In this document: piece by piece, positions 1 to 64,000 of the stretch
Numbering within the stretch: the stretch's first letter is position 1
How the letters are laid out: each line of letters opens with the position of its first letter
NCBI RefSeq assembly: GCF_030028105.1
Contig: NC_092378.1
Coordinates: forward strand, 40,217,967 to 40,281,966
Length of the DNA stretch: 64,000 nt
Reading direction: 5' to 3'
DNA from: Mobula birostris
Lineage: Eukaryota
Notes under the pieces: model-generated
What the model saw: the letters and a program-made list of their open reading frames with translations, nothing else
The model's database searches: none
What the model was told of the DNA's origin: nothing
Translations under genes and position numbers: made by a program

Positions 1-164
1 TTGATGGAGACACAAGAAATTGCAGATGCTAGAATCAAGCTACCGCCCAGTGGGTCAAAGAAAGGCCAAGGAATGGTTGACTTTTCAGGTTAATACCCTT
101 CACTAGGACTCCTGCAGTTTCAATGGCTGAGTGTCGGCAGTAGCCAGCAAGATCAGACCCAATA

Positions 165-1012
165 AAATTGCAGTTCTTTATCCCGGTAAGATGGTGGTGC
201 ATCCGATTGCAGCGGCTTCTACAGAGTCAACAAAGGGTCCTTTTTAAATGTATTTTTTATGATCGCAAGATCCTAATAGATATTAAGAACTTAAAGTACT
301 GCAGGTCTACTCCATCAGTGAGTTGCTCGTTGGTACAGAAACATAAGGAGCTGGACTTGATGCAGATCATGTGGCTGCTTGCAACAGAGAGGCTTCAGAA
401 GAGCTGATGCGCTAAGGAGGCATGCAGTCTAATATAGAATGACCGCCTTAGGCACTTTTTTTTGTGATCGTAAGACCCTTTCGGACATTGTTAATGTAGA
501 ATGCTGCAAGTCCGATTCACAGATTTATTAGTGTACAGCAGGGGAGCTGCATAGCCTCAGTCATAGCGAGGAGTAGGCCTCAAGCCACACTTCGCCTATT
601 ACAGACATCCCACCCTGCAAAAACTTACTTCAGGGAGGTAGCACCATCAATTTGCGGGAGACTCCCAGAACTTCCAGGAGAGATGGGCTGTCTGCAATAG
701 AATAGCTCCTTAGCAGCTAGCCAGCTAGTTTAAATAATGTTAGCTATGCTAATGAACGAATGACACCTGTTAAACTCACCTCAATATGTCTTTTACCATC
801 TTAACCCACCATGGGCAATAGAAAAGTCACTGTTGCAAACAGTGCAGCGAGCAACACTGTCATTATTTTTGACCCCTATTAGGCAGGGGTACACTTTAGG
901 GTAGTCTGGAGTGACGTACGTTTGATATTTTCTTTTTTTGGAACACTCTGCCATGGCGCGTGCGCTCTCTCTCTCACGCGCGCGCTCTCGCTCTCTCTCA
1001 TGCTCTCTTTTG

Positions 1013-1055
<43 letters not shown>

Positions 1056-1540
1056 AAAAAAATTGATTTCCAGGATATTGTATATAATTTGCGAGCATCA
1101 GGGAGTCACCATTAGTATGCAGGAGACTCCCCGAACTTCCGGGAGAGGTGGGATTTCTGCTATTAACAACTGCTAGGACAGAGGCTTTGAAGCAAGTGCA
1201 CTCTACTGGGGGTGGTGTGGCACAGCATCCAGACTGCTGTTGGTGCTGCCCCCCCACCCCCCCACCAGTATTTGCCCGGCAGAAGACAAGCTGTATTGTG
1301 GTTGACTGCAGATTTCTACAGCATTCATGAACTCAGCATCTGGACTATTTTTTTTTGTGTGGCTGTATTTTACTGATATCTTACAGGTGCTTGACACCTT
1401 GTATGTGCTATGTGTACATTATGCTGTGTGTGACTGTTGGTACTGTGCTTTGCAACTTGGTCCCAGAATAATGCTGTCTCACTTGGTTGTATTCATGAGT
1501 ATTCATGTATGATTGAATGATAATTAAACTTGAATTGAGA
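165..1540 (+). repeat. Interspersed repeat (non-autonomous LINE-derived family), interrupted by a MITE
   Basis: Colinear similarity to 16170-16990 (tatgatcgcaag, ctggactt, gtgatc..aagaccc, terminal aaacttgaa(c/t)tga tail). Confidence 0.6.
602..1159. mobile_element. MITE / non-autonomous DNA transposon
   Basis: TIRs CAGACATCCCACC (602-614) and GGTGGGATTTCTG (1147-1159), flanked by direct repeat CTATTA. Internal (CT)n microsatellite at ~960-1055. Confidence 0.75.
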
Positions 1541-2358
1541 TCCGATCCCTAAAGAGAAATTCCAAGTTTAAATGGAGAGAAATGACTATTAGGAAGTGAG
1601 GAAAGCTTCATATAATTTATGGGAAATATTAAAAATTTATCTGAAATATGAAACTTTAAAATATTAGTCTTTTCAAGTTTTATTTTTTAACAATTTTAAT
1701 TACTAGGACTTGTTTTAATTTTGAACATCTGTGAATCTGTCAAGGATGTGCACAAATAATCGAGCTATTTAACAAAGGGTACACAAGAAATTGTTCAGGA
1801 TTAACAGTAAATAGGAACCTGGTTAGAAAGTCAATGGATTAGCAACAGGCATGGTTGGCAAGCTACCACAAGGAAATTCTGGGTCATTATTAGTACTATC
1901 AAACATCTAACATAACTGTGTCACCAGGATCTGAACTGTTAGCTGATGTCCTTTCTTCAAAAGGCATCCATCTGCAAAACAGGGCTTTTAATTTGACAGG
2001 TGTGATTTTAATTTCTTTTTTCAGGAATGTGCCATCAAGCAATAAGTATTCAAATAGGGGAAAGTTGATATTTTGAAACAACATTTTAGCAGGACTTTGA
2101 GTTTTTAAAACGTTCAGGTTTTCTTCACCAGTACAACAATAACACAGCAAAGGCCATCAAGAAAATGAAAGGTTTGGATTCAAGTGAGGTTGTGATGAGA
2201 GGACATATTGCTGCAAAGCCAATGGGAACTCTCAAAAATGGTAGTACCTGCAAAGATTGACAGCGACTGAATGAAGTAGGATTAAACTAGCTGATGAAGA
2301 TAAGCATTAAAACAGACAGGCAAAAGATGTAATTACTATATAAATTACTATATATAAT

Positions 2359-2785
2359 ACTTCGGGCTGACCGGAAGTGCACTGAGAGCGGTGAGCGTAA
2401 AGGAGTTGGGGGCTTGCTGTTCTGGTTGACAATGGATGGTGCAATCCTGGTCATATTACGATCGAGGAACGTGTTTGTAGCCCGGATATTGAATTTTTTG
2501 CTACTGGACTCTGGCCATATTCCACTGAGATACAACACTGGCTGCCATCGGAGGTTGTTCCTGCCTGCGGCCACCGAACTTTGCAGCTCCTCCCGTGGAG
2601 GGTCAGACACCCTGAGCCAATAGGCTGGTCCTGGACTTATTTCCATCTAGCATAGTTTGCATATTGTTGTTTGATTGATTGTGGTTTTTGTATTTCTATA
2701 TTTATGCTCTATTCTTGGTTGGTGCAGCTGTAACGAAACTCAATTTCCCTCAGGATCAATAAAGTATGTCTATGTCTATGTCTAT
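2359..2785 (+). mobile_element. Short non-autonomous Rex1/Babar-type LINE derivative
   Basis: The 3' ~270 bp is near-identical to the end of the LINE at 25550-25810 (...GGSD.LSQ*), with AATAAA and a (TATGTC)n tail. Confidence 0.7.
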
Positions 2786-2895
2786 AAAAAAAAAGGTTCT
2801 ATATATTTTATAGAACAGCTTTTCACCAATTGACAAAGATACATAATTGTTTTTACACATATTATCACAGGAATATTTTATTGTTTCAGTCTTAC

Positions 2896-3030
2896 CATCA
2901 CATGTTACTTGCAACACCTGTGTAGGTAATTTCAATTGTCTTCCAAATCGTGATTTTAGCTTCCCTATTGTAAGGCAGATCGGTAACGCCACTGTCATCA
3001 CATCATCAGAAGGGAGCAAAGCAACTTTAA
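2896..3030 (-). CDS. IQUB: IQUB exon, start of ubiquitin-like domain (135 nt, phase 1-1)
   Basis: ttttaattcag acceptor and G|gtaag donor. Encodes (V)KVALLPSDDVMTVALPICLTIGKLKSRFGRQLKLPTQVLQVTCD(G). Confidence 0.92.
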
Positions 3031-6000
3031 CTGAATTAAAAAGCAATACAATAAATTAGTTTTCACAGTAGTTGAATGACAGAACAGTATTGAATTAGAT
3101 ATAGTAATGCATTCTTTAAAAACAAAAAAATTAAATTATCAGCTGGTATATAATGTTAAAATAAACCCCGTCCAAAATGTTGTCAAGTATAAAAAAAGAT
3201 TTTATGCCAGAATTAAATTAACCAAAAGTGTGCATTTGTAGAATCCAATATTCTTAATGCTTCCCTACAGTTTTGACTACTACAAAAACATGTTGCTACT
3301 GTGTAGTATCATTAATATGCAAATATCCAGAAACAACATGCATATTATAAATAATTACATACCATGCAAATGCCTTGCATAATACTGGTTAAAGTTCTGA
3401 AAAAAAACTTTAATTCTCCTGACAAGTTAGTTGAATTGCACTCAGTAACAAAGACTCAACTGAAAATTATTAAGTGTAACATGTTACCTGTGGCTGTACT
3501 ACTGGCAAAGTCTGGTGATGGGGTCTTTGGTGGAGCAGGATATGACTTTAATGTGGATCTTTTTTTTATGTCTCTATCAGCAACAGTCCCAGGTGTTTGT
3601 AAAAGCAAACATTCAGTAGCTAAATGAGGAAAAAAAATAAATGAAAAGTAAATCATTAAGTTTCCATTGGCCTCTTTCTGATTTACAGCGCCTTTTTGAT
3701 AGACTCTTCATAACAACTCTAAGATTTGGTTCTACAAGTATAAATAAATATTACTGATGATAACAAGCAATGCCTTATTGTTAATATTTATTTCTTAATT
3801 GAGACCAGGAACATGAGTGTCATGGCAAGGCCAGAATCTCTTTCAAATTCTTAGTTGACTCTGAGAAGATACTGGTGAGGCAAGCTCTTGAATAATAGCA
3901 GTTTTCCTAATCTTGTTGCTGAATAGGGTGTTCCTAAATTGTACCTGGTGACAATGAAGAAATGGCAATATACTGTATTGCCTTCAAGATGCTGTTATCA
4001 CACATTTGAAAGGTGCACTTGGAGAGGCCTTGGCAAATAACCACTGGGCATTTTTGCAGATAATACACACTACAGCCAGGATGGGTAGATTGGATGATTA
4101 AGGGTGGCAATCAAGTTCATAAGAATAAGGCAGGAGGAGAAGATGGTGGTGCGATGCAGCTTGCGGCAGCCACTCGGGTGAATGATATCTGTTATCTGTC
4201 AAGTAGGGTGCCATGCACAATCCAGATTTGATGGAGGCAGACGTGAGAGCACGGAGGAACATCTGTGAAACTTCTGAAATGCCTGCTTTGCTGCCGCTGC
4301 TACTGTGTGATCCAGAATCTCCAGAGGGGAAGGCTCCGAGTCCTTGGCTTTGCTTCTTGCTCGGCAGCCAGGGCGGGGTCGAAGCGCTTGGCAGAGATGG
4401 TGCTCGGTGCTCGGTGTTGGAGAGCTGGTTGGAGGCTCGAAGTTTTCGGACAGACTCGGCTGTGGTCAGGTGCTCACAATGCATCGGCAAGTTTGCGGCG
4501 CTTGGAGTTCATGGCAGGGAGAGTTTCTCCCTTCTACCATCTGCGTGAGATAATGGGGCTATCGGGACTTGAGACTTTTTTTTACCGTGCCCGTGATCTG
4601 CTCTTTATCAAATTACGGTATTGCTCTGCACTGTTGTAACTACATGTTATAATTATGTGGTTTTGTCAGTTTTAGTCTTGGTTTGTCCTGTGTGTCTGTG
4701 ATATCTTTCTGGAGGAACATTCATCATTTTTCAATGCATGCATTTCTAAATGACAATAAACGAGGACTGAGTGTCCTCATAATCCAATCTAATCATTTTT
4801 GCTCAAGATGGTATCAAGTCCCTTTGACTAACCATTGCATTTTAAGTATCTTACACATTTGTTACCCATGTGCCAAATCAAAGGCAACAAGACAAGAGCA
4901 AAAGTATGACATCGTTACTTTAAAGCAGGGTTTCTCAACCGGGGTTCCGTGAGAGGTTGCTGGTATTCTACAATAGATGGTGATAGAAATAAATCACCAT
5001 TTTTTTAAACTTTGCATGACACTAGCAATCACAGTGGTGGGCAGTGACCAACCAGTCCCATTAGCAATCTCATTAGAGGTCTCTCAGCATGGTATGGCAG
5101 TGTGCAGTAGGACTATGTTTATTCTCAGTGTATATTGCGAGATAGGGGAGGGCATTGATAACTGGTGAGCACTGCATTGCATGGAGGGGAGGATAGTAGG
5201 CTGATGATGAGCACTGTATTGCACGGAGGGAAGTGCGGTAGGCTTATGAGGACTGTGGTGCCTCTTCCAAGCATTGAATGGACTTGTCAACCTGGGCTGT
5301 GATGTCTCTCCCGAATTATCTCCCCCAACCGCCCCTTATGCGCCGACACCAAATTTATGGGAGTGAACAAACTCTACCAGTACAGTAGAAAATTTGAGGG
5401 AAATTTTGATTCTAAAGAAAGATTATTTACACACCATGACTCAGCTGTTGGCCTGCCGTTTTGGTGGATTGCGTAGGTTAGATGTCAATTGTATTCTGAA
5501 GTGTTCGTATTTTTTGTGGTTTTCTCATTTAGTTATTTATTATACCATTTAAAAAAAATTATTAACCCTTATTTCAGTGCTTCTAGTCTGTGGTAAACAA
5601 CTTACAAATACAGCAATGGCTCCAGCAAAATTGAAAAGGCACTTAAACTACAAATCACAGCCATATGACACATAATAGTGCTGATTATTTTAAATGGCTG
5701 TTGGAATCTCAGTAAAGCTTTTAATTAAAATCAATTTACAACCTTAATTTAAATTATATCTACTGAGCCTACCTTTAGAAAAATTAAGCTAGTTGGCATA
5801 AGCTAGTTAGTTAGCAGAAACTTATTATGTTTGCCTTATGAGTTTCTAAAATTTATGAAACAGAAAGAGATTAATTTCAAGAAAGGTAAGCTAAGCTTAA
5901 CTATCCATTAGTTTTTTCAAGAAAGGTTGACTAAAAAATCATTCTCTACTCAGAAGAGCATTGACAATTATTTTTAGATTATTATATCTACACCTACATG

Positions 6001-9000
6001 CTACATACTGTGAGCTGTAGATGTAATAATTTCTACACAGGGGTTCCCTAAGACCTGAACATTATTTCAAGGGTTCATCGAAGGCAGAAAAGTTGAGAAA
6101 GACTACCTTAAGGAATCATTGCTCTGATTAACTTCCGTCAAGACAGGAGTTTCCAAAGTTAATGGGAAGGTTCTATGATATTAAAAAAGTTGGGAACCAC
6201 TGCTTTAAGAAGAGATAAGGCCCAACATGTTTTCATAGGAAGTGGATGTAGAAAGCTATTGTTCCTCTGTGCACTGCCACTAAGAACCAAATTGCTACTT
6301 GTAAATCAATAAAATGGGGTACAGTGGGAGAGGTGAGAATAGAGCATAAGATATATTGGGGTGAGAGTGGAATTAATAATGCACTGATTAGACTGATATA
6401 GCAATGATCAGGACTACACTGCTTCCTGTCAGTAAATAAGAGAAAATACACACCATGGCTGTTATATTTTGTAACTTCAAAACATTAAACTAATTCAAAG
6501 GAAGACACGGGAGTCTGAAATATGAGTCTAACTTTGTATTTACTTTGAGTTAGGTGTGCATATATCACGTAGTAGCTTGATAACATATGCATTTCATGTT
6601 TTTATACATATAACCCATAATGAATTATTTTAATGAACAAGAAAGCATAATCAATCTATATATATATATATATATATAAACACACTGAAATACATCACTC
6701 AAATATCACTGAAGTATTAAATACACAACACTTCTCCTTGCTTACCTATATACTCGACTCAACAGAGAATGCATCTCAACTATATACACTGTATACTATA
6801 CTGTGTAATTAAATTATTATACACTAACATCTACAGCATAGTAAATTTTTAAATCATCCCATTCAGGCCTAAAGATTTAATTGCTGTGCAGGATTTCTTA
6901 CTCTTGTTGGGTAATATTTTTCCTGACGAGGAGAATCACTCTGCTTGGCAGGTGAGACTTCCGGTTGTGAAACCATCTCAGGTTCTGAGGCCTCCTCTAT
7001 GGTGGTTGTAGGAGTTGATTCTGAGACTGCAGGAAGTGGTTCTGACAGTAGTAGCCACCTTTCTTGTCTAACAATTGGGTCAGCCCTCCTCTGATGATTG
7101 ATCTGTCATTTCCAGGTGGTATTAGGTGTAATCTCCAGTCTGTGGGCGAATGCTCCCGTTCTGTCCTTAATCTTTCTGAGCACCCACTTCTGATCACCTC
7201 TGTAGTCCTTTGCCAGGACTGTTTGTCGAGGAGTGAAACATCAAACCTCCTTGTTTGAGGAGCCTTGAATTTGTCTTAGCTGTTTGTCCTGCACACTCCT
7301 TCTGAGATTGGGTTTGAGCAAATCCAAGCGTGAATGCAAGGGACAACCCAGGAACGGCATGGCTGATGAATTGTTGGTTCTGGAGTGTGCTGCATTGTGA
7401 TATGCAAGGAGGAAATTGGCGAGCTTTTGATTCAGTGTCAGTGCAGTGTTCTGCTGACATTGCTTGCAGTGCATTCTGTAGACTCCGGATAAACCTTTAT
7501 GCCAGGCCATTTGTAGCTGGGTGGTAAGGTGCAGATATAACATGCCTTATTCTATTCATTTTTAAGAATGACCAAAACTGTTCTGCCACACACCAAGGTC
7601 CATTGTCACTGACTAAGTGATCTAGAACACCATTCCTTGCAAAGACACTTCTTAACACATCAAAAGTGTGCAAGGCTGTAGAGGAGGCCACTGGGGACCC
7701 TTCTGGCCATTTTGTAGCTGCATCTACCATCACCAAGAAATTTGTGGCCATGAATGGTCCAGAAAAATTCACATAAGTCCTCTGACAATGCAAAGCAAGC
7801 CAAGCCATTCCCAGGTATAGAGAGGCACTGCTCTTGGTATCTTTTGGACGTGTTGGCATCCCACATAGTGCATGCAAACTGCTCAATCTGCTGATCTATC
7901 CCAAGCCACCCAACAAAGCGTCAAGCCAACACTTTCATTTTGACCATGCCTTGATGACAGGCATGGAGCTCCTCCAATACTTCAGCTCTCAGCTTGGATG
8001 AGGCAACTCTCAATCCCCACATAAGGTAATCTCCATCAAGAGCAAGTTCATCTCTGTCCTGACAAAAAATGGGAGAAGTAGAGTTTCTGCTGCATATTCA
8101 AGCCATTTTGCATGGCAATGTAGATCTGAGACACTTTGGGGTCCCTCCTGGTTTCCCTTTGCATTATCACTGCTGTAATATAGAGACTTCCGATTTGAGT
8201 TAGTGAGAATATGGCAAGAGGAGCATCTTTTCTCATTAATTTTTTACAGTATTTCCTTTTCCAAGGGTAAACAGAACACTCCATCAACATTTCCATGATT
8301 AGTCATCCTTTTGAATTCAATTTTGTAATTGTGTACTCCAAGAAACAGAGCCCATCCCTTTCTGTGGATTAAAAATGGACACTAGTAGTTGATGATCAGT
8401 ATATAATGATCTCCCATACAAGTACTGATCAAAATGTATTACACCACAAACTGGACTCAAGGACTCTCTGGCAATTTCTATGTGATTTTTCTCTGCAATT
8501 CCATCACTCATCACATGTGACATGACTGCATCTATACCATAAGGCAAGCTTTACTGGCCGAATATGGTTCATAATGTGTGAGTACAGTATCTGAGTACAT
8601 TTCCTTTACTTTTTTGAATACCATTCGCACTGCTTTGTCCACTGCCATTTCTTTCCGATCTTCAGTGATGAGTTCAAGGGGTGTAGCACACAGTATCCAG
8701 ATTTGGCAAGAACCTGTTATAGTAGCAGACAAATCCTAAAAAGGACTGCAACTGTGACATGTCCTTTGGCCTTGGGACATCCAGCATTGCTGAATTTTCT
8801 CAGCACACTTGCGCAATCCTCGTGTGTCATCAGTGTAACCACAGTTAAGTGGTGCATGGTTTAAAGAATTCACACTTGTTGCATCATGCTCTGAGCCCAT
8901 AATTTTCTAATCTTTTTAACACTGTCTTGAGGTTTTGGAGAAGTTCGTTGTCATCCTTAATGGTACAATGATGTAATCCAGGTAACACTGAGTGCTTGGG

Positions 9001-12000
9001 CAGCCTTGAAGCACCTCGTCCATAGTTTTCTGCCAGAGTGCAGATGCAGATGCACATGCTGCTCCAAAAATAAGCCTATTATTTTTTGCAAAGCCCTTTG
9101 TAAGTGCTTATGCTGTGAAAAACTTTGGACCCTCCATAAATGTTTGCAGAGATAACCTCTATCCTGGCATAGGGTATTCATCTACTTTCAGCACTGGGTT
9201 GATGGTGAGCTCTATATCGCCACAGGTGCCGACATACCGATTCTTCTAGGCTATTGGGGCCACTGGCATTACCCGTGAGCTCCTTTCAAGCTTGGAATGA
9301 ATTCCTTCAGTCTACATGCGATCGAACTCCCTAGCCACTTTATCACGGATGGTATAAGGAAACAGATGTGCTTTGCAAAACCTTGGTATGGCATTTTCAT
9401 TTAACACTATTTTACCCTTGATATGTTTGAGTGTTCCAATGTCATCACTGAACTCTGCTGTGACATCATCCAGTACCATTCTTAATTCGCTTTCTTATAG
9501 GGGATGTGGCCTGCAAATAGTGGGTGGATCTCCAATCAAGTTGTAGTTGTTTCAGACAATCTTGACCCCACAATGCTGGTCCTCGTGCTTGTACCACTTA
9601 CAAGCTCAATGTGGCTTGTTGGTTGTTGTATTTCACTGTTATAAATATCATTTCCGAAAGAGTTATCTTTTCTCCAGTATAAATTCTGAGTTGGATATCT
9701 GCAGGCTTCAGTTCAGTATCCTTGAAATGCTGTTCAAACTCTTTTTCTGGAATGACTGAAACAATGCAGCCAGTGTCCAATTCTATTTTAATTAATTTGC
9801 CATTTACTTCTGCTGTAAGCCATATTGCTTGTCTGTTGTTAGCTTTCACATTGTAAATGTTAAAACTATCCAGCTCTGTGTCACTCTTATCATTATCAGA
9901 TTTTTTCATCCCCGGCATGCAGATTAGTATTCTTTTTGAAACTGCAACTTGACTTTTTATCTTTGTCTCTTCTCACTGCAGACCATATAGTTTTGTCTGC
10001 CTGACATGTTCTTTGTATGTTTCTTACTTTGTTGCATTTTCTGCAAGTTTCACCTTTACATCTGCATTGGTCTGGTGAACGTGAGCCCCTGTCATAATGG
10101 TAATACCATTTGTTCGGCCAGGCTGATTTCTCTTTAGACCTTGCCATTTTGTTCATGCTCAATTTCATTCCTGACTGCAACTCAATTATGTCTCTGCAAG
10201 CTGTTTCCATTGATACAGCAATTTCAACTGTTCTTTTTAATGTGAGTTGTGCTTCCATTGGGAGCTCTTTTTGAATGCTTTCTTGTAAGATTCCACAAAC
10301 TAAACAATCTCTCAGTGCATCAATAAGCTCATCATGGAAGTGACCATGACAATCTCTTCAATTCAGCCACACACGCTGGAATGGACTCCCCTTCCTTTTG
10401 ATTCCACTTGTGAAACCTAAAGTGTTCTGCAGTCAACAATGGCTTCAATTCTAAATATTGTTGCATTACTTTCACAATAGTCAGCAAAGCTTACTTCTGC
10501 TGGTTTGGTTGGAGCAGTCAAACTTTAAAGCTATCTGTATGCCTTTGAACCCAATGCACTCAACAAAATGGGTACTTGATTATCATTGGCTATTTCATTT
10601 CCACCAAAATACTGTACAATTAGCTCAGTATACATGAGCCAATTACAGGTTATGTAGTCAAACACATTAATCTTTCCGATGTGACCAGCCATTCCTGTTC
10701 TTTTTATTTACGATTATTATTACCTGGCACTCACTGTTTATGAACCCTGAATTCTTCCATTTTCTGCCTTTTGTTTTAAAGTCAACTGTCTCTGCACAAG
10801 CTGTGCTCTACTGTTTTTTACTCACCATTTCTCACTGCACTTTTTTTTACTCCAACATCTCCCTGCCTTTCAACAGGTCAGTAGCCATCTCAGGTTTGTT
10901 TTAAAAATACCTTATCACCACTATTATGTTTTGTAACTTCAGAACATTAAACTAATTCAAAGGAAGACAAGGGAGTCCAAAATATGTGTGTAACTTTGTG
11001 TCTATTTTAAGTGAGCCATGCATGTATCAGGTGGTAGCATGATGATATATGCAGTTCATGTATTTATACCTATAACCCGTAATGAAGTATTAAATAGAAC
11101 AAGAATACTTAATCAAACAATATACATACAAGATTATTCAAATATCAAATACACAAGAATGGATTTTTTAATTAGGTTCCTCCTGGACCTAATAAAGCAA
11201 CCACTAACATATGTTTGTGGTCTTCTGCTGCTGTAGCTCATCCACTTCAAGATGCAATAAGTTGTGCATTAAGAGATGCTGTTCTACACACCACTGTTCT
11301 AACACATGGTTATTTGAAATAGTGTCACGTTCCTGTCAGCTTGAAGCAGTATGGTCATTCTCCTCCTCTCCTTTCTCATTAACAAAATTTTTTCATCCAT
11401 AGAACTGCCACTCGCTGGCTGTTTCTTTTTGACTTTTTGCACCACTTTCTGTAAACTTGAAATACTGTTGTGCATGAAATTCTCAGGAGATCAGCAGTTT
11501 CAGAGATACCACACCAGCCATTCTGGCAGCCACAATCATTCCATGGTCAAAGACACTTAGATCAGGTTTCAACAACTGAAACTCCTCACCATGTCTGCAT
11601 GCTTTTATGCATTGAGTTCCTGCCACATGATTGGCAGATTAGATATCTGCATTAGCAAACAGGTGTACCTAACAAAGTGGCCACTGAGGTCTTCTCATGG
11701 CCCCATCTGGCTCTCCTAATTTCATTCTTAGGCTCCTTCCTGCTAGCCTTATAATCTTCTAGATCTCTAACATTACCTAGCTCTCTAACATTGCCTCACT
11801 AACTCAAACTCAGTTCACTTATTCCTTAAATAGTCGTGACCTGAGACTTTAATGCAACTCCAAGACACTAGCAATCATCAGAATGCAACTTAGCCTTGGG
11901 GACAGATCACCAATTCACTTATACTTGAAAACATCCTTTTCAATAGGCACTTCAGAAAATTATTTGATTCATGCCCAATGATTTTGCTAATATCAAAAAC

Positions 12001-15000
12001 GCTTGTTCATAGATTCTGGAAAGGTGTAATAATAACAGGGTTGTCATGATGGGAGATTTTAATTTCCCAAATATCGATTGGCATCTCCCTAGAGCAAGGG
12101 GTTTAGATGGGGTGGAATTTGTTAGGTGTGTTCAGGAAAGTTTCTTGACACAATATGTAGATAAGCCTACAAGAGGAGAGGCTGTACTTGATCTGGTATA
12201 GGGAAATGAATCTGGTCAGGTGTCAGATCTCTCAGTGGGAGAGTATTTCAGAGATAGTAATCACAATTCCATCTCCTTTACCATAGCATTGAAGAGGGAT
12301 AGGAACAAACAAGTTAGGGAAACATTTAATCAGAGTAAGGGGAAATATGAGGCTATCAGGCAGGAACTTGGAAGCATAAATTGGAAACAGATGTTCTCAA
12401 GGAAATATACGGAAGAAATATGGCAAATGTTCAGGGGATATTTACGTGGAGTTCTGCACAGGTACGTTCCAATGAGACGGGGAAAGGATGGTAGGGTACA
12501 GGAACCGTGGTGTACAAAGGCTGTTGTAAATCTAGTCAAGAAGCATAGCAAAGCTTACAAAAGGTTCAGAGAGCTAGGTAATGTTAGAGATCTAGAAGAT
12601 TATAAGGCTAGCAGGAAGGAGCCTAAGAATGAAATTAGGAGAGCCAGATGGGGCCATGAGAAGACCTTGGTGGAGAGGATTCAGGAAAATCTCAAGGCAT
12701 TCTACAAGTATGTGAAGAGAAAGAGGATAAGACATAAGAGAATAGGACCGATCAAGTGTGACAGTGGAAAAGTCTGTATGGAACCAGAGGAGATAGCAGA
12801 GGTACTTAATGAGTACTTTGCTTCAGTATTCACTATGGAAAAGGATCCTGGCGATTGTAGGGATGACTTACAGTGGACTGAAAAGCTTGAGCATGTAGAT
12901 ATTAAGAAAGAGGATGTGCTGGAGCTTTTGGAAAGCACCAACTTGGATAAGTCACCGGGACCGAACGAGATGAACCCCGGGTTACTGTGGGAGGTGAGGG
13001 AGGAGATTGCTTAGCCTCCAGCGATGATCTTTGCATCAATGGGGACGGGAGAGGTTCCGGAGGATTGGAGAGTTGCGGATGTTGTTCCCTTATTCAAGAA
13101 AGCGAATAGAGATAGCCCAGGAAATTATAGACCAGTGAGTCTTACTTCAGTGGTTGGTAAGTTGATGGAGAAGATCCTGAGAGGCAGGATTTATGAATGT
13201 TTGGAGAGGTATAATATGATTAGGAATAGTCAGCATGGCTTTGTCAAAGGTAGATCATGCCTTATGAGCCTGATTGAATTTTTTGAGGATGTGACTAAAC
13301 ACATTGATGAAGGTAGAGCAGTAGATGTAGTGTATATGGATTTCAGCAAGGCATTTGATAAGGTACTCCATGCAAGGATTATTGAAAAAGTAAGGATGCA
13401 TGGGATCCAAGGGGATATTGCTTTGTGGATCCAGAACTGGCTTGTCCATAGAAAGCAAAGAGTGGTTGTAGACGGGTCATATTCTGCATGGAGGTTGGTG
13501 ACCAGTGGTGTGCCTCAGGGTTCTGTTCTGGGACCCCTATTCTTCATGATTTTTATAAACGACCTGGATGAGGAAGTGGAGAGATGGGTTAGTAAATTTG
13601 CTGATAACACAAAGGTTGGGGGTGTTGTGGATGGTGTGGAGGGCTGTGAGAGGTTACAGTGGGACATTAATAGGATGCAAAACTGGGCTGAGAAGTGGCA
13701 GATGGAGTTCAACCCAGATTAGTGTGAAGTGATTCATTTTGATATGTCAAATATGATGACAAAATATAATATTAATGGTAAAACTCTTGGCAGTGTGGAG
13801 GATCAGAGGGATCTTGGGGTCCAAGTCGATAGGACACTCCAAGCTGCTGCGCAGGTTGGCTCTGTGGTTAAGGCAGCATATGCTGCATTGGGCTTCATCA
13901 ATCATGGGATTGAGTTTAGGAGTCGAGAGGTAATGTTGCAGCTGTACAGGACCCTGGTCAGACCGCAATTGGAGTACTGTGCTTTCAGAAGGATGTGGAA
14001 ACCATAGAAAGGATGCAGAGGAGATTTACTAGGATGTTACCTGGATTGGGGAGCATGCCTTATGAGAATAGGTTGAGTGAACAAGGACATTTCTCCTTGG
14101 AGGGACGGAGGATGAGAGGTGTACAAGATGATGAGAGGCATTGATCATGTGGATAGACTGAGGCTTTCTCCCTGGGCTGAAATGGCTAGTATGAGAGGGC
14201 ACAGTTTTAAGGTGCGTGGAAGTAGGTACAGAGGAGATGTCAGGGGTAAGTATTTTTACACACAGAGTGGTGAGTGAGTGGAATGGGCTGCCAGCGACTG
14301 TGGTGGAGGTGGATATGATAGGGTCTTTTCAGAGACTCCTGGATAGGTACATGGAGATTAGAAAAATAGAGGGCTATGTGTAACTTTTGGTAACTTCTAA
14401 GGTAAGGACAAGTTCGGCATAACTTTGTGGGCTGAAGGGCCTGTATTGTGCTGTAGGTTTTCTATATTTCTATAAATGAACTATAAATTCAAACTTGCAT
14501 TTATCAACTTTACAACACACACAAAATGCTGGAGGAACTCAGTAGGTCAGGCAACATCAATGGATGGAAATCAACAGTCAATGTTTTGTGCCAAGGCCCA
14601 ATATAAGGATCAGCTTTACCTTTTGTTTTGGAAACTGGTGACTCGCTCACTGCTGGTTCAATTTTACCATGCACTTCTTCAATAGCTTGGATCTGTGCTT
14701 CTAATTTTTTCTTCAGTTCCTCACAAGTTAAGGAAGGTTCAATTGCTGGACACATCACAATGTAAAATGAGTGAGAAAATAATAATTTTAATAAAAGTTA
14801 ACAAAGAAAAATAAACCTCATTGTTGCTGGTGTAATTTATTTGTGTAATATGAACAAAAACAGTAAACCAAGATACAATGCTTTTCTGTGCTCATACCAA
14901 TAAATAAATTCATAATTCATTAAAAACTAAACTAAAACCCATCAGAGCCCATCAAATCACAATTCAGGTAAAATCTTCTTCCATCATCACTATTTGTCTC

Positions 15001-16781
15001 AAATAAATAAGTAAGGGTGGAACAATGACACAAAATTTAAAGCTGTTGCTGCACATGTAACCTCCGATGCTGTGGAGTTTCACATCCTCCCTGTGACCCT
15101 TCCAGCTTCCCCTTGGTGTTCCAGATTCCTCCCATGTCTCAAAAACACGCTGGTAAGTTAACTATCAATTGCAAAATACTTCTGGTGTATGTGGGTGACA
15201 GGAAAATCGGTGGACAGTATGTGAGACAGACAGGCTGTGGAGAAATGACTGGGGGAGAGCACTGAGAGGCAGCATGGACTCAGTTCAAATGGCTTCCGTC
15301 TGTGCCATTTGGAAATATGCCTAAATCTGTATAAAACTACTGTATAAAACTTGCAGTATTGTATAAGCTTCAACCATACCTGCATTTCTCTAAGTATTTA
15401 AAGTGCTTATTTGAATGAATGCCAAGGCTCATTCTGCTCACTCCCTCTGTACCTTCTCCAGTGCTTCAATTTGCATATATCATCTAGCTATTATCATATT
15501 TTGAGCAAACTGCAGACAGCCAATAAGAGAAAGCTTTTTCTGGAAATTGTGCCCAGGAAGGTAAAAATTAAATTTCCAACCTATGCCACTGAAGGGCTTT
15601 AGTGAATTTTCCAGTGAATACTTGCATGGTGGTACAGAGCTTCAGGCAAAACTGATTCGACATCTTTAGCCTCCAAGATAAGAACATTTACTATTACTAT
15701 ATCAATCCCACCTTTTATTAATAGCGCTATCACACCTCATTTGCCTTTCTGCTTATCGTTCCCAAATGTTAAGTACTTCAGAATATTTATTTCTCAGAAT
15801 TGGTCAGCTTGAGACCACATCTCTGTAATGGCTACAAAAAAAAAATTTATTTCTATCAGCCATCAATTCATTAATCTTGTTACCAATAATTTGAGCTACA
15901 AGTAAACATCTGAAAATATATGTAAGAATATACCTCCTGACCGCTCATTTGATTGATCAGGGGCAATTGAAGCAGTAAATTTAGTAGGGTCCAAACTTGC
16001 AGTACCTTCCATACCTCTACTGCTGCCATCTGTAACTGTAGGTCCTCCTGCTCTTGCATCATTTGTATTCATTGGTTTGAGAGAAATTCAAAAAAGAGAT
16101 ATAAAAACATTGATAATGTTAAGTTTTTTAAAGATACAATGCTATTTGAATGCAGTAGATATTGATAGCAAACAATTCCAGTAAAATGGGGGTGCACTTG
16201 GACACAAAAGCCACTCTGGGTCCAATCAAAGATGTCTTTCTTCATCTTTTATATCTTTTTTATGATCGCAAGTCACTGCTGGATGCTAAGAACATCAAAT
16301 ACTGCATGTCTATTCCATCAGAGTTGCAAGATAGCAATGAAGCTGGACTTACTGCATATCGTTACGTTGTCGCTTGGATTTGTTGTGTACTGTTATTGTG
16401 TTGAGGTTGTGTGCAGTCTGAGTGATTGACTTAGATGTTTTTATTGTGATCACAAGACCCTCTTGGTCATTGGTAACATGGAATACTGTAAGTCCAGTTC
16501 ACAGGTTTGGTGGCGAGATTGATGGCGGGGAGCTGCACTGGTTTGGTTGTAGTGAGAACTAGGGCCTCACCGCAGGGTTGCCTGTTGCAGTCGCTCAGGG
16601 GAGGAGATACTGAGGCAGTCTAGGAGTGAGCAGTGGCCTCTGTAGGCATCCTGTAGTCTGTACTGGGTTGGGGCTGACCCCGCCCATTGGTGCCACCCTC
16701 CAGTGTTTGCTTAGTGGAAGAACAAACTGAAGCAGGTCAACTTACTATTAACATGCAATTATGCCACTTAGGAACTTGGGT

Positions 16782-16812
<31 letters not shown>

Positions 16813-19800
16813 TTTTTTTTCTTTGTAACTGTGTTTTCCTGCATTTGTAACGATATATGCTATTTCTGCTATGTGCGGTGTGTTGTGTGCTGTTGGTAAT
16901 GTGTTTTGCACCTTGGCCTTGGAGGAACGCTGTTTCATTTGGCCATATTCATGTATGTTAAATAATAGTTAAACATGAACTTGAACTGACATGTAATTCC
17001 ACAGATAACTGTGTCAATATTCTGTGCTGCCAATTGTTTATGATAGGATTTTTGCAACTACTTGTCTTTTCATATGATACAGTTTCTCTGTAAAAGCTAC
17101 TATCATGTATTAAAAAATAAAGCAGAAATATTAGGCATGGTCCTATTACAGAATATAAAAATATACAAATAGCTGAAGACTTAAACCAATATTTTGCGTT
17201 TGTATTAACTACTGAAGATAAATAAAGCCAATATAGTAAGTTATCAGGTGTCTAATGGTTTTAACTAATTTAAAATAATTAACACCAATAAAGATGAAGT
17301 ACCAAACTAAAAACTGAGAAAATATCAGGAGCTGAGAGGTTGCATCTTTGAGCTAAAAGAAATGAATGCTGAGATGGTGAATACAATAATAATGAGTTTT
17401 AAAATTTACTATATTCTGGAATATTTCCAGCAGAATAAAAGATAACAAATGTAAGACTGCTCAAGGTGGATCAATTAATTAAGCCAGAGGCATGAGAGAA
17501 TCATAATATGCTTAGGCCAAATCAACATGGCTTTATGAAAAGGCGAATGAGTATGATAAATCTAAATGAGTGTTTTGAACATGGGATTATCAAAATAGGT
17601 AAGGGAAAAAGGTGCAAGCATCATTTTTAGATTTTCTGGAGGGATTACACAAAGAAAAGTTTTGAAGTTGGGAATACTGTAATACATGAACAAGTGGTTA
17701 ATTGAAGAATACTAAGCAAATTAGAAAATATCAAATTGCTTTCAGCTCATTTGGCTGCTAATAACAGGATGCCACAAACATCAGTAATGGGCCCCCAGGT
17801 ATTTCAAATATAGATGAAAGCTGCCTTGTCCTCTTCTTATGGACTTTAGCTGGCCTAACTACTCTCAACACAGAAGTCATCTTTCCCGCTTCGACTTCAT
17901 CCACACAGAACTTAAGGTCTATGAACTGCCTTGTCTCAAGTGTCTCCCGGTTAGCCATATATGTAAAGAAACAAAAACACAAAACGCTTTCAATAGTGTT
18001 GAAACAATATGGGGGTGACTGTATTTATCCTGACTTGAATTAGTATACTAAATTCATATAATAATTGCCAACATCAATGCAGACTGGCATCAAATATGAT
18101 GTATTTTCCCTATAGACCCCTGCCTAAGCCATACTGGCATGAAGAGGCATGAGTTAAGGGAGCTAGGGCTTTACTCTTTGGAGAGAAGGAGGGTGAGAGG
18201 AGAGATGATAGAGGAGAGATGATAGAGGTATACAAGATATTAAGAGCAATAGGTAGAGTGGACTGCCAGCGCCTCTTCCCCAGGGCACCACTGCTCAATA
18301 CAAGAGGACATGGCTTTAAGGTAAGGGGTGGGAAGTTCAAGGGGGATGTTAGAGGAAGGTTTTTCACTCAGAGAGTCGTTGGTGCCTGGAATGCACTGCC
18401 TGAGTCAGTGATGGAGGGAGATACACTACTGAAATTTAACAGACTACTGGACGGGTATATGGAGGAATTTAAGGTGGGGGCTTATATGGGAGGCAGGGTT
18501 TAAGGGTCAGCACAACATTGTGGGCCAAAGGACCTGTACTGTGCTGCACTATTCTATGTTCTATGTTAACTAGATTAGCACTCCTGTTTAGAAAATATTC
18601 CATTTTCCAAGCAACTGTATCTTCACTTTGCGGTACTGATTCACTAGACTGAATCCTCAAGTTAGGGGATTGACATATGATGAGATATTGTGTAGGATTT
18701 GCTTGTACAGTATTCCTTAGAAGCACAGACAGGGAGCTGTTGAAAGGCAGTTTCCTCTGGCTAAACAGTTTACCTAGAGAGCAGACATAATGTTAGGATG
18801 AACAGATTTACTGATGAATTGATAATACATCTCCCTATTTTGAGGAAAGTGAATCTTGTGTTCTCTAACTTAGAGGGCTCTGGATGCTAATCCATTCAAT
18901 GTATACAGGGCTGAGATCAATAAATTGATGGGCACCAAGCAAATCAAGTGATTTTTGGGCAGAAAATTCCTTGGAGCAATACTCAGTATTAAGAAAGGAA
19001 AAGGCATTCATTCCCTCACAGGAATAGGAAGAATAGGAAATTCTGCACCTCATACTTGAACCATCATGATTATTTTTTCACTCATGTGGCACTTCCCTGT
19101 ACTAATCCCATATCCCTTGATTCCCTCAATATCCAAACATCTACTGATCTCATTCTTAATCTTAATTAGTGACCAATTCTCCATACTGCTGAAGAGTAAA
19201 AAGAATCCAAAAGACTCTTAATATTCCTGATGGGTAAGTATAGTCTTATCTCAGTCCTGAATAGCCAACACATTATTTTGAGAATGTTCTTGATTCCCAA
19301 CCTGGTGAAATATCATCCCTGTATCTCCATATAAGAGTATTGTCTGATTCAATAACACCACTTCACTTTCTAACTCCAGACAGTATAGGCCTAGTCTACT
19401 TCACCTCTCTTCTTAGGACAATCTCCTATCACGAGAAGCTCCTTCTATTCTAAGACAATGTTTCATTAGGTACCGGAAGAAGATGTGTACACAATATCCC
19501 ATGTGTACTTTCATCAAAGTCATACACAATTGGAATATGACATTTTACTCTTGGATTCAAATCCTTTATCTGGAAGACATTTGTCCATTTGTCTTCTGCG
19601 TTGCTTATTTTATTTGCTTAGTAACTGTCACTGATTGATACACAAGGATACATCAATCACCCTTAATATTAATATTCTCAGCATTTTAAAAACGTAATGC
19701 TTTTCTGCCAGAGTGGATGACATCATATCATTCCTCTTTTCCACCAACCAGATCTTTCACCTACAAACGAATCTGCTTCCATTAAAACAGGTAACTTGAA

Positions 19801-22800
19801 GTTGGGGTCATGTTTCTCTGTTTTGAATTTTGAAACCATCTGCACTTTGCCACTCAGTGTTTCAGCCATTTTGAGTGATAAATTGAATGATCAAAGTATC
19901 AAAAAAAAAACAGCAGTTGGTGAAAATTTGAAGAGAAACGATCAAAAGCTGGAAATACTCAGCGGATCCAGTGTCACATGTACAAGTGAATGATCAATTA
20001 TTCTGTCATTTTGATGCTTTAGTTTAAGGGAAGAACAGTGGCATACTCACTGCAAATTAAATGACCTTTCAGATAGTACAATAGTCAAAGAAAAGGAAAT
20101 GTAAATCACCATCTTCTGAGTTCAATAAATCAGAAAATACCTGTCAAGTTGTGACAGAGTACATGGTGCTACTGCAGACAAAAACTCACAATTATTGCTT
20201 ACAAATATCAGCTAGTACTTTGAGTAGAGTAAAACTAAATAATTCTAAGGCATCTTGCTAACAAGTTAAATTGTACATTACCTTCTGGCATCTCATGTGA
20301 TGGACCAGATGTAGAGCTTTCTGTAGTAGTACATTTGAAACAGTCCAAAATTATTGCAGCTTCACCCATATGAATTTTGCTACAGTCTATAATTAGAGAT
20401 TCTGTTGCTGTTAGGCCTTTACTCATATTTATCGATTCAAGAATATTCAACAGAAGAGAGAAGAAAAGTGAAAATATTAATTAAAATACATCCTAAATCT
20501 TTCATTGCCATTGATTTTTATAGACCTAGAAGTCTACAGGAAATCAACAAACTGTAGTGACACTAACAGTAAATGCTCTAACACAGTCAATACTTACAAA
20601 TCTCTCTTTACCTTCCCTACCCGTGTTTCTCCAAAGTTTTTATTCTTATCTGCACTCATTTCATTGGTTGTCACTTGGAAAGCAAACCTGTCTATGCAGG
20701 AATGTGGTAAAAGTCAACAAGTCAATGAGTCTTGCACATCCCTTCAGTGAATTAGTCAGCTCCATTTTGGGTACTAGCCTCCATAGTATCAAAGACATCT
20801 TCAAGGAACGGTACCTCAGAAAGGCAGTATCCATTATTAAGGACCCCCTATCACCCAGGACATACCCTCTTCTCATTGTTACTGTCAGGACAGGGATACA
20901 GAAGCCTAATGACAGACACTCAGTGATTCATGAACAGCTTATTCCTCTCTGCCATACAATTCCTAAATGGACATTGAACCCATGAACTCTACCTCACGTT
21001 TTTATATATATTATTTCTGTTTTGCACTATTTTTAATCTAACTATCTAATATACATATATACTTAATTATCTACATATCTATTTTTTCTTTCTATATTAT
21101 CACGTGTTGCGTTGTACTGCTACTGCTAAGTAAACAACTTTCACGACACATGCCGGTGATAATAAACCTAATTCTGATAGTTCTATGGCTCTGATTTTAG
21201 ACACCTAACAAAGTGCTGCAGAAAGTTGCACTACTTATGGGGAATTACAAAAATAAATAAATAAGAAACTCAGAAGGAAGTTTGGTATTTGCTGCCAACT
21301 TATGATACCATTAATTTAAATAAAAGTTTATATTACAAACCTTTTGAGGAGTTTGACAGGTTCAAGTCAATGTTTCCCCTGACTGGAATACTAGAAACTA
21401 TGAGGTATCAGTCATTCAGAGCAGAGATACGAGAAGGAATTATTTTCACCATTGAGTGGTGAATCCTTGGAATTCACAATCAGTAAGATTGTAAATCAAG
21501 GGTCTGGGAGTTACTGCAGGAGGCTGTGTTGAGGTAAATGATCTAACTGATAGCAAAACAGGCATAAGAAGATGAATGATTTATTCCTGCTTCTATTTCT
21601 TATATATTTTCAATTAATAAAAATTAGTTCAATACTAATTTTAGATTTAAGTATGTAAATGTCAAACTGTAACCATTTAGTTCTCCTGACTAATGCTGAT
21701 GAAAAGTCTCAGCCCAAAATTTCAACACTTTATTCCTTTCCACAGATGTTGCCTGATCTGCTGAATTCCTTCAGCATTCTGTCTATGTTACTTCTACAGA
21801 ATATTTTGTGTTTACCATTTACTAATTCGCATTGTGCAAATTTGGTTTTCTGTCCAAGTTAGGAATGTATGAAAAGAAACAGGCCATCCAGTCCCTCAGC
21901 CTTGTTCTGCCATTTAATCAGATTGTGGACAATATGTATCTGAACTTAATTTAGCTATATTTGTTTCACACCTATTCACTACATTTAACAGAAGTCTCTA
22001 ACCTAAAATTCACCACCTTATGTGAGAGGGAGGTTCAGATTTCCACTATGAGATATGCTTTCTATTTTTCATATTGCAGCACAACTTTCATCTAAGATCA
22101 CAGCTTGTTCCAAATTCCCTCACTAGAAGAAATAACTTCTTTGTATTCACCTTAAAGAATCTAATAGCTTTTTAACCAACACCCCTAAATATTCTAAACT
22201 CAGAGACAAAAATAAGTTTATACAATTCATCCATATGGTTTAATGGTTCATACACAGTGAAATGGGGAATTTGAACCAACTCTCCTTCAATCCAAATACA
22301 ATTTTCATGAACTTTATGGATCAGAATACAGGCCTATAATTATGCAATAGCGCAAGCATGCAAATTCCACTCGTTTCCTTCCACAGCACCTAATCCCAGC
22401 CTACAACAGATATATTTTGTATGGTGTTTCTCATGTCCAAGGGCTCAATCTGCAATGATATTTTCTTATTCCTTCACCAGGTATCAGCATCATAAGCAAA
22501 AGCATAATCCAAGGTACATGACTATGTTTTACCAAAAAAATGTACAGTCACCAATGCTTGTGTCCGCCATTCATTCCAGAATTTACTTATTTACCTTAAT
22601 TTAAATTCTGTAGCTAATATAGTGGGATTTAATTTCATGTTACAGTTGCTCACTCTATGCCTCTGAACTACTATTCTCTAGCCTAGTGATTCCCAATCTG
22701 GCATCCACAGAGCCCTAAGTTAATGGGAAGGCTCCTTGGCATAAAAAAGTTTGGGAACCCCTGCTCTAGCCATATTTCTCTGTTCTGTGAGCTTACAAGA

Positions 22801-25800
22801 ATGAACTTGCTTACCCTAGAGAACAGACAGTGCCAGCAGGAATTTTCATTCTTTGAAGATTCTTGGCTAAATTATACTTTAAATGGAAATATGTACAACT
22901 GGAATATAAATTGCAAGTTGCACCATTTAGTTGGAGATGAACTCTAAGCAACCATCTGATTGCAGCATTTTGATCAGTTTAAGTTTAGAGATACAGTACA
23001 ACTTCCACACTCTTCCTTCAGTTCATACTGAATAGCCGAGGCTCCAGTACAAATGATCAAGAAGCCATGCTGTCACATCATGCTGGGACAACTATTTACA
23101 CAGCAAAATAGACAAAACAGGAAATATGTTTTCAGTCATAATGCATAACTAGTATTTCTGAAGTATTGCTCACTGCAAAATCACCTTGCAATTATAAAGT
23201 GAAATGTTTTAACGTTAGAGTAAAATGTGCAGTGGCTGATGCTGAATCTAATTTTGAAGTTTCTGCAATAGTACACTATAATAATTCTATCCTATTATTA
23301 AATTATGTTAACAACATAATTGTGGTCTTTATTAAAACATTAATAGTATAAGCATGAAAAATACAAATTATTGTTGTCATTTATGTCTTGTTATTTGTCT
23401 TAATTTTTGTTTGTTCTACTGTGTTTTAACATTGTTCAAACAAAATTAGGTGTTAATGCAACTAATTTTAAAGGTAATGTACACCAGGATACATCCAGAT
23501 ATAAATAACAAGTTAAATAGTTTGAAATGTCAATATTACCTGTTTTTGTTACATCAGCTAAATTTGCCTCTGGTGTTGCAATTGGACTTTTTCCCATTGT
23601 TTCATCCATTATGACTTCAGCAGTTGGACCTTCCCCAACACCATGATTTATGATTTCAGAATCAACTATTCCATCAAACGAATGAACAAAAATGAGTTTG
23701 CAGCCAGCACAAATATAATAAATGCCTACTGTAGTTTTTGAAAATCATTGCTAATCATAATCTAACCACATAATCCAGCATGATTGATTGCTAAAATGAT
23801 TACTGTGCACGCTGTCAAAGAAGCTGATCAATTATATGCAGCATGATTGATTGTCATGCTGTTCACTGTCAAAGAAACCAACAAGTTTATTTTTCTGCTC
23901 TATTGCATATGTTCATAAATTTTGTGTATTGATATGCTGATTTCAGCAAAAGTGTTGGAGAAGGAAATATCAGTTACGCTTTCACAAAACAAAACATGGG
24001 AAAATTATTCCTTTTGGTCTATATTAGTATGCATTTTTGTTCCTGGCAGCTGTAAAAAGGAAGAAATGTCCTTTTGTTTATTAAATAGGTGAATACTCCA
24101 TTCCCCTTCTTTCCAATAACTATTAACTCAATTGGCATCCCCTCCATTCTTATCCATTGTGCTCCCTGAACAAAATAATCCCATGAAACGGAATCCGTCC
24201 TGATAGTCAATGGCCATACTGTCCTACACTCCTGCATATCAATTCTTCAATCGTTTTTCTCACTAGCCTTACTTATTCTTCCTAAATTTCCACAAATATT
24301 GAACTCCCAAAAAGCAAAAAAAAATACAACTACAAATATTGGAAGTCTAAAATATTAAAAAAAACAGAAAATGTTAGAAATATTCAGGAAGTCAGACAGT
24401 ATCCATGGGGACAGAAATCTTTCAGGTCAATGATCTTTTATCAGAACTAGGTAAAGTTTAAAAAAGGCACGTCATTTTAAGTTGCAGAAAATGGGGAGGG
24501 GTGAAAAGAACAAAGGGAACATCAGTGATAGGTTGAAGATCAAAAGGGAGGCTGAGTGACATACACTCAGTGGCTATTTCATTGGGCACCTCCTGTACCT
24601 AATAAAGAGGCCACTGAGTGTATGTTTGTGGTCCTCTGCTGTTGCAGCCCAACCATTTCGCTTTGAGATGTTGTGCGTTCAAATGCTCTTGTACACACCA
24701 CTGTTATAACACGAGATTATTTGAGTTACTGTTGTTTTCCTACCAGCTGGCCATTACCCTCTGATCTCTCTCATTAACAAGGCATTTTTGCCCACAGAGC
24801 TGCCACTCACTGTTTGTTTTTTGCACCACTCTCTGCAAATTCTAGAAACCACTGTGCGTGAAAATTTCAGGAGATCAGAAATTTCTGAGATACTCAAACC
24901 AATCCGTCTCGCACCAACAATTATTCCATAGTCAAAGTCATCTTCAGAAGTTTTCTGATGACTCTGCCATAGTTCATCAGCAACAGAGATGAGGCTGAGT
25001 ACAGGGCTATGGTAGGAAACTTTGTCACATGGTGTGAGCAGAATTATCTGCAGCTTAATGTGAAAAAGACTAAGGAGCTGGTGGTAGACCTAAGGAGAGC
25101 TAAGGCACCGGTGACCCCTGTTTCCATCCAGAGGGGTCAGTGTGGACATGGTGGAGGATTACAGATACCTGGGGGTACGAATTGACAATAAACTGGACTG
25201 GTCAAAGAACACAGAGGCTGTCTACAAGAAGGGCCAGAGCCGTCTCTATTTCCTGAGGAGACTGAGGTCCTTTAACATCTGCCGGACGATGCTGAGGATG
25301 TTCTACGAGTCTGTGGTGGCCAGTGCTATCATGTTTGCTGTTGTGTGCTGGGGCGGTAGGCTGAGGGTAGCAGACACCAACAGAATCAACAAACTCATTT
25401 GTAAGGCCAGCGATGTTGTGGGGATGGAACTAGAATCTCTGACGGTGGTGTCCGAAAAGAGGATGCTGTCCAAGTTGCATGCCATCTTGGACAATGTCTC
25501 CCATCCACTACATAATGTACTGGTTGGGCACAGGAGTATATTCATCCAGAGACTCATTCCACCGAGATGCAACACTGAGCGTCATAAGAAGTCATTCCTG
25601 CCTGTGGCCATCAAACTCTACAACTCCTCCCTTGGAGGGTCAGACATCCTGAGCCAATAGACTGGTCCTGGACTTATTTCCTGGCATAATTTACATATTA
25701 CTGTTTAATTATTTATGGTTTTATATTGCTATATTTATACTCTATTCTTGGTTGGTGCAACTGTAACAAAAACCAATTTCCCTCAGGATCAATGAAGTAT

Positions 25801-28800
25801 GCCTATGACTAAAGTCACTTGGACCACATTTCTTCCCCATTCTGATGTTTGATCTGAACAACAACTGAACCGCTTGACAATATCTGCATGTTTTTATGCA
25901 TTGACTACAAGATTGGTTGATAAGATATTTGCATAAACGAGCAGTATACGGGCGCACCTAATAAAGTAACCACTGAGGTTAGATGCTGTTGATGTCAGCT
26001 GAAGGTGAAGGCTTGTTAGTTGCCATCTTGTGTGTCTGGACAACATGTAAATAGAGAGAGGTGAATGAGAACACAAGGGAGATGAAAAACACAACAACGT
26101 TATAATACTGAGATTAAAAATAACACATTTATCAGAAATTTAAAATAAACAGAAGACTGGAAATACTCAGCCAGTCAGGCAACATTGGTGGAGAGAGGAA
26201 AACTGGATTAGCATTACAGATTAATTACCTTAATGATAGGCTGTTATCTGAAATCATTGAATTCTGTTAGGTCACAGGAAATATGATGTGCCCAGATGAA
26301 AGGTAAAATACTGTTCCTCTATCTTATATTGAGGTTAAGTGGAATATTAAAAGAGGTCAAAGACAGAGTGATCAGAGTAAGTAAAATGCGCAATTGCCGT
26401 GACAGTTCACAGATCCAGGTATTTTCTACTGCACTAAATCTCTTCCACACACACACTCACTCACTCACCAAGGTCCCCATGTACAACATTTTTTCCATAT
26501 TTGAACAGAAATAAAGTTATATTATGTGAACTTATCAACATTACCTGGCTTGGAATCCTCAGCATGATCTGGTGTTACCACATGCTTTGTTTCTACTGTT
26601 TCATCTGTTGTGATTTCCTCTTGTGTCATGACTCCTTCAGCTGTACCATCTTCCACATGGTCTGAACTTTCAGGTTCTTCTATTCCACCAAATTAATATA
26701 AATAATATTAGTTTGTGGTACAAATAGAAAAATACTTGGGTTCTAAAAAATATAGAACCACATAACCTAACCACATAAAATCAAAATAATTGATCATAAG
26801 GCTAGCCGTTTTAAACATTGTCACAAAAGCAAGTGTAAATACCTTCCTATCAAATTGTTGGACATCAATGTGCACCTCCATACCTTTTCACAATGACTGG
26901 AGAAAGACAAGCAACCTTTCCACAAATAAAGTCTAGTTTTTAGAGCATTAGAAAGTTTTTGACAAGAACAGGCCATTCGGCCCAACAAAGCTTGCCAAAT
27001 TCCTATTCACATAGTGTGTTGAAATAATTATTTAGCTAAGATTTAAAAGTCTCTAAGGTACTACTTTCAACTACACAACCAGGTAGTTTGTTCTGCATGT
27101 CCACTACTCGCTGTGTAAAGAAATGCTTCCTGATGTTAGTCTGAAATCTCCCCTTAACAAGTCTCCACCTATGGCCCCGTGCCCTTGATGATGGATTAAT
27201 TTTGAAGTAGCAGCTGGCATTCACTTCACTTGTACCCTTAATGACTTTGAGCACTTCTATCATGTCTCCTCTCATTCTACGTCTGTATAGACTAAAATAC
27301 ATAATTATTTCAAACTTTCTTTATAGCTCATACCCTGCAGACCTGAAGTCTAGCCATCCTTCTCTGGACTCTCTCCAGTGCCTTCACGTCCCTCACACAA
27401 TATGGGGACCAAAATTGTATGCAATATTCAAGGCATGGCCTCACAAGTGCATTGTACAGCTTAAGGAAAATATCTCTTGACTTGAACTCCACTGAGCACA
27501 TTATATAGCCCAACATTCTATTAGCCTTCCTAATCGCTTCTGTGCATTGTCTAGATGTTGATAGTGATGAGTCTACCAGGATGTCCAAATCCTTCTCATA
27601 CACAGCAATTCCAACTCAAGACCCCCCATCGTATAGTTATATCTAATATTTCCCCTTCTTATATTTAATACTTTATCTTTACTTACATAAACCTTCATCT
27701 GCCATTTATCTGCCCACATCTGGGTTTTGTTTAGGTCTAACTGTATTGATTCTGTTGCCTAAATGTTATCAACCCGTCCCTCTAATTACGTGTTCCCAGC
27801 AAACCTAACTTGTTTACTTGTTATGTGTTTATCCAAACCATTAATGTAAATTAAAAATAGCAGCAGCCCCAAAACCAATCTCTGCAGAACCCCACTTTTA
27901 ACATTTTCTAGGTGTAAAAATGATCCCCTCAACCTTAACTCATTGTATTCTGTTTTTGAGCCAATTCTGTACCCATTCGCACACCTTACCCTGAATCCCT
28001 ATCTCCTGTAATTTGATTATTAACGTCACGTTGAGTACCTTGTCAAAAACCTTCTGAAAGTCCAAGTAGATGATATCAACTACTCTAATGTTATCATAAA
28101 CTTTAGTTGTCTCCTCATAGGACTCCTGCATATTAGTAAAACATGATTTCCCCTTTCTGAACCCATGCTGGCTTTCTGCTAACATGCCTGTACTTATCAG
28201 CTGCTTTTCCATCTCATTCTTTATTATTGTTTCCATTACCTTGCCTTTGATACATGTTAAGCTTACTGGTTTATAGTTACCAGGGTCAGTGTGGTCACGA
28301 TTCTTATACACTGGACAACATAGCCCATTTCCAGTCCTTAGGATTTCACCAGTCTTCAATGACTTTTGAAAAATATATGTTAGAGGTTTGTATATATAAT
28401 CACAGACCTCTTTAAGTAGCCTTGAATATATGTTCTCTGGTCCTGGAGATTTATTAACTTTCAGCCTTTTCAGCTGAAGCAAGATCTCACTTTCTAAGTT
28501 CTCTAAGTCACTTAAAACTATCTTATTTTTCTCTACACATACTGGCATATTGCTGACATCTTCACAGGTGAATATTTTAGCAAAATATGAATTAAGAATA
28601 TCTGCTATGTCCTTCTCTGTATAATTTAATACCCCACTATTATTCCTAATACACTTAACTTCCTCCTTGACTTTTCTGATTTTTCTTTTACTACTAAAAT
28701 ATTGAAAAAAAAATGCTTAGGGTCAATCTTAGCATTATCAGCAATATCCTTATCAACCTGCCTCTTAGCAATCCAAATTTCCCTCTTGACTGTAGCTCTC

Positions 28801-31526
28801 ATATTTTCATATGTCCTATGATTAACATCATTTTTATTTTTTCTGTATTCCTTATACAGCTGTCTTTTCAATATTTTTGATGTATATCTATATTCATCCA
28901 TGTAGTTGAACTATTTTTTTTATTGCTTCTTCCGATCTTGGGTATAAACATTTCCTACACTGCATGTATTACCTCTTTAAATCAACCCCACAGTTCTTCA
29001 ACCGGCTCAACATCAAGCAGATCCTTCCAGTTTACCTTCTGAAGTCTTTGCCACATCTGCACAAACTTTGCCTTTCTGAAATCCAACTTAATGGCTTTGG
29101 TTTTACTGATATACTCTCCCAAAGACTTGGAGACTAACAATGTTATGATCACTTGTTCGTAAATGCTCAACAACTTCCATACTCAAAATTCTATTCTGAT
29201 TGTTACAGAATATCAAATCTAGATAGGCCTCCCCTCTTGTTGGTGTATTAACATACTGGGTCAAAAAACAATCAATCAATATCACAATTAATTCAATTTC
29301 CTGTAATCCATTAGTCACTGGGTTCTCCCACTCAATATTTGGGAAGTTAAAGTCATACATCACTATAACATTACCCTCAGAACTTGTTTCTTTTTAATAT
29401 TCTGATAGAGTTATTTATTAAAATCATGACCAGCATTGGGGGGTGTATAAAGTACACCCAGTATTATTCTTTTATCCTTATAGCTTTCAATTCTCACCCA
29501 GCTATGTTCACTAAGTCTCGATTCATCTCCTATCGTAAGCAGCATCACATTTAAATTCTCTCTTATGCATACAGCTACTCCTCCACCTTCACGATCTTGC
29601 CTATCTTTCCTAAGTAAAGTATATCATTTAATACTATATTTATCACCATGTTTTGAGGTCAGTCAGGTTTCAGTTATTGCTATTACATCAAATTTATATG
29701 CACTTGTACATTATTCTAGCTCACTTATTTTATTCTTAATACTTCCTGCATTTATACAGGCCATCCGTAGTCTATTACTGATGTATTTCATCCTATTCTG
29801 ACCCACTTGTATATTTTTGAAGCCTGTAATTGGTTTACGTCCTAATATGTTATTCTCCACTAAGGTGTTTATAATTGTGCCTGGCCTCTTCTGAGTTCCC
29901 TGTACCCCATTCCCTAGTTTAAACAGTCCTCAACCAACTGAAGCATACGCCTGCCCAGTACATTAGTGCCCCTCCAGTTGAAATGCAACCCGTCCAGCGG
30001 TACAGCTTCCATGTCCCCCAAAAGGCATCCCAATGTCCCATAAACCCATGCCCCTCTAATCTACACCATGATTTGAGCCGTGCGTTAAATCTTCTAATCC
30101 CCTCTATCTTATCTAGACTGGCATGTGGCACAGGCAGAACTTCTGAGAAGACTATCTTGTCAGTTCTATTCCGAAACTTCCCACCTAACTCTTTAAATTT
30201 GTCTTGAAGAACAGGCAGCCTGCCCTTACCCATGTCATTTGTTCTGATGTGGACAATGACTACTAGATCCACCCCAGCTCTGGCCAGTAGCTTATCTATT
30301 CATCCAGGGACATTTCCTACTTGTGCTCCTGGTAGGCAACACACTGTATAAGATTCCTTGTCAGTACTGACCTGATTCTCAAACCCCCTTCCTCCCCCAC
30401 CCCCCGATAATCGAGTCCCCTATTATAACTACTTTTTTTTTTACAGGGTTTAGGGATAGGATTAGAGGGTCCTGCGGGGCTCCTCTGTACTGCCTACCAT
30501 CTCAGAGTACTTCACCAATTATCAAACAAAAAGGAAGAAACCATCTTGTTGACTTGCCAATTATGAGATGTCACCTATCCTAATTTCCCTTCCACCAATC
30601 ATCAAACTCTAATGCTTCCCTCTGTCATGTCTCTCACTCAGCTGTTGGCACACTGCTTATTTGTGGAGGGCCAGGAAATGTATGTGGCAGATTGTACAAA
30701 GTGTAGCAGAGCCAAACATCTGAGAAGAGTATCTTTTAAAAAAAGATATCAAAGCATTAGAGCATAATGTAAAATAGATGCCAATGCCAAAGCAAAAATA
30801 TTGCTTTGTGTATTTCAGTCAAAGAACCTAAGCAAGAAGGTAATGCTAGACTTGTGTACAAGACCACTCTGGCCATAGCTAGCGATCTGGTCACTACATT
30901 AAGGAAATGTGTGACAACAATAGACAAGGTTCAGAGGAGGCTTACATGGATGCTGTCAGGTGGGGAAAAGCTGAGTTATGAGAAAAGTCGCTTTATGAGA
31001 GTTAAGTTGAGATCCTTGGCACAGGATAGCTGAAGGGTGATTTAATCAAGGTGTAAAAAATTGGGCCAAAAGTTGATGATATGAAAAAAAAATTCTCTTA
31101 GAAGAGAAGTTAATAACTAGGAGATACATTTTATATAATAGGCAGAATGATTTAAAAAATTTACTGAAACACACTGGCTAAATTGGTGGAAGAAGCAGAA
31201 AGCCTGAGCATATTTAAACACTTGCAAGACTACAGACTAAGAGAGAAAATCCTCATGGTAATAAAGATAAAACTTTTAGAGCTTGATTCACCTGAATGTA
31301 ACATAGCAGTATTATCAATTTTGGTTGATGCATCAACCATCCCATCTGCTGGTTTGTCAGAAGGATACTCCTGTGACACTTCATCAGTGTGTGTGTGCTG
31401 ATCGGAAGGGCTTTCCACTACTTCAGGATCATCACTTGGTTCTTGTGTTGCATGGGTAAAGTCTTCCTTCTCCAGCGAATCACCTTGCTCCTGAGTTTCC
31501 AGCATATGCTTTTCATTTTCTGCCAT
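2896..31526 (-). CDS. IQUB: IQ motif and ubiquitin-like domain-containing protein, 5' part (multi-exon; 3' exons lie left of the window)
   Basis: The spliced junction DFASSTAT|VKVALLPSDDVMTVALPICLTIGKLKSRFGRQLKLPTQVLQVTCDG matches the recalled vertebrate IQUB start of the ubiquitin-like domain (..DSLATVKVVLIP..LQIRYSG). Synteny with NDUFA5 and ASB15 agrees. Proposed coding exons: 31292-31526, 26545-26679, 23540-23665, 20282-~20407, 15934-~16047, 14620-14745, 3488-3619, 2896-3030, all ending in phase-1 GT donors. Confidence 0.88.
3488..3619 (-). CDS. IQUB: IQUB exon preceding the ubiquitin-like domain (132 nt, phase 1-1)
   Basis: ttttcctcatttag acceptor and G|gtaac donor. Ends PDFASSTAT, matching the IQUB ..DSLAT motif. 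Confidence 0.85.
4140..4795 (+). mobile_element. Non-autonomous retroelement (SINE-like), second copy at ~40430-40880
   Basis: Starts AAGATGGTGGTGCG and ends tgacaataaacgaggactgagtgtcctcataatc(taatc). Colinear with 40430-40880. Confidence 0.65.
4926..6202 (+). mobile_element. hAT (Charlie/Buster-type) deletion derivative
   Basis: CAGGGTTTCTCAAC left end. Two possible right ends (~6105 and 6202, GTTGGGAACCACTG) with imperfect 8-bp TSDs (ctttaaag). Internal BED-finger remnant LVCGKQLTNTAMAPAKLKRHL at ~5580-5650. Confidence 0.75.
6460..11158 (-). mobile_element. Degenerate full-length Ty3/Gypsy LTR retrotransposon
   Basis: LTRs at 6460-6730 and 10922-11158. TSD atggc/atgga. PBS-like TGGTGA after the 5' LTR and PPT before the 3' LTR. 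Gag zinc-knuckle remnant (CRKCNK), protease ELDTG, RT/RNase H remnants and integrase (VDAATKWPE, VSDNGP, APYHPATNGLA) in PR-RT-RH-IN order, with many stops and frameshifts. Confidence 0.93.
11164..11690. mobile_element. Tc1-derived MITE (left TIR split by the Gypsy element)
   Basis: Colinear with 24563-25979. Right end ggtgtacctaacaaagtggccactgag. Confidence 0.75.
12010..14473 (+). mobile_element. CR1 LINE, 5'-truncated (APE endonuclease C-terminus + RT), few disablements
   Basis: [52 protein letters not shown]; (ttctat)n tail. Confidence 0.95.
14620..14745 (-). CDS. IQUB: IQUB N-terminal exon (126 nt, phase 1-1)
   Basis: Open frame (A)IEPSLTCEELKKKLEAQIQAIEEVHGKIEPAVSESPVSKTK, with tgtccag acceptor and G|gtaaag donor, in non-repeat DNA. 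Confidence 0.65.
15015..15310 (+). mobile_element. Old V-SINE / HE1-like SINE
   Basis: V-domain-like tgtggagtttcacatcctccctgtgacc...ttcctcccatgtctcaaaaacacgctggtaagttaact. Confidence 0.55.
15934..16047 (-). CDS. IQUB: IQUB N-terminal exon candidate (phase-1 donor; acceptor uncertain)
   Basis: Open frame GGPTVTDGSSRGMEGTASLDPTKFTASIAPDQSNERSG with G|gtatat donor. Resembles the 20282 exon. Confidence 0.5.
16170..16990 (+). repeat. Second copy of the repeat family at 165-1540, with internal (TA)n
   Basis: Shared blocks and terminal aaacatgaacttgaact. Confidence 0.6.
17130..17812 (+). mobile_element. Ancient CR1 RT fragment
   Basis: Decayed LNQYFA, QHGFMK and P-Q-T-S-V-M-G-P ([10 protein letters not shown]) motifs. 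Confidence 0.55.
18110..18566 (+). mobile_element. CR1 3' fragment
   Basis: MIEVYKILR...TRGHGFKVRGGKFKGDVRGRFFTQRVVGAWNALP; (ttctatg)n tail. Confidence 0.9.
20282..20407 (-). CDS. IQUB: IQUB N-terminal exon candidate (126 nt if ctaacag acceptor)
   Basis: Open frame ATESLIIDCSKIHMGEAAIILDCFKCTTTESSTSGPSHEMPE. G|gtaatgt donor, identical to that of the 26545 exon. Confidence 0.55.
20730..21180 (+). mobile_element. LINE 3' end (Rex1/Babar-like)
   Basis: RKAVSIIKDP..P motif; ends ggtgataataaacctaattctgat. A similar tail occurs at 38540-38750. Confidence 0.65.
23540..23665 (-). CDS. IQUB: IQUB N-terminal exon (126 nt, phase 1-1)
   Basis: (V)DSEIINHGVGEGPTAEVIMDETMGKSPIATPEANLADVTKT, with ggaatag acceptor and G|gtaatat donor. 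Confidence 0.7.
24563..25979. mobile_element. Tc1-derived MITE carrying a nested LINE
   Basis: TIR-like cactcagtggctatttcattgggcacc and cacctaataaagtaaccactgag. Same family as 11164-11690. Confidence 0.75.
24941..25810 (+). mobile_element. Rex1/Babar LINE, 5'-truncated
   Basis: KFSDDSAIV, LNVKKTKELVVD, YRYLGVRIDNKLDWSKN..KKGQSRLYFLRRLRSF. TSD aaagtca at 24934-24940 and 25811-25817. Confidence 0.9.
26545..26679 (-). CDS. IQUB: IQUB N-terminal exon (135 nt, phase 1-1)
   Basis: Acidic peptide (E)EPESSDHVEDGTAEGVMTQEEITTDETVETKHVVTPDHAEDSKP, with ggaatag acceptor and G|gtaatgt donor. Confidence 0.72.
26940..30500 (-). mobile_element. Near full-length degenerate CR1 LINE with SGNH-esterase ORF1
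   Basis: ORF1 block I VIIGDSII (~30410-30430) and VHIRTND. ORF2 APE (DFNFPNIEW, PTRGEAYLDL, SDHN) and RT (GNYKPVSLT, LDFQKVFDKV). 3' FFTQRVV and tandem tail. Confidence 0.93.
31292..31526 (-). CDS. IQUB: IQUB first coding exon (ATG at 31526, 78 codons + 1 nt)
   Basis: MAENEKHMLETQEQGDSLEKED...MLHS, acidic low-complexity like the IQUB N-terminus. aaATGG Kozak context, upstream pyrimidine tract, G|gtgaat donor. Confidence 0.75.
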
Positions 31527-34084
31527 TTCTCATAACAAAACAGAAAGATTAAGTCCTTCTGACAACTATTCCAAGACATAAGAGCAGCCTGGTTTCTTAA
31601 ATCTAGATGTTTGCAATAACCTCATCAATCCTTCTAACGGCATAGACCTGTTAAATGTAGAAAGCAAAACTAATTTGCACCAATTCAAAATGTTTAATCA
31701 CTTATTTTCCATTGGAATGAAATTATGATAGATATATGCCAGGATATAAATCTTCTTCCTCTCTATATTTCAATAGTGATTACATTTCAAAGTGCATTGT
31801 TCAAGTAATGATTTCAATTTGGTAAAGCACTTTGGATTGTCCTGAGTTTGAAAAATATGATATACAAATATAAGTTCTCTAATCTCTGATTTGCTGTTCC
31901 CATCTGAAACTAATGGAATAGGATTTCTTAGCAGCACTGCCACCTTGATTTTGTGTACCATTGTGTCTGATGGTACAGAAGGGATTATGGAATATTTGAC
32001 CAGGCTAACATGCCTACTGCATGCGCAAAGTTGTTTTAGTTCTGAACTTCACCTTTAAAATTCATTCTGTTGCTTCAGGTGTCTTCCCCACCTAAGTGTC
32101 TCAATAGTGGGCTCATCTTACTTTTACAAAGACAAGGGAAGATACGTTTTAATTCAGGGATTAACAGTAATTATAAAGGACCAAAGCATAAGAGACTTGT
32201 TTTATGAAATATAGAAAAGGGCTGCTGTTAAGCTAAGCTTCCTGTCCACCTTCCCATTGAATAATTTGCCCTTTCAAAGCCATTTCTTAGAAAATTCATG
32301 CTGAACCACTTATAGCTACTAGTCTCACAAAAACAAAATTAACAAACTTCTGCTTTCCTGCTGGACCTATGCCTGCTGTAGACACAAATCCAGTTCCATG
32401 TTTTAGAGAAAGCAAGGCAAAGTGATAGAGACTCCATGGCACGGGATTCCTCATTCCTTACTCCAAGGGAAAAGGTATGGACTCAGTGGCAAAAAAAATT
32501 GGGAAAATGATTAGGAACATTCTCTTCCGTATGGAAAACAATACCAAGCGACACAAATCTCTCCACATAATTTGAAGTACCATATCCCTGGCACAATTTC
32601 GGTAAATCTTTCCCAAGCCCTTTACAGCTTCCCAAAAGTGTCTCCCAATAATTTGGCAAAGTATATCAGTTGTGGTATAGCTATAATTTATTCTTTTTTT
32701 TTGTTCTCTATGGTTGCGCATAAAATGAAGAATTCCAGGTGTAAAGTTATGACCCTCAACTTTCCTGCAATTTATAAAGATCCAAGCACAATTCATCTTC
32801 TCATTTAACCGATAAGCACACACAGAGTGCCATTCTCTACTCACTCATTTTAAAGAGCAGTGTGGAGAGCTCATACGGCTATAGAGCTATGGCTTGGAGG
32901 CTCTCAGGAAGCCACTTCAAGGACTGGTCATGTACAAGGATAATATACACCATCATTGCTGTACTTTTTAAGTTACTTTGCCTCACATTACCTTTTTCCT
33001 CTGACTAATATGTATCACAACATTCCTCCCCACATTTAATCCTCTTTGATACAAATCTGTCCATTTCACCATTATTTCCATTCTCCTGAAATTTTTTGTA
33101 TCCCCCTTCATTGTTTTCATGTTAAGCTACCTACATATTGATAAATAATGTGGGCACACCCACAAGTAAATCATTAATTTATATCTTGAAGAGCAAATGT
33201 ACAAATACTGTCTCCTGAAAAACATTCACACTGGACTAATAAAAATAATTATCAATACTTTGGGTAACCTCACACCACTTTGGAATGCGAAGGATTTTTT
33301 AAGCTTTGTAATATCTCTGTATTATAAGCATCACTACCATACCAGGGAACACTTCCAAGGATTCAGTCCCAAGAATTTGGGCTTCAGGTTCTTTTGGCAT
33401 GAGTAGTCACCAATGTTTGGTGTACATGGAGCTTGTCACTACCAACTATTGTAAGACTGCGTGCAGATTCATGTTTCCAAGGCACCGTGGTTTACCTCAG
33501 GCTAATTGCTTTAACATTCATGGATGTTCAGCTTTAAAATCTTTAATTAAAGTTTACTACTAAATATGCAACTCAGGAACAAGTCATTATGTCACCTTCT
33601 AAACAAATGTTGTTTGATATAACTTTGTTGTTTCACTATCAAAAACAGTAACCTATTTTCATACTCTCCCTTCGATCTCACGCAAAAAAGTTTTATCATC
33701 TCACAGAAAAAAAGTTTTACATTTAACATGCATTTCAGAGATTTAACTTTTTCTACCACTTTAGCTTGCAACCATAGAGTCTTTACAAAGTCTACAATGT
33801 TCTTAAGACACAATTCTGTCTTTTTTGAAACTTCTCCAGTTTTACTTGTCAAATAAATTGCTTCCTAAATGTGCTGCTGGATTGCTGTTATATTAAACAT
33901 AAGTAACAGGCTAATAATCAGACCCAATTCCTTGCAGGCCTGGGAGAAGTGATCCATCAAGCTCTGGAGGTGCTGCGAAGTGTGGTTGCGACTGCTGTAT
34001 CATCAGCAAACAGTATGCCTCTGATCATATCCTCATGCACTTTAGTTTTGGCTCTTAGGCAGGCAAGGTTAAAAACCCTGTTAT

Positions 34085-35312
34085 CTCTTTCCAACATTTT
34101 TATTAATTTATATATATAAGAATACACAGTACAGGAAAAAAATATCTATATGTCAATACATTAAACTAAATTGCATATAAAGACTCTTTACCTCATATTC
34201 GTACAAGTCAATTAGTTCGAAACACTGAAAAATAATCTTATTATATAAAAAAAATCTAACCCACTACCAAGTCCGAAGCTGATTAGTAGAAAAAAAAGAA
34301 AAAAGATTGTTAGTCATCATCTGTGCTTTAACAGCTGTGACGAGAAACCAAGTTATCAGAAGATTGATGCTAATGAGAGAGAGATAAGAGAGACAAAGAG
34401 AGAAGCGTTCAAAACATTAATGAGAGAGAAGAGAGATTAACGAAAAGAGACACAGTTCTGAGTATTGACAGACCGGTTGCTTTGAACCTGAACTGTTTGA
34501 AGTTTGATGGACAGGCGATACCCCAGCAGGGGGATAAAAAGAACAGGTTCGCTAAGGCACGACACACCACGAGATCACGAGATAACGAGACCCTGGAAGA
34601 GTGGTGTGCCCCCACAAGTTGGTGAGAGTTTGGAGGTCTGGTTCGAGGGAACCAACCATAGACTCACAGGGTGAAGAGGTACGATCGGCGGGAACCTGGG
34701 GTGTGTGTCCGCCCTTGCCTGGGTGCCGGGTTCACCACGGAAGAACAGTCGTATCCGGAACGGAGGGGTTACAGTCGGTGACCACAGCAGGATAGAAGAC
34801 ATAAAAGGGTCCACCCAAAAGCCAACTGCAAAGAACATCAAAGGTCTGCTGAATCAAAATTTGCATATCTCTCTCTCTCTCTCTCTCCAACAGCACAACA
34901 GCGATTACTGCGAACTGTACTAAGCTGAACTGAACTCTGCATCACTTGAGACTGATCGTTTTACCCCTAGACTGCGATAGAGCTTGGTTGATTCCTATTA
35001 ACCTAGTTCTGTGTACATGTGTGTTTTATCATTGCTAACCTGTTGCATTTATATCTTTGCGATTAGAGTGCTGTGTTACTTATTTCTTTAATAAAACTTT
35101 ATTAGTTTCCAGTAATCCAGACTCCAACTAGTGGTCCATTTCTGCTGGTTTGGCAACCCAGTTATGGGGTACGCAACACAGCAAATCAAAGGTTTTGAAA
35201 ATAATTCAGAAAAGGTCCCCACAATGTTTGAAAGCCTTGATTAGATTCAAAGATTGAACATTGAATCTTCTCTAAATTTAAACATGACATCACATCACGT
35301 AATCACTGGGTG
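34085..35312 (-). mobile_element. L1/Tx1-like 3' end hosting the solo LTR
   Basis: Minus-strand C-terminal F..LWGPF-type motif (aaaaggtcccca on plus) and a 3' AATAAA near 34100. The two halves join across the LTR. Confidence 0.55.
34336..35178 (+). mobile_element. Solo LTR (Gypsy-type)
   Basis: TGT...ACA termini and perfect 4-bp TSD CAGC (34332-34335, 35179-35182). TATA-like ggataaaaa at ~34532 and AATAAA at ~35090. CpG-rich. Confidence 0.88.
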
Positions 35313-35314
35313 TA

Positions 35315-36475
35315 AAACCCTGCTATCTGATCTAGTGTGGAGATAGATCCCCTCTGCTGCAGTGCCAAATGTGTGTCCCAGAAGAAGGACAAAGAAGATC
35401 CTGAAGACTGCTGGGGTGAGAACACAGCCTTGCATAACACCGTTGCTCATGTCAAAGGGCTCCAAAGAGCTGCCATTGTACTGCACAGTCCCCTTCTTCA
35501 CTCTGCTGTCGTGGTGGACAGCCCATCTTAGAGAGGATCTGAAAGAGCCAGTCTCTGCTGACTAACTCAGTTATGTTAGTGAGATCAATAAACTCAACGT
35601 AGAGGTGCTTCTTTTGTTTTCCGCACTTCTCTTGCAGTTAGGACAAGACGAGGAGACACCACCAGTCATTGCCATTGTTAACTACAAAGTGGATGTTGTT
35701 CATCAGTTCACGTACCTTGGATCCATGATCAGTGACAACCCATCCTTGGATACAGAAATTGACAAGTGCATTGGGAAGGCTGCAACAACACTTGCTTGCC
35801 TCACTACACAGGTCAGGGAGAACTCCAAGCTCTCAATCAAAATAAAGATGACAGTGTACAACACATGTGCCATCAGCACACTGCTGTACAGCAGTGAAGC
35901 CTGGACAACATATTCCAAGTAGGAGAGAAAGCTCAACATCTTCCATTTAAGATGTCTTTATTGTAGCTTGGGCATCTCCTGGAGAGACAGAGTACCCAAT
36001 GTTGAGGTTCTCTCCTGTGCCGGCCTCCTAAGTGTGTACACCCTGCTCAGGCAGCATAGGCTGGGCTGGCTGGGCTGGCTGGGCCATTTCTGCCGCATGC
36101 AGGATGGCCGCATCCTAGAGGACATCCTCTATGGTGAGCTGGCTTCAGGCAAGAGAACGGTGGGCCACCCGCCACTGCACTACAAGTATGTCTGCAAGCA
36201 GGACATGAAGGCGCTGGACATCAACACTGAGTCCTGGGAGGAATTTGCAGCTGACTGCACCAAGTGGAGAAGCACCCTGAAATCTTAAGTCAAGTGAGGA
36301 AAAATTCCTGATCAATGGCCCCATAGAAAGGAAAACTAAATCTCCAGCAAAGTTGAGAACAGTTATAGATGCAACAACCTTTGCAACAGAGACCGCCACT
36401 CTCACATTGATCTCCTCACCCACAGCCAGGATGTAACATCCACTATCGACCTCAACCAATAGAGGGCCACTAAAC
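35315..36475. mobile_element. RTE (BovB-like) LINE with inverted 5' segment
   Basis: 35315-~35630 is on the minus strand (GSSLEPFDMSNGVMQGCVLTPAVF). ~35635-36475 is on the plus strand (FTYLGSMISDN..EIDKCIGKAA, LRQHRLGWLG, ILYGELASGKR). Confidence 0.85.
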
Positions 36476-36619
36476 ATAAGTAACAGGTCACAAGAACTTC
36501 AAATAAATGTGCTTACTTCATTCTAATAACTGCAAGGATTTTGCTATATTGTGCTAATCCATCTCTCCCTCCCTCCCTCCCTCATGACAGAATATAATGT
36601 AAGGAAGTACATGATGCAA

Positions 36620-37402
36620 GAATGAATAAAGGCGAGGACTATTTTCGAAACGGGCAGAAAATTCAAAAAAATCAGAGGTGCAGAGGGACTTGGGAGTGTT
36701 CATGGGATTCCCTACAGCTTAACTTGTAGGTTGAGTCAGTGGTAAGGAAGGCAAAGGCAATGTTAGCATTGATCTTGAGAGGACTAGAATATAAGAGCAA
36801 GAATGGCATGCTGAGTCTTTATAATGCATTGGTCAGACTGCACTTGGAGTATTGTAAGAGCAGTTTTGAGCCCCTTTCTAAGAAAAGATGTGCTGCCATT
36901 GGAGAGGGTTCAGAGGAGCTTCACGAGAATGATGTCCAGAATGAGGAGTTAACCCATGAGCAGAATTTGATATCTCTAGGCCTAAACTCGCTGGAGCTTA
37001 GAAGAATGGGGGGTGGGGGGGGGCGGGAATCTTATTACAACCTATTAACCAATGGACTCTTGAAAGGTCTATATAAAGTAGATGTGGAGAGAGGATGTTT
37101 TGAATAGTAGGAGCATCTGGGACCAGAGGACACAGAACTGAGGGACATTCAGCTAGAACTAAGAAGATGAAGTTTTTCTTTAGCAGAATATGGTGAATCT
37201 GTGGAATTCACTGCCACAGATGGCTGTGAAGGCCTCACCATTGGGTATACTTAAGGTTGAGATTGATAGATTCTTGATTAATAAGGGCATCAGAAGTTAT
37301 GGGGAGAAGGCAGGAAAATGGGATTGAGAGGGACAATAACTCAACCAGAATGGCAGAGCAGACTTATGGTCTAATTCTGCTCCTATGTCTTATGGTCTTA
37401 TG
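36620..37402 (+). mobile_element. CR1 3' fragment
   Basis: KAKAMLALILRGLEYKS..LYNALVRLHLEYC; ttatggtcttat tail. Confidence 0.85.
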
Positions 37403-37994
37403 ATGGAGAATTAAAATGACAAGCACCTTGAAACTCAAGGTCACCCATACAAACTAAACAGGGTTGTCTGCAAAACAGTCACCTGATTGACTATTGCAGA
37501 GAATGACCACATCATGCATATGAAGGCAGTACATTAACTTGGAAGTTTGACAATTAAATGACTGCTCAACTCAGAAGTAATGTTTAAGATGCTGGAAGAT
37601 GAAGCAAAACGATAAAAAGGCAAGTATCACATTTCCAGCAGTTGTATGTGAAGGTGCCTTAAGAAAAGGTGTTAGTGAAAATAGTTGAGTGGACTAGAGG
37701 TTTGAGGAGAGAATGATACTTTCAAACTACTTGAAGGAGGAGATAAACAGAACAATTTTTAAAAATATATTTTTAGAGATATAGCATGGTAACAGGAAAT
37801 CCAGAGCACCAGGAAGAAACCTACTTGATCACAGGGAGAACATATAAACTCCTTACAGACAATGCTGAGAATAGGTCCAATGCTGGGAATAGGTCCAGTG
37901 GTGCATTGCTTGCCAGGCAAACTGACTTAATAAGAACAGCAATGCTTGTTGGGGTCTCCAGTCTACAGCATTGAAGGTTCTTGTGAGTCTGCTT

Positions 37995-38535
37995 TCCCAG
38001 TCTCTTCTGCCTTAGATTGAAGGTACAACAGTATGGCATAGGGACAGGCCCTTCAGCCCACAATGTCTGTACTAACAATGGCACCTGCCCAAACTAATCC
38101 CATCTGCTTGTGTATAGTCCATGGACCTGCCTAAATGCCTCTTAAAGACAGCTACTGTATCTGCTTCCACACTTCTGCTGGCAGTGCTTTCCAGAGGCTT
38201 ACTCCTCATGTAAAAAAAATTGCTCTGTAAATCCCCTGTAAACTTTTCCCCTCCCACCTAAAACTATGATTTCTTGTATTTGACATTTCCATCCCTGGAA
38301 AAAGACTCTGTGACTATCCACCTAATCTATGTCTATCACTTCATTTTCTTCTTTTAGTGAGACAACAATCCAGGTTTGAATGCTGCCCGAAAACAAACAA
38401 TCCAAGTTTGTCCAGCATCACCTTTAAAACAAATACTCACTAATCCAGGCAACATCCTGGTAAACAAACCTCTTCTGCACCCTTTCCAAAAGCTCCACAT
38501 CCTTCCTGTAACCAGAAACGCACACAATACTCCAA
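37995..38535 (-). mobile_element. Old CR1 3' fragment
   Basis: Minus-strand ..SVEADTVAVFKRHLGR.. and a CR1-type 3' UTR (ggcccttcagcccacaatg on plus). Confidence 0.7.
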
Positions 38536-38974
38536 ATTCCTAACTGGACATTGAATCTTTGGACACTACCTCACTTTTAAAAAAATATACAGTATTTTTG
38601 TTTTTGCACGTTTTTTAATCTAATCAATATAAGTAATTGATTTACTTATTTATTATTATTTTTTTCTCTGCTATATTATGTATTGCATTGAACTGCTGCT
38701 GCTAAGTTAACAAATTTCACGTCACATGCCGGTGATAATTCTGATTCTGATGTGGCCTAATCAAAATTTTAAACATCTGCAGCTTGACGCCCGACTTTTA
38801 TACTCAACATCTCGACTAAAAAGAATAATGTGCCAAACCCCGTTTTAATCACTTTTGGCTCCCTCTGTCCAGCAAACAAACCCCGAGGCAGCACAATCAA
38901 ATACTCAAGTGTGCAGAGGGATGTCATCACCCCCTTCTTCATCACGTTGTTTACTGCCGTCCTCCAACTCCTAC

Positions 38975-39150
38975 CTGGACTGCTCCAAGTCCCAGACCCA
39001 ATCTGCCGAAAACCTTCCAGAAAGTTGTTATTAGTGATACCATAGCAACTGTCGCATCCAAGAAATGGGCATGCGCTGTGCCGACATTATGGTGTTAGGC
39101 ATGCGCACATCGGTAGTATCGGAAGCAGAGACTAGGCATGCGCAGTGCTA
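38975..39150 (-). promoter_or_regulatory. Putative IQUB promoter and non-coding first exon
   Basis: Local CpG enrichment. RFX X-box-like GATACCATAGCAAC at 39036-39049. Three NRF1-like GCATGCGC at ~39069, 39099 and 39136. ETS-like CGGAAG at 39120. Minus-strand donor CAG|gtagga at 38975/38974. Confidence 0.65.
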
Positions 39151-40344
39151 ATATTTTCGTTGAATCTTTATGAAATGCTGTCCATTTTTGCAGTCTCAGA
39201 AGTTACAAACGTTTGAGCCCATTCTACTGAGAAAACTTCAGTTTAAATTTTCAGAGAATATCCAGCTGATAGGATGAATAAACCTGTTTTTGTTTGGGCT
39301 TTCACACTTGTTGCTGGCTTTGCAACGGCCGTGCTAACGGAAGGTCCGGGATGTGAAATTTTAATTGTTTCTCTGCACGAAAGGTGCCTGACCCTCTGAG
39401 TACTTCCAGCATTTCTGTTTCCACTTTGGAAGAGTTGTCCGGTTTAGTGCTGCAGTCTACGACCTGTAACTTTGCTTCATCACATTCATATCCGTTTGCT
39501 TCTGGAAAGTACCTACGGAGTTGATCTCATCACCTCACCTGGTTTAAAAGTAAACTTACCCTTTAATTCCTTTAATGATTGTTTTAAAATTATTTGTTAT
39601 TAGCGATCTCTAACCAAAGGAAATCTTTTCTCCACTTCATTAAAATCTCTCAATTATATATGTAGAGGAATTTGCGAATTAAAACATAGATAGCAAGAGA
39701 TAACCAATTAATTTTTAATTAATTAACCAATCTTAATTCCATTTAATTTGTACATCCCTTGCTTTCTGCAGTACCCAGAAATTTATCAAACTTTAAAAAG
39801 GAAGACTAAGCCACCACTGCCCTACTTAAAAGATTCTGTGAAGAGGAAGAACTTTTCCTCACGTCAGTCCTGAATGGTCTACCTGTAATTTTAAAAATGA
39901 GAGCGCTAAGGAAACATAGCCCAACCTTTTTTTTTGAAGTCTGGTGCCCTGGGTATTTGGGAGATGTAACCAATTTACATACCACAGCTCTTATAAGGAG
40001 CCTGCCAGTGGACATTGACTGAAGAAAATTTCCATCCCACCCCTTTCCTCCATTCATTCTGGTCCCAATTTCCCCATCTGACTGGAGTTCAATTGTAACA
40101 GCCCAATAGGCCAAACCATGTCAACTCTGGATCTTACTTACTGTATTTCTCTTCAATACTTTCACTTAATGTGAGCTATGTGGAATCTTGAATTATTTGT
40201 ATTAAATGATTATAGACACATAAAAACAGTACTTCACCAACAAAGGCATTATGAGTGGTAGGACACAGGTTCATGCTAAACGTGAAGATGTAGTGAACTA
40301 TACAGAGATTTCAAAGAGATATAAACTGGTAGAATGAACAGACC

Positions 40345-41280
40345 GAGATGCTTATATTCCGTCCGGGTAGCCTCCAACCTAATGGCATGAACATTGACTT
40401 CTCAGACTTCCGCTAACGCCCATCTGCTACTGTCGTTACTGTGTGGTCGGGAATCTTTCGGAGGGTAGGCCTCAAAATCCCCGGCCTTGCCTGCTTTTGG
40501 CGACTGAGAAGGAGGTCGAATCATTCGGACAGAGATGGTGCTCAGTACTCGGTGCCAGACAGCTGATCAGAGCTTGAAGTTTTCCGATGACTCAAGAGTC
40601 AGATTGTGGTCGGCATGGCAGGGAGAGTTTTTCTTCCTTCTCCCATCTGTGTGAGATGTGGGACATTTGAGAATCTTTGAACTTTACTGTGCTCATGGAC
40701 TTCTTCAAGTTATGGTATTGTTGCACTGTTGTAACTATATGTTATAATTATGTGGTTTTGTCAGTTTTTTCAGTCTTGGTCTGTCCTGTGTTTTGTGATA
40801 TCACACCAGAGGAAATAATGTATCATTTCTTAATGCATTACTAAATGACAATAAAAGAGGACTACATGTCTTCATAATATAATGCCACACCTCCCCCTCG
40901 TACCCCATCCGTTATTTATTCATATACACACATTCTTTTTCTCTCTCTCCTTTTTCTCCCTCTGTCCCTCTCACTATACCCCTTGCCCATTCTCTGGGTT
41001 TCCCCCCTCCCCCTTTTCTTTCTCCCTAGGCCTCCTGTCCCATGATCCTCTCATCCTCCTTTTGCCAATCACCTGTCCAGCTCTTGGCTCCATCCCTCCC
41101 CCTCCCGTCTTCTCCTATCATTTTGGATTGCCCTCTCCCCCTCCCCCTTTCAAATCTCTTACTAGGTCTTTCAGTTAGTTCTGACGAAAGGGTCTCAGCC
41201 CGAAATGTCGACCGTACCTCTTCATAGAGCTGCTGCCTGGCCTGCTGCGTTCACCAGCAACTTTTGTCTGTGTTGCCTGA
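40345..41280 (+). mobile_element. Penelope-derived repeat with nested SINE-like element (~40420-40880)
   Basis: Flanks are colinear with the inverted copy at 50856-51378. Junction duplication taacgcc/taatgcc. Confidence 0.7.
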
Positions 41281-41814
41281 AAAATATGACTTTTTTTGTA
41301 GGATGAATGAAAAGAGACAATATAAACTGGAAAGCATAATTTGAAAAGTAACACAAGAGCAGAGTTCCGTGAGGATACATCTGAATACATTGTTGGAGGC
41401 GTTGGTACAGACTGAAAAGTCATCAAAATATTAAAAGGTTTTGTATCTTATAAATAAAGGGAGGGAATACAAATGTTCATGTTGAAATTCTGTGCAAACA
41501 ATTGGAGTGTTCTGGTCAATATACTTAAGGAATGGGAAAAGGTTTTGAAAAGTATACAGATGAGTTTTAACAAAATGATTCCAGGCATGAGGGACTTCAG
41601 CTATGCAAATGTACTGGAGTTGTTCTCCTTGATAAGAGGTGATCAGATACAGATTTTAAAATTATGAAGGATACTAAATACCAATGATTTCTCTTGGATA
41701 GAGAAGACTGTGTTTTATATAGCACCACATTTTTTGGGATATTCAGTGTTTTAATCAATGATGCATCTTGTGCCAATACATATGAATACAAATCTACATA
41801 TTAAGATCCATGTA

Positions 41815-42506
41815 GAGTGAATTCCAGTTAATTGGGCCATCAGTTAATCAGGTCAGCCACTTATTTGGGACACTAAGCCACTTAATTATCAGTTTCTAAC
41901 TAGCATCAGTTGTGCGCACTTCTGTGGCCATTGGACACTACACCATGCTTAGAGTGAACACTTTTTAAACAGTGTCAGTGGCATGTGTTTCTGTTCAAGT
42001 AGTTACTTTTGTCACTGATAGTTGGGGAGAAGTAAGCAGTAGACAATTCAGAACCATTTTACTCACTGCAGTTTCAAGCATTCAGGATTGGAGATGGCAG
42101 AAATGGCCAGAAGTTAGCAACTACAAAAAATTTGAAGGTATCAACAATCATCTTGAATGTTACACGAAAATGAAGATTTGGAGGATGCAATTGTCGAAAG
42201 CACTGTTTGAAGGCAGTCCACTGTCTGCATGAGGTATCTGCACTGATTTTGTTTACTTACAGTCAATCAACGCAGCAGCATACACTGGATGAATTTCTCC
42301 ATCACTAAATATTAGGAACAGTTTTATAATACTGTAGTAGTATTGGTAGGGTTCTAATTTGTTCTATATTTCATTTAAATACATAACTTATTACTTAGTT
42401 AAATGGTAGTTTGTTATTTTCATGAAACTTAAGCTAACTGGGGCAGCCACTTAATTGGGTCAAAAGGTATTCATCCCAATGTGTCCCAATTAATTGGAAT
42501 CCACTG
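41815..42506. mobile_element. Tigger/pogo-like (Tc1/mariner) MITE
   Basis: TIRs gagtgaattccagttaattggg and cccaattaattggaatccactg. Inverted sister copy at 62839-63686. Confidence 0.8.
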
Positions 42507-43191
42507 TTTATTTAGATTGTACTACAGCAATGGAAGTGAATTTTTTACTTCACAATTAATGTACACATCATCTGCTTTATAGGTGTATATTAGGGAATCA
42601 CCCAAATTTAAAGTGTCATGAGATTATGTACAATTTCTAAATTTTCCACCACAAAGACTTTTGGATTATGTTTTCTCCCCCTGCTTGTACCTGCAACCTT
42701 TAGCTAGAATTTAAAATAAGATACATGCAAAATCTATCTACATCCTTCCTATTCACAAAACCAAAAATGTACTGCTGATGCCCAATTTCTGTCACTCTTT
42801 TCCAGGAGGCAATTAATAATACTTGGCAAGGCACCATATGGTAGGATTAAGTCTATCTGCAATGGTTAATGATAGTAACTGACGGGGCAGTAACTCATAG
42901 AACAATGATTACCTGGACAAAACAAAAGGGAACTATTTGTATTCATTACTGAACAAGAGACCAATAGCATTAAGGGAGGGCACAGCGTAAAATAAAATGT
43001 TGGAGTCACATTAAACAACTGGTTCACAATAAAAGGTTATTGTCATGCAAGTAGCACTAAAAATTGTATAATCAATTATAATCACAGCAACATTTAAAAC
43101 AATGTCGATGTTTGTAGGGAACTATTTTAATGACATTTATACAGCACAAAATTAACTAGTATAGTTTACAGAACAAAAAAAAATACAGAGT

Positions 43192-43293
43192 TTAAATTGG
43201 CCATTTCCATTGGTTGTGAGGGGCTTCTTCTATTAATGGCTCCCAAGGTTTCCACTTGGCCATTTTCTTTGCAAGAGAAAGTTCACTCTCAGC
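43192..43293 (-). CDS. NDUFA5: NDUFA5 exon 5 (to TAA)
   Basis: [33 protein letters not shown]. Possible ATTAAA polyA signal at 43126-43131 on the minus strand. Confidence 0.97.
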
Positions 43294-46200
43294 CTACAAT
43301 TCAAACATAACAATAAGTACACAAAGGCATTTACATACTGCAAAAGCACCATCAACTCTAATCAAAATTAAGAGTCTGTCAGCAAAGGTATTAAGAACCC
43401 TGACTGAAGTATTTGATACTGCTCTCTGAAATACTTTCCATTAACATTTTAGCCATTGTAGAGGTTCAGTTCAAAACTGCCTTAAGAATGGTCCCAAACT
43501 CTTTTCTGTACTACATTGACGACAGAATTTGTACTGCTTCATGCACCCATGCTGAGCTCGCCAATTTTATCAATTTTGCATCCAACTTCCATCCTGCCCT
43601 TACACTCACTTGGTCCATTTCTGTTGTCACACCTCTCTCTCCTTTCTCAATCTTTGTATCCATATCTGGAGACAAATTGTCGTCAGTTGTCTTTTATAAA
43701 CCTACCGATTCCCACCCAGGCTCCTGTAAAAATGCCCTTCTCTTCTCAGTTCCTTCACCTCTGCTGCATCTGTTCCCAAGATGAGGCATCCTTTGCAGGA
43801 ATTCAGAGATGTCCTCCTTCTTCAAAGAACAGGATTCCCTTCCTCCACCACTAACATCTGCGCTCACCCCATCTTCCCATCGCCTTTACAGGGATAGAGT
43901 TCCTCTTGTCCTCACCTACCACCCCATGAGCCTCCGCATCCAACACACATTCTCTGCAACTTCCATCATCTTCAACAGGAACCTACCAACAAACATATTT
44001 TTACCTCCCCCCTCCCATTCTCTGCTTTCCGCAAGGAGAGGTCCCTCCATGATTCCTTTGTCTGTTCATCCCTCCAAACTAATCTCTCTCCTGACACTTA
44101 TGCCTGCAAGCAGCTGAAGTGCTACACTGGCCTGCTCACCTCCTCCCTCACCTCCATTTGGACCCCAAACAGTCCTTACGGATGAGGCAACACTTCACGT
44201 GTGAATCTGTTGAGGCCTTCTACTGTTTCTGATGTGGCCTCCTCTACATTGGTGAGACCTGAAGTAGATTGGGGGACAGCTATTTTGTTTTCCCCCGGGC
44301 ACCTCTGCTCCATCTGCAGAAAGCAGAATATCCCGGTGGCCAACATTATAATTCCTATACACATTCCCATTCTGACAAGTGGGCCCATGGCCTCCACTTC
44401 CGCCACAATGAGGCAAGTTGGAGGAGCAACATCTCACATTCCATATAGGTTGCCTCAACCCAATGGCATGAACATTTATTTCTCCAAACTTTTTTTTTGC
44501 CCTCCCCCTTCCCATTCCCCACCCTGGCCTATTACTATTTCTCCTCACCTGTCTATGACTTCCTCCAGTGCCCCTCCTCCTTCCCTTTCTCCCATTGTCC
44601 ACTCTCCTTCTCTTATCAGATTCCCTCTTCTCCAACCCTTTACCTTTTCTGCCTATCCCCTCCAAATTCTTACTTCACCCCCCCGCCACCCACTTGGCTT
44701 CACTTAGCACCTTCTATCTTGTCCTCCTTCCCTTCCCCCCCCCCTTCTTATTCTGGCACCTTTCCCCTTTCTTTCCTTCCTCACTGTCTCCTACACCCCC
44801 AATCTTTGTATCATCAGCAAACTTGCTGATCCAATTTACCACATTATCATCCAGATCATTGATATAGATGACAAATAACAATGGACCCAGCACTGATCCC
44901 TGTGGCACACCACTAGTCACAGGCCACCACTCAGAGTAGCAATTCTCTACCACCACTCTCTGGCTTCTTCCATCGAGCCAATGTCTAATCCAATTTACCA
45001 CCTCTCCATGTATACCTAGCGACTGAATTTTCCTAACTAACCTCCCATGCGGGACCTTGTCAAAGGCCTTACTGAAGTCCATGTAGACAATATCCACTGC
45101 CTTCCCTTCATCCACTTTCCTGGTAACCTCCTCGAAAAACTCCAATAGATTGGTCAAACATGACCTACCACGCACAAAGCCATGTTGACTCTCCAACTAT
45201 CTAAATGCTTGTAGATTCTGTCTCTTAGTACTCCCTCCAATAACTTACATACTACCGACGTTAAACTTACTGGCCTATAATTTCCCGGATTACTTTTCGA
45301 TCCTTTTTTAAACAACGGAACAACATGAGCCACTCTCCAATCCTCCGGCACCTCAACTGTAGACAGCGACATTTTAAATATTTCAGCCAGGGGCCCTGCA
45401 ATTTCAACACTAGTCTCCTTCAAGGTCCAAGGGAACACCCTGTCAGGTCCCGGGGATTTATCCACTTTAATTTTCCTCAAGACAGCAAGGACCTCCTCCT
45501 TTTCGATCTGTACAGTTTCCATGATCTCACTACTTGTTTCCCTTAATTCCATAGACTTCATGCCAGTTTCCTTAGTAAACACAGACGCAAAAAACCTATT
45601 TAAGATCTCCCTCATTTCCTTTGGTTCCGCACATAGCCGACCACTCTGATCTCAAGAGGACCAATTTTATCCCTTACAATCCTTTTGCTCTTAATATACC
45701 TGTAAAAGCTCTTTGGATTATCCTTCACTTTGACTGCCAAGGCAACCTCATGTCTTCTTTTAGCCCTCCTGATTTCTTTCTTAAGTATTTTCTTGCACTT
45801 CTTCTACTCCTCAAGCACCTTATTTACTCCCTGCTTCCTATACACGTCATACAACTCCCTCTTCTTCTTTATCAGAGTTGCAATATCCCTTGAGAACCAA
45901 GGTTCCTTATTCCTATTCACCTTGCCTTTAATCCTGACAGGAATATACAAATTCTGCACTCTCAAAATTTCTGCTTTGAAGGCTACCNNNNNNNNNNNNN
46001 NNNNNNNNNNNNNNNNNNNNNNNNNNNNNNNNNNNNNNNNNNNNNNNNNNNNNNNNNNNNNNNNNNNNNNNNNNNNNNNNNNNNNNNNNNNNNNNNNNNN
46101 NNNNNNNNNNNNNNNNNNNNNNNNNNNNNNNNNNNNNNNNNNNNNNNNNNNNNNNNNNNNNNNNNNNNNNNNNNNNNNNNNNNNNNNNNNNNNNNNNNNN

Positions 46201-49200
46201 NNNNNNNNNNNNNNNNNNNNNNNNNNNNNNNNNNNNNNNNNNNNNNNNNNNNNNNNNNNNNNNNNNNNNNNNNNNNNNNNNNNNNNNNNNNNNNNNNNNN
46301 NNNNNNNNTGTAAATGACATATTTTACAGAAATCCAAACTGAAAACTCCCCAACTTTTATGACTCTTCTCCATTGCTATTTCAAAAGTTACAATTCATGT
46401 TGCAGAACAATTCCTAAGTCATCCAATTAAATGGCTGTTAAAAGCGATGATAGAATAACTATTCTAAAGTGGGATCCACCTTGTAAAGCTCAACCTATTT
46501 ATGTTCAAAGTTTACAAATATGTTTTTGCCAGCAAGTGATACTAAACTGTGATGGGGCTTGGAATTTCTGGCAACCAACCCCTAACCCAAAATAATCACC
46601 AGTGATGACACCCAAGCCTAGTTCAGCTGGATGACAGCCAACAAGGAATTATGCTCAAACATCAGGTTGTGCCTTGAATTGTACAGTGGTGATAGAAATT
46701 TTCTGAACCCTTTATAATTTTCTCTAGTTCTGTATAAATATGACCTGAAATGTGATCAGATTTTCACGCGTCCCAAAACTAGATAAAGAAAACCCAATTA
46801 AATAATAACAAAAAAACATTATACTTGTTCATTTGTTTATTGAGAAAAAATGATCCAATATTACATGTATTTTTTGGAAAAAGTATGTAAACCTTGAGGA
46901 TTGCCAGTTCATTTAAAAGGGAAATTGTAGAGTCAGGTATTTAAATTAAAGGGCTGACAATCACGTGTGAGTGTGGGAGGCCCTGCCCTATTTAAAGAAC
47001 ATAAACCTGGGTCTTCACTATCAAAGTCTGATCTTCACCACACAGGTTTTTGGAAGTATGTCATGCCTTGATCAAAGGAGATTTCTGAGGACCTCAGAAA
47101 GAAAAGTTGTTGATGCTCACCAGGCTGGAAAAGGACATAAAACCACTTGGACTCCACCAGTCCACAGTCAGGCAGATGGTGTATAAATGGAGGAAATTCA
47201 ACAATGTTGTTACTCTCCCCAGGAGTGGTCAACCAACAAAAATCACTTCAAGGGCAAGGTGTCTAATACTCCAGGAGGTCACAAAGGACCCCAGGGTAAA
47301 CATCTAAGAGCTACAGGCTTCTCTTGCATTGGCTAATGTCAGTATTTATGAGTCAACCATCAGACAAACACCGAACAACAATGGTGTGCATGGCAGGATT
47401 GCAAGGAGGAAGCTGCTCCTCTCCAGGAATAACATTGCTGTCTGTCTAAAGTTTACTAAAGTCCACATGGATAAGCCAGAAGGCTATCGTTCTGTAGTTG
47501 GATGAATCCAAAATAGAACTTTTTGGCTTAAATGAGAAGCGTTATGCTTGGTTAAAAAAACAAATACTGCATTCCAGCATAAGAACCTCATCCCATCTGT
47601 GAAACATTGTGCTGGCAGTGTCATGGTTTGGGCATGCTTTGCTTCCCTCAGGACCAGGACAGGTTGCCATCATTGATGGAACTATGAATTCTGAATTGTA
47701 GCAGCAAATTCAACAGGAAAGTGCCCATTCGTGAACTGAAGCTCAACAGGAAGTAGGTCAGGCAGCAAGGCAACAACCCTAAACACACAATTTGGTTAAC
47801 GCAGAAGAAATTTCACATTTTGGAATGGCTGAGTCAAAGTCCTGACCATAATCCTATAAAAATGTTGTGGAAGAACCTGAAGCAAACAGTTCATGCAAGG
47901 AAGCCCACCAACATCCCAGAGTTGACGCAGTTTTGTAAACAGGAATGGCCTAAAATTCCTCCAAGTCAGTGTGCAAGACTGATTAACAGTTACTGGAAAC
48001 GTTTGGCTGAAGTTATTGCTGTACAAGGGGGTCAAACCAGTTACTGAAAGCAGAGGATCACATACTTTTTCTACCAAACACATGTAATATTGGATCTTTT
48101 TTTAAATAAATGAACAAGTATAATGCTTTTTGTGTCATTTATCTAAGTGTGTTCTCTATCTAGTTTTAGGACTTGAAGATAGGATCACATTTTTGGTCAT
48201 ATGTATGCAGAAATAAAGAAAATTCTACAGGTTTCACAAACTTTCTAGCGCCACTGTAGCGAACTGGATAGGTTGTCACTGCTTCTGAATGTGCATTTAT
48301 TAACCAAAAATTAACAATAATTTACAGACAGAAATAAGACTAAGAGACGCAAAAAAACATTGTACAAGTTTGTTAAATTAGACAATTAAGATATAGGAGC
48401 AGATTTATTTTTTTCTCTCAAACCCATCCTCCTGCCCTTTCTGTGTAATCTCTGATCCCCTTATTAATCAAGAACCTATCAATCTCTGCTTTAGATATAC
48501 CCAATGACTTAGCTTCCACAGCTGCCTACGGTAATGAATTCCAGATTAACCACCCCCAGCTAAAGATGTTCCTCTTCATCACTGTTCTAAAGGGACATTC
48601 TATTCTGAGGCTGTGCTGTCTGACCCTAGATTCTCCTACTATTCCAAACATCCTCTCCACATCCACTCTATGTCCGCTTTTCAATATTAGGCAAGTTTCG
48701 ATGAGATTCCCCTCTCATTCTTCCAAACCGCAGCAAGTACAGGCCCACAGCCATCAAATGCTCCTCATACATTAACCCTTTCATTCTTGAAATTATTCTA
48801 GTGAACCTCCTCTGGACTCTCCGCAATGCCAGCACATCTTTTCTTAGATATGGGACTCAAACTGCTCACACTACTCCGTATGGGGTCTGACCAATGCCTT
48901 ACGAAGCCTCAGCATTACATCCTTGCTTTTATATTCTATTCTGCTGGAAATTAATGTTAACATTGTATTTGCCTTCCTTACTACCAACTCAACCTGTAAA
49001 TTAGTCTTTAGGGAATCCTGCACTAGTATGCCAAGTCCCTTGGCACCCCCGATATCTGAATTTTCTCCCTGGTTAGAAAACTGTCTACGCCTTTATTCCT
49101 TCTACCAAAGTGCATGACTATACTTCACTGTATTCCATCTGTCATATCTTTACAATTCTGCTAATCTGTCTCAGTCCTTCAGCAGACCAACTGTGTCCAA

Positions 49201-52200
49201 CACTACCTGCTCCTCCACCTATCTTTGTATCACATGTAAACCTGGCCACGTCATCAATTCCATCATCTGGATTATTCATATAAACTGAAAAATAGCAGAC
49301 CCAGCACCAACCTCTGCAGTCATTAGCTTCTAAAAGAATAGCTTCCAGTAGAAGTGGTAGAGGCAGGTTCGATTTTGTCATTTAAAAAAAAATGAATAGG
49401 TATATGGACAGGAAAGGAGTGGAGGGTTATGGGCTAAGTGCAGGTAGATGGGACTAGGTGAGAGTAAGCGTTCGGCACAGACTAGGAGGGCCAAGATGGC
49501 CTGTTTCTGTGCTGTAATTGTTATATGGTTATACAAACAACCAAAAATAAATACACTGTGATATTCCTATGAAGTTTTATATAGATCGATAGATACTTTG
49601 TTTGCATCACTGCACATCTGTATTTTGCACTAGTACTTTTTAATGCACATTTTGTATTTTTTTCCTACCTCAATACTTGATTTTGTATTTTAATGTATGT
49701 ACTTCTGATTACGCAACCTTGCAACAATAATTTCCTTCAGGATAAATAAGGTTTTATATTATGTTATCTTTATTGATCCCAAAGGACATCACAATGTCAC
49801 AGAAGCATTACAAGTGCACAGATACAAATAGTAAAAGAGAAGTAGAAAGAATAAAAATAAGTTATCACAAACAGTCTAACTGGGGGGGGGGGTCATCATT
49901 TCCCCAGCTATAGGTTGACTCATAATAGAGTATAATGGCCAAGGTTAACAGTGACCTCATGCAGTGCTCTTTGGAGCAGTGCAGTTATCTTAGTCTATTA
50001 CTAAAAGCGCTCCTCTGTTCAGCCAAGGTGGCATGCAGATGAGAAACACTATCCAGAATTGTCAGGATTTTCCATAGTGTCCTTTATTCTACCACAGCCT
50101 CCCAAGTGTCCAGTTTGACTCCTATAACAGAGTGAGTTTTTCTAATCAGTTTATTGAGCCTGTGGGCATCATCCGTGTGGATGCCATTGCCCCAGCACAC
50201 CACTGCACAGAAGATTGTACTGGCAACAACAGACTGGTAGAACATGTGAAGGACAGGCCAGAATTTATATAATCCAGCAGCAACATACCTGTGAAATAAT
50301 TTCTTCTATCTGGCCACAGTTGATTTTGTCTTCTATTTTTTGAATATTATGCTCCTGCAATAAGTGATACAAAAGCGGTGACTTGAAATTGCTACCTGCA
50401 TGCAAGGCCTCCCCCAACACCATCAAGTATCAGTATTCAGACAATTAAATCAGATGTATTTGCCAAGAAAAGCTAGTTCTACAATTCTTTTCAAAGAAAA
50501 TTTATATTTTCAGTAGTCACCACTTATTTTATTGTAACTGCTAATAACAAATATGTGTAATTAATTTTACATAGTGATTTTAGATTTAGATATTTAGAGA
50601 TCAGAGTTAATATAAGGGACTAAATCATGCAGAATTCAAGGCATCTTTTCAGTTTTGTCCAAGAACCTGAGGTGCTTAAATACAAATCAGGCAACACTGG
50701 ATGCAGAGAGCAAATCAGCCAGCATCAGTGGAGAGAAAAAATTTTGACATTTCAAAAGGAGGACCCTTCAGCAGAACTGGGAAAAGCGAACAAGTAAATA
50801 CGCATAGCTGCACGTGGGAGAGAGGCAGAGAAGAAACAATATAGAATAGAGACCGAGCAACACACATAACAATTACTGGTGAACGCAGCAGGCCAGGTAG
50901 CATATCTAGGAAGAGGTACAGTCGGCATTTCGGGCCGAGACCCTTCGTCAGGACTAACTGAAAGAAGAGCTAGTAAGAGATTTGAAAGTGGGAGGGGAAG
51001 ATCCGAAATGATAGGAGAAGACAGGAGGGGGAGTGATGGAGACAAGAGCTAGACAGTTGATTGGCAAAAGGGATATGAGAGGATCATGGGACAGGAGGCC
51101 TAGAGAAAGAAAGGGGGGGGGGGGAGAAGCCCAGAGGATGGGCAAGGGGTATAGTGAGAGGGACAGAGGGAGAAAAAGGAGATTGAGAAAAAAAGAAAGT
51201 GTGTATATAAATAAATAACAGATGGGGTACGAGGAGGAGGTGGAGCATTAGCGGAAGTTTGAGAAGTCAATGTTCATGCTATTAGGTTGGAGGCTACCCA
51301 GACGGAATATAAGGTGGTGTTCCTCCAACCTGAGTGTGGCTTCATCTTGACAGTAGAGGAGGCTGTGGATAGACATGTCAAAAAGAAGCCTTAAAACAGG
51401 GAAATGGTAGTCAACTTACTGTTTTGATCATGTTAATTCTTTCATTGATGATCTGCTCAGTGTACTTCCTATATGCTGCTTCTGGAGGGATTGACTCAAG
51501 TACTGTGAGGACTCTTGTGTACAAAATTTTCAATTGCTGTAAAAAAAAATATATTTGAAGCATAAACTCTTATGGTATACTACTTTTAATCTCTCCATAG
51601 TTCATATTTCAGGATGTTAGTTCCTCTAGTAAGAAGCTATAAAGAGTAGATGCTACAATGCCCTTTCAGTGCCTCAGAATGGCTGTACTAGTTTAAAATT
51701 AGGAAACATAGAAAATGAGATGCTGTAATTAAAGCTTTAAGGAGAATCTCTTCCTGACATTGTTTTTGGTATCAACGTAAAATCTGGTTTAACAATAAAA
51801 TATTAAGTGTCAAAAAATACTTATTTTGAAAGAAAGTCAACACTTTCCAAATGTGGCATGTATGGACCCACTAGAAAAAAGGAGCTGGACAAAAATTTCA
51901 TATCTGATCATGTCTCCAGTTATACGAAGGGTACTGTGATAATTGATAGCAGGATGCTTATTTGGCTATTAGAATGCAATTAATCTTGTCTTTAGCAATA
52001 CTACTTTAAATGTATTAGAACAAATACATACTAGAGGGTGAGAAGAAAATACCATTATGTGAAAATCAGTCATCCATTGTTTACACTAGCATTGGAGAAT
52101 CAAATGATCAGAATTTTCTTTGATTAAAAAGTATGCACATTTTTGAATAACAATAAACCTCTCAAATTCTGCATCTATGTATAGCTTCTTGTGATTCCAC

Positions 52201-53394
52201 CATGAATCATATCCTAGAGTGGAGACAGGTTAGAGAATCAGTCCTTGATTTTAGACAGAAATATTAATTTGAACTTTGAACTATAATTTCACTATCAATG
52301 TTTCCTTTTGGATATTCTAATCAGTCAAATGATAAGCTTACAAAAAGGACAGTAGGCTTCCTTTTTGCTCACCCTTTGTTCTGCAAAAGCCGCTGCCTGA
52401 ATTCCAGCCACACATTTCAAGCATGGGAGTTTAGAAAAAAAATTCACTAATCACATATATTGAACTTATTTTGCAGCTCAGTCATTTTTACACATTACAG
52501 CACTAAATAAATTTACAAGGATCATACCTCAAGAGGATTCTGGGCCACAGCAAGACCCACCAGTCCAGTGGTCTGCAGAAAAGAAAGTGGATTATTTTAT
52601 GTTCTAAGTGTACTCATGGATATTCCATCATTTTCTTGTCCCCTCCTTATAATACACCTTTTCTCTGTCACTTGTTCTTTTTTCATTTACCACCTTGATT
52701 CTATGACCTACAGACCCAGTTTCAGAGACTCTTGACAACTCATGTTCTTAGTATTATTTTTAGTTTCACAGTTTGTGTTCTTTTGCACATCAGTGGTTGC
52801 CAGTTTATGTATATGTTCCATAAATTCAATTTCATTTATTTATACTTAACTCTGATAATAAATTTGCTTTAAACTTTGACCCTCTCCCCGTCATTTTCTC
52901 TCCATTTTAATATAATTTTCTCCAATTCTCCACGGTTCTCCTGTGTCTCGTTTTCCCATTTACTCAAGCCCATACATACTTCCTCACTCATCTTTTTACA
53001 GTATTTCCCTTTCATCCTTCTTATCATCTCCCTTTCCCGATCTGTCTTCTGCACTTCGTCCCCTTAAATGACTCCCTGGATCCCTTAAATTATCCCTTAT
53101 ACTTTATTTCTCTGCCTGTCCTCCATCTCTTCCACGTCTCCCTCCTCCCCTACATTTGATTCTCAGTGTGATCAGCTCCATCCCATCTGTTTACCCTCTA
53201 CTGACTGCCCTCCGCCTTCCCTAACCTTTTCCTCCCTCTCAATCCCCGCCACGCTCACCACCTTAGTCCAACCATTTCCTTCTCTCTTCTTACATCCCCA
53301 TACAATTGCCCTGCTCCTTGCACATTTATCCCCGCCCTCTAAATTCACAACCCCCTCCCTGACCTCCACTCACTTTCTTAAGGACTCCGGCCAT
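43192..53394 (-). CDS. NDUFA5: NADH:ubiquinone oxidoreductase subunit A5 (complex I B13), complete, 116 aa
   Basis: Exons 53374-53394, 52528-52572, 51420-51536, 50289-50354 and 43192-43293 (21/45/117/66/102 nt, all GT-AG, phase 0). They splice to [116 protein letters not shown]. Confidence 0.98.
43500..44780 (+). mobile_element. Degenerate Penelope-like retroelement in NDUFA5 intron 4
   Basis: YIDD RT motif, FYKPTDSH and [10 protein letters not shown]; downstream endonuclease-like region and pyrimidine-rich 3' part. Confidence 0.75.
44780..45987 (-). mobile_element. Young CR1 ORF2 fragment running into the gap
   Basis: [51 protein letters not shown]. Confidence 0.93.
45988..46308. other. 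Assembly gap (321 N)
   Basis: Run of n characters. Confidence 1.
46684..48256 (+). mobile_element. Full-length degenerate Tc1 transposon with long (~200 bp) TIRs
   Basis: TA|CAGTGG...CCACTG|TA. Transposase remnants ([44 protein letters not shown]) with frameshifts and stops. Confidence 0.93.
48385..49322 (-). mobile_element. Old CR1 3' part
   Basis: DTKIGG motif and CR1 C-terminal remnants on the minus strand. A plus-strand CR1 tail follows at ~49335-49532. Confidence 0.75.
49770..50260 (-). mobile_element. Rex1/Babar-like 3' fragment
   Basis: Minus-strand [19 protein letters not shown]-type sequence, like that at 25300-25350. Confidence 0.7.
50289..50354 (-). CDS. NDUFA5: NDUFA5 exon 4
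   Basis: [22 protein letters not shown], bounded by ttattgcag and gtatgt. Confidence 0.97.
50856..51378 (-). mobile_element. Penelope-derived repeat
   Basis: Reverse complement of the 40345-41280 flanks (ctgacgaagggtctcggcccgaaa motif). Confidence 0.75.
51420..51536 (-). CDS. NDUFA5: NDUFA5 exon 3
   Basis: QLKILYT...[10 protein letters not shown]..., bounded by tttttacag and gtaagt. Confidence 0.97.
52528..52572 (-). CDS. NDUFA5: NDUFA5 exon 2
   Basis: [15 protein letters not shown], bounded by ttttctgcag and gtatga. Confidence 0.97.
53374..53394 (-). CDS. NDUFA5: NDUFA5 coding exon 1 (MAGVLKK)
   Basis: accATGG Kozak context and AAA|gtgagt donor. Confidence 0.96.
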
Positions 53395-53800
53395 GGTTGC
53401 AGCGGTGGATTGTGGGACCGCCTCCAGCCCAGTTAAACGAGCGCCGAGCTGCCGCCGGTTCCAGACTCGATGAGTGGAGTGCCGAGAGCTGGGAGACGGG
53501 AGGCCGACTAGCCAGTGGGTTGGTGCCTGGATTTGGCCGTCAGCCGCCGACCTTGAATCCGCCACAGGCCCAGCGGGTTGTGGACAGGGGAGGGTGCAGC
53601 TGCTGCTGTTTCTGCGGGTGGGAGTGTGCGAAGTGGGGATCGCGGGGTGGTAACTTCATCGGAGGCTGTTCGGCCCTACAAGTGAGTGCTGGCCCCTTGA
53701 GTAGTCCCATTACACGAAGGCACTGATTGATTATCTTCCCCGCCCTGAGTTACAGATGTCGAGTGTTTCGGCCTGTCACTGTCTCCCTGGCCCTCCAACC
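53380..53800. promoter_or_regulatory. CpG-island promoter of NDUFA5, possibly bidirectional with ASB15
   Basis: The only strongly GC/CpG-rich non-repeat segment. Contains GC-box-like ccgcc motifs. A plus-strand donor CAA|gtgagt at 53682 could end a non-coding exon. Confidence 0.75.
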
Positions 53801-56800
53801 ATCAGATCAAGGCTCAGATTCTCTCTCTTTTAAAACAGCCGTGAATCTGTATTTTTTTTATCATACGGTTGACATAAAATGTTAATATTCGTTTACTTCT
53901 TAGATGCTGTCTGAGCTACTGCGCCATTTTAAAGGGAAGTTTTTTCTTTGTTTTAGATCTTCTGTCAACTTTTGCTGCTCCAACGAAATCCGTTCCCCCT
54001 CCTTTCAAACTCTTGGAACTATTTCAATAAGTCTCTCCCATGCCCTGCTTTGAATGTTCACGTCTTTTTTAAAGTGTGGTGACCAGGATTGGACGTAAAA
54101 CTTCACCTGTGGCCTCACCAGTGCTTTGTACAGGTCCAACGTAACTTCCCTGTTTTGTGATGCCATAAGCTTTACAAAATATCTTTCTCAGTATTTCTTA
54201 GAGAGGCAGAGAGAGTTTATGTGTGTTTATATATTAATGCAATAAACACCATGTGTTTTACTTGGAAACACATAAAGATATTCAACTTTTAGGGGGAAAG
54301 TGTGCATGTACAGTGTTCCAGTGCATGAATAAACATCCTTATATGCATGAATTAAGCTGAAAAATTATGGGCATGCATTGGGGTACAAGAATGGGATTTT
54401 GTTTTTGCGGAATTAGTATACCTGCCCTAAAGTTAATAATATACTTACCCTTGCGTCTTTTGATGACAAGAACTTGTAGAGCCAATTGTAACTTGTAAGA
54501 AGTCCTATAAAAATATCTGCAATCTTCCAAAATAAAGCACTTTTGCCTACACGACCTGAATGGTAACAAAGAAAACCTGTATTACGATAGCGCTTTTCAC
54601 AATCTCAAGGTATTCAAATTACTCCATAGTCATTTGAGCACATTTGAATTTGAGAATAAAAAACAACATATAATAAGTACCATAACAGAACAGAAGAGCC
54701 CTCACAGCACATTGTCCATATGAATTGCACAGAACCTACAGTGGTGAAATTCACATAGACAGTTGCTCCTGTTCAAAATGTGAGTTTGTTGTCACATGAA
54801 CAGGTACAATGAAAAACTTACTTGCCATGCAGCACAGGCACGTAGCATCAGATAGAAAATGTTCACAAGGGAAACAAATTAAACAAGAGCGGACACAATT
54901 AGAACAAAAAGAAACAAAGTCCATTGTGGTGCAAAGTAATCACAGTGTTGCTGTACTAGGGTAGAGATTAAGGTTGTGGAGATTGATTCAGCCTAACGTA
55001 GCTGTTATTGAACCTGGTGGTGTGGGATTTAAGGCCTCTGTTAAAGTTAAACTTTAAGCAAATATTCTTAGCTTTCTGTTGGAAACTAAAACCAGTCTCC
55101 AGTTCTTAATGTAAATTGCAAGCAGCAATCAGTTTGAAGTTGGAGGCACAGCTTTGCAAAGTGAAGTAACCAGAAGACTTTTGTCTGCATTAGCCAAACA
55201 CAGGACAATGGGGTTATGTCACTATCTATATCAAACATGATTATAAATTGGGTTGTTTGTGTACTCAGACGGTGAACCCTCACAGCAGCAGTTGTAGATA
55301 TTTAGGATCTCTGTCAACAGAAGTTTTTAAGACCATTTGTGCGAGTTACTTTGTTCCTTCAAAGTATCTGAAAAACATCAGATGCAGATTATATAATCTA
55401 ATAGAAAATAATATAAATATCAGGAGCATTGATAGGAATAGCAAAGAGAATGTCAGAAAGATAGGGTTATAGAAAGAAGAACTAGAATTCAGTCCCCAAC
55501 ATTCAGTTTCTGTGATGGGCAACTCATTTGTCTGCAACTCATTGGTATGTTCTTCTAGTTCGTAAAATTGTACCTGTGTTTTGAAATATTTTGTAGTTTG
55601 TAAACCTTTTGTAATTCAGAAATCTTTTATAAATTAGGAATCCTCTGAGTGTTAAGTGTGTGTTAAGACATATTTTTCTGCACTTAAATGTGTTTCCTTA
55701 GAAATAAAGTATACTGTTATAAACTACTTCATTTGCTGGAAATATTTCATCCTTGGTAAGCTCAGGATACCACCATTCATGCAGAGACTTTTGCCAGGTA
55801 AACATTGCTGTAGAAGTTAGACAAGGAAGTAAGCTAGTCCTTGAAGAGTAGGTGGATACAGTATAACCTTCCTGTAGTGAGGGTTCCCATGGATGCTTAG
55901 TGCCCTGCTCTACTCACGTTACACTTACGATTGTGTGGCTAAGCACAGCTCTAATGCCATGTTCAAGTTTGCTGACAACATCAATGTTGGAGGGAGATTG
56001 AAAATCTGATTAAGTGGTGCTATAACAACAACCTTTTATTCGATGTCAGCAAGACCAAGCTACTGATTATTGACTTCAGGAGGAGGAAGTTTACTTTAAA
56101 CTTTGAGCTTTCTGCTGCCAATTCACTGATTTAGACTGTCATATATTTGCCCTCCTTACCCTCCTTGAAGTTGCTACAATACTAATGTACAAAATTTACA
56201 GTATTAATAATCAGTAATGCAAAACAGACCTCAGCTTTTAGCACTGTTAGCTAGGCTCTAGTTCAACCTAAAAACTGGATCTGTATTATATATAAATTTC
56301 TTTATTTTTTTTATATAGGATTTATTGTTTTTTCTAAGAAAATACTAATTAAGACAACTTTCCGAATTAATACCAATCCTACTTCTGTCAGCTTTGATTA
56401 TTAATAAATTATTATCAAAACACTTATGGAACTTTAAAATTAACACTCAAATAATACAATGCAGGGGAATTGTTCACAATGTATGCTTCAGTAGTTTTAA
56501 TTTTCTGTATTGATCATCAGTTGGTCTTAAAATAATTTATTGCCCTTTTAATTAAATTCCACCACAGTAACATTCTCGAAATCTAAAGTTTGTCTCAACC
56601 AACTTCCTCCCATATGATAATTGTTCATTTCTTTTTCCCTAGATTTCCCACCCACTGTTCAACATGGAACTACTTGAAAAAATAATTTCATTCTTTTGAA
56701 GATATTACGTTGAATATTTATGTTAGTGCCCTATTTATACTTAATCTGACTACCAAACAGATATCTTGATCTTATATTTTGAAAGCCTTTAGATCTTCAA

Positions 56801-58579
56801 TATTAAACTCTTACTACTTGCTTTCTTTAGTTTTGTCTTGGGCAGCATAAATTTCAACTGTACAGATATTCCTTTAATTTCCATTTTGCAGTTGTCATAC
56901 CCAATATCTAACAAAGCAATCTAATTTTTATAGGTTCAAGGTTTGCAATTTTGAAGAATGATATTTTTGTGCCACTTTAATCTCACAATTCTTTCAATTT
57001 CAATAAAATGCAATGAGTAAGTAAACAGTTTTATATCTTCTCCAAACTGTAGTGTTCAATATAAAATATAATTTTAAGTTCTATGATGATCAATAGCCAT
57101 TTGAAACATAAATAGGTAGGTAAAATATTGAAATTGGAGACTAGGAAGAAAAACAAAAATGTTGTCAGAGAGGTGTGTTTTGAAGTAATCTCGCAAGGGG
57201 AGAGGAAATACAATGACAAAATTAAAATAGCCTGGAGGCTGAATTGGATTTTTGGCAAGATCATATTCTTTCTAGTAAAATATTGTAGTTCTTTCAAGAC
57301 TGGATATGGACAACTATCCACTTACAGATATGCAGTGGAGAACTCTGGACAGATGACAAAGTGAAAATTCATTATTGTTATCGTACAAATGGAAGCAGGC
57401 CTGCAGCTGTAAATGAAATGGACAAGAGCCAGTTTCTGCTTTAAGGGAGAAGCAAAAGATAGGTCCTTGAGGAGCTTTCATCATGCAGGGTTTGGAAGAG
57501 CTCAAGATATTCTGGATAAAATTCACTTGCTAAGTATGGAATTAAGCAAGGGCTTACTCAATGCAAACTGGATTTCACAGGTGCAGCAAAGGAGGACAAT
57601 GGTGTGATTATGTATATCAAATGTGAAGCTGAAGAGGAATAATGCAATATTACAATCACAGAGATTTGAAAAGAGTGTTTTTGGCAGAAACCGACCCTGA
57701 TTAGAGATCTTAATCTGGAAGCCATGGAAAAAGATGGACGTTAGACAACAGATTTTGGAACTTTGGAGAAATTACACAGGATGACTGTTAGCTGAAAAGG
57801 GAATGGTTAAAGTTGATTTTCTGTGAAGTGGATAATTTTGCCAGTTTTAAAATGAGAAGCCATTTACAAAATCTACAATCATGGGATATTGGAGGAAGGT
57901 TGGATGGAATATGGTCCAAGAGCAGATACTGGCTTAGGCATAAAATAAGCTTGAGGAAGAGCAAATTGTTGCAAACAATGGGAACAATTTGAGAGGGGCA
58001 TGCAGATTTAAAGCTATGGAAATCCAGAGCCTTGGAGAATTTTTCATTTGATGGAAAAGAAGGAGGCAGAAAGGTAGTTGAACAGGTGGTTTCTAATTTA
58101 GTATGGAAAAAGTCTTTCACTGATTGTGGAAGGGACTGCGACAGTACTCAATTACTTAACATCCCTCATTCAAAAGTCTTTTCAAACTCTGACTAATTTT
58201 TCAAACTCTTCCTAAATTCCTCCTCTATTGTTATTTCATGCTGATCCTTTTCATCTTTTTCAATGGCATGCTTTGCAACCGTAAAAAAATTCAGATAGAA
58301 CTTTTTAAAATAAATACATTTTAAATTGAACGCTCATGGCTTCATCTGGAAAGAATATGTGGTGAGATTCTGGATCAGTGATGAAAACTGGGAACCAAGT
58401 GATCTTTTGTAAAAATCCGTTATTCCAAATTAGCATTTTCAATGTAATAGATCTTCTCACTTTCCTTATAATCATGTCCCTCACTTGTAGTCTATTGTTA
58501 TCCTATACATATTAATCATTGCTCTTATTTTATCCTCTTCCTGTTAGCATTTAGTGCAGATTACTTTAACCTCAAGATA

Positions 58580-61182
58580 ATGGATATGAACACTAACTTG
58601 ACCAATGATCATCTGACTCAGTATGCAATCCAGCTGAGTTTACAAGAAGCCAGTAATCAGTCAACTCAGTATTATGAAAGGTAACTCTTTTGCAGAATGG
58701 AATCTAAATTTATAATAAAAAGATTTATTCTCATATTCAATGTATTAATTTTGAAAAGAGCCAGCATTAATTAGTGGTAAAGGGAAACCTTTTAGATTAG
58801 GGGAAGTCCACAGCGCTGTTCCACAAGGTTTAGAGCGGGTCTTGTGATGTTCATAATTTACATGGGATTAAATAACTCTGTATGGAAATCTGCAGATGAA
58901 TTTGAAGACTGCAGAATGTAGCCAATGTATAAAGGTAAACTTTAGATCAAACACTAGGCTAAATGTCTGAGCATTATCAGCACCTTAGACATAAGAATTT
59001 GTCTGAGATAAAATCCCAGAGAAATGTAGACTTCGAGGTAAATAAATTATTTCTACAGGTAGAGTATTAATCTCAGTGAAGACAGATGAATGTATACAGG
59101 ACCATGGACAGCCTGCACCTGGAGTACCACTCACATTCCAGTCTCTAAAGTGTAACAAGGACATGGGTGTACAGGTGGGGGATGCAGAAAACATAATTAC
59201 AGAAATGAACAATAGGTATAGTGAAAGGTTGAATAAGTTGTGTAGAAAAAATTCCTAGAGAAGATATCAATGTTATTATTAAAATTAGGAATGAGTTGGA
59301 CAGGAGGGAATGTTTGCACTTGTGAAAATTCATCCAAGGTTATTATTAATCTTGAATACTAATTTATTACTAATAAATTCAATAGAGAATTTATTTTCTC
59401 AGTGAATATTTAGAATGTGGCACTGCCACTGCAAATGGTTGAGGCAGATAACTTTAATGGTTTATTTCAGAAGCTAGATCAGCACAAGAGAAAGAATACT
59501 GAAAAGATGAAAGAAATACAGTGAATGGAATGAGAGAGATATGGAGAGGAAACACCAGGGAGAATAGATGGGCCAAGTGGCCCATTTCTGCACTGTTCAT
59601 TCCATGGAATAATTTCAAGTGATCCAGAATAAAACTTTTGTCCATGTTGTGATTCTTTTTATAGCATTTTACCACCCAGCCAAGAAAACAGACAGATCGT
59701 GAAAGCAATCAGGCAAGGTATGCAGACTGGCTTTCATGTGATGTGGTTTATGATGCTGCAGCTCACAATGAATAGTCATTTTGTTTCTTTTTATTCTAGG
59801 AGATATTCTTGAGCTACAGCGACTGATTGAACATAAGTTTGCCTTGGATGAAGCAGACGAGAAGGGGTGGTTTCCATTGCATGAAGCTGCTGTTCAGCCC
59901 ATTCAACAAGTGCTTGAGATTATATTAGATGGTGAGTAGATAATTAGGCTGTAGTGCAGTAAAATATTACCTATGACTCGGTATTCACAATACTGTAAAA
60001 CTTCTCAGTTCAGAACAAAGGCATATTCAGATAACATCTTTAATATAACAAAGATATTTCACAGGAAGAAAATTTGGTTCAAAACAGAGGGGTAAATTAT
60101 GAAGTTTAGGAAGGAGGTCCTTGAGGTTCCATTGGTAGCTAAAAGCACAAACAACAGAGGTGAAGTAATTGAGACTGGGAATGATCAAAAGGTCGGAAAT
60201 GGATGAGGGCATTATCATAGGTTGTTTAGTGTGGGAGAGATGTCTGATTCTGAAGATAAGAAGGGATGAAGCTTTAGAGAGATTTGACAGAATTTACAAT
60301 TGAAGCATTGCTGACAAGGAACCAACATAAGTCAGGAAACAGATGGGGGTTTGAATGTCTTAAAGCAGTGAGCATGATTCATGAGCAGATGTCACTCTAA
60401 TCCTTTATTTGATTGTCCATTATTTCTTTGTGAACCTCAACTACAAGTAATAACAAGGTATCATAGTTCAGAAGCCATTTTAGTGGGATTCAATCCTGGC
60501 TTCAATAGATGTTGACCTATTTGCATTTCAAACAAGGAATTATGGATAGCAGTATGGAATGAACTCTCACTTCAGGTTTTCCAGGAGAAGTTGAGCTTCA
60601 TCAGCTGCCCTAATTCAGATAAAGCCACTCAGCACAAAATCACCGACTATATTTATGACTTCCCGGCTCAGTGAAGCTTAGGGATAATATTTCATCCCTG
60701 GAGCTCAATTATATTTTAATTGAAGTGCACCATTTCCCGAAGTGATTAGGGTAAAACTATTTTCCAACAGTGAATTGGATATTTTGGTAACCATTATCTC
60801 ATAATGTGCTTATAACGAACAGCATGGTGTCTTTTCAGCTGGTGTAGCAGTTACTGTCAAACCATTGTACCCATGCTTGTTCTGCAAATAATCTTTTATA
60901 AAAGAGTAGTTCCCAATTTCAAACTAGGTATTCTATTTTCAATGTAATTGTGGAGGTGAGTGGAAGTAAAAGGGAGTTTAGTATATAAACGGGTCCTTCT
61001 GTGTTCCGCATTGTTAATTTTAGCATCATATAAAACAATCTGGCAACAAAAGACTGAAGATGGGGAAACTCCACTTACTTTGGCTGCTGCAGCTGGCATA
61101 CTGGGGAATGTGCAGGCTCTTTTGGAGAAGCGGATTTGTCCCAATATTACTAACAACAAAGGAGAAACACCCCTATTGATTG
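58580..61182 (+). CDS. ASB15: Ankyrin repeat and SOCS box protein 15, first four coding exons
   Basis: Exons 58580-58680, 59665-59717, 59800-59931 and 61024-61182 splice in frame (GT-AG). They give [24 protein letters not shown]...[115 protein letters not shown], matching recalled ASB15. Synteny with NDUFA5 agrees. Confidence 0.93.
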
Positions 61183-62403
61183 GTGAGTAGATTTTTTTGA
61201 ATATGATTCTCCTCCATCCCATCCCTTTCTTTCCTAACCTTTTTTTACTGGATGTGGATCAAATGCTAGAAGAGTGGAGCTGTCATTATCAAATCTGATC
61301 ATGTTCACATACAACATAAACTCGTGCATCCTTCTAGCAGGGATTCCTAGCTGGCTTTGTTTCTCCATTAACTCTTTAAAAGATCTATGCCTAGAAATCT
61401 AGTAGTATTTTGATACTGACATCTCCAGATTCTGCAGACCTGCAATATTCAGAAAAAAAATCAAAGCACAATTTAGGAAGGTATTCTGGCATAGCGTGTA
61501 AATTTCTTTGCACACCACTAAAGAATAATAGGAGAATTTTCACTTTAACAGTGATCAAAAACTAGCTGGTCACTGGATTAAAAAAGAACCAGATATGATG
61601 ATTTATTGTTAGAGGCCTCATTTTCAATAAACCCATCAGAATCTCAATAACATTTGCAAATTGGGGAACCAAAATGTCAGTTGTTTTACTAGAAGAACTA
61701 AAACAGAGCAACTTGTGCTTTACTTTGGTTTAGAGATGTACAGCATGGGAATAGGACATTCAGCCTGCCTCATCCCTACTGTCCAACGGGAACCCAGCAA
61801 TACTAATCTCATTTTCCAGCACTTAGCCTATGATTCAAGTGCTCAACTATAGATTTCTTAAATACTGTTAGAAGCCCAACTTCAAGCACCCTTTACTCAC
61901 CAGTCTGGGTGGAAAATGTTCCCATATTATCCCCTGTGAATTTCTAAATCTATGTCCTCTTGTCCCTTCTAATTTTCATGTTTCTATATTTCAATAATTT
62001 GTGTGATTTCAAAGCAAAATGAGATGGGACTGTTCTTTTTTGAGTTTGCACTCTTATTCTTGATTGACCATGTCAGCGTAGCACTGGTGTGGAGCTAAAA
62101 TCATGTCAGGCTGATGCTAAATATGCACTTAATTCATTCCTAATATTTGAAATAAATTCTGGTGTCAACGCTATATTTAAAAATGTTATTGCAATCAGGA
62201 CACCTTTCATCTGAAGACATGCAATAACCATCCAACAAAAGAATTAAGAAATAAAATAGTTATGGATTTATCTCGAGAAACAAAGCAACACATTTCAATG
62301 TGATTCTGTAACCTCCCCACCCCTCTCTCCACCCTAATAGATATACTGCACATTGTAAAATAATACCATTAGCAATTGTTGTGCTTATAATTTGTTCCAT
62401 CAG

Positions 62404-62650
62404 CTGTGCTACAAGGTCTCATGGGATTTAGTTGCAGCTGGTAGTCTTTGAATAAAGACCCTTTTCTAAAGATGCACACTGTTGAGTCATTGCACCTGTC
62501 CACAACAGAAAGTTATGCAGAAAAGAGAATGACAACAGTGAAATATAATTGCCGAACAATAACAGTCGTGGGAAGTCCTGGGTTAATATTCTGTACTGAC
62601 ACAATTTTAGATCTGTCTGTATCCTGGGAAAGCCTGTAGTCAAATTGTGG
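62404..62650 (+). pseudogene. ASB15: Disrupted next exon of ASB15 (frameshift and stops)
   Basis: Good acceptor tttgttccatcag, then (A)VLQG, one extra base, then SWDLVAA, resembling ASB15 AVKKGSYDMVST. The in-frame reading stops at TAG after ~12 codons, and the downstream ankyrin motif is not recoverable. End coordinate is approximate. Confidence 0.55.
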
Positions 62651-62838
62651 CTACAGGAAAATGTTGCATTGCAGATTTCCAAATTTTGCATTTGCTACTG
62701 ATCCTGGTTAAAATTTGCCTTGGATATTTTTCCATTTTCATATTGCTTTTAAAAGTCAAGATAATCAGACAGCATCAGTGATGCAATCCTCAGTGCACAC
62801 CATTTCTAGCATTGCTGTGTATAGAAGCTTTTGGAGTA

Positions 62839-63686
62839 CAGTGGATTCTGGTTAATTAGGACACATTGGGACCAGTACATTTTGGCCCAATTAAGCAGCT
62901 GTCCCAATTAGCCAAAGTTTCATGGAAATAGTTAAGAAGATATTTAAAAAAGACAAAACGTTGTTTAACTGATTAACAAATTATGTAACAAATTATGTAT
63001 TTAAATGAAGCACAGAACAAATTAAAATATTATCAATACTAATACAGTACTATAAAACTGTATATTAGCTTCTAATAGGTATCAACGGAGGAATTTATTG
63101 CTGCTATGTTCTGATTGACTGTAAATGAACAAAATCAGTGCAGACACTTAGTGTACTTAATGGACTGCCTTCATACAATGCTTTAAACAATTGCATCCTC
63201 CAAATTTTCATTTTCATTGTAACACTCAAGGTGATTGTTGATGCCTTCAAATTCTTTATAATTCTTAACTTGTTGAAGTAATCAAATCCTTTCATTCTCA
63301 CTTCTGGCCATTTCTGGCATCTCCAAGCCTCGACGCTTGAAACCATAGTGATCAAAATAGTTCTGAATGCTCTTAATGCTTATTTCTTGACAACTATCAG
63401 TGAGAAAAATTACTGCTGTTTAAACACAAACACATGTAACTCACACTATTTAAAAACTATTTGCTCTAAGCATGCTGTAATGTATAATAGCCACATAAAT
63501 GTGTGTGACTGACGCTAACTAGAAACTGTTCGGCAGCAGTCTCCTGTCCCATTTAAGCAGCATAGTGTCCCAAATAAATGAAGGAGATCCCGGCTATTTT
63601 CTCAGTTAGTTTTTTGTTACTTAAGAGTTGTCCCAAATAAGTGGCTGCCCCGATTAACTGATGATCCAATTAACCAGAATTCACTG
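62839..63686. mobile_element. Tigger/pogo-like MITE
   Basis: TA|CAGTGGATTCTGGTTAATT ... AATTAACCAGAATTCACTG|TA. Homologous to 41815-42506 in the opposite orientation. Confidence 0.85.
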
Positions 63687-64000
63687 TATTTCAGATTGAA
63701 TGTTCTTTCATATGGCTGGTCATTTCAGCATGTCATTTGCAGGTAAAGTTCTCATGATACCATGGAGAATAGTGGAAAACTATGTGAGGACAATCATTAA
63801 GTTCATTGGAAGACCAAAGTAACATAAATTACTATCAATGCAAAGCTTAGTTATTATCCAGAACAAAGTTGGATTGTATAAGAAACTGCATTGTTCTGCC
63901 ATTTGCCATTCCCTGTCCCGTGAAAGCTCCCCTTCTTGCTAATGCACTGATCCTTGATATAGGAAAATATATTCAGGAGGGATAGACATGAAGGAAGGGG

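Follow-up and report, generated by a model that had tools for sequence, protein, structure and literature searches.

The N-terminal tail of IQUB in the ray Mobula birostris is, on what we consider the likely account, assembled from seven spliced coding exons, including two pairs of tandem duplicates (A/B and C/D), and forms a predicted disordered, acidic segment in which changes of length would be cheaply tolerated. This account is supported by homology within A/B and C/D that reaches deep into the upstream introns, the existence of two module families, variable copy number, a truncated exon D, and acidity that is kept across tail lengths. The gene lies on the minus strand of a 64,000-nt stretch of contig NC_092378.1 (assembly GCF_030028105.1, positions 40,217,967 to 40,281,966), hereafter the window, in which all coordinates are given.

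The ray IQUB gene and the exons of its tail

The gene was called IQUB in the first-pass annotation, and this call is borne out—the IQUB-like domain PF25805 is matched at 216 bits (curated cut-off 27.8), and chain 8j07_c2 of human IQUB aligns with the ray protein from residue 304 onward (E 1e-227). Both the ubiquitin-like (UBL) domain and the IQ motif of the ray protein are alignable to human IQUB, with Pfam ubiquitin (E 0.004) and IQ (E 0.11) matches that fall under their cut-offs, and an AlphaFold2 model predicts a strand-strand-helix-strand-strand unit at residues 305-379. The conserved core comprises 11 exons, from the UBL exon, which has a single match in the genome searched (G000), into the 30 kb past the window start. 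The N-terminal exons are already represented in RefSeq models; in the M. birostris model P0003 their translations are 96-100% identical to ours, edge effects aside. As described in the available part of one study (PMC11755891), IQUB is a component of the radial spoke 1 stalk in human and mouse, and the human gene has 13 exons, with the UBL domain at residues 131-207—in keeping with the roughly 130 residues given for this region in the first-pass annotation—and with c.842 in exon 5. The counterpart of human residue 281 lies in the ray gene's third core exon, so the human N-terminus, judged from these exon counts, should span at most two exons ahead of the UBL exon; the ray has seven coding exons there.

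Between the ATG exon (E1) and the UBL exon lie, as first annotated, six stop-free, AG/GT-bounded segments of phase 1-1, A to F, all on the minus strand (Table 1). They were located by reading the sequence in the case of A to E, and these five were then confirmed by RefSeq models and assembled contigs. One contig each from runs X1 (3718 nt) and X2 (2853 nt), which belong to two studies, joins E1-A-B-C-D-E-F with none skipped, F being represented by a loose end that matches its opening bases; direct splicing of E1 to F is absent from both. The runs are typed ‘RNA?’, which is a guess, but the contigs skip introns at canonical ends. Exon B is a listed piece in X2 and is placed in X1 by a 127-base gap between A and C together with equal depth at 23597, and a third run, X3, contributed one piece on exon A. 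Runs X4 and X5 gave no piece on D or E, and X6 none on an exon among the pieces listed, blanks to which we attach no weight; none of the listed runs holding this sequence is recorded as RNA. In the contigs, exon C is spliced at its 135-nt acceptor (20416), an alternative 126-nt form being possible from a second AG, and this leaves B and E, rather than three exons, at exactly 126 nt. Exon D is open for 114 or 117 nt and is spliced as 33 nt, which brings the region ahead of the UBL domain to ~307-310 residues instead of the ~330 first estimated. The peptides are rich in E, T, S and P, as had been noted, these residues making up 36-51% of each of exons A-F versus 24% of the core. A further acceptor, in frame and of phase 1, lies two bases ahead of the start codon of E1 (31528-31292, 237 nt, itself 1-1), and catshark and horn-shark models include a few extra residues from an exon upstream of E1.

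Table 1. Exons of the IQUB tail, the UBL exon, and duplicated blocks, in window coordinates
Feature	Position	Strand	Length and phase	Remarks
E1, ATG exon	31526-31292	minus	235 nt, phase-1 end	78 aa, acidic, net charge -17
Exon A	26679-26545	minus	135 nt, phase 1-1	in a batoid-specific clade of the B family; paralogous to B
Exon B	23665-23540	minus	126 nt, phase 1-1	B-family module of sharks and rays
Exon C	20416-20282	minus	135 nt as spliced, phase 1-1	member of the C family, paralogous to D
Exon D, spliced form (both contigs)	16047-16015	minus	33-nt stub, phase 1-1	canonical ends (joint 14745/16015); RefSeq model P0003
Exon D, distal part	16014-15934	minus		open in frame; coding in stingray models; spliced out in both contigs
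Exon E	14745-14620	minus	126 nt, phase 1-1	not detectable as duplicate; predicted helix; weak chimaera match
Exon F	3619-3488	minus	132 nt, phase 1-1	not detectable as duplicate; runs into first UBL strand; chimaera match
UBL exon	3030-2896	minus	135 nt, phase 1-1	starts the run of 11 core exons
Duplicated block around A	26479..26794	minus		~115 nt upstream intron, exon, ~65 nt downstream intron
Duplicated block around B	23477..23788	minus		partner of A block
Duplicated block around C	20279..20543	minus		~127 nt upstream intron, exon
Duplicated block around D	15931..16185	minus		partner of C block

The full extent of exon D (15934-16050) offers tandem acceptors and three in-frame donors, giving 33, 42 or 114 nt. 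The shortest (33 nt, donor at 16015) is used in both contigs and the longest in stingray models; RefSeq model P0004 splices from the second internal donor, at 16006, and D is 33 or 42 nt long in the closest RefSeq models. We dropped the idea that Mobula-specific mutations created the internal donors, as the Gly needed by the 33-nt donor is also found in skates, sawfish and Narcine, with Asp at this site in stingrays.

Elsewhere in the window, three exons upstream of IQUB (52575-50283, minus strand) match the PF04716-bearing N-terminal part of P0027, which we take to be a complex I subunit resembling NDUFA5; the human NDUFA5 gene is presumably a neighbour of IQUB. A CpG-rich stretch at 53001-54000 lies near these exons. 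The E-F intron contains 208-nt direct repeats (6459-6666 and 10921-11128; 82% identical, 4462 apart) enclosing a decayed stretch that by eye resembles a putative LTR retrotransposon, and the E1-A intron contains a decayed, putatively LINE-like stretch at ~27000-30300, likewise recognised by eye and covered by many divergent contigs.

Two pairs of tandem duplicates and two module families

Comparison of all 28 pairs among eight exons singled out two. For A/B, similarity to the partner exceeded shuffled sequence in protein (p 0.008), in DNA (z 3.0) and in the upstream intron (z 7.7); for C/D, protein similarity was not significant (p 0.18), with strong signals in DNA (z 9.5) and in the upstream intron (z 7.2). 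The other 26 were no better than shuffles after allowing for 28 tests. With 80-nt flanks included, A/B scored 145.5 (DNA identity 70%) and C/D 133.5 (65%), against a mean of 52 +/- 8.5 and a maximum of 74.5 for the remaining 151 control pairs drawn from the gene's own 18 exons. In both pairs, homology extends 115-138 nt into the upstream introns, from which it follows that the copied blocks included the splice signals. Both pairs are tandem duplicates. An array of duplicated exons, as the first-pass annotation had it, holds for these two pairs and does not extend to the rest: E1, E and F showed no homology to any other exon in protein, DNA, flank or profile comparison. Marginal protein scores for E1/UBL (p 0.025) and B/F (p 0.039), and marginal upstream flanks for B/E and B/UBL (p 0.006), did not stand out against the real-exon control and were set aside. 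An exact-seed repeat search did not pick up the exon pairs, and no extra copy or pseudo-exon scored above 9.4 bits in the window and 120 kb downstream. Searching G000 for a donor locus elsewhere returned self-matches only for the B and C blocks, in an insensitive search that did not recover A and D. Both A and B, and both C and D, sit on the same contig in X1 and in X2, so the copies are not mutually exclusive.

Whether all six exons descend from one ancestral 1-1 exon, with all except the two youngest pairs diverged past recognition, is a separate question, and we think such an origin unlikely. Their shared phase and their lengths of 114-135 nt would fit it, as would the apparent presence of two pre-UBL exons in human, which implies joint gain or loss of several phase-1 introns. 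Such lengths are ordinary for exons, and no signal of common origin appeared at the exon (protein or DNA), flank or profile level, either between the two families or between them and E1, E and F.

Under the account that we favour, in which two separate exons were duplicated, a genomic block with one phase 1-1 exon and its splice signals would have been copied in tandem, probably by unequal crossing-over; the copies would have stayed in frame, harmless and retained because they sit between phase-1 introns and the tail offers no fold for them to disrupt. Two unrelated exons may have gone through this in early elasmobranchs, with further rounds later in single lineages (skates and horn shark), and modules also shrink or vanish, as with D, cut to 33 nt in Mobula.

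To place the tail among animals, we used the best 120 of 797 matches to the conserved core, with isoforms added from cluster look-ups. In this set of top matches, which is without mammals, pre-UBL length was 269-430 residues in 21/21 elasmobranch species (median 309), and in the 101 other listed IQUBs the median was 193 (quartiles 157-228, maximum 445), the length anchor being inexact in Trachemys, Chrysemys and the Latimeria model of RefSeq at least. A long N-terminus is not unusual in itself, contrary to what had been supposed—at least 290 residues precede the UBL domain in 8 of those 101, and the Ensembl chimaera model has 341, with a 7-residue repeat, the RefSeq chimaera model starting later (151). 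Acidic residues exceed basic ones (D+E 16-39%, K+R 2-12%) in the N-terminus of all 75 listed proteins, at lengths from 88 to 445. Internal repeats (z of at least 10) were present in 14 of 51 hand-picked non-chondrichthyan tails, namely in turtles, salamanders, a frog, coelacanth (twice), hemichordates and a nemertean, with periods of 10-42 and mostly 10-28 residues.

Profile comparison of 11 module sets resolved two families: B, comprising batoid A and B and shark A' and G (A-B E 3e-6, B-A' E 2e-4, B-G E 9e-6), and C, comprising batoid C and D and shark C1 and C2 (E 6e-5 to 8e-14). It gave no links between the families or to E1, E and F, the best cross-family value being E 0.024. Against the 101 non-chondrichthyan N-termini, the B- and C-family profiles had no match of at least 8 bits (top shuffled 5.9 and 7.0), nor did they match the chimaera, which among the proteins compared places both in elasmobranchs only. 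Exon E has a weak chimaera match (11.8 bits, top shuffled 8.2), and F a clearer one (16.8 bits, top shuffled 2.2) along with one 9.3-bit toad match. The extension is not confined to rays, and in all 21 elasmobranchs it draws on these two module families. What is peculiar to elasmobranchs, going by the protein sequences, is the exon-sized unit and not the length of the tail.

Within the 21 elasmobranchs, B-family copies number 1 to 5 per species. Near-identical 45-46-residue repeats (z 30-122) occur in Leucoraja, Amblyraja, Rhinoraja and Heterodontus, marking recent gains of A (x2 in Leucoraja, x3 in Amblyraja) and of B (x2 in Rhinoraja, x4 in Heterodontus), exon boundaries in these other species being drawn from proteins and isoform gaps rather than DNA. 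Three of the four Heterodontus B copies cluster in the tree (97/87), and one Heterodontus isoform lacks exactly one 45-residue unit. Batoid A copies form a single clade (99/96), so A likely arose in the stem of rays and skates; the module trees rest on few columns and are compatible with both one and repeated duplication of C. Among losses, Mobula lacks most of D, and C is absent from the longest model of Narcine. In Heptranchias (P0019, residues 138-235), the two C-family modules are far more alike (z 30) than those of other sharks, which reflects either recent duplication or gene conversion.

Skipping, predicted disorder and constraint in the tail

The earlier proposal of combinatorial isoforms raises a different reading of the modules, as regulated cassette exons, skipped so that different cell types (sperm versus motile cilia) can adjust how long and how charged the tail is. 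We regard this as quite improbable. All introns here are of phase 1, which keeps every skip in frame, and models lacking whole modules exist in 10 of the 14 elasmobranchs with at least two models (13 isoforms). The acceptor AG of each of A to E is, moreover, set apart from its pyrimidine tract by a purine-rich stretch, and a simple-matrix scan of splice sites recovered E1, F and the UBL exon only, missing A to E although they are used. Against regulation, no skip appears in the two contigs or the three RefSeq models of M. birostris—nor in the models of Hypanus, Rhincodon and S. canicula—and the module skipped varies by species (A'+B, B, C, C1, C2, D, E, F), with 12 of 13 isoforms lacking a single module and one lacking two adjacent ones, as expected of low-level splicing noise at frame-preserving exons. 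The symmetry of the exons is not independent evidence for regulated skipping, since any exon surviving in a phase-1 intron needs to be of phase 1-1. Skips can keep the frame, and some level of skipping is probable; the skip isoforms are automatic annotations, and contigs, of which two were seen, can lose rare isoforms.

In the AlphaFold2 model (62-row alignment, mean pLDDT 62.8, pTM 0.30), pLDDT is below 50 at residues 1-226 and 248-297, and the only confident helix of the tail spans residues 229-246, in exon E. Residues 1-226 are accordingly predicted to be disordered, in line with the earlier expectation for the extension, with the caveat that low pLDDT in the tail can also stem from the shallow alignment there. 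Conservation is uneven along the tail. E1, A, B and C are 49-58% identical to their Leucoraja counterparts, E 74% and F 80%, compared with 83% for the core; with three sharks the figures are 70-77% for F and 80% for the core, and E and F span 57-80% identity to sharks. Between this ray and the closer Hemitrygon, A, B and C are 93-96% identical and the core 95%; modules as conserved as the core at this distance count against a fully neutral tail. On these alignments the tail reads as bipartite, with an acidic zone, E1 to D, that varies, and a chondrichthyan element, E-F, that is held under constraint beside the UBL domain. Exons E and F (14620-14745 and 3488-3619) bring together the predicted helix and a basic/proline motif, without a Pfam match. 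E-F is the best candidate for a lineage-specific binding site.

These patterns bear on a further reading, in which the modules are functional repeats, carrying binding or phosphorylation motifs, whose number is under selection, with for example a flagellar partner specific to elasmobranchs binding to the C motif and the E helix. An (I/L)(I/L)xDC(S/T)K-like motif is retained by the C family in sharks and rays alike, F approaches the core in its identity to sharks, E holds the sole confident helix, and elasmobranch sperm have a distinct helical architecture, according to the accessible portion of one report (PMC11856307). We nevertheless doubt this reading strongly: Mobula manages without most of D and the longest Narcine model without C, different module halves have been lost in different shark copies, and the tail has no Pfam match with E up to 1.

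In the favoured account of duplicated exons in a disordered segment, the tail would be an acidic spacer, constitutively spliced in and suspended from the stalk of radial spoke 1, with selection acting on charge and disorder more than on copy number, and E and F would form a separate, older and more constrained chondrichthyan element beside the UBL domain. Counter to a pure spacer, B and C modules are recognisable in nearly all 21 species and the C-family motif is kept, which at the level of sequence suggests some sequence-specific constraint. A bolder version—an evolutionary accordion shaped by selection, in which sharks and rays adjust how long and how charged the spoke tail is by adding, trimming and skipping whole exons, while the E helix and the F motif dock a flagellar partner specific to cartilaginous fish and tied to helical sperm motility—strikes us as a long shot.

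Relation to known systems

The ray protein shares the domain order UBL, IQ, IQUB-like, the 11 core exons and an acidic N-terminal tail with IQUB/FAP253/CMUB116, the PF25805 proteins of the radial spoke 1 stalk. It differs from human IQUB, which has 130 residues and, as reasoned above, at most two exons before the UBL domain, in having ~307 residues and seven coding exons there, and in its two elasmobranch-only module families. In turtle, salamander, coelacanth, hemichordate and chimaera, the same region is lengthened to 230-445 acidic residues, with repeat units mostly of 7-28 residues, as opposed to the exon-sized modules of 33-49 residues in elasmobranchs.

Internal tandem duplication of symmetric exons is a frequent origin of disordered regions, and the part of that survey available to us (PMC3632108) describes calpastatin and MAP2 as class 1-1 and SCPP/AMBN as class 0-0 examples. 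Ray IQUB has in common with these proteins its symmetric exons, tandem duplication of exon-sized units and variable copy numbers, its disorder being a prediction. Unlike the ray modules, those of calpastatin and MAP2 have known binding functions in the text consulted, and ray IQUB, in contrast to the proteins described there, is modular in its tail only, the core being a conventional folded scaffold. Mutually exclusive exons, as outlined in the accessible section of another study (PMC9741552), are likewise adjacent homologous exons that arose by tandem duplication, whereas both ray copies sit in the same transcript. A/B and C/D are thus a known mechanism of symmetric-exon duplication in a gene that is new for it; in the open-access literature, with most subscription journals outside the search, we found no paper on a duplicate origin of IQUB tail exons.

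Should the length and charge of the tail have no effect on radial-spoke signalling, ray IQUB would be an ordinary case of this known mechanism. If they do tune such signalling, the role of the IQUB N-terminus would be testable by swaps in the existing Iqub knockout mouse. The family offers a natural series for the growth of a disordered tail, which lengthens by duplicating whole exons in elasmobranchs and through short repeats in several other groups of animals.
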